A stretch of 64,000 bases of DNA from Bacillota bacterium. Lineage in GTDB: Bacteria > Bacillota > Dethiobacteria > DTU022. A model generated the notes under the pieces. It saw nothing but the letters and a program-made list of their open reading frames with translations, had not been told where the DNA came from and searched no databases. The stretch is taken from contig JAWODD010000008.1 in NCBI GenBank assembly GCA_046483445.1, positions 752 through 64,751 of the forward strand, read 5' to 3'. The translations under genes and the position numbers were made by a program. Below, one piece after another: positions 1 through 64,000 of this stretch; position 1 is the stretch's first letter, and each line of letters starts with the position of its first letter.

Positions 1-2
1 AT

Positions 3-188
3 GAACCTGAAGAAGTTACTGTGGATCCCGAAGATCCGGAAGTTGATCCTGATGATCCGCAAATACTAACTGTTGACCCCGAAGAACCGAAGACCTCACC
101 CGAAGCCGGAGGGACGAGCATTCCAATGATTTCACTTGGGATACTACTGACCAGCAGCGGGATTATTATGAAAAGGTACTTTAATTAA
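3..188 (+). CDS. 3' end of a window-truncated acidic (D/P/E-rich) surface protein ending in a hydrophobic anchor plus a KR tail
   Basis: The frame is open from the window edge: ...VDPEDPEVDPDDPQILTVDPEEPKTSPEAGGTSIPMISLGILLTSSGIIMKRYFN*. Stop is TAA 186-188. A terminator hairpin follows. Confidence 0.55.
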   Translation, partial: EPEEVTVDPEDPEVDPDDPQILTVDPEEPKTSPEAGGTSIPMISLGILLTSSGIIMKRYFN

Positions 189-236
189 CTTTCTAGTAAA
201 TTAGTTCAAGTAAATAGTTAGCAAATTTCCAGGTGA

Positions 237-259
237 GGCGGCCTCAAGGCCGCCTTTTT
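237..259 (+). terminator. Rho-independent terminator
   Basis: GGCGGCC-TCAA-GGCCGCC perfect 7-bp stem followed by TTTTT. Confidence 0.8.
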
Positions 260-484
260 ATGGTCTTAGAAAGCCAGGTGAACGCATGAAATTATTATTG
301 TAAATGACACAATTATGTGCTATTGTATTTCATTGCCGTGATCATAAATTATTTGCCTGGAAGGGAAAAAATCGTGCGAAGCGAATAAATATTATAATGC
401 CTGCTGTTTTTGGTTTACTGTTGACGGGAAATTTTGCCTGGTTTTGCCGATATGATCTGAGTTTTTGAAGAGGAGGGCAAAAAG

Positions 485-1459
485 TTGGATTTTAGGATTG
501 TAGAAAGGGTATTTTCGGAAGACGAGACTATGCCCACAATTATGGTGGCCAATATTTATGGAGCCCCGGATGTGCAGCGTAACCTGGATAAAATGGAAAA
601 AATTATCAACATAGCGCATGAAAAGCGAGCTAATATCTTAATTTTTCCTGAACTGACTGTTACCGGTTACGTCTGGGACTGCAATAACAGGAATGAAGTG
701 CGAAGCCTTTTGAAAGAAGGCGAAAACACCCGGATAGCGTCATGGATAAAAAATGTCCGCGATAGTTTAACTGAAGGTAGTGACGGATTGGAATATATCT
801 TTTATGGAAACAGCAGGTTAAAAGAAGGCAAAATGTATAACTCCACCTTTATTTTAAACCGGGAGTTGGATTATTCCGCGGAAGAATACATTTATGCCAA
901 GGTATTTTTAACTCCTGTGGAACAGGATTATTTCAGTCAGGGCACCGATAAACGGTTAAGTATAGACACCAAGTGGGGCCGCTTTGGTTTCATGCTTTGT
1001 TACGATCTCTGCTTTGTCGAACTGGCCCGCCAGTATGCCTTTTTGGATGGTGCTGATGCCATAGTGACCATGGCTGCCTGGCACTCTGAAGCGGTCAGGG
1101 AGTATACCATGATGAATGCCCGTACCGATCACTATTACGGTTTTTTATGGGATTTAATGAACAGTTCCAAGGCCGCCTATAACCAGGTTTGGAGTCTCGG
1201 CAGCAACTGGGTGGGGCTTCACGAAAAAAGCAGGGAATACTTATGGGGTGGCAGTGGTATGTGGGCTCCCTCAGGGATGAAGCTTTTACAGGCTTCCAAT
1301 ATTAACGAAGAACTGCTTATTGTAAGGAATTTGGATATCAAGGGACAGCGAGATAAAGAACAGGATGATTTTAACTACCGGATCGATTTTGAGCAGTTTT
1401 ACCGTAATATGGCGTATGGTAAAGAATGCATTTACTATGTCGAAACCGAGAAATCTTAG
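485..1459 (+). CDS. carbon-nitrogen hydrolase family protein (nitrilase/amidase superfamily)
   Basis: FPELTVTGY (catalytic Glu region) and MLCYDLCF (catalytic Cys region) motifs. GAGGAGGG lies 7 nt upstream of the TTG start. ATG 530 is an alternative start. Confidence 0.75.
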   Translation: MDFRIVERVFSEDETMPTIMVANIYGAPDVQRNLDKMEKIINIAHEKRANILIFPELTVTGYVWDCNNRNEVRSLLKEGENTRIASWIKNVRDSLTEGSDGLEYIFYGNSRLKEGKMYNSTFILNRELDYSAEEYIYAKVFLTPVEQDYFSQGTDKRLSIDTKWGRFGFMLCYDLCFVELARQYAFLDGADAIVTMAAWHSEAVREYTMMNARTDHYYGFLWDLMNSSKAAYNQVWSLGSNWVGLHEKSREYLWGGSGMWAPSGMKLLQASNINEELLIVRNLDIKGQRDKEQDDFNYRIDFEQFYRNMAYGKECIYYVETEKS

Positions 1460-1625
1460 CCGATAAAATTTTCACTGAAAATGTAATTTTAAATTGAGCC
1501 CGGAGCTTAGATTATATTTATCATTTTTCGGGCTTTTATCTTTCAGCAGAGCCTTAACTGTTATATTTTTTATCAATCAGTGTTAAAATGAAAGAGCAAA
1601 CATCATGGTTATATAAAGGTGAGTT

Positions 1626-2018
1626 ATGGTTAAATTCCTTTTACTGTTTACCCTTGTCCCCCTCATCGAAGTCTGGATTTTAATTGAAGTGGGAAGTATT
1701 ATTGGCACTGCTCCCACGATTTTGTTGATAGCTTCCACCGGCTTTATCGGGGTATTTTTAGCCAAGTACCAGGGTATTACCGTCCTCTATAAAATGCAGA
1801 TGGATTTGCAGGCGGGAATTGTTCCCGCCGAGCAGCTCTTTGACGGAGGCTGTATCCTGGTCGGAGGCGCTTTGCTTTTAACCCCCGGGTTAATCACTGA
1901 TGCTTTAGGATTTTCGTTGTTATTGCCCTTTACCAGGATTTTTTACAAAGCTGCCGCCCAAAAATATTTTAGCCGTCAGGTGGAAGAAGGTAATTTCCAG
2001 GTTTGGTGGCACAGGTAA
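1626..2018 (+). CDS. fxsA: FxsA family membrane protein
   Basis: N-terminal LIEVWILIEVGSIIG and ALLLTPGLITDALGFSLLLP match the FxsA signature. AAAGGTGAG RBS. Confidence 0.8.
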   Translation: MVKFLLLFTLVPLIEVWILIEVGSIIGTAPTILLIASTGFIGVFLAKYQGITVLYKMQMDLQAGIVPAEQLFDGGCILVGGALLLTPGLITDALGFSLLLPFTRIFYKAAAQKYFSRQVEEGNFQVWWHR

Positions 2019-2142
2019 AAAATTTCAAATAAGCAAACCGAAAGGGCAATTTTAAAGCAGACTGGTATAGCGAAGCTTTTTAAGATAAAGGTTTAATGTA
2101 ATTGAGCGGCTGGTTTTGTTAGAAGAATTGGAGGATCGAAAT

Positions 2143-2551
2143 ATGAGCAAAATTACCGTGGAACAGCAGGGGCATGTTTTACTGCTTGGCCTCAACAGGC
2201 CCGATAAAATGAATGCTTTTGATGTAGAGATGTATATGCTGTTAGCGGAGGGGCTGGGTAAACTTGATCGTGATTCCGAACTCCGCTGCGGGTTAATCTA
2301 TGCCCGGGGCCAACATTTCACCTCCGGGCTGGATATGGCTAAGTGGATTGATGTTTTTAGTGCGGGCAGTTTTCCCGAGTTGGCGGAAGGATCGTGCGAC
2401 CCCCTCGGCCCGGATCGCCGCCCATAAGGGAGAACATGAGGCAGTTTCCCGCCTGCTCCCCGATCTGCAGCCGATTATGGCCAGCGATGATGCCCGGGAA
2501 GGCGTGCACTCTTTCCTGGAGCGGCGTAAGGCCAACTTTAAGGGAAGTTGA
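2143..2551 (+). pseudogene. enoyl-CoA hydratase/crotonase remnant (internal deletion plus frame change)
   Basis: The N-terminal ~95 aa (MSKITVEQQGHVLLLGLNRPDKMNAF...FTSGLDMAKW) are crotonase-like and stop at 2427. The family C-terminus (PIMASDDAREGVHSFLERRKANFKGS*) lies in another frame and ends at 2551. The central ~150 aa, including the catalytic region, are missing. Confidence 0.7.
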
Positions 2552-2844
2552 ACGTGTTTACCGGTTCAACAAGAATTTAAACAAGCCGGCTTTGCATAAG
2601 TTCTGGTTGGCATAATTAGGTTGGGGGGTGTTTGCCTGTGCGACAAGGTGCTGATTTAAACGATCTACGGGCTATATCTCATCGCAGGATGGCGGATCTC
2701 TTCTTACCGAAGAAGCCAGAAAGCTTATGCTGCGTTACAAGGATTCTAGGCAGGAAGCCAGGGCAAGTTTGGAAGAATTATTTAATAAGTATTTTCGTGA
2801 TATTACATAAAGATTTATCCAGGGGTTAATATTAGGGATTGATC

Positions 2845-2891
2845 AAAAAATAAAAGGCGGCCAACCGCTTATAGCTTTCCGGTTAGCCGCC
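2845..2891 (-). terminator. Rho-independent terminator of the cyclase-fold gene
   Basis: 12-bp stem GGCGGCCAACCG/CGGTTAGCCGCC with 1 mismatch. The minus strand reads a T-rich run after the stem. Confidence 0.75.
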
Positions 2892-2927
2892 TTTGAATTT
2901 AAGTAAACTATTGTTCCATTAGCTTAC

Positions 2928-4592
2928 CTATTCCGGCCAGGCTACAAACCGTCCCCAACAAGACGCAAGTTCCATCCCTTTCTGCAGAAAGCAGCCGATA
3001 TAGTAACGTCCACTGTCTAGATGTTCAAGTTCATTGCCAAGGTTTTCGGCATGAACAATTCCGTGTGGAAAGAGATTGAGGTGCATATCCTGGTAGTACT
3101 TATCGAGGGGGAACATTTCATCCCAATCTTTGCCGAATTTATCAATCAGCTTCTGGTTTGCCTCTTCAAAAGTTTTTGGATGGAAAACTCGCTGAATAGT
3201 ATTCATCGGGTGTTCCATGGCCACACAGTCCACTGCCAGCCACTTGATTTTTTTCTTTAAGCACCACTCGGCAAAATCCTGCGAAGGGCCCGGGTGACGG
3301 ATCATATATCTAAACTCATCTGAATCGGGGCTGTCCCAACCAAATTTTGAGTAACCGGTTTTGATAATTAGAATATCCCCTTCCTTTACGTCAACGACCT
3401 CTTCAACCATCTCCGGAGTATAAACACTGGTATCGCTTACCATGCTGGAAATGTCAGCAATGGCTCCCGGACCTTTCCAGAAATCCAGGGGAGTTTCTCC
3501 AATTGTTTTGCCGCTTGCGTAAAAATGAGTCTCGCCATCCATGTGGCTGCTTAAATGGAAACTGGCTTTACAGTGGGAATTATTCCGCCCAAGTCCAAAA
3601 TATTGGCCACCAACTCGCTTGGTATACTGTAAACTCAAAGGAATATAGTTAGCCCACTGCGGAGTCTGAACACTAAAGGGTATGGAAAGATCGTACATCT
3701 TCTTATTCTTCATACCGTTATAAAAATCATTTTCGCTCATTCCTTCTGGTGCCTGCAGGGCCACCACTCTTGACCATGCTGACTCAACTTCGCAGAAAGG
3801 AATTGGTTGGATCATGATCCAGGCCCGCTGGTTGCTTAGTTCCTTGATCTGACCACCCAGTGATTCTGCCAACAACAAGCCGGCTTTCGGCATGGTGCTG
3901 TGGGTGAGCTTATAATATTCATCAGGAGGAAACATTTCATCCCATGTTCTACCATGGGTTTCTTTTAGCTTCGCTTCAGCTTTTTCAAATTCTCGACCAT
4001 GCATGTAGCGGATATTGGTATTCATCGGATGCTCGGCACATCCGCAGTCGACACCGATCACCTTAAGCTTTTTCTCCAAGGCCCATTCGAAGAATCCCGG
4101 TGCCGGACCCGGGTGACGGACCAGGTAGGAAAATTCTTTGTTTTCAACACCACCCTGAGCATTGGGGTTTTGAACATCGGGCTGATCGTAAGTATATTTG
4201 TGGTAGCCGGTATTGATGATCAGGATGTCATTTTCCTTAACTGTTGCCCGCTTTTCGATCATTTCCGGGGTGTAAAGGCTGTAATCAGAAACTTCATCAG
4301 AGATATCGACGATGACACCTTCACCGCAAATATCTTCAAAAGGAATATCAGCAATCGAGCGCATTCCGGAATGAAAAGCAGTTGGCCCAACCAGGTGGGT
4401 TCCGGTATTGTTCGACCACTCGATTAGCTGACCATTTGCACCCAATCCACCGTAAAAAGACCCGGTAACTCGCTTAAAAAAATGAACTTGCAGCGGCATT
4501 TCACCTGGCCATGGTGGAGTAAAGATGCTTAAAGGTTGGTTCAGATCGTACCATTTTGCCTTACTTAGCAAATCAATCGTGTCTCTATTCAT
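2928..4592 (-). CDS. tandem-duplicated cyclase-fold (kynurenine formamidase/isatin hydrolase-like) protein
   Basis: Two homologous halves, each with ...DIS..VSD.S.YTPEM......V.E.DIL.I.TGY...RHPGP...F.EW...K.....VDC...EHPMNT. AGGAGG RBS. Confidence 0.7.
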   Translation of the reverse strand: MNRDTIDLLSKAKWYDLNQPLSIFTPPWPGEMPLQVHFFKRVTGSFYGGLGANGQLIEWSNNTGTHLVGPTAFHSGMRSIADIPFEDICGEGVIVDISDEVSDYSLYTPEMIEKRATVKENDILIINTGYHKYTYDQPDVQNPNAQGGVENKEFSYLVRHPGPAPGFFEWALEKKLKVIGVDCGCAEHPMNTNIRYMHGREFEKAEAKLKETHGRTWDEMFPPDEYYKLTHSTMPKAGLLLAESLGGQIKELSNQRAWIMIQPIPFCEVESAWSRVVALQAPEGMSENDFYNGMKNKKMYDLSIPFSVQTPQWANYIPLSLQYTKRVGGQYFGLGRNNSHCKASFHLSSHMDGETHFYASGKTIGETPLDFWKGPGAIADISSMVSDTSVYTPEMVEEVVDVKEGDILIIKTGYSKFGWDSPDSDEFRYMIRHPGPSQDFAEWCLKKKIKWLAVDCVAMEHPMNTIQRVFHPKTFEEANQKLIDKFGKDWDEMFPLDKYYQDMHLNLFPHGIVHAENLGNELEHLDSGRYYIGCFLQKGMELASCWGRFVAWPE

Positions 4593-4809
4593 GTCAACCT
4601 CCTATTGATTAAAATTGTTGATGAAAAAAAGATTTAAATGTAGAAACTCTTAACATTAAAAAGTATAGCAATAATTGATCGGAATTGTCAATCAAAACAA
4701 ATTGTGAACCAGAAATTCCGCAAATAAGAAGCAGTACAAGTATGTGGACCCTTACTTAGATTTTAACGAAACGATCAATCGTTTCCGATGTCGCGTTAGA
4801 CAACTAAAA

Positions 4810-6507
4810 TTAGATGGAACTTTCCCGGAACAATTTAAGTATATTAACGGCAATTTCGAAGTTGAGCGCGCTTTCCGGGTTGTCCAGGTTGACCCCGGTT
4901 AACTCTTCAATTTTTTTTATTCGGTAAAGAACAGTATTGTAGTGGGTAAACAGCCTGGCTGATGTAAGCTTTAAATTGCGATTAGTTTCGTAGTAAGCTT
5001 CTAAGGTCTTGATTAGATCACCTTTTTTTGTGCGATCATATTCAAAAACCGGGGCTAGCAGTTCTTCCACAAAGCGCTCCAGTTCGCTGCGGTTTTTTTC
5101 GCTGAGAATTTTGTAAAAACCAAGATTATCAAAAAATATAGTGTGGTTTTGCCTTGAAAGCTGCGATATTTTCAATGCTTCGCGGGCTTCTTCGTAGCTG
5201 CGGCCTATATATCTTAGATCGGAATAAGCTTTGCCTACACCGATTTTAAGTTGCATCTTTTTTTCCGTTGAATTTTGCAAGTAACTTACAAGTTCAGAAA
5301 CTGTTTTTTTCAGCGATAAAGTAGGGTTGCCTTCCTCAATTTCGGTGACCGCCACAATATTATTGCCCTTTACCCCGGCGATAAGATTATTCGTTCCATT
5401 TTGTTTAAGGAAATTGTTAATCGCCCTAAGCAAATTCTCCTTGAAGCGGGGAACGTCCATTTCCATGTAATGCTTGATTTCTTCGACTTCGTTGAAGCTA
5501 TTGTCTTTAATAACTAGTACTGCAGTAGGTTTTTCAAGATTGATATTGAAAACTTGTCCCCTTTTAATAACATCATCGACATTACCAAAATCACAGGAAA
5601 GGAGTATTTCCAGAAATTCGTTATAGTAGTTTTTTTCTATTTCATATATTGCTTTATGTTTGGTAAACTCTAAAGCAGCAATGGTGGCTGCTCTCTCCAT
5701 AATCAGGATATCTGGATCATAAATAGGCTCATTAATTAGGGCAACCATGTAGCCATATTCGTATTTATCAGCGACTATCGGTATCCGAATCGCCATGATC
5801 TTAAGTGGTTTTTGTTTGTCAGAAGTATATTCTAATGAATATTTAACCTCTTTTATATTGCCGAAATGCAGCCTTTCTTTTTTTACTTCCATGCTTTCTT
5901 CCGAAAAGAAAAGTTCAAATTTATATTGATCGGGGCAATCATCATTAACAATCAAGCTGCCCTCACTGTCCATGATCGCTACCGGATTGGAGATGAGTTT
6001 CCCGGTTTCCTTGCAGAGTTCTTCCAGGGGACTGCCATGGAGGGCCAGGTTCATTAATTTTTTATGGGCCTGTTCCAATTTTTGCAGTATTTTATTCTGC
6101 TTGTTAAAGACAACGCCCAGGATAGGGGCAATAATTTCTGAAAAAGAAAGATCATAAGGCACCTCCAGTAAAGGAATTTTACACTGTTCGGCGCTGGCAA
6201 CTACTTTATCAGGTATTTCCTCCAGGTAACGCTTTGTTTTAATGGCCAGGGCAGCGCTTCCTTTCTGGCTCATGCGAGGGATCAGGGTTTCCATCAGTTC
6301 GGGGTATTCGCGAAAAGAATAACCGGTGGTCAGTAAGAATTCACCGTCAATCAGCCAGTCCATAATGTCCGGAACTTCGATAACATTGACCAGCTTGATT
6401 ACCCGGTTCAGGCCGTCCTTGCCGCTGACTACTTTCAAACGATTAACTACATCTAACGACAGGGCTTCCCTGACTGTAATGCCGTATTGTTCTTGCATCG
6501 CCGTCAC
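4810..6507 (-). CDS. PucR-family transcriptional regulator
   Basis: C-terminal HTH ...LFTHYNTVLYRIKKIEELTGVNLDNPESALNFEIAV is typical of PucR_C. It is divergent from the carbamate kinase operon. The start may be GTG 6507 or ATG 6498. Confidence 0.8.
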   Translation of the reverse strand: MTAMQEQYGITVREALSLDVVNRLKVVSGKDGLNRVIKLVNVIEVPDIMDWLIDGEFLLTTGYSFREYPELMETLIPRMSQKGSAALAIKTKRYLEEIPDKVVASAEQCKIPLLEVPYDLSFSEIIAPILGVVFNKQNKILQKLEQAHKKLMNLALHGSPLEELCKETGKLISNPVAIMDSEGSLIVNDDCPDQYKFELFFSEESMEVKKERLHFGNIKEVKYSLEYTSDKQKPLKIMAIRIPIVADKYEYGYMVALINEPIYDPDILIMERAATIAALEFTKHKAIYEIEKNYYNEFLEILLSCDFGNVDDVIKRGQVFNINLEKPTAVLVIKDNSFNEVEEIKHYMEMDVPRFKENLLRAINNFLKQNGTNNLIAGVKGNNIVAVTEIEEGNPTLSLKKTVSELVSYLQNSTEKKMQLKIGVGKAYSDLRYIGRSYEEAREALKISQLSRQNHTIFFDNLGFYKILSEKNRSELERFVEELLAPVFEYDRTKKGDLIKTLEAYYETNRNLKLTSARLFTHYNTVLYRIKKIEELTGVNLDNPESALNFEIAVNILKLFRESSI

Positions 6508-6732
6508 AGCCTTTCTGAGAGGTAATATTTATAAAAGAATAGCAAAAACAGGTGATCATTGTCAATCAAATTGTGGTTTATATATAAATAACAAGCAGAG
6601 ATTTGGTGATATAACCTAGAGGAAATCAAAAATAGATGTTTAATTATAAAAAAAGCCACTTTTTTTGAACATAATAATAGAGAAAACAGGGGCATAATAT
6701 TAAAGTTATGTTTAAGAGGAGGATGAATTAAA

Positions 6733-7674
6733 TTGAAAATAGTTGTTGCCCTTGGTGGTAATGCCTTGCTTAAGGCTGGTCAAGAAGGGACCGCGGAAGA
6801 ACAGCTTGAAAACATTGAACTAGCCTGCAGGCAGCTGATCCGGATTGCCCATGATCACGACCTGGTAATTACGCATGGCAATGGACCGCAGGTGGGCAAG
6901 ATTCATATGCAAAATGAGGTGGCTAGTGAGATAAGTCCCTCTATGCCGCTGGATATATGCGGAGCGATGTCCCAGGGTCAGATTGGCTATCTGCTCCAGC
7001 AGGGATTGAATAAAGAGCTCGCCAGGCAGGGTGTTATGAAAGATGTGGCTACAGTCATTACAAGGGTTCAGGTTGATAAGGACGATCCCTCTTTCCAGAA
7101 TCCCACTAAACCGATTGGCACTTTCTACAGCCGAGAAGAGGCTGAAAAACAAATGAAGGAAAAAGGTGAGGTCTGGGTTGAAGACAAGACCAGGGGAGGC
7201 TGGCGTAAGGTGGTTCCCTCCCCGATGCCTTCAAAAATTTTGGAAGAAAATATAGTAAAGAACCTGGTAGATAGCGGCTGCCTGGTTATCGCTTCCGGTG
7301 GTGGAGGTGTTCCGGTGGTAGAAAGTGAAGAGAGTGGCTATGACGGGATAGAAGCAGTTATCGATAAGGACCTGGCCGGCGAACTTCTTGCATCAATTGT
7401 TGATGCTGATGCCATGGTAATTTTGACCGATGTGCCCGAGGTGTATATTAATTACGGGACTCCGGAGCAAAAGACGTTAAGCCGGATAAGCGTGAATGAG
7501 ATGGAAAAATATGAAAAAGAAGGTCACTTTGCAGCAGGAAGTATGGGTCCGAAAGTCGAAGCAGCAATTAAGTTTGCTCGTAAAGACAAAAAAACTGCAA
7601 TCATCACTTCCCTTGAACAGGCCCGGGAAGCAATTACAGGGCAAGCGGGAACATGTTTGATTGGTGAAGAGTAA
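6733..7674 (+). CDS. arcC: carbamate kinase (paralog 1)
   Basis: KIVVALGGNALL...THGNGPQVG...GGGGVPV motifs. TTG start behind AGAGGAGG. Confidence 0.85.
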   Translation: MKIVVALGGNALLKAGQEGTAEEQLENIELACRQLIRIAHDHDLVITHGNGPQVGKIHMQNEVASEISPSMPLDICGAMSQGQIGYLLQQGLNKELARQGVMKDVATVITRVQVDKDDPSFQNPTKPIGTFYSREEAEKQMKEKGEVWVEDKTRGGWRKVVPSPMPSKILEENIVKNLVDSGCLVIASGGGGVPVVESEESGYDGIEAVIDKDLAGELLASIVDADAMVILTDVPEVYINYGTPEQKTLSRISVNEMEKYEKEGHFAAGSMGPKVEAAIKFARKDKKTAIITSLEQAREAITGQAGTCLIGEE

Positions 7675-7706
7675 CAATATCTGGGTGAAAGAAGGAGGGG
7701 AATAAT

Positions 7707-9257
7707 GTGGTTCTCAAAAGTTATATTGCCAAAAATACTTTTCGTGATTCAGTTTACCTGATGCGCCTTTCCTCTACAGTTAGAAATTTTGAGGGGGTTA
7801 TCGAAGCAGAAGTTATAATCGGCACTGACCATAATAAAAAGTTTTTGCAATCCAGCGGGCTCTGGAACGAAGAAATCGAAAAAGAAGCCGGTGCTAACGA
7901 CTTGATCATTGCAGTAAAAGCGGAGGATGAAGAAAAAGCGGAACAGGCAATTAAAAGCACGCATGAGGAATTAAACAAATCGGTGGAAAGAGAAAGCCTG
8001 CTCGGTGAATTTGTACCGCGCACTTTTGAAACAGCTTACGATAACTTCCCCGGGGCCAACCTGGCTTTGTTGTCTATCCCGGGACGTTATGTGCAGCGTG
8101 AAGCAGACCAGATCATCGAAGCCGGTTTGCATTTGATGATCTTCAGCGATAATGTGCCTCTAGACGCTGAAATAGCACTTAAGAAAAAAGCGCAAGAAAA
8201 AAATCTTTTCGTTATGGGTCCGGACTGTGGAACAGCAATCATCAACGGCACACCGCTTGCATTTGCCAATGAGCTAAAAAGAGGGAATATCGGCATTGTT
8301 GCCGCAGCTGGAACCGGTTTGCAGGAAGTGGCAAGCTTGATTAATAACCTGGGTGAAGGAGTTAGTCAAGGTATCGGAACCGGTGGCCGGGACATCAAGG
8401 CGGCGGTGGGCGGAATAACCATGATCCAGGGATTAAAAGCCCTGCTTAATGATAAAAATACGGATGTTATCGTCATTATCGCCAAGCCGCCCGACCAGGA
8501 AGTAACTGAAAAAGTGTTGGACATAGCAAGTAAGGGTAATAAGCCTGTTGTGATAAACTTTATCGGAGGTGATATGGATAAAGTCCGTTCGGCTGGTTGC
8601 AGCCCAGCATTAACCCTTAAAGAAGCAGCTAAAAAAGCGGTCGACCTGTTGCGTCAAAAACCTGTAGAAGGCGAAGATCATCTTGCTGAAGTAGATGAAA
8701 CCCAGATCAGTGCAGAAAAGGAAAAGTATAAAGAGGGCCAGTGCTACCTGCGAGCCCTTTATTCCGGGGGCACGCTTGCCTACGAAGCCCTGGTTTTACT
8801 GCAGAAAAGTGTCGATACAATTTATACCAACCTTAGTTTTGAGCAGGCTAAAAAAGTTGAGGATGTATATAAAAGTCAGAAGAATACCATTATTGACTTT
8901 GGTGAAGATGAATTTACCCAGGGTCGACTGCACCCGATGATTGACCCAACTATTCGAAACAATCGCATAATTGCCGAAGCACAAGATCCAGAAACTGCTG
9001 TAGTGATGCTGGATTTGGTGCTGGGTTATAACGCTCATCCGGACCCGGCCGGTTCAGCACTGGAAGCAATTAAAGAGGCAAAGGCGATTGCAGCAAAAGA
9101 CGGCCGCTGGATTACTTTTGTGACATCTGTTTGCGGTACCGATGATGATATTCAAAACCGTACTGAGCAGGTAAACAAGCTAGAGAACGAAGGAGTTTTT
9201 GTTTTCCCCAGCAATGCCGATGCAGCCAACTATGTAGCAAAGCTTTTACCCGTATGA
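7707..9257 (+). CDS. fdrA: FdrA-like acyl-CoA synthetase (succinyl-CoA synthetase alpha-like) protein
   Basis: Size, CoA-ligase-like glycine-rich segments (GIVAAAGTGLQE, GIGTGGRD) and position upstream of a DUF1116 gene, as in E. coli fdrA-ylbE. Confidence 0.7.
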   Translation: MVLKSYIAKNTFRDSVYLMRLSSTVRNFEGVIEAEVIIGTDHNKKFLQSSGLWNEEIEKEAGANDLIIAVKAEDEEKAEQAIKSTHEELNKSVERESLLGEFVPRTFETAYDNFPGANLALLSIPGRYVQREADQIIEAGLHLMIFSDNVPLDAEIALKKKAQEKNLFVMGPDCGTAIINGTPLAFANELKRGNIGIVAAAGTGLQEVASLINNLGEGVSQGIGTGGRDIKAAVGGITMIQGLKALLNDKNTDVIVIIAKPPDQEVTEKVLDIASKGNKPVVINFIGGDMDKVRSAGCSPALTLKEAAKKAVDLLRQKPVEGEDHLAEVDETQISAEKEKYKEGQCYLRALYSGGTLAYEALVLLQKSVDTIYTNLSFEQAKKVEDVYKSQKNTIIDFGEDEFTQGRLHPMIDPTIRNNRIIAEAQDPETAVVMLDLVLGYNAHPDPAGSALEAIKEAKAIAAKDGRWITFVTSVCGTDDDIQNRTEQVNKLENEGVFVFPSNADAANYVAKLLPV

Positions 9258-9327
9258 ACGGCCCCGGGCCTTTGAGCAGTTATGACCGTTTGATATTTAG
9301 ATAAACTGAGACAGGAGGGTCGAAGTC

Positions 9328-9489
9328 ATGGATACTCTCTTTGAAAGCAAGTTGAAAGTTATTAATATGGGGCTTGAAGATTTTGCTGAAACCCTGAAAG
9401 AAAGAGGAACACCGGTTATGCACGTGCGCTGGCAGCCGCCGGCCATGGGCGATAACGACTTGCTTAATTTGCTTGATAAGTTAAAATAA
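9328..9489 (+). CDS. 53-aa hypothetical protein between fdrA and the DUF1116 gene (below the ORF-track cutoff)
   Basis: ATG sits 8 nt after AGGAGGG. Translation: MDTLFESKLKVINMGLEDFAETLKERGTPVMHVRWQPPAMGDNDLLNLLDKLK*. It is tightly packed between flanking genes. Confidence 0.55.
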   Translation: MDTLFESKLKVINMGLEDFAETLKERGTPVMHVRWQPPAMGDNDLLNLLDKLK

Positions 9490-9510
9490 ATTCTGGGAGG
9501 TGCAATTCTA

Positions 9511-10812
9511 ATGAGTAAAGTGGATCAGGCGAATCAGGAAGCAGTAAAAAACATGATGATTTCAAGACCGGTTTGGATTGATATTGGCAAGGCCCGGGAG
9601 GTTATCCCCGGCATGAAAGACAACCTTTTTCTCCATGCCGGACCGCCCATTACCTGGGAGAGAATGAGCGGCCCGTTAAAAGGAGCAATTATTGGAGGAT
9701 TGATTTACGAAGGGAAAGCCAAAAGCATAGAAGAAGCAGAAAAAACAGCTGCTTCGGGCGAGATTGAATTCGCCCCATGCCATCATTACAATTCTGTGGG
9801 ACCGATGGCCGGGGTAATTACTCCTTCTCAGACGGTTTTTATCATTGAAGACAAGGAATGGGGTGGTTATACCTATTCCAACATGAACGAAGGTTACGGC
9901 AAAGTTCTGCGTTATGGTGCTTACGATGAAGAAGTAATAAACCGTTTACGCTGGCTTGATCAAGTTTATGCTCAAGTTCTTAAAGAAGCTGTTCATCTGG
10001 CCGGGGGAGTTGATATAAAAACAATTATTGCCCAGGCTCTGCATATGGGTGATGATGCTCATAATCGTAACCGGGCGACCACTTCCCTGTTAATCCGGGC
10101 TATTGCACCGTTTATTGTGGAAACACAGTGGGGTAAAAAGACGGAGTACGATGCACCGCGCCTGGATCTTTCCAACGTATCAGCATACTTTAAAGATAAA
10201 AGAGCCACCGCTGCTGCAGAAGTGCTTGCTTTTATGCACAGCAATGATCTCACCTCGCTGAATGCGATCATGGCTGCCTGCAAAAGCATGGCCCTGGCCG
10301 CCCATGGTGTGGAAAATTCAACTATCATAACCACTATGGCTCGTAACGGAACAGATTTTGGCATCAGGGTTAGCAGTACCGGCGACAAATGGTTTACAGC
10401 TCCGGCCAATGTACCGGATGGGCTTTATTTCTCCGGTTTTAACGCCTCGGACGCGAACCCGGACATAGGGGACAGCGTAATCACCGAAACGGTTGGTGTA
10501 GGGGGTTTTGCCATGGCTGGTGCACCGGCTATAGTTAACTTTATCGGAGGCAAACCGGCCGATGCTTTTGACGCAACCAATGAAATGTATGAGATCACCG
10601 TTGCCGAAAACAGTAACTTTAATATACCGGCCATGGACTTCAAAGGTACACCGACAGGGATTGATGCCCGCAAGGTTGTTGAAAAAAACATTGTCCCCCG
10701 CATTAATACCGGTATAGCCCATAAAGAACCGGGTATTGGTCAGGTCGGTGCCGGTATAGTAAAACCGCCGATGGAAATGTTTATTGATGCATTAAAAGAA
10801 CTGGCAAAGTAA
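9511..10812 (+). CDS. ylbE: DUF1116 family protein (YlbE/AllG-like)
   Basis: Recalled E. coli YlbE strings are matched: LHAGPPI.W..M.GP.KGA, FAPCHH.N.VGPMAG, NEGYGKVLRYGAY, GD..ITET.G.GG, INTGIAHKEPGIGQVGAG. Confidence 0.75.
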   Translation: MSKVDQANQEAVKNMMISRPVWIDIGKAREVIPGMKDNLFLHAGPPITWERMSGPLKGAIIGGLIYEGKAKSIEEAEKTAASGEIEFAPCHHYNSVGPMAGVITPSQTVFIIEDKEWGGYTYSNMNEGYGKVLRYGAYDEEVINRLRWLDQVYAQVLKEAVHLAGGVDIKTIIAQALHMGDDAHNRNRATTSLLIRAIAPFIVETQWGKKTEYDAPRLDLSNVSAYFKDKRATAAAEVLAFMHSNDLTSLNAIMAACKSMALAAHGVENSTIITTMARNGTDFGIRVSSTGDKWFTAPANVPDGLYFSGFNASDANPDIGDSVITETVGVGGFAMAGAPAIVNFIGGKPADAFDATNEMYEITVAENSNFNIPAMDFKGTPTGIDARKVVEKNIVPRINTGIAHKEPGIGQVGAGIVKPPMEMFIDALKELAK

Positions 10813-10871
10813 GATATACTTGGATTAGTTGAACGGCCAGTTTATTTTTAATATGGAGGTGAACCAGGGAT

Positions 10872-11702
10872 ATGCCGTCTTACGATTACTTGAAATGTGT
10901 TGATTTAAAGCAAGCATTTCAACTGCTGGAAAGTAAAGAGCAGGTTTACCCGTTTGCTGGCGGGACTGACCTTCTAAACAACATCCGTAATGGCAAAGTC
11001 AAAACCGATATGCTCTTAGACGTCAAAGAAATTGACGAGATAAAAGTGTTGAGAGAAGTTGAAGAAGGGATGATCATCGGAGCAGGGATTTCGTTAAACG
11101 AAGTAGCCAACTTTGCTCCGCTAAGAAATAATCTTCCCATCTTGGCAGAAGGAGCGCACAGTGTTGGCAGTTATCCGATCCGTAACCGGGCCACACTGGG
11201 CGGAAATATATGCAATGCTTCTCCGGCTGCAGATACTGCCCCACCGCTATACTGCCTGGGTGCATTAGTTAATATAGTTAGCTCCAATCAATCTAGGGCA
11301 ATCCCAATTGAAGAATTTTTTGTTGGGCCGGGTGAAACTGCTCTAAAGAAAGGGGAGCTTGTTCATTCAGTGCTTATTCCCAAACCATTCCCGGACGGAA
11401 AAGGAGTCTATTTGAAGGCTTCCCGAACCGGATCAGTGGATTTGGCCACAGTAGGTGTGGGCGTGCAAAGGTGGGGAAACCAGGTGAAAATTGCAGTTGG
11501 TGCGGTTGCCCCCACGCCGGTCAGAGCCCTTTCGGTAGAAAAAGCGATCAATGAAAATGGCGAGAAGGACTGGGCCAAAGCGGCCAGGTTAGTCCATGAT
11601 GACATCTCTCCCATAACCGATTTAAGAGGGTCTATCGATTACTGCTATCACTTAAGTGAAGTCTTGGTCCGTCGAGGCCTTGAACAGACGATGGGGGTGT
11701 GA
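10872..11702 (+). CDS. molybdenum hydroxylase FAD-binding (medium, CoxM/XdhB-like) subunit
   Basis: FAGGTDLL motif. ~276 aa. Directly precedes the 2Fe-2S and Mo subunits. Confidence 0.8.
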   Translation: MPSYDYLKCVDLKQAFQLLESKEQVYPFAGGTDLLNNIRNGKVKTDMLLDVKEIDEIKVLREVEEGMIIGAGISLNEVANFAPLRNNLPILAEGAHSVGSYPIRNRATLGGNICNASPAADTAPPLYCLGALVNIVSSNQSRAIPIEEFFVGPGETALKKGELVHSVLIPKPFPDGKGVYLKASRTGSVDLATVGVGVQRWGNQVKIAVGAVAPTPVRALSVEKAINENGEKDWAKAARLVHDDISPITDLRGSIDYCYHLSEVLVRRGLEQTMGV

Positions 11703-11704
11703 AA

Positions 11705-12175
11705 ATGTCTGAAAAACTGACCATAAATTTTACTGTAAACGGAGTTAAGGAAACTAAAGAAGCAGCCAGCGGGCAGACCCTGTTAAAATTTATCAGGGAA
11801 GAGCTTCACCTTACCGGAACCAAGGAAGGATGCGAAATCGGCGAATGCGGAGCCTGTGTAGTTCTTTTGGACGGTAAACCGGTTAATTCCTGTCTTGTCC
11901 TGGCAGTTGAGCTGGATCAAAAAGAGTTGATAACCATTGAAGGTTTATCCAAAAATGGAGAACTGGACCGTATCCAACAAGCTTTTATCGATCATGCTGC
12001 TTTCCAGTGCGGTTACTGCACGCCCGGCATGATCATGTCCGCCCGGGCCTTACTTGAACGCAATCCAAACCCGAGTGATGAAGATATAAATGAGGCTTTA
12101 AAAGGCAATCTCTGCCGCTGTGGTGCATACCAGGAAATTAGGGAAGCAGTTAAAGCTTTAGGTAATAAACAGTGA
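11705..12175 (+). CDS. molybdenum hydroxylase (2Fe-2S)-binding small subunit
   Basis: CEIGECGAC, CGYCTPG and CRCGAY cysteine motifs. ATG lies 8 nt after GGGGG. Its start overlaps the upstream stop. Confidence 0.85.
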   Translation: MSEKLTINFTVNGVKETKEAASGQTLLKFIREELHLTGTKEGCEIGECGACVVLLDGKPVNSCLVLAVELDQKELITIEGLSKNGELDRIQQAFIDHAAFQCGYCTPGMIMSARALLERNPNPSDEDINEALKGNLCRCGAYQEIREAVKALGNKQ

Positions 12176-12194
12176 GAAAGGAGGAATAAAAGGG

Positions 12195-14498
12195 ATGGCG
12201 GAACTAAAACATGTAGGAACCTCGTTACCGCGTAAAGATGCCGTGGAAAAAGTAACCGGCAGTGCAAAATTCATCGAAGATTTATATATCGGGCCGATGC
12301 TCCATGCCAAGATTAAAAAGAGCACTGTCGCTCACGGCAAGATAATAAATATCAATACTGAAAAAGCGCGGTCTCATCCCGGTGTCAAGGCTGTTCTAAC
12401 CGGGAAAGAGTACCCGAACAGGATTGGGCTTTACTTGATTGATAGAAATTTTTTAGCAGTCGACAAGGTTCGTTACTGGGGAGAGCCGGTTGCCGTAGTC
12501 GCTGCGGTTTCGGAGGAAGCAGCCAAAGAAGGGGCTGAGATGATCGAAGTTGAATATGAAGAGCTGCCCGGGGTTTTTGATCCGCGTGAAGGGATGAAGC
12601 CGGATGCGCCACTGATCCATGAAGATCTCGGCAACTATGAGATTGTTCCCATATTCTTCCCTAAACCCGGGACAAATATCGCCAACCATTTTAAAGTTCG
12701 CAAAGGGGATATTGAAAAAGGTTTTGAAGAGGCTGATTTTGTGGTAGAAAACGACTACTATGTACCCCAGATGCAGCATGTGCCGATAGAAACCCACAAA
12801 GCGGCCGCCCACTGGGGAGCCGACGGAAAGCTGACTGTTTGGAGCACCGCCCAGTCTCCGAATGTCGTTCGCCAGCTTCTGGCTAAATCTTTTGAAATGC
12901 CCATGCACAAAATCAGGGTTATTTCCAACTATATCGGCGGGGGATTTGGCTGCAAGGCAGGAGCTTCTATAGAAGGCCTGGTTGTTCCCCTGGCCAGGAT
13001 GTTTCCCGGTCATGTAGTGCGCATTGTTTTTTCCAGGGAAGAAGATATGCAGGGGAGCTTTACCCGCCAGGCTCTGTATTCGAAACTTAAAACGGGAGTG
13101 CGCAAAGATGGCCGCATAACCGCCCTGGAATATAATATGGTCTGGGATGGGGGCGCTTACACCGAGTACGGTGTTAATATTGTCCGGGCCGCCGGTTATA
13201 GTTCAAGTGGCGCTTACGACATTCCCAACATTAAAACCGATTCCTATTGTGTTTATACAAACAATTCTATTGGGGGGCCGCTGCGTGGTTTCGGGATGAG
13301 CGAAATGCAGTGGGGCATTGAACGGCAGCTTGACGAAATCGCCAAAAAGCTGAACATGGACCCGTTGGAAGTGCGCCTAATTAACGGCATGAAAGAAGGT
13401 TCAACTACGGCATCCGGGCAGGAAGTTCACCATGTTGCCTATGATAAATGCCTGAAAACCGTGGCTGATAAGATTGGATGGAACAAAAAAGAAGGTAAAT
13501 ATCGCGGCAAGGGTATTGCCGGCCTGGTTAAATGTCCAGCTCAGCCAAGCAACGCCGCTTCTTCAGCAATTATCCGCATTAACGAAGACGGTACAGCTCA
13601 TGTTATGGTCGGAGCTTCCGAAATGGGCCAGGGCATGCTTACTGCAATGACTCAGATCGCCGCCGAAGCGCTGAATATCACCACTGACAGAATTGAAATC
13701 AAAGTCCCCGATACTGATTTTACTCCTTATGACTGGCAAAGTGTGGGCAGCAGGGTAACCTATACCTCCGGCCTTGCCGTAAAACGTGCCGCTGAAGACG
13801 CTCTTGGACAGATCTACAGGATTGCTGCTGATTTGATGGAACTGCCTGAAGATGAACTTACTTTTGATGGTAATAAGATCTACTGGACAAAAGATAAGAA
13901 TAGAAAAGCAACTTTACGCGAGGTTGCCGACAGTTGCAAAAAGTGTACTGGTGAAGGTATAGCCGGGCCAATAATCGGCCGGGGGTCCTTTGTGCCAAAT
14001 AATATGACCAACCTGGATCCGGAAACCGGACAGGGTAACCCCGGTATGTTCTACTGTTTCGGAGCCACTGGTGTCGAAGTGGAAGTAGATCCGGAAACAG
14101 GAAAAATCAAGATCCTGCAGTTGGCCAGCTCAATTGATGCCGGAAAAGCGGTTAACCCGCAGTTGTGTCATGTTCAGCTGCACGGCGGGACAATCATGGG
14201 CCTTTCCACCGCCCTTTTTGAAGAACTCCATTTCGACAAAGGGGTTATTCTGAACCGGAACTTTACCGACTACAAAATCTCTACTATAGATAACACTCCG
14301 CATATCGACAGTTTCGTGATTGAAACGCCCGAGGAAAAGGGGCCATACGGTGTTAGAGGTATTGGTGAACAACCGATGATCGGAGTGGCTCCGGCTGTAG
14401 CCAATGCTGTTTTTGACGCTATAGGCATAAAGTTTAATAGTTTCCCCCTTACTCCGCAACGGGTCTGGCAGGCTATAAAAGAGAATGAGGAAAAATAA
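12195..14498 (+). CDS. molybdopterin-binding large subunit of a xanthine dehydrogenase/aldehyde oxidase family enzyme
   Basis: 767 aa with a/b-hammerhead plus MoCo-binding regions (GGGFG, GASEMGQG, IDAGKAVNP, GIGEQP). Confidence 0.85.
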   Translation: MAELKHVGTSLPRKDAVEKVTGSAKFIEDLYIGPMLHAKIKKSTVAHGKIININTEKARSHPGVKAVLTGKEYPNRIGLYLIDRNFLAVDKVRYWGEPVAVVAAVSEEAAKEGAEMIEVEYEELPGVFDPREGMKPDAPLIHEDLGNYEIVPIFFPKPGTNIANHFKVRKGDIEKGFEEADFVVENDYYVPQMQHVPIETHKAAAHWGADGKLTVWSTAQSPNVVRQLLAKSFEMPMHKIRVISNYIGGGFGCKAGASIEGLVVPLARMFPGHVVRIVFSREEDMQGSFTRQALYSKLKTGVRKDGRITALEYNMVWDGGAYTEYGVNIVRAAGYSSSGAYDIPNIKTDSYCVYTNNSIGGPLRGFGMSEMQWGIERQLDEIAKKLNMDPLEVRLINGMKEGSTTASGQEVHHVAYDKCLKTVADKIGWNKKEGKYRGKGIAGLVKCPAQPSNAASSAIIRINEDGTAHVMVGASEMGQGMLTAMTQIAAEALNITTDRIEIKVPDTDFTPYDWQSVGSRVTYTSGLAVKRAAEDALGQIYRIAADLMELPEDELTFDGNKIYWTKDKNRKATLREVADSCKKCTGEGIAGPIIGRGSFVPNNMTNLDPETGQGNPGMFYCFGATGVEVEVDPETGKIKILQLASSIDAGKAVNPQLCHVQLHGGTIMGLSTALFEELHFDKGVILNRNFTDYKISTIDNTPHIDSFVIETPEEKGPYGVRGIGEQPMIGVAPAVANAVFDAIGIKFNSFPLTPQRVWQAIKENEEK

Positions 14499-14788
14499 GG
14501 AAAAAGCTGTTTTTTCGAGCTTGAAAACCATTTTTTACCAGCGCATTTATTTAGAAGCAGAGGGGACATACTAACTATGAGCTGATTAGTATGGGATAGC
14601 TTTCTTTGTACTGTTGTTTAGAATTCAAACCGCCGGTTGTTGTTTCTTTTTTACGGCGCCGGCGGAAAAACTACTTTACTTTTGTAAACTGGCCATAGAA
14701 TCTTGGCTGCAGGACAATGTATTTGACTATCCAGGGTTAGGATATGCCAAATTAAAGCAATAAAGAATTATTTGGTAGGAGGCGTGCT

Positions 14789-15643
14789 ATGGTACTGGTT
14801 ACCGGAGCAGCCGGGAAAACGGGAAAAGCTGTGATAAAAGCCCTGCATCAGCGTGGGGTTTCTGTAAAAGCCTGGGTGAGGAACTCTTCGCAAATTGAAC
14901 TGGCTAAAGCCCGGGGAGCAAAAGAAGTTGTAGTAGGAGATATGCAAGAAACAAATTTATATAAAAAGGCTGTTAGAGGAGTAACGGCGATCTATCATAT
15001 TTGCCCCAACTTATATCCTTATGAAATTCAACTTGGGCAGTTAGCTTTGCAAGCCGCCCTGGAAGTCGCTGATATTCACTTTGTTTATCATTCGGTATTA
15101 CACCCTCAAACAGAAAAGATGCCGCATCACTGGCAAAAGTTGCGGGTAGAAGAGATGATTTTTGAAGCAGAGCTTGACTTTACCATACTGCAGCCCTCGG
15201 CATATATGCAAAATATACTGACAAACCGGAAAGCCATTACTGAAGAAGGCGTTTACCGGATACCTTATCCGGTGGAAACCAGGCTTAGTATGGTGGATTT
15301 GAATGATGTTGCAGAAGTAGCAGCAATAGTTTTAACCGAAAGTAGTCACCGGGGTGCCATTTATGAGCTGGCAGGAGCGGAAGCTCTCACCCAGTTAGAA
15401 GTAGCTGATATTTTATCTTCCGTATGCAATTATCCCGTAGCGGTTGAGCAGCAGTCCATATCTGATTGGAAACAGAAAGCCTCGGAAGCCGGGCTGGGAG
15501 ATTATCAGATAGAAGCCCTGAATAAGATGTTTGATTATTATGCCTGCTTTGGTCTTCCCGGTAATGCCAATGTTTTACGTTGGATATTGAATAGAAAGCC
15601 TACAAAATTTAAAGCTTTCGCTGAAAGGGAATTCCCCGCGTAA
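14789..15643 (+). CDS. NmrA-like / atypical SDR NAD(P)H-binding protein
   Basis: N-terminal VLVTGAAGKTGKAV Rossmann motif. AGGAGG RBS. Confidence 0.65.
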   Translation: MVLVTGAAGKTGKAVIKALHQRGVSVKAWVRNSSQIELAKARGAKEVVVGDMQETNLYKKAVRGVTAIYHICPNLYPYEIQLGQLALQAALEVADIHFVYHSVLHPQTEKMPHHWQKLRVEEMIFEAELDFTILQPSAYMQNILTNRKAITEEGVYRIPYPVETRLSMVDLNDVAEVAAIVLTESSHRGAIYELAGAEALTQLEVADILSSVCNYPVAVEQQSISDWKQKASEAGLGDYQIEALNKMFDYYACFGLPGNANVLRWILNRKPTKFKAFAEREFPA

Positions 15644-15650
15644 TTAATTT

Positions 15651-16595
15651 TTAGCTGGTGATTAAAGTGCCGGTTTCTTCATCTAATGCTTTGATTGAAT
15701 TGAACAGGGAAGTTATAATGGCTTTTTTACCGGGATTTTCTTTAACATAAGCTACGGCAGCCTGGATTTTCGGCAGCATACTGCCGGGAGCAAAGTGACC
15801 CTCTTTTATATACTTTTCCGCCTCTTCTACACAAATGTGATCCAGATCCTTTTGATCAGGTTGATTAAAATTAAGGGCAACTTTATCTACTTCGGTAAGA
15901 ATCATCAAGATATCGGCCTCGATGTCACTGGCGAGCCGGGAAGCAGCCAGATCTTTGTCGATTACCGCGGCAATTCCCTGCAGGGAACCGTCTTCCGCTT
16001 CAATAACGGGAATCCCTCCCCCTCCTGCGGTGATTACGATTGTCGTGTCCCAGAGCTCTTTTAAACATGAAAATTCAACAATTCGCTGAGGCACTGGCGA
16101 AGCCACTACTCTTCGCCAGCCTCTGCCGGTTTCATTGGCCATTATGTAACCCTTTTCCCGGGCTATTTTTCCCGCTTCTTCTTTTGAGTAAAAAGGGCCA
16201 ATTGGCTTGCTGGGATTGTCAAAGGCCGGGTCGTCTTTACAGACTACCACCTGGGTAACAATGGTAGTGACCGGTATGTTTCTGCTTTTTTGCAGTAAAC
16301 AAAAGCGTAAAGCCTGTTGAATATGATAGCCGATGTAGCCCTGGCTCATTGCTCCGCAAACATCTAAAGGCATTGGCGGGACAATATCCGCGGAATTTTC
16401 GCTGGTTAAGACAATATTACCTACCTGGGGACCGTTACCGTGCACGATGGCCAGTTCGTTTCCCCGGTAGCTCATTTCGGCTAAATATTCGGAAGTCTTA
16501 TAGACTACCGATAGCTGCTCTTCAGCGCTTGCAGGGGCTCCCTTTCTTAAAAGTGCATTTCCCCCCAAAGCTACCACAACCCTTGTCGGTCTCAT
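15651..16595 (-). CDS. arcC: carbamate kinase (paralog 2)
   Basis: VVALGGNALL...VHGNGPQVG...GGGGIPV. Convergent with the NmrA-like gene, with only 7 nt between stops. Confidence 0.85.
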   Translation of the reverse strand: MRPTRVVVALGGNALLRKGAPASAEEQLSVVYKTSEYLAEMSYRGNELAIVHGNGPQVGNIVLTSENSADIVPPMPLDVCGAMSQGYIGYHIQQALRFCLLQKSRNIPVTTIVTQVVVCKDDPAFDNPSKPIGPFYSKEEAGKIAREKGYIMANETGRGWRRVVASPVPQRIVEFSCLKELWDTTIVITAGGGGIPVIEAEDGSLQGIAAVIDKDLAASRLASDIEADILMILTEVDKVALNFNQPDQKDLDHICVEEAEKYIKEGHFAPGSMLPKIQAAVAYVKENPGKKAIITSLFNSIKALDEETGTLITS

Positions 16596-16820
16596 TATTT
16601 AAGCCTCCATAATAACTTGATATGTTTTAATTGTAACACAACTTATCTCAATTATCATATATTGGAAGCTAAAACCTAAAAGTTTCTAGATTCGACAGTT
16701 ACACCAAGAGAAGGGTTTTTATTGTAATTGCCTTGAATAAGTTTTTTGTATGTGTTATAAAGGAAATAGGCGAAATTTGTAGCTTGAGGCTAATATAGGA
16801 AAAAATAAGGAGGGAATGAA

Positions 16821-18326
16821 ATGAGTCCGAACGGTTTTTTTGAACACTTGATAGAATGGTTCACTGTGCAATTTCCCCAGTTTTTAGGAGCAATCGCTAT
16901 TCTGGTAGTAGGTTGGCTGGTTGCCCTGATTTTGGCCTCCATTGTCAGAGGGGCCTTTCGCCGCACCCAGGCTGGCGCAAAATTGGCTCGCTGGATTAAA
17001 GGTGACGAAGAGGCTACCGGCACAGAGGTCAACAAGTGGAGCGGCCGGATTATGTTTTATCTGGTCATGTTTTTTGTCCTTGTCGCATTCTTCCAATTCT
17101 TGGATTTAACTTTTATCGCGGAACCGTTGACAGCGTTTTTAACCCGGATATTTGAGTATGCCCCGCGCATCTTCGGAGCGGCAATCTTGATTCTGGTTGC
17201 CTGGTTGGTGGCTACTATCCTGCGAATTATTGTCTACCGGATCCTGGAAGCAACCAAAATTGATGAGCGTTATACCGACCTTAGCGGTGATGAAAAAGAA
17301 AGGAAATTGCAGCTTTCCCAGTCCCTGAGCAATGTGGTCTTTTGGGTTACTTTCCTGCTTTTTGTCCCTGCAATATTAAGCACTCTCACTTTGGAAGGGC
17401 TGCTTGTTCCCGTGCAGGGGATGTTCGAGGTTGTTCTTTCCTACCTGCCAAATATTTTTGGGGCTGCCTTAATCATCCTTTTGGGTTGGCTTGGCGCCAG
17501 GATTCTGCAAAGGATAGTAGCAAACTTGCTTTCGGCGGTTGGCCTGGATCGCCTTGGTGAAAGGGAAGATGTTTCTTCCTATTTTGGAACCAGGAAACCG
17601 TCTGAAATTCTTGGATTGCTGGTTTATGTGGTAGTGGTTGTATTTGCCATCATTGGAGCGTTGAATGCCCTGGCCTTGGAAGCAATTACCCGTCCGGCCA
17701 GCAACATGCTGGAAATGATCTTAGAGGCACTGCCGGCTGTGTTTGCCGCAGCAGTGGTTCTGGGTATTGCCCTGATGGTTGGCCGGGTAGTAGCAGGCCT
17801 GGTTAATAAATTGTTAACAGCAATTGGCTTTGACGAATTTTTGACCCGCATGGGTATTGCCCGGTCTACAACTGAAGGGGCCAGATCTCCTTCTGAAATT
17901 GCCGGTTATGTTGTCCTGGTGGCAATTATGCTGTTTGCTTCCATTGAAGCTGCAGGATTGCTTGGATTTGCGGTGCTGGCTGATTTAATTGCCAAGCTTA
18001 CTGTCCTGCTGGGCCGTGTAGTTGTATCGGTAGTTATCTTTGGCATTGGCCTTTATCTGGGAGGATTGGCCAAGGAAGTGGTGCAAACCAGCGGCGGTCC
18101 GCATGCTGACTTTTTGGCCAAGTTGGCCAGATTGGCAATTTTAGTTCTGGCCGGTTCCATTGCTCTGCAGCAGCTCGGAGTAGCCAATGAGATCATTGTC
18201 ATTGCCTTTGGTATCTTAGTGGGAGCAATAGCCTTGACCGGGGTCATTGCTTTTGGCCTTGGTGGAAGAGACCTGGCTGCAAGAGAACTTTCCGAGTGGG
18301 TAGAGAATTTTAAGAAACAAGAATAA
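16821..18326 (+). CDS. membrane protein built from about five 'conserved TM helix' repeats (MscS-N-terminal-like)
   Basis: A recurring unit I(F/L)GA(A/I)..L.VGWL.A.I....V is seen at least five times along 501 aa. Confidence 0.55.
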   Translation: MSPNGFFEHLIEWFTVQFPQFLGAIAILVVGWLVALILASIVRGAFRRTQAGAKLARWIKGDEEATGTEVNKWSGRIMFYLVMFFVLVAFFQFLDLTFIAEPLTAFLTRIFEYAPRIFGAAILILVAWLVATILRIIVYRILEATKIDERYTDLSGDEKERKLQLSQSLSNVVFWVTFLLFVPAILSTLTLEGLLVPVQGMFEVVLSYLPNIFGAALIILLGWLGARILQRIVANLLSAVGLDRLGEREDVSSYFGTRKPSEILGLLVYVVVVVFAIIGALNALALEAITRPASNMLEMILEALPAVFAAAVVLGIALMVGRVVAGLVNKLLTAIGFDEFLTRMGIARSTTEGARSPSEIAGYVVLVAIMLFASIEAAGLLGFAVLADLIAKLTVLLGRVVVSVVIFGIGLYLGGLAKEVVQTSGGPHADFLAKLARLAILVLAGSIALQQLGVANEIIVIAFGILVGAIALTGVIAFGLGGRDLAARELSEWVENFKKQE

Positions 18327-18390
18327 TCAAGGCTGTGGCAGGCTGCTTTATCAGGATATAGTTTGCCTGGCAAAATCGAGTAAGTAAACG

Positions 18391-18430
18391 GGCCGGTCCT
18401 TTCCTTTAGAAAGGGTCGGCCTGAATTTCT
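18391..18430 (+). terminator. putative Rho-independent terminator
   Basis: 13-bp stem GGCCGGTCCTTTC/GAAAGGGTCGGCC (2 G-U pairs), then a U-rich UGAAUUUCUU. Confidence 0.55.
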
Positions 18431-18574
18431 TGATCTGCTAAGAGATCAGTTATTGCAAAAATGCTTGAGTTTTTGTAAATTAACAGAGCAATAAAAAGGA
18501 AATAGAGTTTGCAAAAGCGAATTAATCAATAAAGCAAGGTGGTAATTTATCTTGTGTAAAGGGAGGGTAAGGCT

Positions 18575-18769
18575 ATGAAGCCAAAAGTTGTTGTGATCCT
18601 GGTGCTTGTGATTTTGTTTTTAATCATTTTGATCCAAAATACTCATGTCACCGACCTGCACCTGTTTTTTTGGAGTATAAGGATGTCTCAAATTATTTTA
18701 ATTGCGCTTTTTTTAGTAGGCGGCTTTATTACCGGCTACCTGACTTCGATGCTGACCAGGAAACGGTAG
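18575..18769 (+). CDS. LapA-domain (DUF1049) small membrane protein
   Basis: Two TM segments with the ...IQNTHVTDLHLFFW... pattern. GGGAGGG RBS. Confidence 0.55.
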   Translation: MKPKVVVILVLVILFLIILIQNTHVTDLHLFFWSIRMSQIILIALFLVGGFITGYLTSMLTRKR

Positions 18770-18905
18770 GATCAAGATTAGGCCGGATTTGAAGCAAAGC
18801 CGAACAGATCATCCGAATTTAAGGCCTTACTAGGCATTTGTTTTTCCCTCTACCTAAATTATAACAACTATTTTTAGCCAAGTGGTGATCGGAGGTTGTT
18901 CTAGA

Positions 18906-19886
18906 TTGCCCAAAGTATTGATTACCAGGCAGATCCCTGAAAAAGGGATGCAAATATTAAAGGAAAGCGATATTGAGTGCGATTTGCGGGAAACCGGCCG
19001 CCCTTTAGCCCGTAAGGAGCTCCTTGAAGCGGTTAGAGATGCCGATGCGATTATTCCCATGTTGTATGACAGGGTTGATCCGGAGCTGCTTGATCAGGCT
19101 TCCCGTTTAAAAATAGCGGCTAACCTGGCTGTGGGCACTGATAATATCGACATACCAGCCTGCACCGAGCGGGGAGTGGCCGTTACCAATACCCCGGGGG
19201 TTTTAACCGAAGCTACAGCGGAGATCACTTTTGCTCTTATTCTTGCCGCTGCCCGTCATATAGTGCCTGCAGACGGTTACATGCGCAAAGGTCATTTCAA
19301 CGGTTGGGATCCCATGCTCTTTGTGGGAGCTGAATTGAGCGGTAAAACTTTAGGCATCATCGGTTTGGGGCGTATTGGTCAGGCTGTTGCCAGGCGGGCC
19401 CTGGGCTTTGGAATGAGGATTATTTACTATAACCGCAGCAGGCTACCCGGTGAGTTAGCAGAAAGCTTAACTGCTACCTGCCGGTCCCTTGATCAGGTGA
19501 TTCAAGAGGCTGACTTTTTAACTCTGCACCTGCCTTATTATCCGGAAGTGCATTATTTAATCAATAAAGAAAGGCTTGCGATGATGAAACCTGGCGCTTA
19601 TTTGATCAATACGGCCAGGGGAGCCCATATTGATGAAAAAGGCCTGGTTGAACATTTAAAAGCCGGGAAAATTGCCGGAGCAGCCCTGGATGTCTATGAG
19701 CATGAACCGACAATGGCCCCGGGGCTTGCCGATTTGGATAATGTTACGATCCTGCCCCACCTGGGTAGTGCTACCGATAAAGCCCGTTCGGCCATGGCTG
19801 CAATTGCAGCCCAAAGCGTCGCTGATATTTTTACCGGCAAAATGCCGGAACACATCTTAAACCCGGAAGTTTTTAAGGAAAGCTAA
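18906..19886 (+). CDS. D-2-hydroxyacid dehydrogenase (glyoxylate/hydroxypyruvate reductase-like)
   Basis: GIIGLGRIGQAVARRA NAD-binding motif and NTARG...D catalytic region. Start re-called to TTG 18906, 8 nt after GGAGG. Confidence 0.8.
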   Translation: MPKVLITRQIPEKGMQILKESDIECDLRETGRPLARKELLEAVRDADAIIPMLYDRVDPELLDQASRLKIAANLAVGTDNIDIPACTERGVAVTNTPGVLTEATAEITFALILAAARHIVPADGYMRKGHFNGWDPMLFVGAELSGKTLGIIGLGRIGQAVARRALGFGMRIIYYNRSRLPGELAESLTATCRSLDQVIQEADFLTLHLPYYPEVHYLINKERLAMMKPGAYLINTARGAHIDEKGLVEHLKAGKIAGAALDVYEHEPTMAPGLADLDNVTILPHLGSATDKARSAMAAIAAQSVADIFTGKMPEHILNPEVFKES

Positions 19887-19986
19887 ACCCCGCCACCATT
19901 CAAAGCTTTAGAGCTGTGATATATTTTTTAACTTTGGTTAGCAATTAATAAATTTACCTGAGGATAAAAAGTTTAAGGAGTATTCT

Positions 19987-20823
19987 ATGGAACAAAATCA
20001 ACACCGGCCGGTAAAGGCATATAAAAATCTCGACTTTTTAAACAGCCCCGATGCTCGCACTATCCGCATCCTGGCTGAGTTTATCGAGCCAATGCATCGT
20101 TTCCGAGACCAGGATATTAACGATACCGTAGTTTTTTTTGGCTCTTCGCGCACAAAACCTCCTGAAATAGCGGAAAAAAATTTAAAAGAAGTTGAGCAGA
20201 AAATTGCAGAAGCAGGCAGCAATCCAGGCCCGGAACTGGAAGAAGAGCTTGAGATTGCCCGCAACCAGGTTTTTTTATCCAGGTATTATGAAGATGCGGT
20301 AGAGCTGGCCAAAAGGATTACGGCCTGGTCAAACTCCCTTAGTTCGAGCCACCGTTTTGTGGTTACTTCCGGTGGAGGCCCCGGGTTGATGGAAGCGGCA
20401 AATAAAGGGGCCTTGAAAGCCGGGGGTAAATCGGTTGGCTTAAATATCAGCATCCCCATGGAACAGTATTCCAATCACTACATTAGCCCGGAATTGAATT
20501 TTGAATTCCACTACTTTTTTATGCGCAAATTCTGGTTCATCTACCTGGCTAAAGCCCTGGTGATATTTCCGGGAGGATTTGGCACTCTTGACGAACTGTT
20601 TGAAGTGCTCACCCTGGTGCAAGCCAAGAAAGTGACGAAGCCAATGCCGATTATCATTTACGGATCACAGTACTGGAATGAAATTATCAGTATCGATAAT
20701 ATGGTCAAGTACGGGGTGATCTGTAAAAAAGACCGCGAGTTGATCAAGTTCTGCGATTCGGTTGACGAGGCCTTTGCATATCTAAAAAATGAATTAACCA
20801 GGCTTCATCTAAGTGGTGACTAA
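19987..20823 (+). CDS. LOG family (TIGR00730) nucleotide phosphoribohydrolase-like protein
   Basis: GGGPGLMEAANKGA and PGGFGTLDELFE motifs. Confidence 0.8.
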   Translation: MEQNQHRPVKAYKNLDFLNSPDARTIRILAEFIEPMHRFRDQDINDTVVFFGSSRTKPPEIAEKNLKEVEQKIAEAGSNPGPELEEELEIARNQVFLSRYYEDAVELAKRITAWSNSLSSSHRFVVTSGGGPGLMEAANKGALKAGGKSVGLNISIPMEQYSNHYISPELNFEFHYFFMRKFWFIYLAKALVIFPGGFGTLDELFEVLTLVQAKKVTKPMPIIIYGSQYWNEIISIDNMVKYGVICKKDRELIKFCDSVDEAFAYLKNELTRLHLSGD

Positions 20824-21008
20824 ATCCGCTCCGCCCAAAAATTTCATTCTTAAACCCACGGCTTGACATTAATATTAAAGAGAAGTCAAATGACCGCTGA
20901 CGGGGTTTACTGCGTCAGCTTGATGGACCGGGGGAGATGACTTTATTTCCACTGTGCTAACACTTATTAACCGTGGGTTAATCCTAACGTTGAGCAGGAT
21001 GGGAGGCA

Positions 21009-21040
21009 ACAACCGGCGCTGTTTTACCGGCGCCGGTTGT
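21009..21040. terminator. 10-bp perfect hairpin in a convergent gap (possible bidirectional terminator, no clear U tract)
   Basis: ACAACCGGCG...CGCCGGTTGT. Confidence 0.35.
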
Positions 21041-21077
21041 CTATTAGGGCAAGTAGTCTTTTTAGAAGTGAAATAAA

Positions 21078-21869
21078 TTAAGCTACTTTCTTCAGCTTTG
21101 GGTAAACAAAGTAGAGTTCGGATAAAATAGTAATGATAATACCGATAATGGCCATGGCGATTATCGCCGGGTACTGCCCGCCATACTCAGCCGGGTCAAC
21201 GTGCTTGATCAATATTCCGGTATAGGCCCAGATCAGGACCAGGCCGTAAGCGAAGTTTTTAAATTTGCGCAGCCAGCTTATACCGATGACCAGTGCGATG
21301 ATTAGCAGAATTACCGTCCAGAACTGGCTGGCAATCCCGGTCCAGCCCACACTGACCAGGAATGTGACAATGTTGGCGATGGTGGCCACGGTTATCCAGC
21401 CAAAGTAGATCCCGAAAGGCACCTTGATAAACCCTTTTTCCTTGAAACTTAGTTTTTCTCCGTGAATGATCGTGGCAATCATGTAGAGGCAGGCAAGTAT
21501 AACCAGCATAAAGAGCAGTGATAGCCAGATTACATCGTAATGCCAGGTGAGGATCCACAGGCCATTGGCGACAGAAGAGATAGAGAAGTAAATCCCAATT
21601 TTTTGGAACAGGCTTTCCCGGCCTGTTCCTTTATCGGCCTGGAACAGGCCCAGCTGGTAAAGAGTGTAGCCGGCCAGAAGTAAGTAGATCAGTCCCCAGA
21701 TGCTAAATGTTATCGTGGACGGGGCGAAGAGGTCGAAGTACATGTTGGATACTTCCCCGGTCGTTATTCCGTTAATAGGTAAAGCGTTTGCCAGGCCGTT
21801 AAGTATAATCATCAATAAGTAAGTGATCACAACAACTATCTTGATGATGAGTCCATTGTTGTCTTTCAT
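21078..21869 (-). CDS. TspO/MBR-related tryptophan-rich membrane protein (long form)
   Basis: Multi-TM and Trp-rich: FSIWGLIYLLL, NGLWILTWHY, FGIYFGWITVATIAN. Last gene of the CsoR-family operon. Confidence 0.5.
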   Translation of the reverse strand: MKDNNGLIIKIVVVITYLLMIILNGLANALPINGITTGEVSNMYFDLFAPSTITFSIWGLIYLLLAGYTLYQLGLFQADKGTGRESLFQKIGIYFSISSVANGLWILTWHYDVIWLSLLFMLVILACLYMIATIIHGEKLSFKEKGFIKVPFGIYFGWITVATIANIVTFLVSVGWTGIASQFWTVILLIIALVIGISWLRKFKNFAYGLVLIWAYTGILIKHVDPAEYGGQYPAIIAMAIIGIIITILSELYFVYPKLKKVA

Positions 21870-21983
21870 TAATTACACCCCTTTATTTAATATTATTGGT
21901 AAATATTATTAAATCATCCTTGTCCTATTTATGCAAAATATTGTCATAATTGCTTTCATAATAGAAGCAATAAGATAGCGGAT

Positions 21984-22265
21984 TTACATCCTGGTATGAA
22001 GCAGCAAGTTTACAAAGCGTTCTACCGCTTCTTCATCATTATCGCCTTTTTGCCGAGCTTCTTCTAGGCAAATCAAAAAAAAGTTGGCCACCACCAGCTT
22101 GGTCACTCCTTCCAGGGCCGAGTGCACCGCACTGAGCTGAGTCACAATATCCTCACAATCTTTGTTTTCTTCGACCATTCGGCGAACAGCCCTAATTTGC
22201 CCTTCCAGGCGGGAAAGGCGGTTGCTCACTTTTTTCCGGTTTTCCTTGTTTGGTTCCATGCTCAT
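21984..22265 (-). CDS. CsoR/RcnR/FrmR-family (DUF156) metal- or thiol-sensing repressor
   Basis: RLSRLEGQIRAVRRMVEE..DCEDIVTQLSAVHSAL.......C is the family core. Confidence 0.85.
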   Translation of the reverse strand: MSMEPNKENRKKVSNRLSRLEGQIRAVRRMVEENKDCEDIVTQLSAVHSALEGVTKLVVANFFLICLEEARQKGDNDEEAVERFVNLLLHTRM

Positions 22266-22331
22266 ACCTTCTATCCTGATATAATATGTTTAAGCTCATT
22301 TTTGCAAAAGGAGCAGCTTTTCCTGCTCAAT

Positions 22332-23822
22332 TTAGACAAAACTTTCATAAAATATATTTGCTTCCTTGATTCCTTTTTCAATCAATATTTGTGTTGCGCC
22401 GCTTGCCATCTGGGCGGTGCCGCAGATATAGACCTTGGTTTCAGGTGATAATTCAAGGTTTTTTAGCACCTCGGTGACGTAGCCTTTGGGGTGGTTGTTT
22501 GTCCGGGGCCTGGAAAGCACCTTGTAGTAATCGAAATTGCTATTATCACCGGCCATGGATTCAAGATAATCGTCAAAAACCAGGTCTTCTTCGTATCGTG
22601 CCCCGTAGAGAAGGGTAGTTTTACCTTCAAAGGAGTACGTTTTTTGATCGAAGAAGTTTTGAACGCTAGAAACGAAGGGGGTGATGCCAATGCCGTTGGC
22701 GATAAATAAAAGTTCTTTGCCTGCTGGATCCACCCGCAACTCATTCCCCATTGGTCCCTTAAGGTTCAAGACATCTCCTTCGCTGAAGTTATCGAAGATC
22801 AGGTTGGTGCCGTAACCATCTGCTAACCTTTTGATGGTCACGCTAACTTCAGAGTGGTCCTCATTGGAACCGGAAATAGTATAGGCCCGGTACATCTTTA
22901 TCTCAGGCAAAACTTCCACCAGCAGGAACTGCCCGGGTTGATAAGGCATTTGGTCCGGTTCAAGCAGTTCAAAAGTATATATGCGGATATCACTCTTCAG
23001 TTCCTCTATCGCTTTGATCCGAGCCTGGTAATACTGTGCATTTTCAAACCCTTCCAGGGAAACATTTTCTTTCACTACCTTTGCTTCCTGTGGGGGTGCC
23101 ATCTGCAAAATGCCAGCTGGGCAGTTGTTAACACAGGTATTGCAGCGGATGCATCTTTCATCGTCAAGCTGATAATTTTCAGAAAACTCCAGGTAGGGGC
23201 TTAGTTGCATGGGGCAAACCCGGGCACACTTGCCGCAGGAATGGCAAAGATCGGGGTGGCTGACGGTCACCTTCTGATCAGATCTATTGGCCAGACCGGT
23301 CGCCTTGCCCAGCTTGTAAAAGAAAGTTTGGATTGTGCCCATGGGGCAAAATTGACACCAGGTTCTTTCATTAATGACAACCCCTAAAAAGCCGCCGACA
23401 AGAAGAACCATTAAGTAGGTGGTTGAAAACACCAGTCCCAGGCGTTCAAATAATTCACCAGTTCCCAGGGTGGCATAAACCTCGATAAATCTTCTGCCCA
23501 GGTTAAACATGAAAAACACAAGGACTGCGCCTATAATAACATGGGAGCGTAAAAAGGTCGGGATTTTTGCATGCCTGCTGATCGGCCCCAGCAGATTATC
23601 AAAAAAACTGCCGTGCGGGCAGAAATTGCCGCACCAGAATTTGCCCTTAAACAGGCTTATCCCCATCAAAGCAAGCATGATAAAGGGGACCAGTAAACCC
23701 AGCAAAGGCATAAACTGACCGCCAATACCGATCAGCACAGCTAATAACCAGATATATTTTCTCACTGGAGAAAAAGATCGTTCTGTTTTAATGTAAAATG
23801 CTACCGGCGGATTGTTCTGCAT
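22332..23822 (-). CDS. membrane polyferredoxin (NapH/MauN-like) fused to a ferredoxin-NADP reductase-like FAD/NAD(P) domain
   Basis: N-terminal TM region with CxxCP motifs (FCPHGS, WCQFCPMG). Two 4Fe-4S motifs (CHSCGKCARVCP, CIRCNTCVNNCP). Then RAYTIS (FAD), LFIANGIGITPF (NAD(P)) and ICGTAQM. Confidence 0.75.
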   Translation of the reverse strand: MQNNPPVAFYIKTERSFSPVRKYIWLLAVLIGIGGQFMPLLGLLVPFIMLALMGISLFKGKFWCGNFCPHGSFFDNLLGPISRHAKIPTFLRSHVIIGAVLVFFMFNLGRRFIEVYATLGTGELFERLGLVFSTTYLMVLLVGGFLGVVINERTWCQFCPMGTIQTFFYKLGKATGLANRSDQKVTVSHPDLCHSCGKCARVCPMQLSPYLEFSENYQLDDERCIRCNTCVNNCPAGILQMAPPQEAKVVKENVSLEGFENAQYYQARIKAIEELKSDIRIYTFELLEPDQMPYQPGQFLLVEVLPEIKMYRAYTISGSNEDHSEVSVTIKRLADGYGTNLIFDNFSEGDVLNLKGPMGNELRVDPAGKELLFIANGIGITPFVSSVQNFFDQKTYSFEGKTTLLYGARYEEDLVFDDYLESMAGDNSNFDYYKVLSRPRTNNHPKGYVTEVLKNLELSPETKVYICGTAQMASGATQILIEKGIKEANIFYESFV

Positions 23823-23853
23823 AATTTAAAACTCCTTTACTGCTTTATTTGAT

Positions 23854-23869
23854 ATACCCCCAAGGGTAT
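23854..23869. promoter_or_regulatory. CsoR-type operator candidate 1 (ATACCC-CCAA-GGGTAT)
   Basis: Palindrome 32-47 nt upstream of the operon ATG (23822). It contains the 12-mer TACCCCCAAGGG. Confidence 0.55.
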
Positions 23870-24001
23870 TTTATTGTTATTATTATTTTATCCCCCTTAC
23901 TTTTTAAAGTCAAGGGTTCAATAATAAACTTTGAATGACAAAAGAGCAGAAGGCAGTAAAGGATAAAATTATTATTAGAAGAATTTTTTTAGTTGGTGAA
24001 A

Positions 24002-24270
24002 ATGCTATGGAGACTCCCCTTGGGGGTACAGAATATAACCGTAGTCGGTTATACACTTGTTTGCCCGGGATGCAGCGGTAAAAAATTTTGGGAACGGGAT
24101 AACTCTATTGAATACAGGAGGGGCCACCTTTCTGGGGTTTGACTGGGCTAACTGTAATGCAAATAATTATGTTTTTGCGGAACTTGTCATTACATGTTCT
24201 GTTCCACGAGTAATCATGGTGGTCAGGCAATAGTATCTCTAATGTTTTCATGTCTTTCATGTTCTTTTTG
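24002..24270 (+). pseudogene. possible small CxxC...CxxC zinc-ribbon gene interrupted by two compensating homopolymer indels
   Basis: Frame A encodes ...YTLVCPGCSGKK and stops at 24140. Frame B (24078-24233) encodes FGNGITLLNTGGATFLGFDWANCNANNYV. Frame A resumes with FCGTCHYMF. The switch points coincide with A6 (24080-24085) and T5 (24172-24176). Confidence 0.25.
24017..24028. promoter_or_regulatory. CsoR-type operator candidate 2 (same 12-mer, opposite orientation)
   Basis: The minus strand reads TACCCCCAAGGG, identical to 23855-23866 on the plus strand. Confidence 0.45.
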
Positions 24271-25521
24271 ATCAATAATATCTTTTAAATTCCGGATCAC
24301 TTGCCAGGTTTCATAAAAAGTATTATAGAGCGCCAGGGGAGCTAAACGAATAATATTGGGAGCCCTGAAATCGGGGACGATACCCCTTTCTTTGAGCGCT
24401 TTGGTGATGCTTGCTGCGTTTTCATGTTCTATTGCCACATGTCCGCCCCGGCGTGTTATATCACGCGGGCTGCCTAAATAGTAGTTGTAGGGTGCTTTTG
24501 CAAGCCCTTCTTCCTCGAGCAAATAGATCAGGTAAGAAGTCAGGCTGATTGATTTCTTGCGAATGTTTTCGATACCCGCTTCCCTGAAAATCTTTAGAGA
24601 TCCTTCCAGGGGAGCGGTGCTCAATATTTGGGGTGAACTGATCTGCCATCCTCCAGTGCCAATTGCCTGCTCAAATTCCAGAAGCATGTCAAACTGTTTG
24701 TCTTTCCGGTAACCCCACCAACCGGCAAGCGAAATTTCTTTTCCAAAATGTTTGCGGTTAACGTATAAGCTGGCGGTGGCGCCCGGGCCGCCATTCATAT
24801 GCTTGTAGTTACACCACAGGGCAAAATCAACTTCCCACTGGTCAAATTCGTGGGGCACCGCGCCGATGGAATGGCTGCAGTCAAACCCGATCGGAATGTT
24901 TTTCTCCTGGGCTTTTGCAGTAAGTCTTTCCATATCAAGCAGTTGACCGCTGCGGTAATAGACTGAAGGTAGGAGAATCAAGGCAATTTCTTCGCTTTCT
25001 TCTTCTAATCTGGAAATGATATCGTCTTCATCAATCAAGCGGTTGTCTTTGCTTTTAACCAGCCTGAGTTGCTCTTGTGGGTCCAGCCCTTTATTTTTAA
25101 TCTGGCTTTTTAGGGCATAAATATCGGAAGGGAAGTTTAGTTCATCGGCCAGGATTTTTGTTTTTGATCCCTGCGGCTGATAAAAAGTTCCCACCAGGGC
25201 ATGCAGGTTGATGGTGGTAGTGCCGGTTACTATCACTTCATCTTCTTCCGCTCCCACCAGCGGAGCCTGCATTGCTCCCAGTTTTTCACCGTAATAAAAC
25301 CAGGGGTTGCCTTTATCCAGCCAGCCTTCTATACCAAGGCGTTTCCACTGTTCCAGCACTTTAAAAAGACTCTTTTCCCCTTCCTTGGATAACAAGCCCA
25401 GGGAGTTTCCATCCATGTAAATTTTACCTTTTGGCAGGTAGAATCTATTCCGGTATTTTGCCAGTGGGTCCTGTTTATCCATTCTATGGGCCCCTTCTTT
25501 TACCGCCTGTAAAAAAGTCAT
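24223..25521 (-). CDS. kynU: kynureninase
   Basis: IYMDGNSLGL, TTTINLH, HSIGAVP and CNYKHMNGGPG (PLP-Lys region) match the kynureninase pattern over the full length. Confidence 0.85.
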   Translation of the reverse strand: MTFLQAVKEGAHRMDKQDPLAKYRNRFYLPKGKIYMDGNSLGLLSKEGEKSLFKVLEQWKRLGIEGWLDKGNPWFYYGEKLGAMQAPLVGAEEDEVIVTGTTTINLHALVGTFYQPQGSKTKILADELNFPSDIYALKSQIKNKGLDPQEQLRLVKSKDNRLIDEDDIISRLEEESEEIALILLPSVYYRSGQLLDMERLTAKAQEKNIPIGFDCSHSIGAVPHEFDQWEVDFALWCNYKHMNGGPGATASLYVNRKHFGKEISLAGWWGYRKDKQFDMLLEFEQAIGTGGWQISSPQILSTAPLEGSLKIFREAGIENIRKKSISLTSYLIYLLEEEGLAKAPYNYYLGSPRDITRRGGHVAIEHENAASITKALKERGIVPDFRAPNIIRLAPLALYNTFYETWQVIRNLKDIIDQKEHERHENIRDTIA

Positions 25522-25697
25522 TGTTTTCCCCTCCCCGCTTAATTCAAGCGAAAATATTTTTAAATAGAATCATAAAACTTTTTTCTATTATACAATACCG
25601 GATAATGATAAGGCTAATAATTTATCTTTAAAAAATTGACAGGAAACCGGTTAATGGTGGTAGCTGCGTCCGGCACTTCTATGTAATCACAATAGAT

Positions 25698-26525
25698 TTA
25701 CTTGATCAAGCGGCGGCGCATTAGTACCTGGGGCAGGGGGAAAATTGCCGCGACGAAGACAAGTAGCCAAAGCACATGATAGATCAAATCGGGATAAACC
25801 AACCCGAGGGTGAGAGAGCGCAACAGGACGACAATGTGATAGAGAGGCAGCAGCCAGGCCAGGGTTTGCACGATCTCTGGTAGCACATCCAGGGGGAAGA
25901 AGACCCCGGAAAAAAGAAACATGGGAGTGACCACCAGGGTAAAAAAATAGGCGAAATTATCGATTTTGGGTACGATACCGGTCCAGATCATGGCAATCTG
26001 TGAGAAAACCAGGCCGTTTAGGACAAGCACAAAGGGAACTAACAAAGCCCAAGGGGAGAGGACCAGTCCCAGTATGGCGATAACGATTAAAATAACTACC
26101 CCCGACAGGACGCTCTTAAATGTGCCGTAGAGTAATTCTCCGACCACCACTTCCTGTAAGTTGATCGGTGTGGCTATAATGGCATGGTAAATCTTCTGGA
26201 AGTGCATGCGCACGAAAGAATCATAGGAGCATTCCGCAGCCGAAGCCCACATGGCGGAAGTAGCTACAATACCCGGGGCAATGAACTGGGTATAGGTCAT
26301 CCCTTCGAAATCCTCGATCATTACCCCCAGGCCAATTCCCAGTGCGGCCAGGTATAATAGAGGTTCGACGATATTAAATGCAATACTGGTGTGCCAGGTT
26401 TTTTTAAAAACGACCAGGTTGCGGTTAAGCACTTTAAAAGCCCACCGGTTTAGCGGTTTATAATATCTGGTTAGAGACCTCACTCTCGGGGTGATGCCCG
26501 CTTCTATGGACAGTGTCTTCTTCAT
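25698..26525 (-). CDS. ABC-2 type transporter permease
   Basis: Six TM segments, ~275 aa, directly downstream of the ATPase gene, which it overlaps by 68 nt. Confidence 0.75.
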   Translation of the reverse strand: MKKTLSIEAGITPRVRSLTRYYKPLNRWAFKVLNRNLVVFKKTWHTSIAFNIVEPLLYLAALGIGLGVMIEDFEGMTYTQFIAPGIVATSAMWASAAECSYDSFVRMHFQKIYHAIIATPINLQEVVVGELLYGTFKSVLSGVVILIVIAILGLVLSPWALLVPFVLVLNGLVFSQIAMIWTGIVPKIDNFAYFFTLVVTPMFLFSGVFFPLDVLPEIVQTLAWLLPLYHIVVLLRSLTLGLVYPDLIYHVLWLLVFVAAIFPLPQVLMRRRLIK

Positions 26526-27444
26526 AAATTAATCCTCTTCCCGTAAGTTTTAAAAATACATCTTCTAAGTTCGAAGGCCTAACCTGATAAGTTTGCACAT
26601 TGTTATTTAAATTTATAAGTTCCAGGACCCTTGATTCATCGTTGGAGATAAAAAGATAAACCGTGTTTCCGGCTACCTGGTAACCGCTGATTTTGTTTTC
26701 AAGGTTTTGCAGTAAAAATGGTTGTAACTGCGGCTCTATTTCTACCTCGATCACTTTGGTGCCCACATGGTGGCTGATTAGTTCTGACGGCTGGCCCTGC
26801 TCTAAAATGATCCCTTTGTTCATGATGATCAGATCGTCGCATAGCTGGCTGGCTTCTTCCAAGTAGTGGGTGGTTAAAATGAGGGTCAATCCCCGTTTTT
26901 TTAGCCAGCGTAGGTGTTCCCAGATCAAACGGCGGCTTTGAGGGTCAAGCCCGGTGGTTGGTTCGTCTAAAATTAAGATTTCCGGATCATGGATTAAACC
27001 GCGCGCTATGGTAAGCCTGCGCTTCATTCCGCCTGATATTTGCTCGACTTCCTGGGTGGCTTTGGCGGAAAGATCAAAAAAGTAAAGCAGTTCGTCCGCC
27101 CGTTTTTTGGCTATTTCACGGTTGATGCCATAGTAGCTGGCATAAACAAGAAGATTTTCCCGGATGCTTAACTCCTGGTCTAAATTATTTTCCTGCGGAA
27201 CCACGCCCAGCCGGGTTTTTATGACCCGCGAATCGTTATTAACATCATAGCCGAGAACTTTCAATTTCCCGTCCGTGACCGGATGAAAACAGTAAATCAT
27301 GGCAACTACAGTGGTTTTGCCGGCCCCGTTGGGGCCGAGAATACCAAAGCATTGTCCCCGGCTTATTGTAAAAGCGATCCCGTCTACAGCGGTAAAACTG
27401 TTATAGTTTTTCTTTAAGTTTTCTGCTTCTACAACTATACTCAA
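26458..27444 (-). CDS. ABC transporter ATP-binding protein (DrrA/NodI-like)
   Basis: Walker A GPNGAGKTT, signature SGGMKRRL, Walker B ILILDEPT. Confidence 0.9.
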   Translation of the reverse strand: MSIVVEAENLKKNYNSFTAVDGIAFTISRGQCFGILGPNGAGKTTVVAMIYCFHPVTDGKLKVLGYDVNNDSRVIKTRLGVVPQENNLDQELSIRENLLVYASYYGINREIAKKRADELLYFFDLSAKATQEVEQISGGMKRRLTIARGLIHDPEILILDEPTTGLDPQSRRLIWEHLRWLKKRGLTLILTTHYLEEASQLCDDLIIMNKGIILEQGQPSELISHHVGTKVIEVEIEPQLQPFLLQNLENKISGYQVAGNTVYLFISNDESRVLELINLNNNVQTYQVRPSNLEDVFLKLTGRGLIYEEDTVHRSGHHPESEVSNQIL

Positions 27445-27728
27445 GTGATTTCCCCCTCTGGCAAACCGTTACTTGATTGTTTACGGGATAGCAAGACAAT
27501 TTTATATTAAAAATACCCTGCCGGCTTCATGAACCAGGGTATCCTGGCTGTGCTGGTAACCTTCTTTCCCATTTACCTTCACAGTTAAGCCTTTGATCAT
27601 CTATGCCTGGCCTTCATAGGCAACCCTAAAAAGTATAACAAAAATTTAATGAATTGACCACAATAATACCGGTTTTACCCCTTATACTGAAACTGTAAGC
27701 TTAATATATCAACAAGGAGGTAAGGAAG

Positions 27729-28103
27729 ATGAGAAAAATACTTATTACAGTTTCCTTGGTAGTGATTCTTATGGTGGCTGTCTCCGGGGTAGTTTTTGCC
27801 ACCGGCGGTTACGGTTCTGGTTGTGACAATTGCCCAAAGGCTGAGTTAACCGAAGAAGAACTGGCCCGTTTTGAAGGAGTAATCGAAGAGTACCGGGAAG
27901 CGATGGAAGAATTTAGAGGGGACCCGGAGGCCCAGGATGAGCGCATGGAATTAAGAGAAGAAAAGCGCGAGAGCCTGTTCGACATAGCTCCTGACCGGTT
28001 TGCGGATTGCTTCGGCCATTTCGGTGAAAAAGGAAAGGGTAACCGCAATTACGGTGCAAAAAAAGCTAGTAGCAACGGGGCACAACGAGGCGCCGGTCGC
28101 TAA
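27729..28103 (+). CDS. secreted/anchored small charged protein, unknown function
   Basis: AAGGAGG RBS and an N-terminal signal/anchor (ILITVSLVVILMVAVSGVVFA). The body is E/R-rich. Confidence 0.6.
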   Translation: MRKILITVSLVVILMVAVSGVVFATGGYGSGCDNCPKAELTEEELARFEGVIEEYREAMEEFRGDPEAQDERMELREEKRESLFDIAPDRFADCFGHFGEKGKGNRNYGAKKASSNGAQRGAGR

Positions 28104-28190
28104 ATTCGCTGAGTAAAAAGTTCGTTAATTAGGGAACGCTTCCATATGAATACTTCCCTACAAACCAATAATAGTTACTATCATATTGAA

Positions 28191-28222
28191 AGAGCCTCCC
28201 GCTTTTAAAGGGAGGCTCTTTA
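28191..28222 (+). terminator. putative terminator
   Basis: AGAGCCTCCC-9 nt-GGGAGGCTCT perfect 10-bp stem. The U tract is short. Confidence 0.6.
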
Positions 28223-28269
28223 CATCATCAGCTGGTTGCTGATGCTTTATGATATATAATGTTAAGAAA

Positions 28270-28298
28270 TTGACTGATTCAAGGCATAGTGGGATAAT
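28270..28298 (+). promoter_or_regulatory. sigma-A type promoter candidate
   Basis: TTGACT-17 nt-GATAAT, about 140 nt upstream of the patatin-like gene. Confidence 0.35.
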
Positions 28299-28439
28299 CG
28301 GGTTGTTAATTAAAATTACCGGTTTGACCGGCTGGTTAACGAGCGAAGGATTAATATAAATGCTTCAGTTCTGCCACCGGCGCGGTGAAGGCAAAAAATG
28401 GCATCTTAAAGCAGAAAACTGTTTTATAGAGGGAAAGAT

Positions 28440-29324
28440 ATGGAAGTTCTAATGAACAATATTACTGATACGGCCTTAATCTTTGAAGGCGGTGGAATGA
28501 GGGCCAGTTACACTTCAGGTTTTGTCAATATAATGCTGGAAAACGACATTTATTTTGATTATGTTGCCGGAATCTCTGCCGGTGCCAGCAACAGTGTGAA
28601 CTATTTGACCAGGGATACAGAGCGAGTCAAGAAATCCTTTGTGGACCTGGTGCTTGAACCTGAGTTTGGCGGCTGGCGATCATTTTTAAAAGGCGAAGGT
28701 TATTTCCGCGCCCGCTATATTTATGAGGAAACTCCTTATCCAGGCGCAGCCCTGCCCTTAGATTTTGAGAAATTCAAGAACAACCCGGCAAAGCTGAGAA
28801 TTGGCGCTTTCGAATTGGATAGCGCCAGGATGCGCTATTTTACCAGGGATGATATCGAAAGTATCCAGGACTTAGCAAGAATTGTCCGCTGTTCTTCAAC
28901 GCTTCCATTTTTTATGCCGCCTGCAACATTTCAGCAAAAAACTTACCTCGATGGCGGTCTTGGCGGTGGCCTGGCATTAGATATTGCCAAAAAAAATGGT
29001 TTTAATAAGTTTTTTGTTGTCTTAACCCGCCCGAGGGGGTTCAGGAAGAAGCCTTTCAAAATACCGCTGCTGGTCAGGGCTTATTATCGCAAAAATCCCC
29101 ATGTGGCCGATGCTTTGCTAACCTTTTACCAGAAATATAATCAAACTCTAAATGAACTGGAAGAGCTTGAACGCGCGGGTAAAGCCTTTCTGGCCTTTCC
29201 TGATACAATGCCTGTCAATAGTATGGAAAGCAACTTCGCTAAACTGCAGGAAAGCTACAATTTGGGTTATCAGCAGGGACAGCGTGACCTGTTCAGGTGG
29301 CAAAAGTTCCTTGGAATCAAATGA
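28440..29324 (+). CDS. patatin-like phospholipase
   Basis: GGGMRASY (oxyanion hole), GISAGA (GxSxG) and YLDGGLGG (catalytic Asp). Confidence 0.85.
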   Translation: MEVLMNNITDTALIFEGGGMRASYTSGFVNIMLENDIYFDYVAGISAGASNSVNYLTRDTERVKKSFVDLVLEPEFGGWRSFLKGEGYFRARYIYEETPYPGAALPLDFEKFKNNPAKLRIGAFELDSARMRYFTRDDIESIQDLARIVRCSSTLPFFMPPATFQQKTYLDGGLGGGLALDIAKKNGFNKFFVVLTRPRGFRKKPFKIPLLVRAYYRKNPHVADALLTFYQKYNQTLNELEELERAGKAFLAFPDTMPVNSMESNFAKLQESYNLGYQQGQRDLFRWQKFLGIK

Positions 29325-29584
29325 TCAATTTCAGATAGCGGTATCTTATGTAAAATTTTAGTATCAACTAAAACTTTACCTGGCATAAAGTTCCTCCCGC
29401 TCCCAGGCTCTTTACTTATTGGGTTCTTTGGTTTCCCCCATCTCAGATTCGATAAATTTAACTGCTTCCTCCCATGCAAAAACAAATTTTTTTCCAGCAG
29501 TGATCTCAATAATTGGGCAAGTTAAAATACTTGTAGCCAGAGCGGTCTGTTTTGTTTATAATATGCTTAAAGGGGGTGGCCCGG

Positions 29585-30544
29585 GTGAAAAAACCGACTG
29601 AGCCTCGATTTGAAAACGAAGAATGGGCTGGAGAAGACATTTCTTTCCACCATCAGGATAGACGCAGCTTTAGAGAACCGGGGAAAAAGAAAAGACGGTG
29701 GTGGATTCCCCTCACTCTAATATTGATCGTTATAGTCGCCCTCGGTACATTATGGTTTGTGGGCAACCGCAGTGAATTTTGGTTGTTCCGGGAATTGAGG
29801 GGAATAATCTTTCCTGAGGAAGAGGAAATTCAAATTATTATACCGGCAGCCCTTTTTGCCGGTGAGGATATTGAAGAAATAGCAGCCCATGCTCTAGAAG
29901 AAAAGGGTGTGGATGAAATAACCCACATTGAAGGTGATAAGCTGCTCTTTACCATGTCCCCAGAGGTGAAAAATAAGCTGCTTGAAGAAGCGCAAAATGA
30001 TTTGGAGGAAATACTTTCTGCCCTGAAAGATGGGAGGCAATATTCCTTCATTGTTGAGATCAGTTATGATAGTTCTTTTGAAAATTTTTCCCTGGTAATA
30101 GAAGATGATCATACTGATCAGGCCTTAGTAGCAGCCTCGGAACTTTTTGTCGCAGCTGTTTATTACCAGCACTTAAACGCCGCTGGAGAAGAAATCCAGG
30201 AAGTGGCAATAGTGCTGGAAAATAATGAAATAGGCGACCAGGAAAGGCTTGCTTATCCCGAGGATTTAAACCGGGTAGCATCTTTATTGGAAAGTCCTGA
30301 AATGGTCGATGAAGAACTGGCAGGACCAGCAGCTGGTGATGAGGTCATTGTTGATACCGGTCCCGACAATTTGAACTTACGAGACGGCCCGGCTATCACT
30401 TACCTGATTATTGACGTCCTGAATTCGGGTACGGTTCTTGAAGTCATCGATGAAGAAGGAGATTGGCTGAACGTTATAACCCCGGACCAGCAAGAAGGCT
30501 GGGTGCACGGAGACTACGTAAAAATCGCTGATGAAGAGGATTAA
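29585..30544 (+). CDS. membrane-anchored acidic protein with a C-terminal SH3b domain
   Basis: GTG start 6 nt after AAGGGGGTGG. One TM segment (WWIPLTLILIVIVALGTLWFV). C-terminal LNLRDGPA....I.VL..GTVLEVIDEEGDWLNV......EGWVHGDYV. Confidence 0.65.
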   Translation: MKKPTEPRFENEEWAGEDISFHHQDRRSFREPGKKKRRWWIPLTLILIVIVALGTLWFVGNRSEFWLFRELRGIIFPEEEEIQIIIPAALFAGEDIEEIAAHALEEKGVDEITHIEGDKLLFTMSPEVKNKLLEEAQNDLEEILSALKDGRQYSFIVEISYDSSFENFSLVIEDDHTDQALVAASELFVAAVYYQHLNAAGEEIQEVAIVLENNEIGDQERLAYPEDLNRVASLLESPEMVDEELAGPAAGDEVIVDTGPDNLNLRDGPAITYLIIDVLNSGTVLEVIDEEGDWLNVITPDQQEGWVHGDYVKIADEED

Positions 30545-30604
30545 CAGCGCCCCTAAATTAATACTGGATATCTTTTCAAATTAAAAAGAAAGTTTGACAC
30601 AAGT

Positions 30605-30640
30605 AGAAAACCGGGGGTAAGACAAAGTCTATCCCCGGTT
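30605..30640 (-). terminator. Rho-independent terminator of the Mrp-DUF5320 operon
   Basis: AACCGGGG...CCCCGGTT 8-bp stem. The minus strand continues with TTTTCT. Confidence 0.65.
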
Positions 30641-30644
30641 AAAT

Positions 30645-30935
30645 CTACGATTCTTCCAGCTCAGCCATTCGCTTTTCCATTTCAGCCAGTTCTTGTCTCA
30701 ATTGTTCTGCCTGTTCTTTTAAATATGCTTTTTCATCTTCAGGATTGGAAGTAGCTGAGGAATAATATGGATCAGGAACTCCGCTCCATTGACGATAGGC
30801 TCTCCACCCGGGTCTACGACCCCAAAAACCTCTTCTGGGACCCCTCATCCCTGGGGCAAAGCCACTGCATGGACCAAATCCCCTACCGGTCATCGGTCCT
30901 CTGCCCATTGGACCGGTTCCGTCAAAACCAGGCAT
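30645..30935 (-). CDS. DUF5320 family protein
   Basis: MPGFDGTGPMGRGPMTGRGFGPC... Gly/Arg-rich N-terminus plus a C-terminal coiled coil is the DUF5320 pattern. Confidence 0.7.
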   Translation of the reverse strand: MPGFDGTGPMGRGPMTGRGFGPCSGFAPGMRGPRRGFWGRRPGWRAYRQWSGVPDPYYSSATSNPEDEKAYLKEQAEQLRQELAEMEKRMAELEES

Positions 30936-31057
30936 GGTGAATACCTCCTTTCATTAGTGTTTTAAAGATACCGGTTACTCAATCCAATTAATAATATTTA
31001 GCAAATAATTCCCCCGCTTCGTTTGTAATACAAACAATTACTAAAATATTACCTGAT

Positions 31058-31882
31058 TTAATTTGTTTCTCGTAAAATCTCGTAAAATTTGTCATTTATA
31101 TTGTCAAATAAGTTAGTTTGAAATTCTTCTATTGCCCCACTATCCCCAAGTTTAGAAAGTCTGGGATCAAGGGGTAAACAGCCAATTAATTCAATACCTG
31201 TAGCCCTGGCCACTTCCTCAGCGCTGCTTTTGCCAAACATTTCGATTTCTTTCCCACAGTGAGGGCAAGTCATCCCACTCATATTTTCAACCAGGCCAAG
31301 GATTTGAGTATCCATCATTCTAGCCATTTTAATCGCTTTTTTTACTACCATAACTGCCAAATCCTGGGGAGAAGATACAATAAGCAATCCATCAAGTGGC
31401 AAGGACTGAAGGACTGTTAAGGGAGCATCCCCAGTTCCTGGAGGCAGGTCGACAATCAGGTAATCTAACTCACCCCAGAGAACGTCGGTCCAGAATTGTT
31501 TAACCGCTCCCCCGATTAACGGTCCACGCCAGACAACCGGATCATCTTCCTGGGGAAGCAGTAAATTCAAAGATATAATCTTAATTCCTAATTTGCTTGT
31601 TTCAGGAATTATTTTACCCTCAACCACTTTAGCTTGATCATTTAGTCCAAAGAGCTTGGGTATACTAGAACCGGTAATATCGGCATCAAGTAACCCTACA
31701 CGATACCCCTGTTTAATCAAAGCAACTGCCAACAAAGCGGAAATTGAAGATTTGCCCACGCCCCCTTTTCCACTCATAACAGCAATGGTTCGGGAAATAT
31801 GGCTACCTTCCGGCTGTGATAGCTTTTCAATACCGCTTGCATTTTCCGAATTATTTTTTTCTGCTTGCTCATTCTCTTCCAC
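31058..31882 (-). CDS. Mrp/NBP35/ApbC-family P-loop ATPase (Fe-S cluster carrier)
   Basis: MSGKGGVGKSS deviant Walker A and CPHCG motif. Start re-called to GTG 31882, 8 nt after GGAGG. The track ATG at 31897 has no RBS. Confidence 0.8.
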   Translation of the reverse strand: MEENEQAEKNNSENASGIEKLSQPEGSHISRTIAVMSGKGGVGKSSISALLAVALIKQGYRVGLLDADITGSSIPKLFGLNDQAKVVEGKIIPETSKLGIKIISLNLLLPQEDDPVVWRGPLIGGAVKQFWTDVLWGELDYLIVDLPPGTGDAPLTVLQSLPLDGLLIVSSPQDLAVMVVKKAIKMARMMDTQILGLVENMSGMTCPHCGKEIEMFGKSSAEEVARATGIELIGCLPLDPRLSKLGDSGAIEEFQTNLFDNINDKFYEILRETN

Positions 31883-32154
31883 GATAAAAACCTCCATTTC
31901 CAGTGTTTTAGAACATTATGGGTATGTATCTATTACTATTATAGATCTATTATGGGTATAAATCAATATAATTTTTATTGGCAAATAAATATTCTTTGTC
32001 GAACTGATTGAGGATAGCGGGCCATTAATTTCTGTCCTTTTCATGTAAAATAATATTCCTGCTATCTATACCCTTAAGCGTTATATGACAAATACCTGAT
32101 TTGTTTTTTGACTTGGCCATTTTTGGCATTACAATTCTACCTGGTTAAAATAGC

Positions 32155-32190
32155 ACAAAAAAAGAGGGGGCAAGAGAAACACCCCTTCTA
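32155..32190 (-). terminator. Rho-independent terminator of the heliorhodopsin gene
   Basis: On the minus strand, a GGGG...CCCC stem is followed by TTTTTTT. Confidence 0.65.
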
Positions 32191-32223
32191 TCGTTATCCT
32201 TATAAACTATATAAAAATTTAAC

Positions 32224-33015
32224 TTATGGTTGCATGGCACCGAACAGGACCAGCCATGCTAATGCTGACTTTGCCACCAGGCTTAAAATAATATAGACAC
32301 GCTCACCGTATAAGTAATCCTGCCATTTGCCTACCCTTAAATACTGCAGAACCATGTTGACAGGAAAGGTGTTAAAGGCAACAAAGTATGTTCCCACAAT
32401 AGCCCAGACAAACCAGGGCACCATATCAAAGTTGCCCGTGCCAAACATGTAAGTCAAAATAACAATCCATGGACCGATGCCCGCCATTGAACCCCAGATA
32501 AAAGGTCCCCAGATGATATTTTTCTTCTCTTTGCCGGCATTTAACTGTTCCATTACCAGGCCAAACAGGTTCATTGAGGCATTGATTAGAAAAATAAGAA
32601 TTAGAGTGCCGATATCGTAAATACCAAACAGGGTAGCAATTAAAACAATCATTATCGATGAGCTTAGCGAATACTCAAACCAGCGAAATTGGTTGATCCC
32701 ATTTTCCAGATCTCTTTTGTAAACTGCGTTGGTTTTCTCAGGTAAAGAAATTAGGCCGTGCGCAATGGCCGATATCAATAAAAATGATGCCACTAAAATC
32801 CCAAAAGGCAGTTCAAATAAGTCCTGACTGGTAACAACTAAGGATCTTGTTTCAAGATCGAAGGTCTGATAAAACTGGATTATGGTCGGGGTAAACTCAG
32901 AAATTGTCTGAATCACAGTGGTTGCCAAAAACAGCATGACAATCCCCTGAACCAGGTGCAACCCTCCCATGATCATGTTAAAACGCTTCAAACCGTCAAA
33001 AGTAATTTGTTTCAT
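32224..33015 (-). CDS. heliorhodopsin
   Basis: Seven TM segments. FRWFEYSLSSSIMIVLIA, INASMNLFG and GERVYIILSLVAKSALAW match the family-defining strings of the 48C12 prototype, including the TM7 Lys (codon 32269-32271). ATG 33015 sits behind AGAGGTGA. Confidence 0.85.
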   Translation of the reverse strand: MKQITFDGLKRFNMIMGGLHLVQGIVMLFLATTVIQTISEFTPTIIQFYQTFDLETRSLVVTSQDLFELPFGILVASFLLISAIAHGLISLPEKTNAVYKRDLENGINQFRWFEYSLSSSIMIVLIATLFGIYDIGTLILIFLINASMNLFGLVMEQLNAGKEKKNIIWGPFIWGSMAGIGPWIVILTYMFGTGNFDMVPWFVWAIVGTYFVAFNTFPVNMVLQYLRVGKWQDYLYGERVYIILSLVAKSALAWLVLFGAMQP

Positions 33016-33364
33016 CCCTATCACCTCTTCAAAATAATGAGCACCTGCAAAATAAGAGCAATATTCTTTTAATGATTAATCTGCAAAACCAGTTTATTTT
33101 GGGTTTACAAAGCAGATTATAACTGGCAAAATATAAGTTTTTTACCAGGTACGCTTAAGCTTTATTGTACTAGAAAAAAACAAATAACTTCTTGCAGTTA
33201 AGATTCAGTATTTGTTTTTTACCTGGCTGGGAAGTGGCGAGCGGTTAATTTCAGTCAGGCTGGGTTTTGATTATATATTGCCTTGACCTGGATAGCTAAA
33301 AAACCGTCCGTCACTGCCGTTGAACCACTTTTTATAGATCATGGCTTATGCAGAAATTCTAGGT

Positions 33365-34024
33365 TTAAATCCATTCCATTTTACTTAGGTAATTGTTTTC
33401 ACCAATAGCAACAATAATGTCTTCTTTTTCAATAATATCTTCCGCTACTGGAGAAATGATTGTTTTATGACCGCTATTACGGCGTAAAGCAATAATGCTG
33501 ATTCCGTAGCGATTTCGTAAATTAAGCTCTTTTAAAGATTTGCCAACCATTTCTTCCGGAGCATTTACTTCAACTACGCTATAATCATCGGATAACTCAA
33601 TCAAATCGATAATTGTTGGTGCAATTAAACTTCGGGCAAGTTTTTGACCCATATCCCGTTCAGGAAATACCACTTGATTAACTCCCACTTTATCTAGAAC
33701 TTTACCGTGAAGTTCTGTTCTGGCTTTAGCTACAATCCGTTTTGCTCCAAGCTCAATGAGTAAGATTGCTGCCATAATACTGGCCTGCATGTCATCGCCG
33801 ATTGCTAAGACTATTGTATCAAAGTCCTTAATATCCAACCCCTTGAGGCATGGTTCGGAAGATGCATCGGCTTTCACAGCATTGGTTACTTCTTCGCTGA
33901 ACTGCTGGACTTTATCTTCATTATTATCCATGACCATGACATCATGGCCCAGTTTATATAGGTTTCTAGCTACGCTTGATCCAAACCTACCTGCTCCAAT
34001 AACTAAGAATTGTTTTGTTTTCAT
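33365..34024 (-). CDS. ktrA: K+ uptake regulatory subunit KtrA (RCK/TrkA-N plus TrkA-C)
   Basis: FLVIGAGRFGSSVA Rossmann motif. 219 aa. Confidence 0.85.
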   Translation of the reverse strand: MKTKQFLVIGAGRFGSSVARNLYKLGHDVMVMDNNEDKVQQFSEEVTNAVKADASSEPCLKGLDIKDFDTIVLAIGDDMQASIMAAILLIELGAKRIVAKARTELHGKVLDKVGVNQVVFPERDMGQKLARSLIAPTIIDLIELSDDYSVVEVNAPEEMVGKSLKELNLRNRYGISIIALRRNSGHKTIISPVAEDIIEKEDIIVAIGENNYLSKMEWI

Positions 34025-34062
34025 TACATCATCACCTTTTTTTGTTAAGCTTAAAGCAATTA

Positions 34063-35442
34063 CTAACCGATCATCAAGTGTCCTTCCGGATATTGAATGG
34101 CAATATCTTTAGGTTTTTCCTGAGCCAAAGCTACCAGTAATGTCACAGGTCCAATCCTACCGCAAAACATGGTTATAATCAAGGCAATTTTGCTGGGATT
34201 ACTTAAGCTGGGAGTAATACCCGTGGAAAGCCCGACTGTACCAAAGGCAGATATAGCTTCAAAAAACATATCGTTAAAATTCTGTCCTTCAAATAAGGTT
34301 AATATGAAGGTAGCTATAAATACCAGAACCATGGAAGCGCTGATAATCGAAATAGCTTTCATGATATGTTGGGATGGGAAACGGCGCTGAAAAATCACCG
34401 GTTCATGACGCCCCCGAATCATGCTGACCAGGGTAAAAGCTACTATTCCAAAGGTGGTCGTTTTCACGCCACCGCCGGTAGAAGTTGGTGAAGCGCCGAT
34501 AAACATCAAACCCATTAGAATCAGTAAGGAAGAATAACACAACAGCCCTGTATCCAAAACACTAAACCCTGCCGTCCTGGCGGTAGCTGAGGTAAAGAAA
34601 GCAGCAAACAATTTGGCTCCGCCGGAAAGACCACCCATGGTTTCCGGATTATTATATTCAAGCAAGAGTATGATTACTGTACCGCTGCTTAACAGCAGGG
34701 CAGAAATAATTAAAACCAGCTTAGCGTGCAGGGTAAAGCGAGTCCGGTAGCGGATAAACCTGCTTAATTCAAGGATCACAGTAAAACCGAAACCACCGAT
34801 AATAAATAGGGTTACAATGGTTCCATTCACTAAGTAATCGGTTGGAAACCGGGTCAGGCTGTCGTAATTGCCAAAAAGGTCAAAACCGGCATTGCCAAAA
34901 GCAGAGACAGCATGGAACAGGGCAATAAAAAAACCTTCGGAAAGGCCGTATTCCGGAACGAATCTGATACTGAGCAGGGCTGTTCCAATCAGGATGAAAA
35001 ATAAGGCGATGCGAACCACTACCTTAACCAAAGGTATGATGCCCGCTATAGACTTCTGGTTGAGGGCTTCTTTAATCATAATCCTTTCTTGTAATGATAT
35101 ACGCCTCCCTAAAAATATAAAAATCAGGGTGGTCATGGTCATAAAACCTAGAGCACCGATAAAGATTAAAAACATAATGATGCCCTGGCCAAAAGGAGTA
35201 TAAAAAGTCCCCGTGTCAACAACCACGAGCCCAGTTACACAAACTGCCGAGGTAGCGGTAAACAGGGCATCAATATAAGAAAGTGCTGCTCCTTCGTAAG
35301 ATTGGGGGAGCATAAGAAGCAGTGAACCGACCAGGATAATACCCATAAAACCTAATGCTAAGACACGGGCCGGGTTTAGAGGTTTTCGTTTTGTTCGCAA
35401 AAAAAACATCACCAGTCGGAAATTATTTAATAGCCTTATCAA
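34063..35442 (-). CDS. ktrB: K+ transporter membrane subunit KtrB/TrkH family
   Basis: Multi-TM with four selectivity-filter-like glycine motifs (VTGL, NAGF, RTAGF, TVGLSTG). Start uncertain: 35442 or an internal Met. Confidence 0.85.
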   Translation of the reverse strand: MIRLLNNFRLVMFFLRTKRKPLNPARVLALGFMGIILVGSLLLMLPQSYEGAALSYIDALFTATSAVCVTGLVVVDTGTFYTPFGQGIIMFLIFIGALGFMTMTTLIFIFLGRRISLQERIMIKEALNQKSIAGIIPLVKVVVRIALFFILIGTALLSIRFVPEYGLSEGFFIALFHAVSAFGNAGFDLFGNYDSLTRFPTDYLVNGTIVTLFIIGGFGFTVILELSRFIRYRTRFTLHAKLVLIISALLLSSGTVIILLLEYNNPETMGGLSGGAKLFAAFFTSATARTAGFSVLDTGLLCYSSLLILMGLMFIGASPTSTGGGVKTTTFGIVAFTLVSMIRGRHEPVIFQRRFPSQHIMKAISIISASMVLVFIATFILTLFEGQNFNDMFFEAISAFGTVGLSTGITPSLSNPSKIALIITMFCGRIGPVTLLVALAQEKPKDIAIQYPEGHLMIG

Positions 35443-35651
35443 AAGGTGAATCTATTTTTTAAGGCAATGTCACTCATTACCTCAACATATAATACAACGC
35501 GTTCATGATTTTCATCAATTTCTTTATTCAGCTTTTTAAGAAGCACTTGAGCTGTTGCTTTGTTTCTTTTTCTGATTATTTCTGCAATATCTGCGACCAA
35601 CCGTTTAATTACCGCTGCTAAAATCTTAAGTATTTCTTGCTGCAGCTTCAT
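35439..35651 (-). CDS. hypothetical 70-aa helical protein overlapping the ktrB start by 4 nt
   Basis: ORF only, with no convincing RBS. Confidence 0.3.
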   Translation of the reverse strand: MKLQQEILKILAAVIKRLVADIAEIIRKRNKATAQVLLKKLNKEIDENHERVVLYVEVMSDIALKNRFTF

Positions 35652-36267
35652 TAATTAAGTGCCTGCCCTGTTTATTGTATGCACATCTCGAGTGTTGTTG
35701 GTGACATTATTAATTTTCTATCTTTGACAAAAGCCGCAATGCCGTGCCCACGGCTTCTGTGTGTTCGAAATGTATTACATTTATATCGTTCCAATTCAGC
35801 CACAAAAAAAAAGGTCTTTACAAAAAACCTTCAAATTAACGGTTAAGGGTGCAGCTCCAGAATAATTATAAGTCACGCTCAGATTCACCAGGCATGAAGC
35901 CTTATATGATGAGCAAATCCGTATCATTTTGTTCAGAACTCTGCTTATTACCAGTTTAATTAAATGCTACCAGTTTCAACATAAAGTGAGTATTAATATA
36001 ATGCACTTTCATACAAAGAATTTTATAATAAAAGCTTGCATTATGCAATACAAGCTTTGGAACAAATGCTTAAAAAAATTATTCGTCAGCATAGCGGTAG
36101 CTGACACCTACCCCTTTCTCCTTTATCTTGTTCCGGAGCACATTCTTAAAGAAAAATTTATTGAGTCCTATAACATAAGTCCGTACAGGATCGTATCTGA
36201 ATTTAAATTTCAAGTTAATTTATGTTTTTGACTCCATGGTTTACAGCCGGTTAATATGCTGGCTTTT

Positions 36268-36324
36268 AAAACAAAAATGAGGGCATTCCCTGTCGTTATG
36301 GAAATACCCTCATTTATCTTTTTT
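36268..36324. terminator. bidirectional Rho-independent terminator (serves csp on the minus strand)
   Basis: ATGAGGG...CCCTCAT stem extended by ATTCC/GGAAT, flanked by A-rich (left) and T-rich (right) tracts. Confidence 0.6.
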
Positions 36325-36343
36325 GCTATACTCTTAGTTTAAA

Positions 36344-36541
36344 TTATATAGCGACAACGTTTGCTGCTTGCGACCCGCGGTTGCCTTCGACTACTTCGAA
36401 TTTAACTGCTTGTTCTTCGTCCAAAGTTTTATAACCGTCACTTTGAATTGCAGAAAAATGAACAAAAACATCGTTTCCTTCTTCTGTTTCGATAAAGCCG
36501 TAACCTTTATCAGGGCTGAACCATTTTACTTTACCTTGCAT
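36344..36541 (-). CDS. cold-shock protein (CspA family)
   Basis: [18 protein letters not shown]...DVFVHFSAI carries the RNP1/RNP2 motifs. Confidence 0.95.
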
Positions 36542-36744
36542 TGTGTAACACTCCTTTGCTTAGAAATTAATCAAAAAGAGGAGTTTCCGTTTAACCTCTA
36601 ATCCTTTTTCCAGGCAAAGGCATCAAGATCTTTCTCCGTTTTCTCGTCTTTTTAACGCTAACTAAATGATAACATGTTTGTATAAGAAAAGCAATACTTC
36701 TAAAAAAAACCAAAAATCAAGCTTTAAAGTTTATAGCTTGCATT

Positions 36745-37164
36745 TCAGCTTTCCCTTTTCCTGCGCATTGCCTTGGGATGGTTAAGTATTTCATGAACAA
36801 CTACAGCAGCGGCCAGCGATTCTTTTTGACTTAACATTTTCTTCAAGCTATAAGCCATCTCCGGAGGCTTATAGCTTTTACCAGGAGGGGATGTAGCGTA
36901 ATCATCTGCTACGCCCGTATATTCTTTACGTTCTTCATGAACGGATGCTTGATCTGCAGTCGCATCTTTTGAATTTTTAGCCCGGAAGCGGGTAGTTTCT
37001 TCCTCCCAGAAATTTTTGGTCTCAGCCTCACCAACCGACGGTTGTTTTTCGTCGGTAGAGGGGTCTTTTTTTTGGTCACCCTGCGCTCCTTTTATTGCCT
37101 TTAAGAATATATTGATCAGGTTAAAGGCAATAATGATGATAAATAAAAAAATTATGCCTTCCAT
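36745..37164 (-). CDS. yqfB: YqfB-like membrane-anchored protein (third gene of the nfeD-floA operon)
   Basis: N-terminal TM segment, 139 aa. Its position after floA matches B. subtilis yqeZ-yqfA-yqfB. Confidence 0.5.
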   Translation of the reverse strand: MEGIIFLFIIIIAFNLINIFLKAIKGAQGDQKKDPSTDEKQPSVGEAETKNFWEEETTRFRAKNSKDATADQASVHEERKEYTGVADDYATSPPGKSYKPPEMAYSLKKMLSQKESLAAAVVVHEILNHPKAMRRKRES

Positions 37165-37180
37165 AATAGGAAGCCTCCCG

Positions 37181-38173
37181 CTATTCTTGCTTGTTTTCTT
37201 GCTGTTCTTGTGGGCCGACCTCGCTTATACTCTGGCGCATGTCTGTATCGGCCATAACATTTTTCATCTGGTAGTAATCCATCACGCCTAACTTGCCTTC
37301 TCGTAGTGCCTGGGAGAGGGCTTTGGGTACTTCTGCTTCTGCTTCAACAACCTTGGCCTTCATTTCCCGGACAGATGCTTGCATCTCTTGTTCCCTGGCT
37401 ACGGCCATAGCCCTTCTTTCTTCAGCCTTGGCTTGGGCTATGCGTTTGTCGGCTTCGGCCTGGTCCGTCTGGAGCTGGGCCCCGATATTTTTACCCACAT
37501 CCACATCAGCAACATCAATAGAAAGGATTTCAAAGGCCGTGCCTGAATCCAACCCTTTCTCAAGGATGGTCCGTGATATATCATCTGGATTTTCCAGCAC
37601 TTTTTTATGGTTCATGGCAGAACCGATGGTGGAAACCATCCCTTCGCCTACACGGGCGATAACAGTTTCTTCTCCTGCTCCCCCAACCAGGCGATCAATA
37701 TTGGCCCTTACCGTTACCCGGGCCCTGGCTTTGACTTCAATGCCGTCGCTGGCTACAGCAGCGACAACGGGTGTTTCAATTACCTTAGGATTTACGCTCA
37801 TCTGAACCGCCTTTAAGACATCCCGTCCGGCCAGGTCGATGGCAGCACTTCTTTCGAAACCCAATTCGATATTTGCCCGTTGGGCAGCGATTAGGGCATC
37901 AACCACCTTGTTTACGTTTCCCCCTGCGAGGTAATGCCCTTCCAGCTTGTTAACGTCGAGATCTATACCCGCTTTGGTTGCCTTGATTAAAGGCTCCACT
38001 ACTTTGGCAGGAACAACCCGGCGCAATCTCATCCCAATAAGGGTAACTATCCTTAAACGCACTCCAGCTGAAATGGCAGCAATCCATAACCTTAAAGGAA
38101 TGAAACTGAACACCACGGAAAAAACGATTACAACAATAACCAATATCACTAAAATAGGTAAAAGTTCTTCCAC
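37181..38173 (-). CDS. floA: flotillin-like protein FloA (YqfA/UPF0365)
   Basis: [26 protein letters not shown] and [18 protein letters not shown] are characteristic. Confidence 0.9.
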
Positions 38174-38201
38174 AATAATTCTCCTCTCTCACTGTTAAAT
38201 T

Positions 38202-39503
38202 TTATTTTGTTTTACGGATCAGTATCCTACTTCCTTCTACCTTAATAACTTCTACATATTCATCAGCATTAATATAGCCTCCTTCACTGACCGTGTCGTA
38301 CCTTTTCCCTTCTATCTCTACTATTCCGGATGGATGCATGGGGGTAATGGTTCGCCCTTTTTTCCCCAAGAGGTGGCTGTGATCTTCGGATGAACTGTAC
38401 CCCGCCTCCCTGGTAGCTGAATCTGAAAGTATGAAACTTTTTAGAGTTCCCTTACGCTGAAAATATTTGAAAGCACCGTACCCCGCAGCACAGGCAATAA
38501 CAAAGGAGATGAAAAGCATATACAATCCTAAGGTCGTCGAGGCCGCAGCCAGAACAATGGCAATAAATACCGCAATCAAGCCGCCGATACCAAAAATACC
38601 AAAACCGGGTACAAAAGCTTCCACCAAGAGAAAAATAATGCCTAAAGCAAAGAGAAAGATCGCTTGCCATCCACTTACCCCAGTAAAGAAGTGCCCCCCA
38701 AAATAAAGGCCGAAGGACAGTAAACTTAAGAACCCCCCAACGCCAAAACCGGCAGTTAGGATTTCAACTATCATAAAGAAAAAGCCCATCATTAAAAGAA
38801 GGGTGGCCACAACAGGATTAATGAGCCATCCGCTCAAATCTTCCCACAAGGTAGGTGAGGTGTAAGTGAGCTCTGCGTCCGATAACCCCACAGCTTCCAA
38901 CAATTCGTCTATAGAAACAGCAGTACCGTTGCTAAACTCCAGGTTTTCAGCTTCACTGGTGGTAAGCGTTAAAAGCTCCCCTTTTTCAACCACGCCTTCT
39001 ACGCTCATTTCCTTACGCACCATTGCTCCTGCTATGCGAGGATCTTTTCCCTGCTTTTCAGCAGCGCTCTCCATTTCTGTTTCCCAAACAGAGATGAATT
39101 TCTCACTTACTTCACCGCCTCCCATGACAACCGGTTCAGCAGCCCCAATTGTGGATCCGGGTGCCATATAAAAACCGTCTGCGGCAAGCGCTAAGTAGGC
39201 GCCGGCAGAAAGGGCACTTGTATTGACATGCACATAAACTGGCGCAGCAAAGGCCTCCAAAAGTGTTTTGGCTTCTCTGGTAGTGTCAATAAAACCTCCC
39301 GGAGTATCCATATCAAGGATTACCGCCTGGGCATCAGCCTCCTCAGCTTCCTCCAGAGAGCGCTCCAGTAAAAGCAGCCACCCGGGCTCTATTTGCTCTT
39401 TTACGGGAATAACATATACAGAAGAAGAGGTTGCTTGAAAAGCCAATGATCCATATAATAGTGATGAAAGAAGGATGAGAATGATGGAAAGTTTTTTATA
39501 CAT
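38202..39503 (-). CDS. yqeZ: NfeD family membrane protease (YqeZ-like, ClpP-class N-domain plus OB-fold C-domain)
   Basis: Signal peptide, ClpP-like region (DTPGG...SAGAYLALA), four TM segments and a C-terminal NfeD OB domain. Confidence 0.85.
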   Translation of the reverse strand: MYKKLSIILILLSSLLYGSLAFQATSSSVYVIPVKEQIEPGWLLLLERSLEEAEEADAQAVILDMDTPGGFIDTTREAKTLLEAFAAPVYVHVNTSALSAGAYLALAADGFYMAPGSTIGAAEPVVMGGGEVSEKFISVWETEMESAAEKQGKDPRIAGAMVRKEMSVEGVVEKGELLTLTTSEAENLEFSNGTAVSIDELLEAVGLSDAELTYTSPTLWEDLSGWLINPVVATLLLMMGFFFMIVEILTAGFGVGGFLSLLSFGLYFGGHFFTGVSGWQAIFLFALGIIFLLVEAFVPGFGIFGIGGLIAVFIAIVLAAASTTLGLYMLFISFVIACAAGYGAFKYFQRKGTLKSFILSDSATREAGYSSSEDHSHLLGKKGRTITPMHPSGIVEIEGKRYDTVSEGGYINADEYVEVIKVEGSRILIRKTK

Positions 39504-40022
39504 TTTTTTACAAAGGTACCTCCTGTTTATTAAAAGCGAATCTTTCCCGGCAAAACATCCATATCCTACAGGTACAGGGGGGTCATCGCTTCCTAAACTT
39601 TAACTTATTATAGCTTTGATAGTGCTGAGAGATATATAAGCACTTTTCTCAAATATCTAATATCACTAATACTTGAAATTTTATATCTTTTTCTTTCGAC
39701 TGTTATAAGCCGGGATAGAATGAAGCAAAACTGTGGATGTAGCAGTAGCCCAAATATACAAAACCAGACACCCAAACCTGGCTTTTACGCTTACACCTAT
39801 CTTATTCATCGGCAGGAGATATAAAAACATTGCCGAAATTAAATATAATTTGATACTGGTTTACTTATATTTTTGTCTTGTTAGAGTTAGAGGGATTTTA
39901 GGTCGGAATGTTTCTGCCAAGAGAAAATTTTATTTTACCTAACCTGATTCTAGAATGGACCTGCTTTTAAAGGTCCGGGCAATCATTCTTGGCTGGTAAA
40001 AACGGGAAATGGAGAGGTAATT

Positions 40023-42761
40023 ATGACTAAAAAGAAAAAGGCAGATCCGCAAACAGAGATTTGTTCGAGCAATAAGCCCCACAACCCCCCTGCAGTAGAG
40101 GTGCGAAAGAGAGGTTTTCCCATTATCGGCATTGGTGCTTCTGCCGGTGGTTTAGAAGCTTTGGAACTTTTCCTGAAGAATATTCCAGAAGATAGCGGAA
40201 TGGCCTTTGTTATTGTCCAACATCTGGATCCCACACGAAAAGATCTGATGGTGGAGCTGCTTCAGCGGGTTACCTCCTTACAGGTTATACAGGTTACGGA
40301 ACCCACCGTGGTTCAACCCAATTGTGTGTATATAATCCCGCCAAACAAAGATATGTCGATCTTCCATGGTACATTACATCTTTTTGAACCAGCAGAGCCT
40401 CGCGGGCTACGTTTGCCTGTTGATTTTTTCTTCCGTTCCCTGGCGGATGACCAACAGGAACAAAGTATTGGTGTCATCCTCACGGGCATGGGCACTGACG
40501 GAACCCTGGGTCTTGGCGCTATCAAGGAAAGGGGAGGGGTTGGTTTTGTCCAGGAACCGGCTTCGGCAAAATTCGACAGCATGCCCCAAAGTGCAGTTGA
40601 GGCTGGCCTGGCCGATGTTATCGCTCCAGTGGAGGAGCTGCCGGTAAAAATCTTTTCATATCTCTATTATAAACCTTCCTTCGACGACTCCGAACCGGCT
40701 CTTACAGATAAGGATCAGAGTTCTCTTGAAAAAATTATGATCCTGCTGCGGTCTAAGACAGGTCATGACTTTTCCCTTTACAAAAAAACCACTGTTTACC
40801 GCCGCCTGGAGCGCCGTATGGGTATCCATCAGATAGACAGTATAGCCACATACATCCGTTTTCTTCAGGAAAATCCCCAGGAGGTTGAGCTGTTATATAA
40901 AGAGCTTTTAATCGGGGTTACTAATTTTTTCCGTGACCCGGAAGTGTGGGAACAGCTGAAAAAGGCCATCGCAGAGCAACTGACCGGCTGCGTAAACCAG
41001 ACACTGCGAGCCTGGGTGCCGGGTTGCGCAACAGGCGAGGAGGCATATACTTTAGCCATCGTCTTTAAGGAAATGGTGGAAGAGTTAAAACCCGCCCAGG
41101 ATTTAACTCTTCAGATATTTGCTACCGATTTAAACCGGGAAGCGATTAACAAGGCTCGTGAAGCCGTTTATCCGGCTAACATCGCTGCGGATGTTTCGCC
41201 GGAGCGGTTAAGACGGTTTTTTAACCAGGTGGAAAATGGCTTCCAGGTTGCTAAACCCGTACGGGAGATGGTGGTTTTTGCCCAACAAAATATGATTATG
41301 GATCCGCCTTTTACCAGGCTGGATATCCTGAGCTGCCGCAACCTGCTAATTTACATGACTCCGGAGCTACAGGGGAAAATTATACCCCTTTTACACTATA
41401 GTTTAAAGCCGGACGGTTTTTTATTATTAGGAAGTGCTGAATCTATCGGTAGTTTCACAAACCTTTTTGAACCTTTCAAGGGTGAATTCCACCTCTACCG
41501 GCGGCTTGAGCCTGCAGTGCAGTCAGAACCGGTTGAATTTCCAACTTCCCATGCTCCAAAACTTCCTCCGCCGTCTTTTAAGCGGGAGGTAAATTTACAA
41601 TCACTGGCGGATCAACTGATATTAAAGCGTTATGCACCCGCGTCTATACTGGTCAACAACAAAGGTGATATCCTCTATACTAGCGGACGGACAGGCAAGT
41701 ATCTCGAACCGGCGGCTGGTAAGGCCAACTGGAATATCTTTGCCATGATCCGTGAAGGTCTTAGCTATACCCTGAATAACGCTTTTCAGAATGCAGTTCG
41801 GGAAAATGAAGTAGTTACCGTCAAAAACGCAGTTGTGAAGATCAATGGAGAGAAACAAACAGTAAATATCATTGTCCAGCCGCTTGAAGAGCCGGAACCG
41901 TTGCGCAGGATGGTGCTGATCGTCTTTACAGAAGTAACTATGCCTCATGAAGACAAGGCGAGGGATAAAACGGGGCACAAAGAAGATGTCAACAATGATC
42001 GGGTGTCCGAACTAGAAGCAGAACTCCGGCAAGCCTACCGGGAGATTAAACATGTTCGCGAAGAGAATCAAGCATCACAGGAAAAACTCAGCGCTGCCAA
42101 TGAAGAGCTGCAGTCAACCAATGAAGAGCTGCAGTCAACCAATGAAGAACTGACCACTTCCAAGGAAGAGCTGCAATCGTTAAATGAGGAGTTGCAGACG
42201 ATCAACCACGAACTGCAAACTAAAGTAGACGAGCTGTACCAGATAAATAACGACATGAAGAATTTGCTCGAAAGCACCGAAATCGCTACTTTATTTCTGG
42301 ATAATTTGCTTCATGTGCGGCGATTTACAGCTAAGACAACTGAGATCATCAAGCTTATACCAGGTGATGTGGGACGATTAATTACTGATATTGCCTCCGA
42401 CTTAGATTACCCGGAACTGGCAGAAGATGCCCGGGAAGTGCTGCGCAAACTGACATTCAAGGAAAAATCGGTTTCCGCTACCGGTGGGCGCTGGTTTACG
42501 GTGAAAATTATGCCCTACCGCACACTTGAAGACAAAATTGACGGTTTGGTGATTACATTTATTGACATAACTGCTTCCAAAATGCTGGAAGATGACTTGA
42601 AGCAAGCCCAGGCAGAATTGGAAAAACGCATAGTGAAAAAAGATCAGGATTTGAACAAAGTTGAAAAGAGATTGCAGTCTGAGAAACACCGGGATAAAAA
42701 AAGAAAGGACCCCGACATAACTCAAAGCCCTGATGAAAAGGGGAGGGATCGGCATGAGTAG
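40023..42761 (+). CDS. CheB methylesterase - CheR methyltransferase - coiled coil - PAS fusion protein
   Basis: IVGIGASAGGLEAL...VIVQHLDP (CheB-type). RAWVPGCATGEEAYTLA (CheR SAM-binding). NEELQSTNEEL heptads, then a PAS-like C-terminus. Confidence 0.85.
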   Translation: MTKKKKADPQTEICSSNKPHNPPAVEVRKRGFPIIGIGASAGGLEALELFLKNIPEDSGMAFVIVQHLDPTRKDLMVELLQRVTSLQVIQVTEPTVVQPNCVYIIPPNKDMSIFHGTLHLFEPAEPRGLRLPVDFFFRSLADDQQEQSIGVILTGMGTDGTLGLGAIKERGGVGFVQEPASAKFDSMPQSAVEAGLADVIAPVEELPVKIFSYLYYKPSFDDSEPALTDKDQSSLEKIMILLRSKTGHDFSLYKKTTVYRRLERRMGIHQIDSIATYIRFLQENPQEVELLYKELLIGVTNFFRDPEVWEQLKKAIAEQLTGCVNQTLRAWVPGCATGEEAYTLAIVFKEMVEELKPAQDLTLQIFATDLNREAINKAREAVYPANIAADVSPERLRRFFNQVENGFQVAKPVREMVVFAQQNMIMDPPFTRLDILSCRNLLIYMTPELQGKIIPLLHYSLKPDGFLLLGSAESIGSFTNLFEPFKGEFHLYRRLEPAVQSEPVEFPTSHAPKLPPPSFKREVNLQSLADQLILKRYAPASILVNNKGDILYTSGRTGKYLEPAAGKANWNIFAMIREGLSYTLNNAFQNAVRENEVVTVKNAVVKINGEKQTVNIIVQPLEEPEPLRRMVLIVFTEVTMPHEDKARDKTGHKEDVNNDRVSELEAELRQAYREIKHVREENQASQEKLSAANEELQSTNEELQSTNEELTTSKEELQSLNEELQTINHELQTKVDELYQINNDMKNLLESTEIATLFLDNLLHVRRFTAKTTEIIKLIPGDVGRLITDIASDLDYPELAEDAREVLRKLTFKEKSVSATGGRWFTVKIMPYRTLEDKIDGLVITFIDITASKMLEDDLKQAQAELEKRIVKKDQDLNKVEKRLQSEKHRDKKRKDPDITQSPDEKGRDRHE
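42099..42224 (+). repeat. six tandem 21-bp units (two identical, four degenerate) encoding NEELQST-type heptads
   Basis: aatgaagagctgcagtcaacc occurs at 42099-42119 and 42120-42140, followed by diverged in-phase copies. Confidence 0.9.
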
Positions 42762-43899
42762 ATACATGTCTGAGGAAGAGTTGCGCCGCCAGGCAGAGAA
42801 GCAGTTACGAAGAGGCAAGCAAAAACAAACAGCTCCTGTAACACCGGAAGAATTACAGCGGCTTGTACAGGAACTTGAGGTACACCAGATAGAGTTGCAG
42901 ATGCAAAATGAGGAGTTAGAAAAGGCACGCTTGGAGCTGGAAAGTTACCTGCAACAATATACCGATCTATATGACTTTGCCCCTGTCGGTTATCTTACCC
43001 TGGATCAAAACGGCGTAATCCTGGGTGTTAATCTGACCGGAGCGCGCATGTTGGGGATTGATCGCGGCCAGCTTTTGAATCTTCATTTTGAAAAATTTAT
43101 TCTAGTTGAATACCGGTCCTCTTTTTTATCCTTTCTGGAAAAAGCATTTTTTAGCCGAGCCCATGAAACCACTGAGATTGCCCTGCAAAAGGAGGGTAAC
43201 GAAGGACTATTTGTGCACCTTGAAGCGCTTGCTTCAACAAACGAGGGGGAATGCCGCGTTGCCCTGGTGGATATTTCGGCCCAAAAAAAAGCAGAAATAA
43301 AACTGCGAGAAAGTGAACATCAATATCGGACTTTATTTGAAACCATGTCACAAGGGATTGTGTATCAGGATTCGGACAGTAAAATTTTAGCGGCTAATCC
43401 CGCCGCCGAAAAGATTCTTGGCATGCCGATCAAGCAAATGCTGGGGGAAAAACCAAAAGACCTTCAGTGGGAAGCTATTCATGAGAATGGAACTGATTTT
43501 CCGGAAGAAATCCACCCTTCCATGGTAGCCCTGCGAACAGGAGAAGTGGTTGAAAATGTGATCATGGGATTTTACTCACCCCAGAACGGTAAATACAGCT
43601 GGCTCAGTGTAACCGCGGTGCCGCAGTTCAGGCCCGGAGAAGATAGACCATTTCAGGTATTTGTAACTTTCGAGGATATCACCCCCCTGAAACTTATGGA
43701 GAACTTTAACGAGCTTACTCCCCGAGAAAAAGAAGTATTCAAACTGCTTGTTAAGAGTTACGACCGCAAAACAATAGCAGAAAAATTAAAAGTTAGTCCT
43801 AAAACTGTAGACAAGCACAAAGAAAACTTGATGGAAAAGTTAAAACTATATAATCAACACGATCTTGTTGAGTTTGCAAAGCGGCTTAACCTGCTTTAA
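42754..43899 (+). CDS. coiled coil - PAS - PAS - LuxR-type HTH transcriptional regulator
   Basis: C-terminal LTPREKEVFKLLVKSYDRKTIAEKLKVSPKTVDKHKENLMEKL. ATG 42754 lies 6 nt after GGGGAGGG and overlaps the upstream stop by 8 nt. Confidence 0.8.
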   Translation: MSRYMSEEELRRQAEKQLRRGKQKQTAPVTPEELQRLVQELEVHQIELQMQNEELEKARLELESYLQQYTDLYDFAPVGYLTLDQNGVILGVNLTGARMLGIDRGQLLNLHFEKFILVEYRSSFLSFLEKAFFSRAHETTEIALQKEGNEGLFVHLEALASTNEGECRVALVDISAQKKAEIKLRESEHQYRTLFETMSQGIVYQDSDSKILAANPAAEKILGMPIKQMLGEKPKDLQWEAIHENGTDFPEEIHPSMVALRTGEVVENVIMGFYSPQNGKYSWLSVTAVPQFRPGEDRPFQVFVTFEDITPLKLMENFNELTPREKEVFKLLVKSYDRKTIAEKLKVSPKTVDKHKENLMEKLKLYNQHDLVEFAKRLNLL

Positions 43900-43936
43900 A
43901 CTTGACATTCCTATCTTAAGATAACCGGTATACTTT

Positions 43937-43968
43937 AAAAAGCCCTGTAGATTATGGGGCTTTTTCTA
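43937..43968 (+). terminator. Rho-independent terminator
   Basis: AAAGCCC-11 nt-GGGCTTT followed by TTT. Confidence 0.7.
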
Positions 43969-44133
43969 TTAAGTGCCAAAAAATCAGTAAAAAAGCTCAA
44001 AATGGTATTAATGCTAATAGATTTCTGCGCACTATAGGCCATATAATAAATAACATAAAAGCAAGATTTTGATTTTTTAAGCAATGGAATTAACCCGCTT
44101 ATAAAGGTTAAATCAGGGGAGGAGCATTTTATC

Positions 44134-45912
44134 ATGAAGAAGATTGTTTTAATTGAACCGCAGTCCAGGGAAGATCATGTTTATAAGCATGTCCGTATGC
44201 CTCGCCTGGGGCTGCCCATCCTGGGGACTCAATTAAAGGAGGCAGGTTACGAAACAAGTTTTCACCTTGGGACAGGAGATTCGCTTCCGTGGCGTAAAAT
44301 ATTTGATGCTGACCTTGTCGGCATATCTACTACTACAGCAACATGTCGTGAAGCTTACCAGGTTGCCGGCTTGCTGAGGGCCCAAAACATTCCCGTAGTG
44401 ATCGGTGGAATTCATGCCTCCTTTATGCCGGAGGAGGCCATGCAGTTTGCTGACTACCTTGTAAGGGGTGAAGCAGAATTAAGCTTCTTGCCCCTTGTTC
44501 AATCAATTGAAGCCGGAGAGTTGCCCCTCAACATCCCCGGAGTATCATATTGGAACAATGGGGAAATAGTTCACAACGACGGCCTTGAATCTAGGATCGA
44601 CATGGATACGCTACCTGTACCCGATCTTACTTTGCTTGATCGCTTCTCATCAATGAGAAATATTCCGGTGATGACTTCCCGGGGATGTCCTTTTAACTGC
44701 TCATTTTGCTGTGTAACAGAGATGTTTGGGCGGCGATATCGCCATCGTTGTACAGAAAGTGTTCTTGAGGAACTGATGTGCTTCCAGGGGAAAAACATCT
44801 TTTTCTGTGATGATAATTTTACCGCTGACCCTAAAAGCACAAAAGCGCTTTTAAGGGAAATGATTGATCGAGGCATCAAACTCAAGCGTTGGGGCGCACA
44901 GGTTCGGGTTGATGCGGCAAATGATGACGAACTGCTTGATTTGATGCACAGATCAGGCTGCGATACTGTTTATATCGGTTTTGAGTCAATCAATCCCGCA
45001 ACACTTGAACGCTATAACAAACAGCAAAAAGTTGAAGATATTGAAGAGGCAATCAAGCGCTTCCATGATTATGGGATCAGGATTCATGGTATGTTTGTTT
45101 TTGGTGCTGACACCGATACGGTTGATACAATCAGGCAGACCGTTGATTTTGCTCTCAGAGCAAAGATTGACAGTGTCCAATTTATGATCCTGACTCCTTT
45201 TCCCGGCACTCCGTATTACGATCAGATAGAGAGCGAGGAAAGAATTATGGTTAACGATTGGTCACTATATGATGGTCATCATACGGTATTTGAACCGGCG
45301 CTGATGTCTGCTGCAGAACTGCAGTCGGAAACAGTTATCGCGCTGAAAAGATTTTATTCTCCGGGGAACATTTTTAAGAATTTAGCTCTTACCGGTTGGG
45401 GCTCTGTTTTTCACCGGGCGATTGGGTGGGGTCTGACACGGCATTTTGAGCGCCGGAACCGCTGGTTTGACCAGCTATTGAAACAGCAGCAACATGCCAA
45501 TTCCCGGCCTGTTAGCCTCATGGAACGCCTTTTGAAAGCTCCTGTCAGGGAGAAGTTGCGAGCTGAATCCTTTATATCTGAACTGAAGGTTTCTCTTACC
45601 GAGCAAAGTGGAGTGTTATATCTAAAGTTGTACGGTTTTGCCGGAACTTTGCACCGAAAAGAGCTTCAAAGGGCTTTAAAAGGGGTATTGTCTCGACAAT
45701 ATAGCCAAATGATAGTTAACACCGAAGGACTTCGCTTCGCCACGGGAAAATCGGCAGCTGCTTTTGGAGCATATTTTGATAAGCTTGGGCGCAAGATGCA
45801 CCGCTTACAAATAGTGACAACAGCCGAAAGGGAGGCTCGTAACATGTTAAATTGGAAGAATGGAAACCGCTTAAAGATGCCCCACTTCGAGCTACTGCTG
45901 AAAAAACGTTGA
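44134..45912 (+). CDS. B12-binding-domain radical SAM protein with an extra ~120-aa C-terminal domain
   Basis: N-terminal cobalamin-binding-like Rossmann region (DLVGISTTT...VVIGGIH) and radical SAM CPFNCSFC. GGGGAGGAG RBS. Confidence 0.8.
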   Translation: MKKIVLIEPQSREDHVYKHVRMPRLGLPILGTQLKEAGYETSFHLGTGDSLPWRKIFDADLVGISTTTATCREAYQVAGLLRAQNIPVVIGGIHASFMPEEAMQFADYLVRGEAELSFLPLVQSIEAGELPLNIPGVSYWNNGEIVHNDGLESRIDMDTLPVPDLTLLDRFSSMRNIPVMTSRGCPFNCSFCCVTEMFGRRYRHRCTESVLEELMCFQGKNIFFCDDNFTADPKSTKALLREMIDRGIKLKRWGAQVRVDAANDDELLDLMHRSGCDTVYIGFESINPATLERYNKQQKVEDIEEAIKRFHDYGIRIHGMFVFGADTDTVDTIRQTVDFALRAKIDSVQFMILTPFPGTPYYDQIESEERIMVNDWSLYDGHHTVFEPALMSAAELQSETVIALKRFYSPGNIFKNLALTGWGSVFHRAIGWGLTRHFERRNRWFDQLLKQQQHANSRPVSLMERLLKAPVREKLRAESFISELKVSLTEQSGVLYLKLYGFAGTLHRKELQRALKGVLSRQYSQMIVNTEGLRFATGKSAAAFGAYFDKLGRKMHRLQIVTTAEREARNMLNWKNGNRLKMPHFELLLKKR

Positions 45913-45931
45913 TCCCTGATCAGCGACTGGT

Positions 45932-45968
45932 CCATTTATTTTGTTATTGTTTTTTATTATGCCAACTA
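45932..45968 (+). repeat. 37-bp exact repeat, copy A (the partner lies inside the 48925 gene)
   Basis: ccatttattttgttattgttttttattatgccaacta is identical at 48967-49003. Confidence 0.95.
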
Positions 45969-46397
45969 TCCTGTCGGGCAGTAAGATGGAGAAACGAAAA
46001 TATTTCAGGTGGAAAGATAAGCCGATACTCGGGTTTTTTGAAAATGTAAAGATAGACCCAACCTTGTTAAGAGATTTAATCAAGCAAGTATGTGTAAAAA
46101 TAACTTAGAAAGGGGGTTATCATAATAGTTTTGGAAAACCCTAAAAACATTAACCTTGATAACGTAGAGGAACACTTTGTGAAAATATATAAAAAATCAA
46201 ATTATAGAAACAATAGAAACAATGAAGAAGACATTAAAGACATTGACCTTGACAGCGATGATTCCAACATGAAAATCTTTTTAAAAGAATAGCTGGATCT
46301 GGTCGAAAAGGGATCGTTTTTTGCTTGCTGGACTTAGTTCCAGCTGACCAATCCATTAATGGAATTCTGAAGAACCTGCCCGACAACCACGTTACGA

Positions 46398-46532
46398 GCG
46401 GTTTGGGATTATTGTTGTTTGGTATATGGTTGATTGCAACGGGTTAGCTGATGTTATCCTTGCACTGCTGGCCGTAGCTGCAGGGGCACTGATCATTCTG
46501 AAGCTTTAAAGAAATGTTTACATATTCTGTTG
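46398..46532 (+). pseudogene. decayed copy of the 54-aa membrane peptide gene at 49766-49930
   Basis: About 90% identical to 49788-49953 by eye. It has a ~31-bp internal deletion, an in-frame TAG at 46445-46447 and no start/RBS. Confidence 0.7.
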
Positions 46533-46572
46533 AAAACCGGTAGGCTGCAAACATTTTTAAGCGGAGGTAATC

Positions 46573-47871
46573 ATGGAAAGCTTTATTGTAAAAGGAAAAA
46601 CCAATTTAAACGGCAAAGTTAAAATTAGTGGATCAAAAAATACCGCTGTAGCAATTTTGCCGGCAGCGGTTTTAACGGCTGAAACAGTTTACCTGGATAA
46701 TTTGCCCGATATAACCGATGTGCGCACGATGACGGAAATTCTTGAAACCTTAGGAGTTTCGATCCGCAGACGTGGCAGGAATTCGGTGGAATTAACCCCG
46801 GCTAACCTCTCAAAAATTGCTCCATCATATGAACTGGTTAAAAAAATGAGGGCATCCTATTATTTTATGGGCAGCCTTCTGGGCCGGTTTGGTCGGGCGG
46901 AAGTGCCGCTTCCCGGGGGGTGCGAGCTGGGGCCCCGCCCAATCGATCAACACCTTAAAGGATTTTCTGCCCTGGGAGCCGAGATTAACATAGAGCATGG
47001 CATGATTCACTTATCCGCAGAGAAGCTTACCGGGGCGCATATTTATCTTGACGTGGTTAGTATAGGCGCAACTATAAACTTGATGCTTGCCGCTGTCGCA
47101 GCTGAAGGCAGAACCGTGTTGGAGAATGTGGCTAAAGAGCCCGAAATAGTGGACCTTGCAAACTTCTTGAATGCTATGGGAGCAACAGTAAGGGGTGCAG
47201 GAACAGATGTGATGCGAATTGATGGAACTAAAACTTTTAAAGGGGTCAGGCATGCTATTATTCCAGATAGAATTGAAGCCGGTACTTTTATGCTTGCTGC
47301 AGCCGCGACCAAAGGAAATGTTACTGTTGAAGAGGTGATCCCCAAACACCTTGAAGTGATCACTGCAAAACTAAAGGAGACAGGTGCAAACGTTACAGTA
47401 GAACCCGAAAGAATTAATGTTAAAGTGAACAGGCCTCTGAAATCTTCCGATCTAAAAACATTTCCTTATCCTGGGTTTCCAACGGATCTACAGCCTCCCG
47501 GAATGGTTTTATTGACCGCCGCGAAAGGTTTAAGTGTAGTAACTGAAAATGTATTTGACGGACGTTATAACCAGGTTGATGAACTTAAAAGAATGGGTGC
47601 CAAAGTTAAGGTAGAAGGAAGAACTGCCCTGGTGGAAGGCGGTCAAGCTTTATCCGGAGCGCCTGTTTCCGTGTCCGATTTGAGATCAGGAGCCGCGTTG
47701 ATGATTGCTGCGCTGATGGCTGACGGAGAAAGCCGGATCAGCGAGGTAGAGCATATTGATCGCGGCTATGAAAATTTTGAACAAAAATTGATTCAGTTGG
47801 GAGCATCGATTAAACGGGTTAGTGTAGATAATTATACTCAGCTTTCAGACAGCCAAGATTCAACCGCTTAA
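46573..47871 (+). CDS. murA: UDP-N-acetylglucosamine 1-carboxyvinyltransferase
   Basis: ISGSKNTAVAILPAA and LPGGCELGPRPID (active-site Cys), with full-length similarity to MurA. Confidence 0.95.
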   Translation: MESFIVKGKTNLNGKVKISGSKNTAVAILPAAVLTAETVYLDNLPDITDVRTMTEILETLGVSIRRRGRNSVELTPANLSKIAPSYELVKKMRASYYFMGSLLGRFGRAEVPLPGGCELGPRPIDQHLKGFSALGAEINIEHGMIHLSAEKLTGAHIYLDVVSIGATINLMLAAVAAEGRTVLENVAKEPEIVDLANFLNAMGATVRGAGTDVMRIDGTKTFKGVRHAIIPDRIEAGTFMLAAAATKGNVTVEEVIPKHLEVITAKLKETGANVTVEPERINVKVNRPLKSSDLKTFPYPGFPTDLQPPGMVLLTAAKGLSVVTENVFDGRYNQVDELKRMGAKVKVEGRTALVEGGQALSGAPVSVSDLRSGAALMIAALMADGESRISEVEHIDRGYENFEQKLIQLGASIKRVSVDNYTQLSDSQDSTA

Positions 47872-48285
47872 ACTCTCAAGGAGATACCCACTCTATCCAT
47901 ACCTCTATCCATACCAATGATGAAAAATGTATTGTTTTTGGTTTTCTTGGTCTTGAGATATGCAATCAAGAACAACATCAAAAAGAGTATGGTAGAAATA
48001 CTTAAATAGGTTGAAGAGAATATGCATAAAGATAAATTTGCTGATGGTCTATTTCAATAGGGCTGGCCGGTGTGCTTTCCTGGAAACAAGGGGAAGAAGT
48101 TATATTTTAAGATCAAAGGCGCCGAAGGTTTTATGCATGGTTAATCCTTGCCGCATTCATAAAAGGTAATAAAATAATGTCTATTTGGAATATTGCTAAT
48201 AGACTTCTTAGCATTGTGCTTGCTATTATATAAGAGCAAGATAAAAAAGAGAATTCGGGTCAACTACTTATCAGGGAGAAAGCAT

Positions 48286-48326
48286 GGTTGCGCCTCTTGC
48301 ATAAACTTTTGATAAGAGGCGCAACC
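48286..48326 (+). other. 13-bp perfect stem-loop overlapping a 6-codon mini-ORF
   Basis: GGTTGCGCCTCTT-15 nt-AAGAGGCGCAACC. The mini-ORF ATG is at 48284 behind GGGAGA. Confidence 0.5.
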
Positions 48327-48395
48327 GCCTAGCTTAACCGGAAATATTGTGAAAAACGTAATTGGCACGCTCATTCGTAGAAAGGAGGGACAACT

Positions 48396-48830
48396 ATGAG
48401 AGTAATATTTCTTATGCTGGCACTACTGCTTGGCTTAGGTATTGCTGGAGCGGCAATGATCAATAATGAGGTTGTTACTGTAAATTATTTTTTTGGCCAG
48501 GTTAGCCTTACCCTGTTTATGCTAATCCTTGGTTCCGCTCTTGCAGGCGCAATGTTTATGGGTTCACTGGGTATTTTTCGCGGCATCAATAATTATATGA
48601 ATTCTCAGGGGGATCGCGGCCTTAAAAAAGAGCTGCAGAACCGCGTAAAAATACTGGAAGATGAGAAGAAAAAGATGGAAGATGAATTAAGAAAGCAGCA
48701 TAAAGAACGTGAAGAAGCCGCTGCGAAAGCGTATGACGCTTTAGAGGATGAGAAGAGCAAACTGGAAGATGAGTTGAGAAAACAACAAAAAGATCATGAA
48801 GACAAGGTTGCGAAAATGCACAATCGTTAA
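48396..48830 (+). CDS. LapA-domain (DUF1049) membrane protein with a charged coiled-coil tail
   Basis: Two TM segments with ...NNEVVTVNYFFGQVSL..., then a KILEDEKKKMEDELRKQ / LEDEKSKLEDELRKQ internal repeat. AAAGGAGGG RBS. Confidence 0.65.
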   Translation: MRVIFLMLALLLGLGIAGAAMINNEVVTVNYFFGQVSLTLFMLILGSALAGAMFMGSLGIFRGINNYMNSQGDRGLKKELQNRVKILEDEKKKMEDELRKQHKEREEAAAKAYDALEDEKSKLEDELRKQQKDHEDKVAKMHNR

Positions 48831-48924
48831 AAGTATGACAATTGGAGATGGAGATGCCTGGTTTGCTGCTGTCCGGTAAAAAAAGAGTATTCAGGGCGGT
48901 AGTACGGCAAGCATCTTGTAGATA

Positions 48925-49554
48925 ATGCAAGTGAGGGTTAATACAGTGATTGCATATAAACATTTGCCATTTATTTTGTTATTGTTTTTTATTATGCCAA
49001 CTACGATGTTGTGTAGTACGGTTGCGGAGGAGCCTGTATATGCTTACCGACAAAAAAAAGTGAGCATCGGGAGCCCTGCTTTTGATAAGTTTGAAAATGA
49101 TCCCGTGATGGAACTGCTAGGCGAAAATTTTGATGAAATCAAACAGGTGCTGGGAGAACCGGCTGCGCAGGGGTATAGTAGCTGGCTTGGTCCACATAAC
49201 TATATTCTTTATAGATCAAAACAAGGGGTTATTCAGTTTTGCTCACCTGAGAGCATGGACGATAAAGTTGCCATAAGCATTATTTTGGGACCAGGCCAAG
49301 AAGTTTTAGGTGCAAAGGTAGGAATGCGTTTCTCCGAGATAATGGCTGTTCTAGGCGCACCTGATCGCGGTCCTGAACTTGGCATGAACAACCTTTATTA
49401 TATGGACTACCATTTGGGAAAATTTAACCATCAAGTGCCGGAGATTATTATAAGCTTCTCTGCTGCTGATATTAATGGCTCCACCCAGGATGCATTCATT
49501 AAATGGGAAGCCTATGAATATAATCAAAGAGGTCAACTGCAAACAGCAAGATAG
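48925..49554 (+). CDS. secreted hypothetical protein
   Basis: N-terminal signal-like LPFILLLFFIMPTTMLCSTVA. No recognisable domain. Confidence 0.5.
   Translation: MQVRVNTVIAYKHLPFILLLFFIMPTTMLCSTVAEEPVYAYRQKKVSIGSPAFDKFENDPVMELLGENFDEIKQVLGEPAAQGYSSWLGPHNYILYRSKQGVIQFCSPESMDDKVAISIILGPGQEVLGAKVGMRFSEIMAVLGAPDRGPELGMNNLYYMDYHLGKFNHQVPEIIISFSAADINGSTQDAFIKWEAYEYNQRGQLQTAR
48967..49003 (+). repeat. 37-bp exact repeat, copy B
   Basis: Identical to 45932-45968. Here it encodes the signal-peptide core. Confidence 0.95.
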
Positions 49555-49638
49555 AAAAATTTGCGAAGGTTAAAAAGATGCATCGCCGTATAAGTTTTCA
49601 AGAGTGTATTATAAAATATTAAAATTAAGGAGGTGGTA

Positions 49639-49719
49639 ATGATTATGCGTAATATTATATATTTGATTGTACTGGTTGTAGTTGGTTATTTTGTCCTTAG
49701 CTTTTTTAACATTCTGTAA
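49639..49719 (+). CDS. 26-aa hydrophobic peptide (below the ORF-track cutoff)
   Basis: AAGGAGGTGG lies just upstream of the ATG. Translation: MIMRNIIYLIVLVVVGYFVLSFFNIL*. Confidence 0.45.
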   Translation: MIMRNIIYLIVLVVVGYFVLSFFNIL

Positions 49720-49765
49720 AATGGAGTAAGTTTGCTTAATTTGTTAAAGGAGGGGAACAGGATCC

Positions 49766-49930
49766 ATGAAATTTAAAAAAGGCAAAGGCGGTTTGGGACT
49801 TTTGTTGCTTGGTATATGGTTGATTGCAACGGGATTGCTGGCGTTATTACAGCTTAGCATCCCTTACTCAGATATTATCCTTGCTCTGCTGGCCATAGCT
49901 GCAGGGGTGTTGATCATTCTGAAGCATTAA
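49766..49930 (+). CDS. 54-aa two-TM membrane peptide (paralog 1)
   Basis: AAAGGAGGGG RBS. Translation: MKFKKGKGGLGLLLLGIWLIATGLLALLQLSIPYSDIILALLAIAAGVLIILKH*. Confidence 0.65.
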   Translation: MKFKKGKGGLGLLLLGIWLIATGLLALLQLSIPYSDIILALLAIAAGVLIILKH

Positions 49931-50132
49931 AGAAATGTTTATATATTTTGTTGTAGAATTAAATTTTTACTTTACAGCAATTACCATATATATCCTTGAT
50001 ATAGCATATTACATTAGCATCTACTTGCATTAAATGCCGGGAGATGCTAATGTATTCTTAAAGAACCGTACCGGTTTATTGGCAGAGAAGGATTTAAATA
50101 TCTTTCTATTTATTTTTAAGGAGGTTATAAAA

Positions 50133-50381
50133 ATGGGTATACTAGCCTGGATTGTAGTAGGAGCAATTGCAGGATGGCTGGCGAACCTGATCATCGGGGG
50201 CGGTGGTGGCTTGCTCGGCAGCATAATAATTGGTGTTATTGGCGCATTGGTCGGTGGCTGGCTTTTCACCTCAATACTGGGGCTTCCTTACGATGTCACC
50301 GGTATTAATCTGACCTCGATACTCGTAGCAACCACGGGTGCAATTGTTGTCTTGTTTATCGCCGGTTTGTTCAGGCGCTAA
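50133..50381 (+). CDS. GlsB/YeaQ/YmgE family stress-response membrane protein
   Basis: MGILAWIVVGAIAGWLANLI.GG...L..II.GVIGALVGGWLF signature. AAGGAGG RBS. The track start at 50034 is rejected. Confidence 0.8.
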   Translation: MGILAWIVVGAIAGWLANLIIGGGGGLLGSIIIGVIGALVGGWLFTSILGLPYDVTGINLTSILVATTGAIVVLFIAGLFRR

Positions 50382-50419
50382 CTGCTTCATGACAGGCTGG
50401 TTTATTAAGGAGGAAAAAT

Positions 50420-50587
50420 ATGGCTAGAAAAAGGAACTCAACAAAAGGCCTCGGAATGCTTTTACTGGGGATCTGGCTGATCCTGACTGGACTTATGCAG
50501 GTGGTTACCCTGCCAATCCCGGAAATGGGTCTTTTGATGGCAGTGCTTGCTATTGTTGCCGGAGTTTTTATCCTGCTGGGGCGTTAA
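50420..50587 (+). CDS. 55-aa two-TM membrane peptide (paralog 2)
   Basis: AAGGAGG RBS. MARKRNSTKGLGMLLLGIWLILTGLMQVVTLPIPEMGLLMAVLAIVAGVFILLGR* shares the GxxLLGIWLIxTGL...AIxAGVxIL pattern with 49766-49930. Confidence 0.65.
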   Translation: MARKRNSTKGLGMLLLGIWLILTGLMQVVTLPIPEMGLLMAVLAIVAGVFILLGR

Positions 50588-50668
50588 TCTTTCCGGTTTG
50601 TTTACCGCAGTCCTGCTTAAGACATACTGCTGCAAAGGTTTGCCAGGTTAAAGTGGTTTTTTCAAATT

Positions 50669-50693
50669 AAACGGCGGTATTTAACCGCCGTTT
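50669..50693. terminator. bidirectional Rho-independent terminator
   Basis: AAACGGCGGT-ATTTA-ACCGCCGTTT, with T-rich tracts on both strands. Confidence 0.75.
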
Positions 50694-50727
50694 AATAATA
50701 CCCACAAGTATCTAATCCCGGAAAAGG

Positions 50728-51504
50728 TTAGAAGGTATATTCCGCTACTACAGAAACCCTGACATTAACTTGGCCTGGTTCAATCGGTGTCGGTGCTCCG
50801 GCGTCGGCTTCATCCGCCATTTCTTCCTTGCGGACGCGGGAAGGAGTATAATCGCTTCTTTCTTCCCGGATACTGAAGATCCCGGTAATAGATTCTCCGG
50901 CGCCCTCAGCAATAGCCTCGGCTTTACGGGTAGCCTGTTCTGTTGCTTCGGCCAGGGCTTCTGTTTTTAAGTCTTGCGGGTCTTTCAGATCAAAACTAAT
51001 CTGGTTAACTCGGTTAGCTCCTGCATTAACGGCAGTGTCAATAATTTCACCAACCAGATCAATTTGATCTATGGTGATTTCAATTTCATTGGTAGCCTCG
51101 TAATAAACCGTCTCTGCGCTTTTAGCCTCTTCCTCTCTTTCAGGTTCCCTCATCTCACGTTCCGGATCCCGATCTTCCTTGTAACTGTGAAGGCGGTAAG
51201 AACCGGTTTTGATTTCATCTTCCGCCAAACCAAATTCCAGCAGCGCATCTCGCACAGCATTGGCCAGTTCGGCATTTTCATCGACAGCTTCTTCGGCAGA
51301 GGTGCTGCGGGTTTCAATTGACAAACTTATTTCTGCCATATCTGGTTCTGCCGAGATTTCAGCTTCTCCGTAGGCTTGAATAACCTGCGGTTCTTCACTG
51401 TTTCCGGTTTGATTTCCTTCACTGCCACAGCCGCCGACTAGCAGGGCGAAGACCGCCATGGATACCAGCACTGGGATGATAATACTTTTTTTGCCAAACA
51501 TCAT
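50728..51504 (-). CDS. SIMPL (DUF541) domain lipoprotein
   Basis: Lipobox LLVGGCGS. IQAYGEAEISAEPDMAEISLSIETR... is typical of the SIMPL family. Confidence 0.75.
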   Translation of the reverse strand: MMFGKKSIIIPVLVSMAVFALLVGGCGSEGNQTGNSEEPQVIQAYGEAEISAEPDMAEISLSIETRSTSAEEAVDENAELANAVRDALLEFGLAEDEIKTGSYRLHSYKEDRDPEREMREPEREEEAKSAETVYYEATNEIEITIDQIDLVGEIIDTAVNAGANRVNQISFDLKDPQDLKTEALAEATEQATRKAEAIAEGAGESITGIFSIREERSDYTPSRVRKEEMADEADAGAPTPIEPGQVNVRVSVVAEYTF

Positions 51505-51998
51505 TAAACCTCCTTACCTGTTAGCCTGAAATAGTTTCATTAATATAGACAGCAAACAGTCATAAAAAGTTTCATTAATGGCCAACCAGGTTTTTCTGTC
51601 CCTGATTTCATTATGAGTTTTTTAGTTATGGGATGCAAGCAAAAATTATTTGCGTATTCTGCATTAGATCTTCACGACCCTGTTGAACTGACCCCCGCAG
51701 TCGGCGGACTGATCCTGGTTAGCAGTAAACCGGGGCGCAGAACGGAATTCTATCTCCCCGGCAGGTAGTATTAATAGCAGGAAATTTATAGGTAGCATAC
51801 CAGCTGAAATATCTTTCTGCCCTGTAAACTTCAGTGTTATCAAAGTTTTCAATAACCATGCTCTTGTCATGCTGGCCGGTACATTGATCGTAGCTTTAAA
51901 TGCCCGGCTTTTACGCCGCGTTGACCTGAAACCGGAACTGATCTATGGTTTATGTTTACTATTATTAAAGGTGTCGTTCTTAGCTTACTCTCCCCTTC

Positions 51999-54900
51999 CT
52001 AGTTAACCTGCGGTAAAGCTCTTTCCACAGCCTGGTCTTCCCGACTCATCTTGCCAAGTGACAGGCGGTATTCCATTGGAAAGACTTTGATGAAAAAGGG
52101 CAAAGACTCTTCCCAGTTTTCCAGGAGAGACGCCGCTTTTTTACTTCCTGTATACAGGAGATGTCGTTGAAGCAGGGTTTTTAGCTCCAGGATATCTTCT
52201 TCCTCGGTGACCGTTTCCAGGTCAATCATTTCCAGGTTGCAGTTTGTGTCGAAGACACCATGACGGTCATAAATGTAAGCCAGCCCTCCGCTCATTCCCG
52301 CTCCGAAGTTAAGACCTGTGGGACCCAAAACTACCACCCGGCCGCCGGTCATATATTCGCAGCCGTGATCGCCAATTCCCTCAACCACGGCCAGGGCGCC
52401 GCTGTTGCGAATGGCAAAGCGCTCCCCGGCCATACCGGTGGCATAATATTCTCCCCCTGTAGCCCCGTAAAGGTTAACATTACCAGTTATAATGTTTTCG
52501 GAAGAATCGTAGCTGCTTCCACTGAAGGGTTTTAGCACAATCCGCCCCCCTGACAGACCTTTGCCCACGTAGTCATTGGCTTCTCCTTCCAGGTTCAGGG
52601 TTAGCCCCCGGGCGGCGAAAGCGCCAAAACTTTGCCCGGCCGAGCCCTTGAAATTAATGGTGATCGTTCCTTCGGGCAGGCCCTCATTGCTGTATTTGGA
52701 AGCTATGCGGTTTGAAATGATTGTTCCCACGGTACGGTGGTGGTTATAAATAGGCGAACTGACTGTAACCTTTTGTGCCGTTTCAATGGCCGGTTCAATC
52801 TCTGGCAGCAGCTTATAATCCAATGATTCCTCCAGCTGTGACGGTTGCGAAATGGTGCAGCGCGTTTCGCTGTCCGGGGCATCAGTTTTGAGAAGAATCC
52901 GGTTTAAATCCAGATTTTTTGTTTTCCAGAAGCTTATTTCCCGGTTTTGTTCAAGCAGGTCAACTCTGCCGACCAGCTCATCCACGGTGGCGATACCCAG
53001 CAAAGCCATAATTAAGCGCAGTTCTTCGGCTACGAAGAGCATGAAATTGCGGACATGTTCAGCTTTACCTTTGAAACGTTTGCGTAACTCGCTATCCATA
53101 GTGGCCACTCCTACCGGGCAGCGGTTGGTATGGCAGCTGCGTGTCATAACGCACCCGCAGGCTACCAGCGCAGCGGTGGCAAAGCCGAATTCTTCCGCAC
53201 CCAGCATTGCTCCGATTGCCACATCCCGCCCTGTTTTCAGGCCTCCGTCCACCTGCAGCCGAACCCTGCTGCGCAGGCCGTTCAAGACCAGGGTTTGATG
53301 AGCCTCGGTCAGGCCCAATTCCCAGGGTACTCCGGCGTGCTTGATCGAAGAAAGCGGAGCGGCACCTGTGCCGCCATCGTAGCCGCTGATCAATATCATA
53401 TCGGCTCGGGCTTTGGAAACCCCGGCTGCCACCGTGCCCACGCCTGCCTCGGAAACCAGCTTTACCGAAATCCTGCTTTGCGGGTTGGCGTTGTGCAGGT
53501 CGTAAATCAACTGGGCCAGGTCTTCAATCGAATAAATATCGTGGTGCGGTGGAGGCGAAATCAGGGTCACTCCAGGGGTGGAATACCTGACCCGGGCGAT
53601 CATTTTATCTACCTTGTGGCCGGGCAGCTGGCCTCCTTCACCGGGCTTGGCGCCCTGGGCGATCTTGATCTGAAGCTCCCTGGCGTTAGCCAGGTATTCG
53701 GCAGTTACCCCAAATCGTCCGCTGGCTACCTGTTTAATGGCACTGCTCAGGTTTTTACCGTCTGCCCGTGGTTTATAACGGTCCGTGTCTTCGCCACCTT
53801 CGCCGGAGTTGCTTTTACCGCCCAAGCTGTTCATTGTTTCGGCCAGGGTCTGGTGAGTTTCAGGGCTGATTGATCCGTATGACATGGCTCCGATTACAAA
53901 ACGCTTCACTATCTCAGCGGCCGGTTCAACTTTATCCAGGGCAATAGGAACAGCTTTCTTAAATTCCAGCAGGCCGCGCAGGGTTGATTGTGCTTTCAAT
54001 TGATTATTAATTATTTCGGAGTAGGCCATGAACTGTTCAAAATTGCCGGATCGCACGGAATGTTGTAGCAGTCTAACCGATTCCGGTTTCCAAAGGTGCC
54101 TTTCTCCGTCAAGCCGGTAGGCATACTGTCCTCCCGAAGGTAGCTGTCCGGTCTGATCAAAGGTATTCATAAAGTCTTGGTATTGGTCATAGCGCATACT
54201 TACTTCCCTGGCGATATCTTCCAATCCCAGCCCCTGGATACGGGAACTGGTGCCGATGAAATAGCGGTCAATCAGTTCATCGTTTAACCCAACCGCCTCA
54301 AAAACCTGGCCGTTGCGGTAACTGCGGAGGGTGGATATGCCAATCTTGGACATGATTTTGAGAATGCCCTTGCACGTCGCCTGTAAGTAGTTTTCCATCG
54401 CTTTCTGAGTGGATAGCTGCCGGCCGAGCATTGATTGTTCCGCCAGGTGCGCTACCGATTCAAAAGCCAGGTAAGGATTAATAGCGGAGGCCCCGTAACC
54501 TAAAAGCAGAGTCATATGCATTACTTCGCGAGGTTCGGCGCTTTCCACCAGAATACCGATCCCGGTGCGCAGGCGCTGGTCTGTCAGGTGCCTGTTTACC
54601 GCTGAAACCGCCAGAAGTGAAGGAATGGGGGCCATATTTATTTCAAGGTTGCGATCGGATAGTACGATCATCCCGCACCCGCTTCTTACGGCAGATTCTG
54701 CATCACTGCACAGCCGGCCCAGGGCTTCTTCCAGGTCTCCTCCGTTGCCCCCTGCCGGAAATTGCATGGTCAGTTTTGTACTGCGGAAGCCTTTTTCTTC
54801 AAGGCTGCAGAGCCGTTCGAGGTCTTCATTGGATAATATGGGCTGACTCAATTTGACCAGGTGGGCGTGCTGAGGCGATTCGCCAAGCAGGTTATCGGGG

Positions 54901-56552
54901 CAACCGATAAAAGTCATCAGCGACATAACCAGTTCTTCCCGGTAAGGGTCTATGGCTGGATTGGTGACCTGGGCAAAATTTTGTTTAAAATACCAGAATA
55001 GCAGCTGCGGTTTTTCCGAAAGCACGGCCAGGGGCTGGTCGGATCCCATCGACCCAACCGGTTCAGCCTGGTCGGCAGCCATCGGCTTTAAGATCTTATG
55101 CAAGTCTTCGCGGCTGTAGCCAAACAGTTTTTGCCTGGCCAGTATAGAACTGCGATCTACTTTTAATGGAGCCATGGCATTAAAGAAACCGTGGATGGTG
55201 ATCTGGTTTTCCTGGGTCCAGCGGCGGTAGGGTTGGCGACGGGCCAGCCGAATTTTTAGCTCCGTATTTTTTAGCAGCCTTTTTTCTCCCAGGTCGACCA
55301 GCAGCATTTCCCCGGGCCTTAAGGCTCCCTTTTCTGCTATGTCCTCCGGGGCGATATCAATTACCCCGGCTTCCGAAGCGAAAACCATAAAACCGGATTT
55401 AGTAAGCGTGTACCTCGCCGGGCGCAGTCCATTGCGATCAAGGCTGGCGCCGACTCTTAACCCGTCGGTATAAATCACTGCTGCCGGGCCGTCCCATGGT
55501 TCCATAATTCCGGCGTGATATTCGTAAAAACCGCGCAGGTCCGGACCGATGGGGTACTTGTCACCCCAGGCCTGGGGGATCAGCATAGCCATGGCATGCT
55601 CAATTGAGCGCCCTCCGTTAGAGAGCAGTTCCAACGCATTGTCCAGGTTGGCTGAGTCGCTGACCCCTTCTTCCAGTACCGGCATGATCTTTTTAATTTC
55701 CCGGCCGAATAATCCCGATTCCAGATTTTTTTCGCGCGAGGCCATCCAGTTGCGGTTACCGCGCAGGGTATTGATTTCGCCGTTGTGGCAGAGGTAACGA
55801 AATGGCTGGGCCAGTGACCATGAGGGGAAAGTGTTGGTGCTGTAGCGCTGATGAACAATTACAAAGGCGCTTTCCATCAAACTGTCAGTCAGTTCGGGGT
55901 AAAACTTCTCCACCTGTTGGGGCATAAGCAAGCCCTTATAGACGATGGTCCGGCAGGAAAGGCTGGTTGCATAAAATTCTTCTGTCCCCCTGCCGTGGGA
56001 CCTAATTTTGCCTTCGGCGTCTTTTCGGGCAATGTAGAGTTTGCGTTCCAGGTTTGCGCCGCTCAAACCACAGCCATCAACGAAACACTGCCGGATAAAA
56101 GGCATATTGCTCTGCGAGTTTTCGCCAAGACTGCCTGGCGCCACCGGGACATCCCGCCAGCCGATTAACTTTAAGCCGGCCCTGTCTAAACAGCTTTCCA
56201 TTATCCGGCAGCACTGCTCCCTGGCCTGTTCATTTGTGGGCAGAAAAAACATCCCGGCGCCATAGTGACCGGGCCGAGATAAGCTCCATCCATTTTCCCG
56301 GGCAATCTTTTCGAAAAAACGGTGAGGGAGTTGAAACTGCAGTCCGGCACCATCACCGGTTTTATCATCAGCTCCGGTGGCACCGCGGTGGAGCAGGTTC
56401 TTTAGCACCCTTATTCCGTCACTAATAATACGATGGTTCTTTTCACCGTTAATGTTAACCAGAAAACCTAAACCGCAGGCATCATGTTCACGCGCAGGGT
56501 CATAAAGACCTTCTTTAAGGAATTGTGTGCGGCAGTCGGTAGTTTGTTTCAT
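51999..56552 (-). CDS. gltB: glutamate synthase large subunit
   Basis: 1517 aa. N-terminal CGLGFLVN (Ntn amidotransferase Cys). FMN/3Fe-4S and C-terminal GXGXG beta-helix regions are present. Confidence 0.95.
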   Translation of the reverse strand: MKQTTDCRTQFLKEGLYDPAREHDACGLGFLVNINGEKNHRIISDGIRVLKNLLHRGATGADDKTGDGAGLQFQLPHRFFEKIARENGWSLSRPGHYGAGMFFLPTNEQAREQCCRIMESCLDRAGLKLIGWRDVPVAPGSLGENSQSNMPFIRQCFVDGCGLSGANLERKLYIARKDAEGKIRSHGRGTEEFYATSLSCRTIVYKGLLMPQQVEKFYPELTDSLMESAFVIVHQRYSTNTFPSWSLAQPFRYLCHNGEINTLRGNRNWMASREKNLESGLFGREIKKIMPVLEEGVSDSANLDNALELLSNGGRSIEHAMAMLIPQAWGDKYPIGPDLRGFYEYHAGIMEPWDGPAAVIYTDGLRVGASLDRNGLRPARYTLTKSGFMVFASEAGVIDIAPEDIAEKGALRPGEMLLVDLGEKRLLKNTELKIRLARRQPYRRWTQENQITIHGFFNAMAPLKVDRSSILARQKLFGYSREDLHKILKPMAADQAEPVGSMGSDQPLAVLSEKPQLLFWYFKQNFAQVTNPAIDPYREELVMSLMTFIGCPDNLLGESPQHAHLVKLSQPILSNEDLERLCSLEEKGFRSTKLTMQFPAGGNGGDLEEALGRLCSDAESAVRSGCGMIVLSDRNLEINMAPIPSLLAVSAVNRHLTDQRLRTGIGILVESAEPREVMHMTLLLGYGASAINPYLAFESVAHLAEQSMLGRQLSTQKAMENYLQATCKGILKIMSKIGISTLRSYRNGQVFEAVGLNDELIDRYFIGTSSRIQGLGLEDIAREVSMRYDQYQDFMNTFDQTGQLPSGGQYAYRLDGERHLWKPESVRLLQHSVRSGNFEQFMAYSEIINNQLKAQSTLRGLLEFKKAVPIALDKVEPAAEIVKRFVIGAMSYGSISPETHQTLAETMNSLGGKSNSGEGGEDTDRYKPRADGKNLSSAIKQVASGRFGVTAEYLANARELQIKIAQGAKPGEGGQLPGHKVDKMIARVRYSTPGVTLISPPPHHDIYSIEDLAQLIYDLHNANPQSRISVKLVSEAGVGTVAAGVSKARADMILISGYDGGTGAAPLSSIKHAGVPWELGLTEAHQTLVLNGLRSRVRLQVDGGLKTGRDVAIGAMLGAEEFGFATAALVACGCVMTRSCHTNRCPVGVATMDSELRKRFKGKAEHVRNFMLFVAEELRLIMALLGIATVDELVGRVDLLEQNREISFWKTKNLDLNRILLKTDAPDSETRCTISQPSQLEESLDYKLLPEIEPAIETAQKVTVSSPIYNHHRTVGTIISNRIASKYSNEGLPEGTITINFKGSAGQSFGAFAARGLTLNLEGEANDYVGKGLSGGRIVLKPFSGSSYDSSENIITGNVNLYGATGGEYYATGMAGERFAIRNSGALAVVEGIGDHGCEYMTGGRVVVLGPTGLNFGAGMSGGLAYIYDRHGVFDTNCNLEMIDLETVTEEEDILELKTLLQRHLLYTGSKKAASLLENWEESLPFFIKVFPMEYRLSLGKMSREDQAVERALPQVN

Positions 56553-56827
56553 TGCTGATCAACTCCGTTCTTTACTAATTTTATGATGCCTTAAGTTAAA
56601 AGGTTTTAATATCATAGCTCTATTCTTCCCATTGATCAAGTTTTTCTAATGAGAACAACTGCCTTTAAAACAGGCTCACTCCTATTTCCAGCAATTCAAA
56701 TAATTATTGCCCCGTTTTTCTTTAACAATATTGCATCTTAAACTCTAAAAAAATGTCTGCAGATTTTCCAGCAAAAGTTTTGTTATAATAATTAAAGCTA
56801 CTTATCTTGACCGAAAGGAAATTATTT

Positions 56828-57805
56828 ATGAACCTAAAAAGCCTGCGCAACCCCGACCTGTACCATGGTAGAAGGGGCAAAAACTATTTTGAAGGCTGGT
56901 ATTTCAAGCTGGTTGACAACCAGATGAAAAATGCTTTTGCTTTTATTCCCGGTGTTTTCTTCAGCCCTGACGGAGAATATGATCATGCCTTTATCCAGGT
57001 AGTTGACGGTATGAAAAGAACATATCAATATGAGCGTTTTACAACCAATGAATTTTCTGCTGCCAAAGATACATTTCTAGTAAATGTGGCCGGCAGCAGC
57101 TTTGGCCGCAGTGGTATTGATTTTAGCCTGGCCAGAGAAGGTGCAAACATCAAGGGTCGGGTTGATTTTCGCAACCATCTGGGCTGGCCGGACAACTTCC
57201 TAAATCCAGGCAGCATGGGTTTCTACAACTATATTCCAGGGATGCAGTGCTACGCACAGGTATGCGCCATGGATTTTGATCTGAAAGGCAGCCTGGAAAT
57301 CAATGAACAGCCTGTTAATTTTAGTGCCGGCAAAGGGTACATCGAAAAAAACTGGGGTTCAACCTTTCCCTACTCATGGATCTGGATTCAGTGTAATAAT
57401 TTCCGTAAAGCACAAGCTTCATTAAGCTGCTCTCTTGCGCATATCCCTTTTCCTGTTCACAGCTTCCGGGGGTTTTTAATCGGCCTTTATGTAGATGGCT
57501 GGTTTTACAAGTTTACTACCATGAATCGCAGCAAAGCAGAAATAACCCAAAAAGGTTCTGATGTGGTTATGCGCTTAAAAAACAGGTGCCACAGCCTTAC
57601 CATTGATTGTAAAACAAACAGCGAAGATTTTATCCGCTTAAACGGCCCACGTGGAGGCCAAATGGTGCCGCTGGTCCAAGAAAACCTGCAGGGTAGGGTT
57701 AACGTTATTCTAAAAGAGAAAGCGAGCGGCAAGGTAATTTATGAAGATCACGGCCGCTGTGCCGGGGTTGAATACGGAGGCGATCAGATGATGGTCTTTG
57801 ATTGA
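56828..57805 (+). CDS. tocopherol cyclase (VTE1)-like family protein
   Basis: N-terminal YFEGWYFKLVD matches the FFEGWYFR signature of tocopherol cyclases. About 325 aa, soluble. Start re-called to ATG 56828. Confidence 0.5.
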   Translation: MNLKSLRNPDLYHGRRGKNYFEGWYFKLVDNQMKNAFAFIPGVFFSPDGEYDHAFIQVVDGMKRTYQYERFTTNEFSAAKDTFLVNVAGSSFGRSGIDFSLAREGANIKGRVDFRNHLGWPDNFLNPGSMGFYNYIPGMQCYAQVCAMDFDLKGSLEINEQPVNFSAGKGYIEKNWGSTFPYSWIWIQCNNFRKAQASLSCSLAHIPFPVHSFRGFLIGLYVDGWFYKFTTMNRSKAEITQKGSDVVMRLKNRCHSLTIDCKTNSEDFIRLNGPRGGQMVPLVQENLQGRVNVILKEKASGKVIYEDHGRCAGVEYGGDQMMVFD

Positions 57806-57887
57806 CCATGATCCTATGACGTAACCATCTAATTGTTTTTATCATGGAGAATAGTAATTAATAATTTTAGAGTTGGAGGTTTAATTC

Positions 57888-58079
57888 ATGCAGCTATTAG
57901 TTCAAGGCATCATATTTTTTGTTGTATTTGGTTTGCTGTGGTATGTTGTCCAGACTAAGAATATTCTTGGCCTGGGAGCTAAGTTAAAGGGTGGTAAAAA
58001 AGCGGTACTTAATACCCTGCTTACTTCATTTATTGCTACAGCAGTATTTGTAGCTTTACTTTATTTTACAGGTCTGTAA
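57888..58079 (+). CDS. 63-aa two-TM membrane protein
   Basis: GGAGGT RBS and two hydrophobic segments. Confidence 0.5.
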   Translation: MQLLVQGIIFFVVFGLLWYVVQTKNILGLGAKLKGGKKAVLNTLLTSFIATAVFVALLYFTGL

Positions 58080-58193
58080 TAGGAACAGCTAAAATAGGCT
58101 GCCCAAAAATATTATGGTGGGAATGGAACCGTTCAGCCCCGGCATGTGTCTCATATAGTAGAAAGCGATTATATTTTGAGGGAGGTAATATTT

Positions 58194-58790
58194 ATGTTAA
58201 AACAGGGATTAGTGGCAGTCTTGGTCCTATCAATGCTAATTGGGTTGGTAGTGACCGGTTGCGCGGAAGAAGCGCCGGAATTAGAAGAACCGGAAAATGA
58301 AAACGGTGAGGAAAACAATGGTACTGGAAATGAAAGCGGTGAGGACAATAATAGCACTGAAAACGGTGAAGCCGACTTGGAGTACGGTGATCCGATCATG
58401 CTCGATATTTACTTCATGGAAGTAACTGAAAACAGCTTTGAGCTTGGTAAGGAAACCCGTGAAGTAGGGACATTCGGTGGCCCACAGGTGGACCTGGAAG
58501 AAGTAATTGCCGAGCTGCTTAAAGGTCCGGAAACTGAGGATTTGAGCAGGGTTATTCCAGAAGGAACGGAGATCAGGGGTGTCACCCTGGAAAACGGAGT
58601 GGCCTATGTTGACTTTTCTGAAGAACTGCTGCAGGCCAATGTTGGCAGTGAAGCAGAGTGGGTTCTGGTAAATTCTATAGTTAAGACCCTGACCCAGTTG
58701 GAAGAAGTAGAATCGGTACAAATCCTGGTGGAAGGAGAAATTGTCGAGACGATAGCCGGACATGTTGTTATCAATGAGCCGCTTAACTAA
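58194..58790 (+). CDS. GerMN-domain lipoprotein (GerM-like)
   Basis: Lipobox LVVTGC, acidic linker, then LLKGP....LSRVIP.GT.IRGV.L.NGVAYVDFS...L. Start ATG 58194 sits behind GAGGGAGG. Confidence 0.75.
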   Translation: MLKQGLVAVLVLSMLIGLVVTGCAEEAPELEEPENENGEENNGTGNESGEDNNSTENGEADLEYGDPIMLDIYFMEVTENSFELGKETREVGTFGGPQVDLEEVIAELLKGPETEDLSRVIPEGTEIRGVTLENGVAYVDFSEELLQANVGSEAEWVLVNSIVKTLTQLEEVESVQILVEGEIVETIAGHVVINEPLN

Positions 58791-59120
58791 CTCGAACACT
58801 GCTTTGGGGGCATGAATTTAGCTGTTTTGCCTGGCACAAGACTAACTCATGCCCTACTTTTTCTCCTTTTTAATTTTACAAGTATTATAAATAAATGTAT
58901 TCTCAAGGCTCTTTCATTGATGAAAGCCAGTAAATAAAGTAACCCCCTGCGCCGGTTTATTTTGGCGCTTCTTTTTATTTTATTTAAGCGTGACAGTGAA
59001 ACCGCAAAACCCTTTATGTTTTAGGGATTATTCATCATATTACTGTAGGAAGGCGACCCCGTTTGCGGGAGCCGCCTTTTGTTTTGGAAGGTTTATGTGG
59101 ACGCAAGTTTCGTTTGGAAA

Positions 59121-62100
59121 TCAGGAGCTGAAGCGGCTAATCACCGTGGTGATCGCGTTAAGCAGGGCTTCAGCTTCGGCAATCTGTTCGGCTGTAAGCA
59201 GGTCGCGATTGCTGTTAAGTACTGCCAGGGCTGCATTGTTGGCGGCAATCAGTTCAGCGGGGTTAATCGCTGCGCCGCTTTGGGCTGCCAGCATAAGCTC
59301 GAGAGCAATAATTGCCGCGTTGGCTACAGCCAGCTCGGTCTCGGCCACAGCTTTGTCTGCTGCGCTCATGGTACCCTTGTCCGCCTCGTAGCTTTGCTTC
59401 GCCTGGTTGTAAACCGCTATGGCCCTATCCAGGTCGGCAGCGCTACCGCCGGTAACAAAGGCAGGGGTGATCATCGGGTTTGCATCCTGATCGGAGATAG
59501 CGGTCAGCACAGTAGCAGACTTGCGCGGTGGCGTCAGCAGGCTGAAGGAATAGTCCGGATCATAAGAGAACCAATCGGATCCAGAGGTAGGATCGGGTGT
59601 TCCCGGGGGGGCAACCATGTGCCAGGTAGGATCTTCATCATTTCCTACCTGCCACCACAACAGCGGGTAGGAGCCGTCTTCTCCGGTTATCGACCAGTTT
59701 GCACCGGAGAAGGTGCTCAGGGTTTTCATCTTGGCCGTAGTTTTACCTTCGCCTCCGTCACTCGTTTTCTGACCCGAGGTTTCGGTGTCCCAAAAACTGT
59801 CCGTGACCGTACCTTCATCATCACACCCGACCAGACCGCCGACATTAACGAGGCCGGTGACTTTACCGGTGGCATAGCTGTTGGAAATATTTCCGCCGAT
59901 ATTCTCACCAACTAAGCCGCCGACATTACTTATGCCGTTGACAGCGCCGGTGGCGTAACTGTTGGAAATGTTTCCACCGTTATACGAGCCGACCAGGCCG
60001 CCGACATATGCATCGGCAGTGACAGCGCCAGTGGCGTAACTGTTGGTGATAACGCCAATATTATCACCGACCAGGCCGCCAACACGGTATTTGCCGATTA
60101 CATCGCCGGTAGCATAGCTGTTGGAAATATCTCCGTTATAATTCTGACCGACCAGGCCACCGACCCATTTGTCGGTGCCTTCGACAGTGCCGGTGGCGTG
60201 GCTGTCGGTGATCGTTCCCTCATCATTCTCACCGACCAGTCCGCCAACACGACCATCCTCACCCTTAACAGTGCCAGTGGCGTAGCTGCCGAGTATCGTT
60301 CCAGAGGAACTATTCTCACCGACCAGTCCCCCGACTTCATAATCGCTGGTACCGGTGACATTGCCGGTGGCGTAACTTTCGTTGATCTCACCATTATTCT
60401 CACCGACCAGGCCGCCAACCCTAATACCAGTAGCAATGCCAGTGGCGTAGCTGTTGGAAATATCTCCGCCGTTATTCCGCCCAACCAGGCCGCCAACCCT
60501 AAGGTCCGTACCTTTGACAGTGCCGGTAGCATAACTGAAAGTGATCGTTCCACCATCATTATCACCTACCAGGCCGCCAACATATTGTTCGCCGGTGACA
60601 TCGCCAGTGGCGTGACTGTCGATGATCGTTCCACCATCATTCTCACCGACCAGGCCACCGACATAATCACTATTGCTGACAGTGCCTTCGGCATAGCTGA
60701 TGTTGATCTCACCATTATTCTCACCGACCAGGCCGCCAACACGACCTCCGCCAATGACCTTGCCTTCGGCGGAGCTGTTAGTGACCGTGCTCGTGCTATA
60801 TCTATTGTAACCGACCAGACCACCGACCCTAAGGCCGGTACCTTTGACAATGGCGGTGGTGGAGCTATTAGTGATCGCACCTTTTTTAATGTATCCGACC
60901 AGGCCGCCGATATAGTTATCGCCATTAACAGCGCCGGTGGCAGAGCTGTTGGTAATGTTTCCTTCATCATTCTCACCGACCAGGCCGCCGACGCGATCGT
61001 CGGCGGTTACATCAACATCTACCAGGGTAATGTTAGTAAGGGTTGCCCCGTCTATGTAACCAAACAAACCAACGTAATCCTCGTTAGTCCGTTTAATGTA
61101 GAGATTACTGATGGTATTACTCATACCGTCATAGCTGCCGGTAAACTTGGTAGTAGAGTTGCCGATGGGAGTCCAGCCTTTGTCATCGTCCCAGTCATAT
61201 ATTCCATCACTTTTTTCAGTGTGATTTTCCGGAAAAGTGATCGCGGCCGTTTGGACGAAGTATTTACCCCATTCATCCGATTCCTGGCTCAGCCAGTAGA
61301 GGTTTTCCCACTTTTCGATCTGATAAGGAGCGCCTTCAGAGCCATTGCCCGATGTAGGTTTTTCGCTCGTTTCTGCCAAAACACTATTCAAGGAAAGCCC
61401 ATTAAGTTTAAGCTCTCCCTGCGTTGTAGCGCTTGGAGCAACCGCACCGAGGATGGTTACATCGTTCGCGGCATAGTTCGTGCCCGCGCCCAGTGAGACC
61501 AGTTGGTCGCCATCGAGCATTTTTACGATGTAGGGTCCGTCGCTTTTCTGGGCTACTACCAGGTCGCCGTCGGCATAGGTACCGGAAATAACTTCGATAA
61601 TCGCCCCGGGGGAAAGCAGCGGGTTCATCGACTCTTCCTCAACCTGGAAGTAGACGATGCTCTGGGTTTCTTCATTATCCATGCCTGCAGCGTCGGCAGA
61701 CTCAGCTCCATTGGCTTCGAGGGTAACGCTGCCTTCAACTACAGCTTCCCCCTCTTCTACCGCTTCAATGGTCAGGTTATCTTTACCTATAGTTACATCT
61801 TCCTCGTAGGTCCCGCTGTGAACATGGATGGAATCACCAGGCTCAATTGCCTCTGCATCCACAGCGCCCTGGATAGTTTCACTTACTGTCACATCCAGTG
61901 TCTGGTCGCTGTAGTCATAGCTGCCGCTGGCATAGTTATCACCCTGGGCGGGGTTGTTGACATTGGTGCTGCCGTCATCAGCGACTACGGTTTCTCCTGA
62001 ACGGTCGGTCCAGGCTTCTGTTGTAAGCTGGTAGGTTTCACTATCACCATCGATGGTATCCGGGGTGACTGCGTTAAAAACTGCACTAACCCAGCCGTCT

Positions 62101-63122
62101 GTTTCAAGCAGACCGCTGTCATCATTAGCCCTAAGGGCAATGCTTAATTCGCTGTTAAGATCGTTCCATACAGCGTTCCATTTAGAGTCATCTGCACCGT
62201 CTTTGGAAGAAGTCACCGTGATTGTCTCATCGCTGCTCTTGGAAAAAACATCAGGCAGGGTCAGCTTAGCTGAGCCCAGTTGGCTGGAGCCAACTTCCGT
62301 AAAAGTTACCTCGAAAGCGGTCTCTTCCTCTGTGCCAACTACCCCATCCGGGGTAAGTTCAGCTACATAGGAATTCCCCTCGCCGTCGGTGACTTCAACT
62401 GAATCGCCTTCAGCCAGGGCGTCCTGCTCTTCTCCGGTGAGAGTGATTTCCTGTTCGCTTTCCTGGTCATCTCCGCTGTTGCTGTCACCTTCAGCCGCTT
62501 CTTCCGGATCCGATTCATTTTGTTTTTCATCGTTGTCCGTTTCTTCAGATTCGCTGTCTTCGGCTGTGTCTTCAGCAGAATCATCCTCTGCCCCTTCCTC
62601 ATCACTACCTGTTTCAGTGTCACGGGTATCTTCGTCATCACCGGTAGAATCAGGTTCAGCTTGATCTTCTGTGGATTCATCGGCTCCAGCTTCAGGCTGC
62701 TCTTCACTTTCAGCGGTTTCTGCTTCCTGGGAAGTATCGCTTTCACCAGGCTCCCCCGATGCATCCGAATCTGACTCCGTCTCGGAAGATTCTGATCCAG
62801 TTGTTTCAGTAGTTTTTGTGGTACCAGAATCATCATCAGATTCAGAGGTATCAGCCGTATCATCATTACCGGTGTCCGTACTGTTATCCCCTGAATCAGT
62901 CGTAGTAGTTGATTCGGAACTTTCACCAGAGCTGCTGCTTTCTGAACCTGAATCATTTTCGCCGGAAGTACTGTCGGTATTATCTGAATCGGAAGTGGTT
63001 TCCGAGTCGCCGCTATCAGCTCCATCATCTGCAGCAAAAACAGCAGCTGGGGTTAAGAGTAAGAGGGCAGCAATTGCGACAACCAGGAAGCATTTTAAAT
63101 ACTGCTTGTTTTTCGTCTTAAT
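59121..63122 (-). CDS. giant secreted surface protein: signal peptide, hyper-acidic linker, beta-helix-like region, S24/S26-like segment, 15-16 GLUG repeats, Ala-rich helical tail
   Basis: The frame is open from TGA 63126-63128 down to the stop at 59121. Signal peptide: KTKNKQYLKCFLVVAIAALLLLTPAAVFA/ADD. The only plausible initiator is ATT 63120-63122, 8 nt after GGGGG. The track ORF (59121..62216) is the 3' three-quarters of this gene. Confidence 0.7.
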   Translation of the reverse strand: MKTKNKQYLKCFLVVAIAALLLLTPAAVFAADDGADSGDSETTSDSDNTDSTSGENDSGSESSSSGESSESTTTTDSGDNSTDTGNDDTADTSESDDDSGTTKTTETTGSESSETESDSDASGEPGESDTSQEAETAESEEQPEAGADESTEDQAEPDSTGDDEDTRDTETGSDEEGAEDDSAEDTAEDSESEETDNDEKQNESDPEEAAEGDSNSGDDQESEQEITLTGEEQDALAEGDSVEVTDGEGNSYVAELTPDGVVGTEEETAFEVTFTEVGSSQLGSAKLTLPDVFSKSSDETITVTSSKDGADDSKWNAVWNDLNSELSIALRANDDSGLLETDGWVSAVFNAVTPDTIDGDSETYQLTTEAWTDRSGETVVADDGSTNVNNPAQGDNYASGSYDYSDQTLDVTVSETIQGAVDAEAIEPGDSIHVHSGTYEEDVTIGKDNLTIEAVEEGEAVVEGSVTLEANGAESADAAGMDNEETQSIVYFQVEEESMNPLLSPGAIIEVISGTYADGDLVVAQKSDGPYIVKMLDGDQLVSLGAGTNYAANDVTILGAVAPSATTQGELKLNGLSLNSVLAETSEKPTSGNGSEGAPYQIEKWENLYWLSQESDEWGKYFVQTAAITFPENHTEKSDGIYDWDDDKGWTPIGNSTTKFTGSYDGMSNTISNLYIKRTNEDYVGLFGYIDGATLTNITLVDVDVTADDRVGGLVGENDEGNITNSSATGAVNGDNYIGGLVGYIKKGAITNSSTTAIVKGTGLRVGGLVGYNRYSTSTVTNSSAEGKVIGGGRVGGLVGENNGEINISYAEGTVSNSDYVGGLVGENDGGTIIDSHATGDVTGEQYVGGLVGDNDGGTITFSYATGTVKGTDLRVGGLVGRNNGGDISNSYATGIATGIRVGGLVGENNGEINESYATGNVTGTSDYEVGGLVGENSSSGTILGSYATGTVKGEDGRVGGLVGENDEGTITDSHATGTVEGTDKWVGGLVGQNYNGDISNSYATGDVIGKYRVGGLVGDNIGVITNSYATGAVTADAYVGGLVGSYNGGNISNSYATGAVNGISNVGGLVGENIGGNISNSYATGKVTGLVNVGGLVGCDDEGTVTDSFWDTETSGQKTSDGGEGKTTAKMKTLSTFSGANWSITGEDGSYPLLWWQVGNDEDPTWHMVAPPGTPDPTSGSDWFSYDPDYSFSLLTPPRKSATVLTAISDQDANPMITPAFVTGGSAADLDRAIAVYNQAKQSYEADKGTMSAADKAVAETELAVANAAIIALELMLAAQSGAAINPAELIAANNAALAVLNSNRDLLTAEQIAEAEALLNAITTVISRFSS
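59787..61076 (-). repeat. 15-16 tandem coding repeats of ~24-27 aa (GLUG-motif type: VGGLVGxNxGxIxNSYATGxVxG)
   Basis: GGLVG recurs 15 times. At DNA level, caccgaccaggccgcc-like strings recur on the plus strand every ~75-85 bp. Confidence 0.9.
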
Positions 63123-63288
63123 TTTTCACACCCCCTTTCCAGACATAAGGATAAATTTGGTCGCATATCTGCTCCCTCTGCCGGACCAGGGCGACCGCTA
63201 TCAGGCCCGCTTTCATTGGTTACAGAAGCTATATGTATGTGGATCTTCATATGAGATCAGAACTTAACATTATTGCCTCATTCAGCAA

Positions 63289-63531
63289 TTACCGCCACAC
63301 CCCCGGAAATTCTCCTTCCACTGCAATGCAGTAGGTCAGGTTTTGCGGAGACTCTTTCTGTACGTCCGGCAGCTTGAACTTTTGTTGGCCGTCGCCGCCA
63401 AATCTCGTACCGATCAACATGAAAAGCTTAGAGTGCTCTGCGATATATAAATCTTGACCCATACAGGCCAGCCAGCCTTCCGGTATTTTCCCGTACGGAA
63501 AAAGTCGTATTTCCCCTAAAAGTGCGTTCAT
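63289..63531 (-). CDS. short phage-tail-collar-domain protein (MdpB-like, 80 aa)
   Basis: LLGEIRLFPYGKIPEGWLACMGQDLYIAEHSKLFMLIGTRFGGDGQQKFKLPDV is the collar-domain core. ATG 63531 lies 7 nt after GAGGGAGG. Confidence 0.65.
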   Translation of the reverse strand: MNALLGEIRLFPYGKIPEGWLACMGQDLYIAEHSKLFMLIGTRFGGDGQQKFKLPDVQKESPQNLTYCIAVEGEFPGVWR

Positions 63532-63611
63532 AACTGTGCCTCCCTCAGTCTTTTCACCTTCCATTATGCTGAATCAAGTTTGTTTGTCCTCCCCCAAATG
63601 GGGGATTTTTT

Positions 63612-63645
63612 GAAAAAAAATAAACCCGCTCATTTTTGCGGGTTT
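63612..63645 (-). terminator. Rho-independent terminator of the LuxR-type gene
   Basis: AAACCCGC-8 nt-GCGGGTTT. The minus strand continues with a long T run. Confidence 0.8.
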
Positions 63646-63676
63646 CGTTGATACCGATTTTTCTATCCAATATTTT

Positions 63677-64000
63677 TCATACCAATTTTAATGCTTTTGC
63701 TTTTATTACCGCCTGTACTCTGCTGCTGACCTCGAGCTTTCCATATATACTCTTAGTATGTGTTTTTACTGTACTAGATGAAATATGGAGTTTTTCTCCG
63801 ATTTTCTTGTTAGACATTGCCTCTGCCATGTAATAAAGCACTTCCGCTTCTCGGTCTGTTAATTGGTCGTTCACTGTATCATTCGTAAACACTTTGCCGC
63901 TCTTTTCAGGTTCCCTTTCCAGGACCTGCCTGGCAACCAGGTAAAAGGACAATCGCTTGATATAGCCAACTATCTCATAATCAAAGCAGTGATTTATTTT
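63677..64000 (-). CDS. LuxR-family HTH protein, 5' end outside the window
   Basis: LTDREAEVLYYMAEAMSNKKIGEKLHISSSTVKTHTKSIYGKL. The frame stays open upstream of the track start (TTG 63952) to the window edge. Confidence 0.75.
   Translation of the reverse strand, partial: KINHCFDYEIVGYIKRLSFYLVARQVLEREPEKSGKVFTNDTVNDQLTDREAEVLYYMAEAMSNKKIGEKLHISSSTVKTHTKSIYGKLEVSSRVQAVIKAKALKLV

Follow-up and report, generated by a model that had tools for sequence, protein, structure and literature searches.

The window analysed here, a 64 kb stretch of DNA, carries an island at 2928-16595 for which E. coli AllF, AllG and AllK served as comparison proteins. Ten genes were confirmed at the coordinates given below, with families assigned by profile matches (Pfam, NCBIfam/TIGR), and the inventory agrees with the original prediction, which had listed a PucR regulator, a Mo-hydroxylase trio, FdrA, DUF1116, NmrA, a double cyclase and two carbamate kinases. 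That prediction also placed a carbamate kinase at each flank. This holds for CK2 at the right end (15651..16595, minus strand, convergent with the operon; TIGR00746, 402.8 bits, cutoff 358), but not for the left flank, since CK1 (6733..7674, plus strand; TIGR00746, 425.8 bits, cutoff 358) opens the plus-strand operon and has Cyc2 and PucR to its left. The PucR-family transcriptional regulator (4810..6507, minus strand; PF07905, PF17853, PF13556) is divergent from this catabolic operon; it holds the same position in 14 of 15 fully flanked relatives and is also found in the loci of cultured organisms.

Predicted carbamoyltransferase subunits and carbamate kinases

The FdrA/AllF-like subunit begins 33 bp downstream of CK1. 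Its main body (7707..9257, plus strand; NF004760, 478.9 bits, cutoff 433) is 36% identical to E. coli AllF and has SucD-like CoA-binding and CoA-ligase folds without the phosphohistidine loop; the SucD His246 'GHAGA' loop is absent across the whole FdrA family, the window protein included. The C-terminal tail is detached on a 53-aa ORF (9328..9489, plus strand), which aligns to positions 509-555 of the 555 in the NF004760 profile and is 44% identical to residues 506-543 of E. coli AllF. Relatives show the same division of FdrA, as does Acidaminobacter hydrogenoformans, and judging from its sequence the tail is a natural split. A selenocysteine site and a pseudogene were both ruled out by the TAA stop, the ORF's own RBS and the retention of the split in relatives. 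The AllG (DUF1116/YlbE)-like subunit follows (9511..10812, plus strand; PF06545, 306 bits), with identities of 43% to E. coli AllG, 82-91% to sister MAGs and 53-59% to Chloroflexota. A profile HMM for AllH/YlbF (DUF2877) found no match at E<=10 over the entire 64 kb, and the positive controls worked. The fdrA-ylbE-ylbF core of E. coli that had been recognised in the island therefore stands for FdrA and AllG but not for the third subunit, AllH, which is missing from the window though relatives have it. In E. coli, oxamate carbamoyltransferase requires all of AllF, AllG and AllH, the purified enzyme interconverts oxalurate plus phosphate and oxamate plus carbamoyl phosphate, and the AllFGH genes share an operon with the kinase AllK (PMC11326118).

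CK1 and CK2 are 45% and 43% identical to E. coli AllK, respectively. An orthologue of CK1 occupies the equivalent position in only three loci (L016, L020 and L022), and CK2 has no counterpart at its position in relatives. Carbamate kinases are rare in the module elsewhere, and the two copies in the window are unusual. For ATP formation via carbamate kinase, as originally envisaged, both kinases are present in the window, but co-conservation is lacking: of the fully flanked loci, just 3/15, 1/33 and 2/41 have a carbamate kinase linked to the module. Such an ATP-yielding step would be special to this genome and a few others, or else encoded elsewhere in the remaining ones.

Hydroxylase, cyclase and accessory genes

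The Mo hydroxylase is encoded on the plus strand as an FAD-binding subunit (10872..11702; PF00941, PF03450), a 2x[2Fe-2S] subunit (11699..12175; PF01799, PF00111) and a molybdopterin subunit (12195..14498; PF01315, PF02738, PF20256). The molybdopterin subunit passes no NCBIfam equivalog cutoff and has no named relative down to 50% identity; its best solved relative is 4-hydroxybenzoyl-CoA reductase alpha (376 bits). It keeps Gln220, Arg364 and the catalytic Glu725, and no substrate is assignable from its pocket residues. Orthologues 52-53% identical lie inside the equivalent module in A. hydrogenoformans and C. islandicus. By these comparisons the subunit belongs to an uncharacterised clade, and a placement among enzymes with an established unrelated substrate, which had been named as a way for the prediction to fail, was not found. 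We propose that the enzyme hydroxylates a heterocycle with water-derived oxygen. Behind the Mo subunit, tblastn with the YqeC-MocA of relatives detects the N-terminus of a YqeC pseudogene (14582..14732, plus strand), which reads ...LSLYCCLEFKPPVVVSF / FYGAGGKTTLLL(stop)TGHRILAAGQCI(stop) and is frameshifted and interrupted by stops. In relatives this position is taken by YqeB (TIGR03309, 355 bits against a cutoff of 220), YqeC-MocA and a small ORF rich in Cys. The remnant is a deletion scar, YqeC being a protein of selenium-dependent Mo-cofactor maturation.

Cyc2 (2928..4592, minus strand; PF04199, 180.5 bits) is a tandem cyclase-fold metal amidohydrolase, the double hydrolase of the original prediction, in which Pfam indeed finds two PF04199 domains. 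Its C-terminal half (about residues 286-554) retains the metal motif His346, His350, Asp352 and His356, together with His504 and Glu516, which align to the 'H...ILE' region of KynB. The N-terminal half has lost three of the four motif ligands, judged by motif alignment and invariant columns. The halves are 41% identical to one another and each is about 45% identical to the single-domain cyclases encoded after AllG in cultured anaerobes; the full HxGTHxDxxxH motif is kept in the C-terminal half and in these single-domain relatives. The cyclase motif has been described as HxG[T/A]HxDxPxH, with a cross-protomer pocket (PMC6117287). Foldseek matches of a low-confidence AlphaFold model (pLDDT 62) are confined to isatin hydrolase, kynurenine formamidase and related hydrolases. 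We read Cyc2 as a pseudo-dimer fused into a single chain, in which only one metal site is intact, and propose it as the ring-opening enzyme. A candidate sigma-70-like promoter of Cyc2 (4662..4691, minus strand; TTGACA-18-TATACT with an extended -10) is the best-scoring site of the region with 11 of 12 matches, as a consensus match alone. An independent contig from another sample carries the same PucR-Cyc2 junction, with 85-92% protein identity.

The NmrA-like NAD(P)-binding protein (14789..15643, plus strand; PF05368, 103.9 bits) has orthologues (45-58% identity) in 8 of 33 fully flanked loci with tandem Cyc2 and in 1 of 80 single-domain cyclase loci; it goes with the tandem-cyclase variant and not with the module at large. 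The pathway proposed below does not account for NmrA, u241 and thiolase/DUF35, which counts against it. Outside the island, a CN-hydrolase of the nitrilase/amidase superfamily (485..1459, plus strand; PF00795, 80 bits) matches an HMM of module-linked CN-hydrolases at E=1e-24, with an identity to them of only 27-29%, and is separated from the island by FxsA and an ECH fragment. It is possibly an accessory amidase of the module, and its membership is uncertain. The window has neither a transporter nor a CoA-transferase, and its version of the module has no intact copy of the YqeB/YqeC maturation genes. If the pathway is complete, AllH, the transporter, the CoA-transferase and YqeB/YqeC must be encoded elsewhere in the genome.

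Conservation of the module and its likely substrate

The same families recur together in about 200 related loci from many phyla, and their clustering is far beyond chance. In the conserved order, this cyclase subfamily comes directly after FdrA-AllG-(AllH), and the genes of a three-subunit Mo hydroxylase and of a nucleobase transporter lie close by. Of the single-domain cyclase loci, 41 have 9 kb or more on either side; in these, AllG occurs in 32, FdrA in 31, the Mo hydroxylase in 28 and NCS2 in 21, and AllG lies directly upstream of the cyclase in all 32 loci that have it (50 of 51 over all 80 single-domain loci). The tandem-Cyc2 loci with at least 6 kb on either side (n=33) have AllG in 18, the Mo hydroxylase in 17 and FdrA in 16. 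AllH is clustered in 39 loci, a frequency equal to that of FdrA. Sister Bacillota MAGs retain PucR next to FdrA-tail-AllG-FAD-FeS-Mo at 65-91% identity. The comparison of neighbourhoods that the original prediction had called for thus finds FdrA, AllG, the cyclase-fold hydrolase and the XDH-family Mo hydroxylase strongly co-conserved across phyla. In the window the order of these families differs, yet they are again together, a sign of selection for linkage. The island would accordingly be a lineage-specific rearrangement of a module with a different ancestral layout, widespread among anaerobes and so far uncharacterised, whose conserved core is the Mo hydroxylase trio, an AllF/AllG(/AllH)-type carbamoyltransferase and a PF04199 cyclase, usually with a nucleobase transporter and PucR. 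Because this core is co-conserved and the Mo subunit lies outside clades of established unrelated substrate, the predicted logic of hydroxylation, ring opening and carbamoyl transfer is supported by gene context.

The substrate had been thought unreadable from the sequence; comparative context now points to pyrimidines over purines or oxalurate. The module permease of C. islandicus is 60% identical to E. coli UraA, with an identical motif TYGENIGVMAITR. A Glu-type motif is found in 37 of 40 module permeases, in contrast to the Gln of XanQ and UacT, and the position decides specificity (PMC5972032). In 9 loci the gene right after the cyclase is cytosine-deaminase-like (PRK07572, 394 bits, below the cutoff of 438). 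In 6 loci a Carboxyl_trans/OAD-gamma/biotin carrier/OAD-beta decarboxylase is encoded immediately before the cyclase; the nearest match of its alpha subunit is methylmalonyl-CoA decarboxylase alpha (755 bits), and its beta subunit is that of a Na+ pump (514 bits against a cutoff of 190). Family III CoA-transferases are also recurrent among module loci. The classical oxidative pyrimidine route gives exactly 3-oxo-3-ureidopropanoate and malonate (PMC3758960). These pointers come from other genomes, mainly those with single-domain cyclases; the usual partners of the tandem-Cyc2 variant are BMP-type ABC transporters, NmrA and a second type of Mo enzyme that goes with CoxG, and this variant may act on a related but different substrate. 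The permease of a sister MAG is overall nearer UacT than UraA, yet has the Glu-type motif. Purine precedents exist for PucR regulators and for the YqeB/YqeC selenium maturation genes.

We hypothesize, at a probability of roughly one half, that a catabolic module widespread among anaerobes, most likely for a pyrimidine-type base and ATP-yielding, is present here as a copy rearranged in this lineage, with the whole mechanism deduced from families and gene context. Points that weigh against it are the missing AllH and transporter of the window, the scarcity of module-linked carbamate kinase elsewhere, the purine precedents and the uninformative Mo pocket. The most likely first reaction would be the conversion of uracil/thymine to barbiturate/5-methylbarbiturate by the Mo enzyme with oxygen from water. 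The cyclase-fold enzyme would then open the ring hydrolytically to an N-acyl-urea, 3-oxo-3-ureidopropanoate (ureidomalonate), which the AllFG(H)-like enzyme would split with phosphate to carbamoyl phosphate and malonamate. This step is modelled on E. coli AllFGH acting on oxalurate, one CH2 shorter than ureidomalonate. The two carbamate kinases would finally convert carbamoyl phosphate and ADP to ATP, NH3 and CO2. Further processing of the carbon skeleton in other genomes would involve an amidase or CN-hydrolase together with a family III CoA-transferase, and in addition a thiolase/DUF35 pair or a (methyl)malonyl-CoA-decarboxylase-type complex that pumps Na+. We found no publication on a route from uracil/thymine via barbiturate and ureidomalonate to carbamoyl phosphate, malonamate and ATP by this module. 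Because the hosts of the module include cultured organisms, among them A. hydrogenoformans, Carboxydothermus islandicus, Moorella naiadis, Clostridium rhizosphaerae and Maledivibacter halophilus, the proposed pathway is testable.

A purine/ureide route with a bona fide oxamate carbamoyltransferase seems to us unlikely. Here the Mo enzyme would be a xanthine/purine hydroxylase, the cyclase would open a ring derived from a purine, such as a hydantoin or a parabanate-type ureide, or else xanthine, and FdrA/AllG(/AllH) would split oxalurate or a ureido-imidazole to carbamoyl phosphate, from which the kinases would make ATP. The PucR family of the regulator fits this, as do the identities to the E. 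coli oxalurate enzyme subunits (36% for FdrA, 43% for AllG), the YqeB/YqeC of relatives, whose known clients are purine and nicotinate hydroxylases, and the sister-MAG permease, which scores best against a xanthine-permease subfamily model (263 bits, below cutoff). For the module CoA-transferases, too, the oxalate CoA-transferase model ranks first or nearly first, with scores below its cutoff. Some loci have BMP-type and NCS1 transporters, and in a gut variant (L139) the permease is of the Gln type and accompanied by a gene that resembles 8-oxoguanine deaminase. However, allantoinase, allantoate amidohydrolase and ureidoglycolate dehydrogenase are absent from the window and not recurrent in the roughly 200 loci, there is no known enzyme here for anaerobic conversion of urate to allantoin, and neither an oxalyl-CoA decarboxylase nor any gene from the known pathway for 2,8-dioxopurine turned up. 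The biotin-dependent (methyl)malonyl-CoA-type decarboxylase, the UraA-like Glu-type permeases and the cytosine-deaminase-like genes also misfit oxalurate, oxamate and oxalate. The same enzymatic logic could serve another cyclic ureide or N-heterocycle (hydantoin, N-substituted hydantoins, dihydroxypyrimidine analogues, s-triazine-derived rings or modified bases), with the tandem Cyc2 plus NmrA variant perhaps taking a different substrate from the single-domain one. The tandem variant has accessories of its own (NmrA, a BMP ABC transporter and, along with CoxG, a type-B Mo enzyme). Two or three cyclase paralogues, or two Mo enzymes, are found in some loci, amidases similar to AtzE/allophanate hydrolase also occur in some, and in sister MAGs Cyc2 adjoins MttB-family methyltransferases and a hydantoinase_A-like protein. 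We nevertheless regard it as unlikely: the downstream enzymes are common to both types of locus (in the tandem type, CoA-transferase 17, CN-hydrolase 17, amidase 7 and thiolase 5) and the two cyclase forms, about 45% identical, have the active-site motif in common, which suggests that their chemistry is closely related.

In a third rival reading, FdrA/AllG would act like an NDP-forming acyl-CoA synthetase that conserves the energy of a CoA thioester supplied by the linked CoA-transferase or thiolase, with no carbamoyl phosphate made and the kinases unrelated neighbours. FdrA does have CoA_binding and Ligase_CoA domains, CoA-transferase III and thiolase/DUF35 are often neighbours, and carbamate kinase is seldom module-linked. 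We hold this to be very unlikely given that the SucD phosphohistidine loop is missing from the entire FdrA family, the window protein too, that purified E. coli AllFGH has carbamoyltransferase activity (PMC11326118), and that carbamate kinase, where present, lies inside the module (window CK1, C. islandicus, L125, L139, L140, L146 and L190). The least probable reading is that the island is an eroding, non-functional mosaic produced by rearrangements, as the YqeC scar behind the Mo subunit, the truncated enoyl-CoA hydratase fragment at the left border and the loss of AllH, CoA-transferase, permease and YqeB relative to sister genomes might suggest. Yet each of the eleven ORFs (about 13.7 kb) is intact, with highly similar orthologues that look functional, Cyc2 comes with a strong promoter-like site of its own by consensus match, and the PucR-Cyc2 junction is kept in a second genome at 85-92% protein identity. 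Relocation here gathered functionally linked genes (Cyc2, NmrA and two kinases), the opposite of decay.

Comparison with known systems

Like the kynurenine formamidase KynB and isatin hydrolase (PMC4243253, PMC6117287), Cyc2 has the PF04199 fold, a metal motif of the form HxG[T/A]HxDxPxH and a dimeric architecture where each protomer helps to form the pocket of its partner, and isatin hydrolase is a cyclic-amide (ring-opening) hydrolase, as proposed for Cyc2. Identity in the Foldseek alignment is only about 12-18%, however, and Cyc2 scores 62 bits against the KynB equivalog (cutoff 223). Unlike these enzymes, Cyc2 has two copies in one chain with one metal site degenerate, and the genomic partner of Cyc2-type cyclases is AllG rather than tryptophan/indole catabolic genes.

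E. coli allFGHK (Kim & Kim 2024, PMC11326118) has homologous FdrA/AllF (36%) and AllG (43%) and a carbamate kinase in the same operon (45%), and the chemistry in the window is presumed to be the same, with N-acyl-urea phosphorolysis to carbamoyl phosphate and then ATP. The window differs in having no AllH and none of the allantoin genes that supply oxalurate (AllB, AllC, AllD, AllE), in having FdrA in two ORFs, and in the linkage of its module to two enzymes that the E. coli system lacks, a Mo hydroxylase and a cyclase-fold hydrolase; the substrate is probably other than oxalurate.

The reductive uric acid/2,8-dioxopurine pathway of gut anaerobes (XdhD, YgfK, SsnA, HyuA, YgeW, YgeY, YgeX, YqeA; PMC12507026; bioRxiv 10.1101/2025.04.24.650524) also represents anaerobic N-heterocycle catabolism with an XDH-family Mo enzyme, ring-opening amidohydrolases, ureido phosphorolysis and carbamate kinase yielding ATP, and in some hosts it too is tied to the YqeB/YqeC selenium maturation genes. 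Its carbamoyltransferase has the OTCase fold (YgeW) in place of the AllFGH type, its rings are opened by amidohydrolase-superfamily enzymes in place of a cyclase fold, and its Mo enzyme acts reductively, with diaminopropionate and then pyruvate as end product. The gene families in common with the module are the Mo enzyme and the kinase, plus only the maturation set.

The classical oxidative pyrimidine pathway of Soong et al., as PMC3758960 summarises it, consists of uracil/thymine dehydrogenase, the barbiturase Bar with its AtzD 'Toblerone' fold, and ureidomalonase. It resembles our proposal in its initial ring oxidation and in barbiturate, 3-oxo-3-ureidopropanoate and malonate. It has been described in a few aerobic bacteria, its ring is opened by a fold unrelated to the cyclase, and the ureido group is hydrolysed to urea without energy conservation. 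No Bar-type gene is among the recurrent families of the module loci. In the proposed module route, the cyclase-fold enzyme would replace Bar, and AllFGH-type phosphorolysis would replace ureidomalonase.

Gene content of the island

ORF, Pfam and NCBIfam analysis recovered the gene list originally predicted for the island at 2928-16595. The tandem cyclase-fold protein Cyc2 (554 aa, two PF04199 domains by Pfam; 2928-4592, minus strand) and a PucR-family regulator (4810-6507, minus strand) are followed by a single, tightly spaced plus-strand operon. This operon runs from a carbamate kinase, CK1 (6733-7674; TIGR00746, 425.8 bits, cutoff 358.25), through FdrA (7707-9257; NF004760, 478.9 bits, cutoff 433), a 53-aa ORF that is the FdrA tail (9328-9489), AllG/DUF1116 (YlbE; 9511-10812; PF06545, 306 bits) and the FAD, 2Fe-2S and molybdopterin (Mo) subunits of a xanthine dehydrogenase (XDH)-family enzyme (10872-14498), to an NmrA-like protein (14789-15643). 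The other carbamate kinase, CK2 (15651-16595; TIGR00746, 402.8 bits, cutoff 358.25), converges on the operon end, and both kinases exceed the curated carbamate kinase (ArcC/AllK) equivalog cutoff. No operator motif common to four intergenic regions rose above shuffled controls, and Rfam gave no riboswitch match, whether at gathering thresholds over the whole window, at E<=1 over the island or in seven related loci.

Outside this block lie unrelated genes such as FxsA, an MscS-like channel and a 2-hydroxyacid dehydrogenase, with a CN-hydrolase at 485-1459 as one possible exception. Elsewhere in the window, a heliorhodopsin gene (32224-33024, minus strand; PF18761, 318 bits) adjoins TrkA/TrkH potassium-uptake genes, and its host genome appears to be that of an anaerobic soda-lake Bacillota. 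The window also carries a 912-aa CheB-CheR-PAS fusion protein (40023-42761, plus strand) and a bacterial tocopherol-cyclase-like protein (56807-57805, plus strand; PF14249, 104 bits).

FdrA and AllG are 36% (over 517 residues) and 43% identical to E. coli AllF and AllG, respectively. The 53-aa ORF aligns with the final 47 positions of the FdrA family model and with E. coli AllF residues 506-543, so that FdrA is a naturally split protein, as it also is in relatives and in Acidaminobacter. This small ORF and AllG are in one frame. Selenocysteine read-through between them was ruled out, as the ORF ends in TAA and is followed by a fresh ribosome-binding site and ATG. Missing from FdrA is the SucD phosphohistidine loop, which argues against its working as a classical acyl-CoA synthetase. 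In three Spirochaetota/Caldiserica loci (L146, L155, L159) the ORF covering AllG is ~1043 aa long, and in L155 and L159 the FdrA match falls inside that same ORF; FdrA and AllG may thus be naturally fused there, in contrast to the split FdrA of the window.

The molybdenum hydroxylase and the cyclase-fold hydrolase

The FAD, 2x[2Fe-2S] and Mo-cofactor subunits have the canonical domains of a three-subunit XDH-family enzyme. The window Mo subunit and all orthologues keep Gln220, Arg364 and Glu725, which by equivalence with bovine XDH are the Mo-site Gln and Arg and the catalytic Glu. The Mo subunit falls below every NCBIfam equivalog cutoff (best NF043082, 577 bits against 780, and TIGR03194, 571 bits against 995) and is not equivalog-level to xanthine dehydrogenase (XdhA/PucD), 4-hydroxybenzoyl-CoA reductase (4-HBCR), CO dehydrogenase (CODH) or nicotinate dehydrogenase. 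Among PDB entries it scores best with 4-HBCR alpha (376 bits), followed by CODH (~300) and XDH (~220); it has no named relative at an identity of at least 50%, and the FAD subunit reaches 115 bits with 4-HBCR beta (cutoff 405). The Mo subunit gives no pointer to the substrate, and its pocket motifs do not discriminate. The window enzyme has Ala at the position of bovine XDH Glu802; this position was rejected as an uninformative discriminator, E. coli XdhA having Gln there. Some Chloroflexota loci (L053, L108, L188 and others) have two Mo hydroxylases, one ~46% and the other ~28% identical to that of the window, the second type being accompanied by CoxG, and some have two to three cyclase paralogues; hydroxylation or ring opening may thus take place in two successive steps in those hosts.

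Cyc2 has both the Pfam domain and the metal motif of the PF04199 metal-dependent amidohydrolases. In the cyclase fold the metal is bound by HxG[T/A]HxDxPxH, and each protomer of a dimer contributes to its partner's pocket (PMC6117287). The two halves of Cyc2 are 41% identical to each other. The C-half retains His346, His350, Asp352 and His356 (H346-x3-H350-x-D352-x3-H356), which are invariant in 14 homologues, and further on His504 and Glu516; in the N-half the motif positions are degenerate (N62, H66, V68, A72) and the later His is also missing. Since the motif is whole in one half and degenerate in the other, Cyc2 is predicted to be a covalent pseudo-dimer with one intact metal site. Its AlphaFold model is poor (pLDDT 62, active-site loops <50) because the input alignment was shallow and its sequences nearly identical, and a Foldseek search with this model re-confirmed the cyclase fold and nothing beyond.

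Cyc2 is below the equivalog cutoff for the kynurenine formamidase KynB (TIGR03035, 61.6 bits, cutoff 223), and the conserved neighbour of its cyclase family is AllG. A kynureninase-like PLP enzyme (KYNU_C + Aminotran_5; 22332-25521, minus strand) lies beside a polyferredoxin/FNR-like oxidoreductase; a link between it and Cyc2 was rejected, the two genes being ~20 kb apart and unlinked in relatives. Tandem Cyc2 proteins are 71-86% identical across Bacillota, Chloroflexota, Acidobacteriota, PVC and Myxococcota (all Cyc2 loci, L032-L111), and their neighbours are less conserved (AllG 53-59%, FdrA 40-45%). This high identity across phyla reflects either unusually strong constraint or recent horizontal spread.

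Recurrence of the module across anaerobes

All module proteins were mapped onto ~200 related loci from species-representative genomes. The closest relatives are uncultured Bacillota MAGs, many of them from soda-lake sediments. On one side of a divergent PucR these sister MAGs have a family III CoA-transferase, AllH and an NCS2 permease, and on the other FdrA, the tail ORF, AllG, the FAD, FeS and Mo subunits, YqeB (TIGR03309, 355 bits, cutoff 220), a small Cys-rich ORF and YqeC-MocA. All 15 fully flanked sister loci have FdrA and the three hydroxylase subunits; NCS2, PucR, YqeB and YqeC-MocA occur in 14/15 each, AllH in 12/15 and carbamate kinase in only 3/15. Tandem Cyc2 is on a separate contig in the sister MAGs (L032-L039, L114-L116), preceded on the same strand by an MttB-family methyltransferase, a hydantoinase_A-like protein, a pterin-binding protein and a second MttB, a block that may hint at a second context, or an N-methylated substrate, for Cyc2.

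Relative to the sister MAGs, two sets of genes have been lost from the window, the CoA-transferase, AllH and permease at the left and YqeB/YqeC at the right, and Cyc2, CK1, NmrA and CK2 have been gained. The 290-bp gap 3' of the Mo subunit contains a remnant of the YqeC N-terminus with a frameshift and stops (14582-14732); this pseudogene is all there is of YqeC in the window, YqeB is absent from it, and the adjacent intact YqeB and YqeC that mark a selenium-dependent molybdenum hydroxylase (SDMH) are thus not found there. At the left border of the island, a truncated enoyl-CoA hydratase gene (2116-2427, plus strand; 103 aa, covering just the N-terminal part of the domain) likewise points to rearrangement.

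In MAGs of Chloroflexota, the PVC group and other lineages, FdrA-AllG is followed directly by tandem Cyc2, often with NmrA and one of two Mo hydroxylase types after it; 33 fully flanked tandem-Cyc2 loci include AllG in 18, Mo in 17, FdrA in 16, NmrA in 8 and carbamate kinase in 1. NmrA is specific to the tandem-cyclase variant. Cultured organisms with Mo orthologues at 52-53% identity led to a single-domain cyclase (261-262 aa), ~45% identical to each Cyc2 half and with a complete metal motif, which is directly 3' of AllG in Acidaminobacter hydrogenoformans and Carboxydothermus islandicus. With this subfamily as anchor, a survey returned 80 loci across many lineages, including Clostridia, Negativicutes, Moorella, Spirochaetota, Thermotogota, Synergistota, Chloroflexota, Deltaproteobacteria and one Bathyarchaeia MAG. 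Where at least 9 kb was available on both sides (41 loci), the cyclase has AllG nearby in 32, FdrA in 31, the Mo subunit in 28, an NCS2 permease in 21 and carbamate kinase in 2. AllG is directly upstream of the cyclase in all 32 AllG-bearing loci of the 41, and in 50/51 over all 80. The co-conservation expected of the island's gene set therefore holds for FdrA, AllG, Mo and cyclase, whose neighbourhood counts establish the module core as a real, ancient functional unit, but not for carbamate kinase, which is weakly linked (3/15, 1/33 and 2/41).

Variants of the layout also occur. The Bathyarchaeia locus (L163) has a cyclase of the single-domain subfamily, 63% identical, without FdrA/AllG neighbours. 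Two gut-associated loci, L139 (Clostridium sp. OF09-36) and L140 (a Lachnospiraceae MAG), carry the module without the Mo hydroxylase: PucR is followed by AllH-FdrA-AllG-cyclase, 8-oxoguanine-deaminase-like and cytosine-deaminase-like genes and DUF6198, and the layout ends with an SCFA transporter, a carbamate kinase and a Gln-type NCS2 permease. In L139 an OMP-decarboxylase-like gene comes next; annotation of the unlabelled genes covers L139 and not L140.

The oxamic transcarbamylase activity (EC 2.1.3.5) of E. coli requires AllF, AllG and AllH (PMC11326118). AllH (DUF2877/YlbF) gave no tblastn match in the window, and a profile HMM from more than 60 module-linked AllH sequences gave no match at E<=10 in a six-frame translation of all 64 kb, a search in which the AllG and cyclase HMMs, as positive controls, scored 654 and 588 bits. 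By ORF clustering, AllH is present in 39 single-domain loci, a frequency equal to that of FdrA, and the AllH of the window organism may be located outside the window.

Substrate, proposed pathway and known systems

Transporters of three unrelated nucleobase/ureide-type families (NCS2, NCS1 and BMP-ABC) accompany the module. Among NCS2 permeases the Glu/Gln position of the NAT motif sets specificity (PMC5972032); it is Glu in 37 of the 40 module permeases with a recognisable motif. The motif of E. coli UraA is TYGENIGVMAITR, XanQ and UacT having Gln instead, and the permease of C. islandicus is 60% identical to UraA with an identical motif. Directly 3' of the cyclase, 9 loci have an Amidohydro_3 gene that is cytosine-deaminase-like (394 bits, cutoff 438). 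Directly upstream of it, 6 loci have a four-gene biotin-dependent membrane decarboxylase, whose alpha subunit most resembles methylmalonyl-CoA decarboxylase alpha (755 bits, short of the cutoff) and whose beta subunit belongs to the Na+-translocating decarboxylase subunits (514 bits, cutoff 190). Recurrent alternatives downstream are family III CoA-transferases, CN-hydrolase/amidase-signature enzymes and a triad of a 241-aa protein (u241), a thiolase-like protein and a DUF35/ChsH2 zinc-ribbon protein. The triad lies inside the module (L124, L126, L143, L146, L155, L159, L167 and others), its members occurring in 16, 16 and 10 loci, respectively, and mostly occurs where the CoA-transferase or biotin decarboxylase does not; for the 241-aa protein, neither Pfam nor PDB gave a match. 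The accessory genes are in keeping with a C3 or C4 dicarboxylate, malonate or methylmalonate, as the end product. The classical oxidative pyrimidine pathway arrives at such a product from barbiturate via 3-oxo-3-ureidopropanoate (ureidomalonate) (PMC3758960). Ureidomalonate is the one-carbon homologue of oxalurate, on which AllFGH acts in E. coli. The UraA-like permeases, cytosine-deaminase-like genes and (methyl)malonyl-CoA-decarboxylase-type complex are indirect pointers to uracil or thymine as substrate and malonate or methylmalonate as product; all are found in related loci, and none is in the window.

We hypothesize that uracil or thymine would be taken up, or in some hosts cytosine, which would then be deaminated. 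The Mo enzyme would hydroxylate the ring with oxygen from water to give barbiturate or 5-methylbarbiturate, the cyclase-fold enzyme would open the ring to ureidomalonate, and AllFG(H) would cleave this with phosphate into carbamoyl phosphate and malonamate. Carbamate kinase would then make ATP, and an amidase, a CoA-transferase and a decarboxylase or thiolase would handle the carbon skeleton. The steps from hydroxylation to ATP formation, together with a regulator, are those the window would encode; AllH, the transporter and the downstream enzymes are not in it. On a more far-reaching reading, the module may be an unrecognised, energy-conserving anaerobic pathway of oxidative pyrimidine breakdown, in which the Mo enzyme is the long-orphan uracil/thymine dehydrogenase, the cyclase a non-homologous replacement for barbiturase and the AllFGH homologue a ureidomalonate carbamoyltransferase that passes the ureido group to ATP via carbamate kinase, with malonyl-/methylmalonyl-CoA decarboxylation pumping Na+ in some hosts. 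To this full reading we assign a probability of about one in three. That the module substrate is a pyrimidine at all is a slightly better, and still tentative, proposition. The general scheme of the original prediction (hydroxylation, ring opening, carbamoyl transfer, ATP) is probably correct, functional statements on the module being drawn from homology and gene context.

The rival readings, each less likely, differ in substrate or in the FdrA reaction, or deny function. One is a purine or oxalurate route. Neither the window nor any of 82 module loci contains a match to the ureidoglycolate dehydrogenase AllD of E. coli, and allantoinase-type and AllC-type families are absent from the recurrent clusters of module loci. 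Some other cyclic ureide might also be the substrate; the variant with tandem Cyc2 and NmrA could itself prefer a related substrate. A third rival is the acyl-CoA-synthetase reading of FdrA. Finally, the island might be eroded and non-functional, a reading for which the lost genes and the YqeC remnant would speak. The PucR-Cyc2 junction recurs in an independent contig from a different sample (Logan run SRR16248216; Cyc2 92%, PucR 85% identical) and is therefore real and fixed in a sub-lineage.

To our knowledge, it was not until 2024 that AllFGH came to be known as an enzyme, and then solely from the allantoin pathway of E. coli. Most of the environmental homologues surveyed here have a different, highly conserved context, a Mo hydroxylase and a dedicated cyclase-fold hydrolase, that spans many anaerobic phyla, cultured and gut-associated species included. 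If the pyrimidine pathway is real, genes would be assigned to the orphan uracil/thymine dehydrogenase activity, there would be a second, unrelated barbiturase, and the new transcarbamoylase family would have a wider substrate range. Pyrimidines would join the short list of compounds fermented anaerobically via carbamoyl phosphate and substrate-level phosphorylation, and their fermentation would be widespread as a source of energy, reaching from soda-lake Bacillota to Chloroflexota, Spirochaetota, Moorella and gut Clostridia. Should the guess at the substrate be wrong, the module still makes a well-defined target. Its ~10 co-evolving families and its cultivable hosts, among them Acidaminobacter hydrogenoformans, Carboxydothermus islandicus, Moorella naiadis, Clostridium rhizosphaerae, Maledivibacter halophilus and Clostridium sp. 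OF09-36, put the question directly within reach of a test.

The module shares with E. coli allFGHK the logic of converting a ureide to carbamoyl phosphate and then ATP, but is no member of that system, because neither AllH nor an allantoin context was found in the window. The same logic holds for the YgeW/YqeA step of the 2,8-dioxopurine pathway; membership of that pathway was rejected, as almost no families are in common. Relative to the barbiturase/ureidomalonase route, the module would be a non-homologous, energy-conserving counterpart. By family annotation, AtzD/Bar-fold barbiturase and ureidomalonase are absent from the island ORFs and from the annotated recurrent clusters (~200 loci). 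Full-text searches of the literature outside subscription journals gave no description of the module. Known enzyme families and a familiar overall logic are combined here in a new way, with a new part for the cyclase fold and a probable substrate that is also new.

Follow-up and report, generated by a model that had tools for sequence, protein, structure and literature searches.

Does the company that a heliorhodopsin (HeR) gene keeps say anything about what its protein does? The question is raised by this locus, where such a gene follows ktrBA, encoding a KtrAB-type K+ uptake system, and precedes mrp and a DUF5320 gene within the window (the whole 64-kb stretch of DNA analysed here). An earlier note, made from the letters alone, had described a stand-alone heliorhodopsin gene and had offered its neighbours as useful functional context. 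The reading that we favour, with high confidence, is that the gene encodes a canonical, non-transporting heliorhodopsin, that it is carried as an independent unit among neighbours specific to this genome, and that its product would act as a light sensor through contact with a partner protein.

The open reading frame proposed in the earlier note is real (Table 1), and every peptide string that had been quoted from it is found there. We place its start at the ATG at 33015, because the alternative GTG at 33024 falls within the ribosome-binding motif GAGGTGA and because nearly all close homologues are 263 residues long; the GAGGTG of this motif is also kept in an upstream alignment of five relatives. 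Base composition was considered as a possible sign of anomaly but was uninformative, with the GC content of the gene (41.5%) lying inside the range of its neighbours (38–50%).

The identification as a heliorhodopsin held from end to end in family-model searches. The protein matches PF18761 (Heliorhodopsin) far above chance (E = 3.2e-95; 318.5 bits against a cutoff of 26.7; model positions 1–242 of 242) and the NCBIfam equivalog NF038020, 'heliorhodopsin HeR', at 294.4 bits against a cutoff of 100 (model positions 1–244 of 244), so that a standard annotation pipeline would give the gene that name. The domain occupies residues 9–261 of 263, with 8 residues preceding it, and a Pfam scan found no second domain in the protein. 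The HeR copy number within the 64-kb window is one, no second or MORN-fused copy being found there. Homologues at E < 1e-20 number 6837, the nearest named ones being 'heliorhodopsin HeR' proteins of Trichococcus, Jeotgalibaca, Sedimentibacter, Halolactibacillus and Pelagirhabdus (75–78% identity). The best match among solved structures is TaHeR (6is6; E = 2e-53, 46% identity, full-length), followed by 48C12 (6su3; E = 1.5e-43, 45% identity, full-length); the score is higher against TaHeR (185 versus 152 bits), and the identities are alike at approximately 45–46%. Judged by its sequence, the product of 32224–33015 is a canonical bacterial heliorhodopsin and an ordinary member of a well-characterised family.

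Structurally important positions of 48C12, taken from Kovalev et al. (PMC7049168), were mapped on the HMMER alignment, and 34 of these 39 positions are identical in the window protein. Alignment to 48C12 and to solved heliorhodopsins confirmed the lysine, glutamate and histidine columns that had been proposed from the letters. K249 aligns with the Schiff-base lysine of TaHeR and with that of 48C12 (K241), and its codon had been correctly placed at 32269–32271. Helix C carries the counter-ion glutamate (E114, equivalent to E107 of 48C12), and the second counter-ion position holds a serine (S245; S237), not an aspartate. The two histidines, located earlier in GLHLVQ and AIAHG, are conserved as H20 (H23) and H86 (H80), and identity extends to the polar cavity residues N13 (N16), Y99 (Y92), N108 (N101), R111 (R104), Y115 (Y108), E238 (E230) and E156 (E149), as well as to S82 (S76) and S118 (S111). 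From these correspondences, all-trans retinal is predicted to be bound through a Schiff base at K249, where E114 would serve as counter-ion and H20 and H86 would line the Schiff-base cavity. The claim that the defining strings are near-identical to those of 48C12, the family prototype (PDB 6su3, 6su4), stands for helices C and G (TM3 and TM7), whereas overall identity is just 45% (window versus 48C12: FRWFEYSLSSSIMIVLIA versus FRWVEYSLSSSVMIVLIA; INASMNLFG versus VNASMILFG; GERVYIILSLVAKSALAW versus GERAYIVLSLVAKSALAW).

Hydropathy reproduced the seven hydrophobic segments that had been noticed earlier, with helices C and D fused into one long stretch. Apart from K249 the protein has 14 Lys/Arg residues, of which 13 are found in the N-terminus or in the BC, DE and FG loops, a distribution that fits the N-in (inverted) topology of heliorhodopsins, and the alignment shows few gaps against solved seven-transmembrane heliorhodopsin structures. 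In silico, the protein is thus predicted to span the membrane with seven helices in the inverted orientation, its N-terminus facing the cytoplasm.

Within the family, the window protein differs from 48C12 at several mapped positions (N149 for I142, M221 for Q213, T209 for S201 and L255 for Q247) and in its AB loop, which is unlike that of the prototype. Asn and Met at the I142 and Q213 positions are the pattern of bacterial subfamily 3, according to Kovalev et al. (PMC7049168). The same pair occurs in TaHeR (from a Thermoplasmatales archaeon; PDB 6is6, 7u55). That protein is archaeal, its AB loop is 7 residues shorter, and its DE and EF loops align with small gaps. A closer relative is TfHeR of Trichococcus flocculiformis (PMC9769723), which falls in the same Bacillota clade of heliorhodopsins, is approximately 76% identical over its full length and shares the 263-aa core length and the Schiff-base and cavity residues.

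These comparisons bear on whether the protein might transport ions, for example by light-driven proton transport in the manner of the viral V2HeR3. Precedent exists in the proton transport reported for a viral heliorhodopsin, as cited in two publications (PMC11109279, PMC12873467). The core of the window protein, however, is of the subfamily-1/3-like type seen in bacterial and archaeal heliorhodopsins that do not transport, and the extracellular helix halves contain no additional charged residues; the only Asp/Glu residues in or near its helices are D134, E156, E114 and E238, all at conserved cytoplasmic-side positions. 48C12 and TaHeR are not known to have shown transport in published assays. 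By analogy with its non-transporting relatives, the window protein most likely carries out no ion transport, and we give the transporter reading only a minimal probability.

The host is an uncultured haloalkaliphilic member of the Bacillota, of the Dethiobacteria/'Syntrophomonadaceae' lineage of soda-lake sediments. The closest HeR relative in a genome (88% identity) comes from a MAG labelled 'Syntrophomonadaceae' that was recovered from sediment of Cock Soda Lake, the nearest relatives of the KtrA protein come from soda-lake sediment metagenomes, and the MurA encoded in the window is nearest to those of uncultured Bacillota and Dethiobacteria, the ML8_F2 MAG among them. FloA, NfeD and a protein with a Germane (sporulation/germination) domain are also encoded in the window and fit a Firmicute, so that the 'Firmicutes-type context' of the earlier note was well founded. 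This lineage is already known to carry heliorhodopsins: those of Firmicutes, soda-lake Dethiobacteria included, have been published (PMC8612252, PMC9769723), and the present identification adds one more member and one data point for the heliorhodopsins of anaerobic soda-lake Firmicutes. MORN-HeR fusions are known from soda-lake Dethiobacteria/Syntrophomonadaceae MAGs (PMC8612252), that is, from the same host lineage and habitat; unlike these Dethiobacteria fusions (PMC8612252), the window protein has no N-terminal MORN repeats.

Table 1. Features of the heliorhodopsin locus (window coordinates)
Feature	Position	Strand	Description
ktrB	34063-35442	-	TrkH family TIGR00933, 355.7 bits (cutoff 331)
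ktrA	33365-34024	-	TrkA_N and TrkA_C domains
A/U-rich hairpin with T-run	33174-33220	-	After ktrA; fold of 33166-33364, z = -1.5
Upstream leader/promoter block	33016-33180	-	About 165 bp; travels with HeR in 95%-identical relatives
-10-like TACAAT	33169-33164	-	Inside the HeR leader; no convincing -35
Shine-Dalgarno GAGGTGA	33021-33027	-	5-nt spacer to the HeR ATG; read off the sequence
Heliorhodopsin (HeR) CDS	32224-33015	-	263 aa plus stop; ATG at 33015, stop at 32226-32224
H20 codon	32956-32958	-	HeR key codon
S82 codon	32770-32772	-	HeR key codon
H86 codon	32758-32760	-	HeR key codon
R111 codon	32683-32685	-	HeR key codon
E114 codon	32674-32676	-	HeR key codon
S245 codon	32281-32283	-	HeR key codon
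K249 codon	32269-32271	-	HeR key codon
Intrinsic-terminator-like hairpin	32157-32185	-	39 nt past the HeR stop
Promoter-like site for mrp	31966-31938	-	10/12 matches; downstream of the HeR terminator-like hairpin
mrp	31058-31897	-	Mrp/ApbC-type ParA-family Fe-S cluster carrier P-loop ATPase; PF10609, E = 1.7e-91
DUF5320 gene	30645-30935	-	PF17253

The gene had been thought to look monocistronic, with its own terminator (32155–32190) and an upstream gap of approximately 340 bp. The gap to ktrA measures 349 bp, and a hairpin with a T-run does follow the gene (GGGGTG-loop-TGCCCC at 32185–32167, then CTCTTTTTTT), although the terminator and promoter scans are suggestive only, with site counts equal to the shuffled expectation. 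Three contigs carrying a 95%-identical HeR share nucleotide homology with the window only at 33180–32215 (approximately 90% identity), a block made up of the HeR coding sequence, some 165 bp of leader and 9 bp past the stop. Their flanks differ from those of the window: the upstream gene encodes SelR or a Polbeta nucleotidyltransferase, and the downstream one a hypothetical protein of 111 aa. HeR and its leader thus behave as one self-contained block, in support of the monocistronic inference, and the conservation of the leader despite differing upstream genes argues that it carries its own expression signals. The leader itself is otherwise plain: its fold is unremarkable (predicted fold z = −0.73), a scan with the sigma-70 consensus called no site directly upstream of HeR, Rfam searches (gathering thresholds and E-values) of the regions preceding HeR and ktrB returned no relevant riboswitch or other structured leader, and k-mers from 83 upstream regions yielded A/T-rich words and the ribosome-binding site, with no motif or operator common to the clade.

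The gene could instead be a passenger on the ktrBA transcript, co-transcribed by read-through with no functional coupling. No strong G+C-rich terminator lies past ktrA, and the proposed HeR promoter has no clear −35, both of which would suit such read-through. Two features argue the other way: the A/U-rich hairpin and T-run beyond ktrA, possibly a weak terminator for ktrBA standing between ktrA and the HeR promoter (the terminator scan made no call there because the hairpin has too few G-C pairs), and the retention of the ~165-bp block in relatives with other upstream genes (SelR, Polbeta), one of them on the opposite strand. We consider read-through unlikely. The conserved leader, the ribosome-binding site and the terminator-like hairpin suggest that HeR is probably an independent, monocistronic unit with its own leader/promoter, ribosome-binding site and terminator, and the locus illustrates cleanly a heliorhodopsin gene that travels, self-contained, with its own leader. 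Downstream, mrp and the DUF5320 gene appear to have their own promoter. The earlier note was right that Mrp and DUF5320 are encoded there, with the qualification that this Mrp is an Fe-S carrier ATPase (best NCBIfam matches MrpORP and ApbC, both under cutoff) and not the Mrp Na+/H+ antiporter.

Whether these neighbours inform on function was assessed in a sample of 80 genome loci with HeR at 70–88% identity and up to 10 kb of sequence per side. KtrA, KtrB, Mrp, DUF5320, FloA and NfeD were found within 10 kb of HeR in none of the 80 loci (tblastn, even at E ≤ 1e-3), and in de novo clustering of the ORFs within 6 kb of HeR even the commonest neighbour family, a generic ABC ATPase, occurred at no more than 15 of 81 loci, the rest being lineage-specific housekeeping genes. 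Among the relatives at 95%, 88% and 83% identity, the neighbours are all different from those in the window. The same separation was seen from the side of ktrBA: none of 80 metagenome ktrA loci has an HeR nearby; in seven metagenome contigs with KtrA 84–92% identical, homology runs from 35679 to 33367 and breaks exactly at the ktrA stop codon; and no HeR lies past ktrA in those KtrA-relative contigs that have downstream sequence. With the HeR block ending at 33180 and the ktrBA block at 33367, the adjacency is a junction of two independent blocks. The arrangement of HeR, ktrBA and mrp–DUF5320 is specific to this genome, and the value that the neighbours had been given as functional context does not hold in view of the 80 HeR loci, the 80 ktrA loci and the differing flanks of close relatives; the ktrAB/Mrp neighbourhood is not to be used as evidence on heliorhodopsin function.

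These counts bear on the idea that HeR is functionally coupled to KtrAB in an operon-like unit, the light-activated protein binding KtrA or KtrB and modulating K+ uptake, perhaps to help a haloalkaliphile in osmoadaptation. HeR does lie on the same strand, 349 bp after ktrA and with only a weak A/U-rich hairpin between, and characterised heliorhodopsins regulate adjacently encoded proteins. Yet KtrA and KtrB are missing within 10 kb of HeR at all 80 loci, the 95%, 88% and 83% relatives have other neighbours, and KtrA relatives lose homology at the ktrA stop, with HeR absent wherever downstream sequence is available; coupling would need a very recent juxtaposition to be functional. The published record points the same way, in that Trk/Ktr does not figure among the ten groups of genes that recur beside HeR (PMC11109279), and neither the 349-bp gap nor the separate conserved leader resembles the junctions of <10 bp by which HeR operons are called (PMC8612252). 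A literature search found no link between HeR and Trk, Ktr or potassium, and TrkA and 'potassium' are missing from the texts of two published neighbourhood surveys. We regard coupling as very unlikely. Less probable still, in our judgement, is that a recent HeR–ktrBA juxtaposition is adaptive, with partial read-through and light-modulated KtrAB K+ uptake serving turgor and osmoadaptation; if true, the known HeR-regulated partners would come to include an ion-uptake system.

A further question is where the chromophore of a self-contained HeR unit would come from. Pfam scans of the 46 ORFs in the 64-kb window found no SQS_PSY (phytoene synthase), lycopene cyclase, Blh or carotenoid oxygenase, so the earlier statement that the window holds no retinal or carotenoid biosynthesis gene is correct for these 64 kb. 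Such absence is the published norm for heliorhodopsins and is not distinctive: blh is rare both adjoining HeR genes and in HeR-only genomes, for which Chazan et al. invoke an unknown retinal pathway or an external supply (bioRxiv 10.1101/2021.02.16.431466), and another bacterium has been shown to have an alternative source of retinal (PMC7734400). Retinal for the window protein would presumably be taken from the environment or made by a pathway yet to be named. The absence of retinal and carotenoid genes from the window, together with the anoxic soda-lake sediments in which the relatives live, might also suggest that the gene is a relic without function, its anaerobic sediment host being unable to obtain retinal. 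The ORF is nevertheless intact and has a good ribosome-binding site, and its key residues are all invariant in a 20-member clade alignment at 74–95% identity, indicating strong purifying selection; moreover, HeR genomes commonly have no blh and an alternative source of retinal is known (bioRxiv 10.1101/2021.02.16.431466; PMC7734400). A relic is a reading to which we attach next to no credence.

If such a protein senses light, its output would be expected through a partner. [quoted passage not shown] (glutaredoxin, glyoxalase and histidine kinases; PMC8612252) and Chazan et al. (DegV, DUF2177 and DUF1295; bioRxiv 10.1101/2021.02.16.431466). In several cases the partner is regulated by the neighbouring heliorhodopsin: TfHeR binds the class-2 CPD photolyase of its own operon and enhances its activity (PMC9769723), AbHeR regulates glutamine synthetase (PMC9529153) and OcHeR an ABC transporter (PMC11109279). 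The window gene forms no comparable partner operon, the adjacent genes being ktrA, across the 349-bp gap, and mrp, past the terminator, and the number of published partner or neighbour families adjacent to it is zero. Pfam scans detected no photolyase, glutamine synthetase, NAD+ synthetase, SDR, alpha/beta hydrolase, DUF2177, DUF2238, DUF1295, DegV, MerR or TerC in the 64-kb window. TfHeR shares its operon with DUF2238 and a class-2 CPD photolyase, two families absent from this window, whereas the window gene stands alone between ktrBA and mrp. Stand-alone organisation is, in turn, the published norm for heliorhodopsins; together with the lineage and the lack of nearby retinal genes it agrees with published surveys, so that the locus, beyond its annotation, carries little weight.

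The mechanism that we propose is taken purely by analogy from the TfHeR–photolyase, AbHeR–glutamine synthetase and OcHeR–ABC transporter pairs. On this model, the window protein would probably sense light through a slow photocycle and, by direct contact, modulate a partner protein that is itself probably encoded elsewhere. As a separate observation on the wider surroundings of the gene, an ABC-2 transporter is encoded 4.8 kb from HeR, and a glutamate synthase (not a glutamine synthetase), an NmrA-like protein and PAS-domain proteins are encoded 7–20 kb from it.

The heliorhodopsins (HeRs) of the 80 related loci (70–88% identical to the window HeR) were carried by metagenome-assembled genomes labelled as Bacillota, Chloroflexota (Anaerolineae and Dehalococcoidia), Mollicutes/Acholeplasmataceae, Saccharibacteria and Sumerlaeota, and by nominally diderm bins (Fusobacteria, Thermotogaceae and Desulfovibrionaceae). 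This spread points to a highly constrained gene that often moves horizontally between lineages, to mis-binning, or to both.

Among the genes neighbouring HeR across this clade (81 loci, including the window), a patatin-like phospholipase (PF01734 plus DUF6363) was found 0.3–4.2 kb from HeR in eight (the window, L014, L039, L021, L022, L036, L029 and L034), distributed over approximately four lineages; the window protein was 60–62% identical to the Fusibacter copies. This proximity is consistent with the published idea of a link between HeRs and membrane-lipid remodelling (DegV/DUF2177/DUF1295), and it may be background synteny, because a DEAD-box helicase cluster occurred near HeR at comparable frequency (8 loci). 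In L001, the locus of the 88%-identical relative, two genes on the strand of HeR come before it, encoding a 4Fe-4S/FAD amine-oxidase-like fusion protein and then a 137-aa protein that matched no family; the window has no equivalent of these preceding genes. Sensory proteins near HeRs have been recorded in published surveys, and in the window two signalling genes lie 7–10 kb from HeR, the CheB-CheR-PAS fusion gene overlapping the start of the regulator gene, with nothing linking the pair specifically to HeR.

Features in the window and in L001, with strand and supporting matches
Feature	Location	Strand	Details
4Fe-4S domain fused to FAD amine-oxidase-like domain	L001 2619-4271	+	550 aa; upstream of HeR, same strand
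PucR regulator	4810-6507		listed with purine/oxamate cluster
Purine and oxamate catabolism cluster	6733-14498		
Patatin-like phospholipase	28440-29324	+	PF01734 + DUF6363
Small ORF	35439-35651	-	70 aa; overlaps ktrB start
cspA thermoregulator (Rfam)	36276-36640	-	full-length; 65.8 bits, E=1.8e-15
Cold-shock protein ORF	36344-36541	-	65 aa; best NCBIfam models CspE/CspA-type, all below cutoff
CheB-CheR-PAS fusion (912 aa) and PAS-PAS-LuxR (GerE) regulator	40023-43899	+	
Tocopherol_cycl family protein	56807-57805	+	332 aa; PF14249, E=8e-30

The small ORF at the start of ktrB had no Pfam or NCBIfam match. Because it is enclosed by the block of nucleotide homology common to the closest ktrBA loci, which reaches position 35679, this ORF could be a genuine small gene, or else serve as the ktrBA operon's leader. 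The cold-shock ORF is contained within the cspA thermoregulator match, which scored below the gathering score of 78 bits.

The Tocopherol_cycl family member occurs here in an anaerobic Firmicute setting. The purine and oxamate cluster, encoding a carbamate kinase-like protein, a CoA ligase, the AllG oxamate carbamoyltransferase subunit and the three xanthine-dehydrogenase-type subunits, together with the PucR regulator, is in agreement with an anaerobic, purine-fermenting lifestyle.
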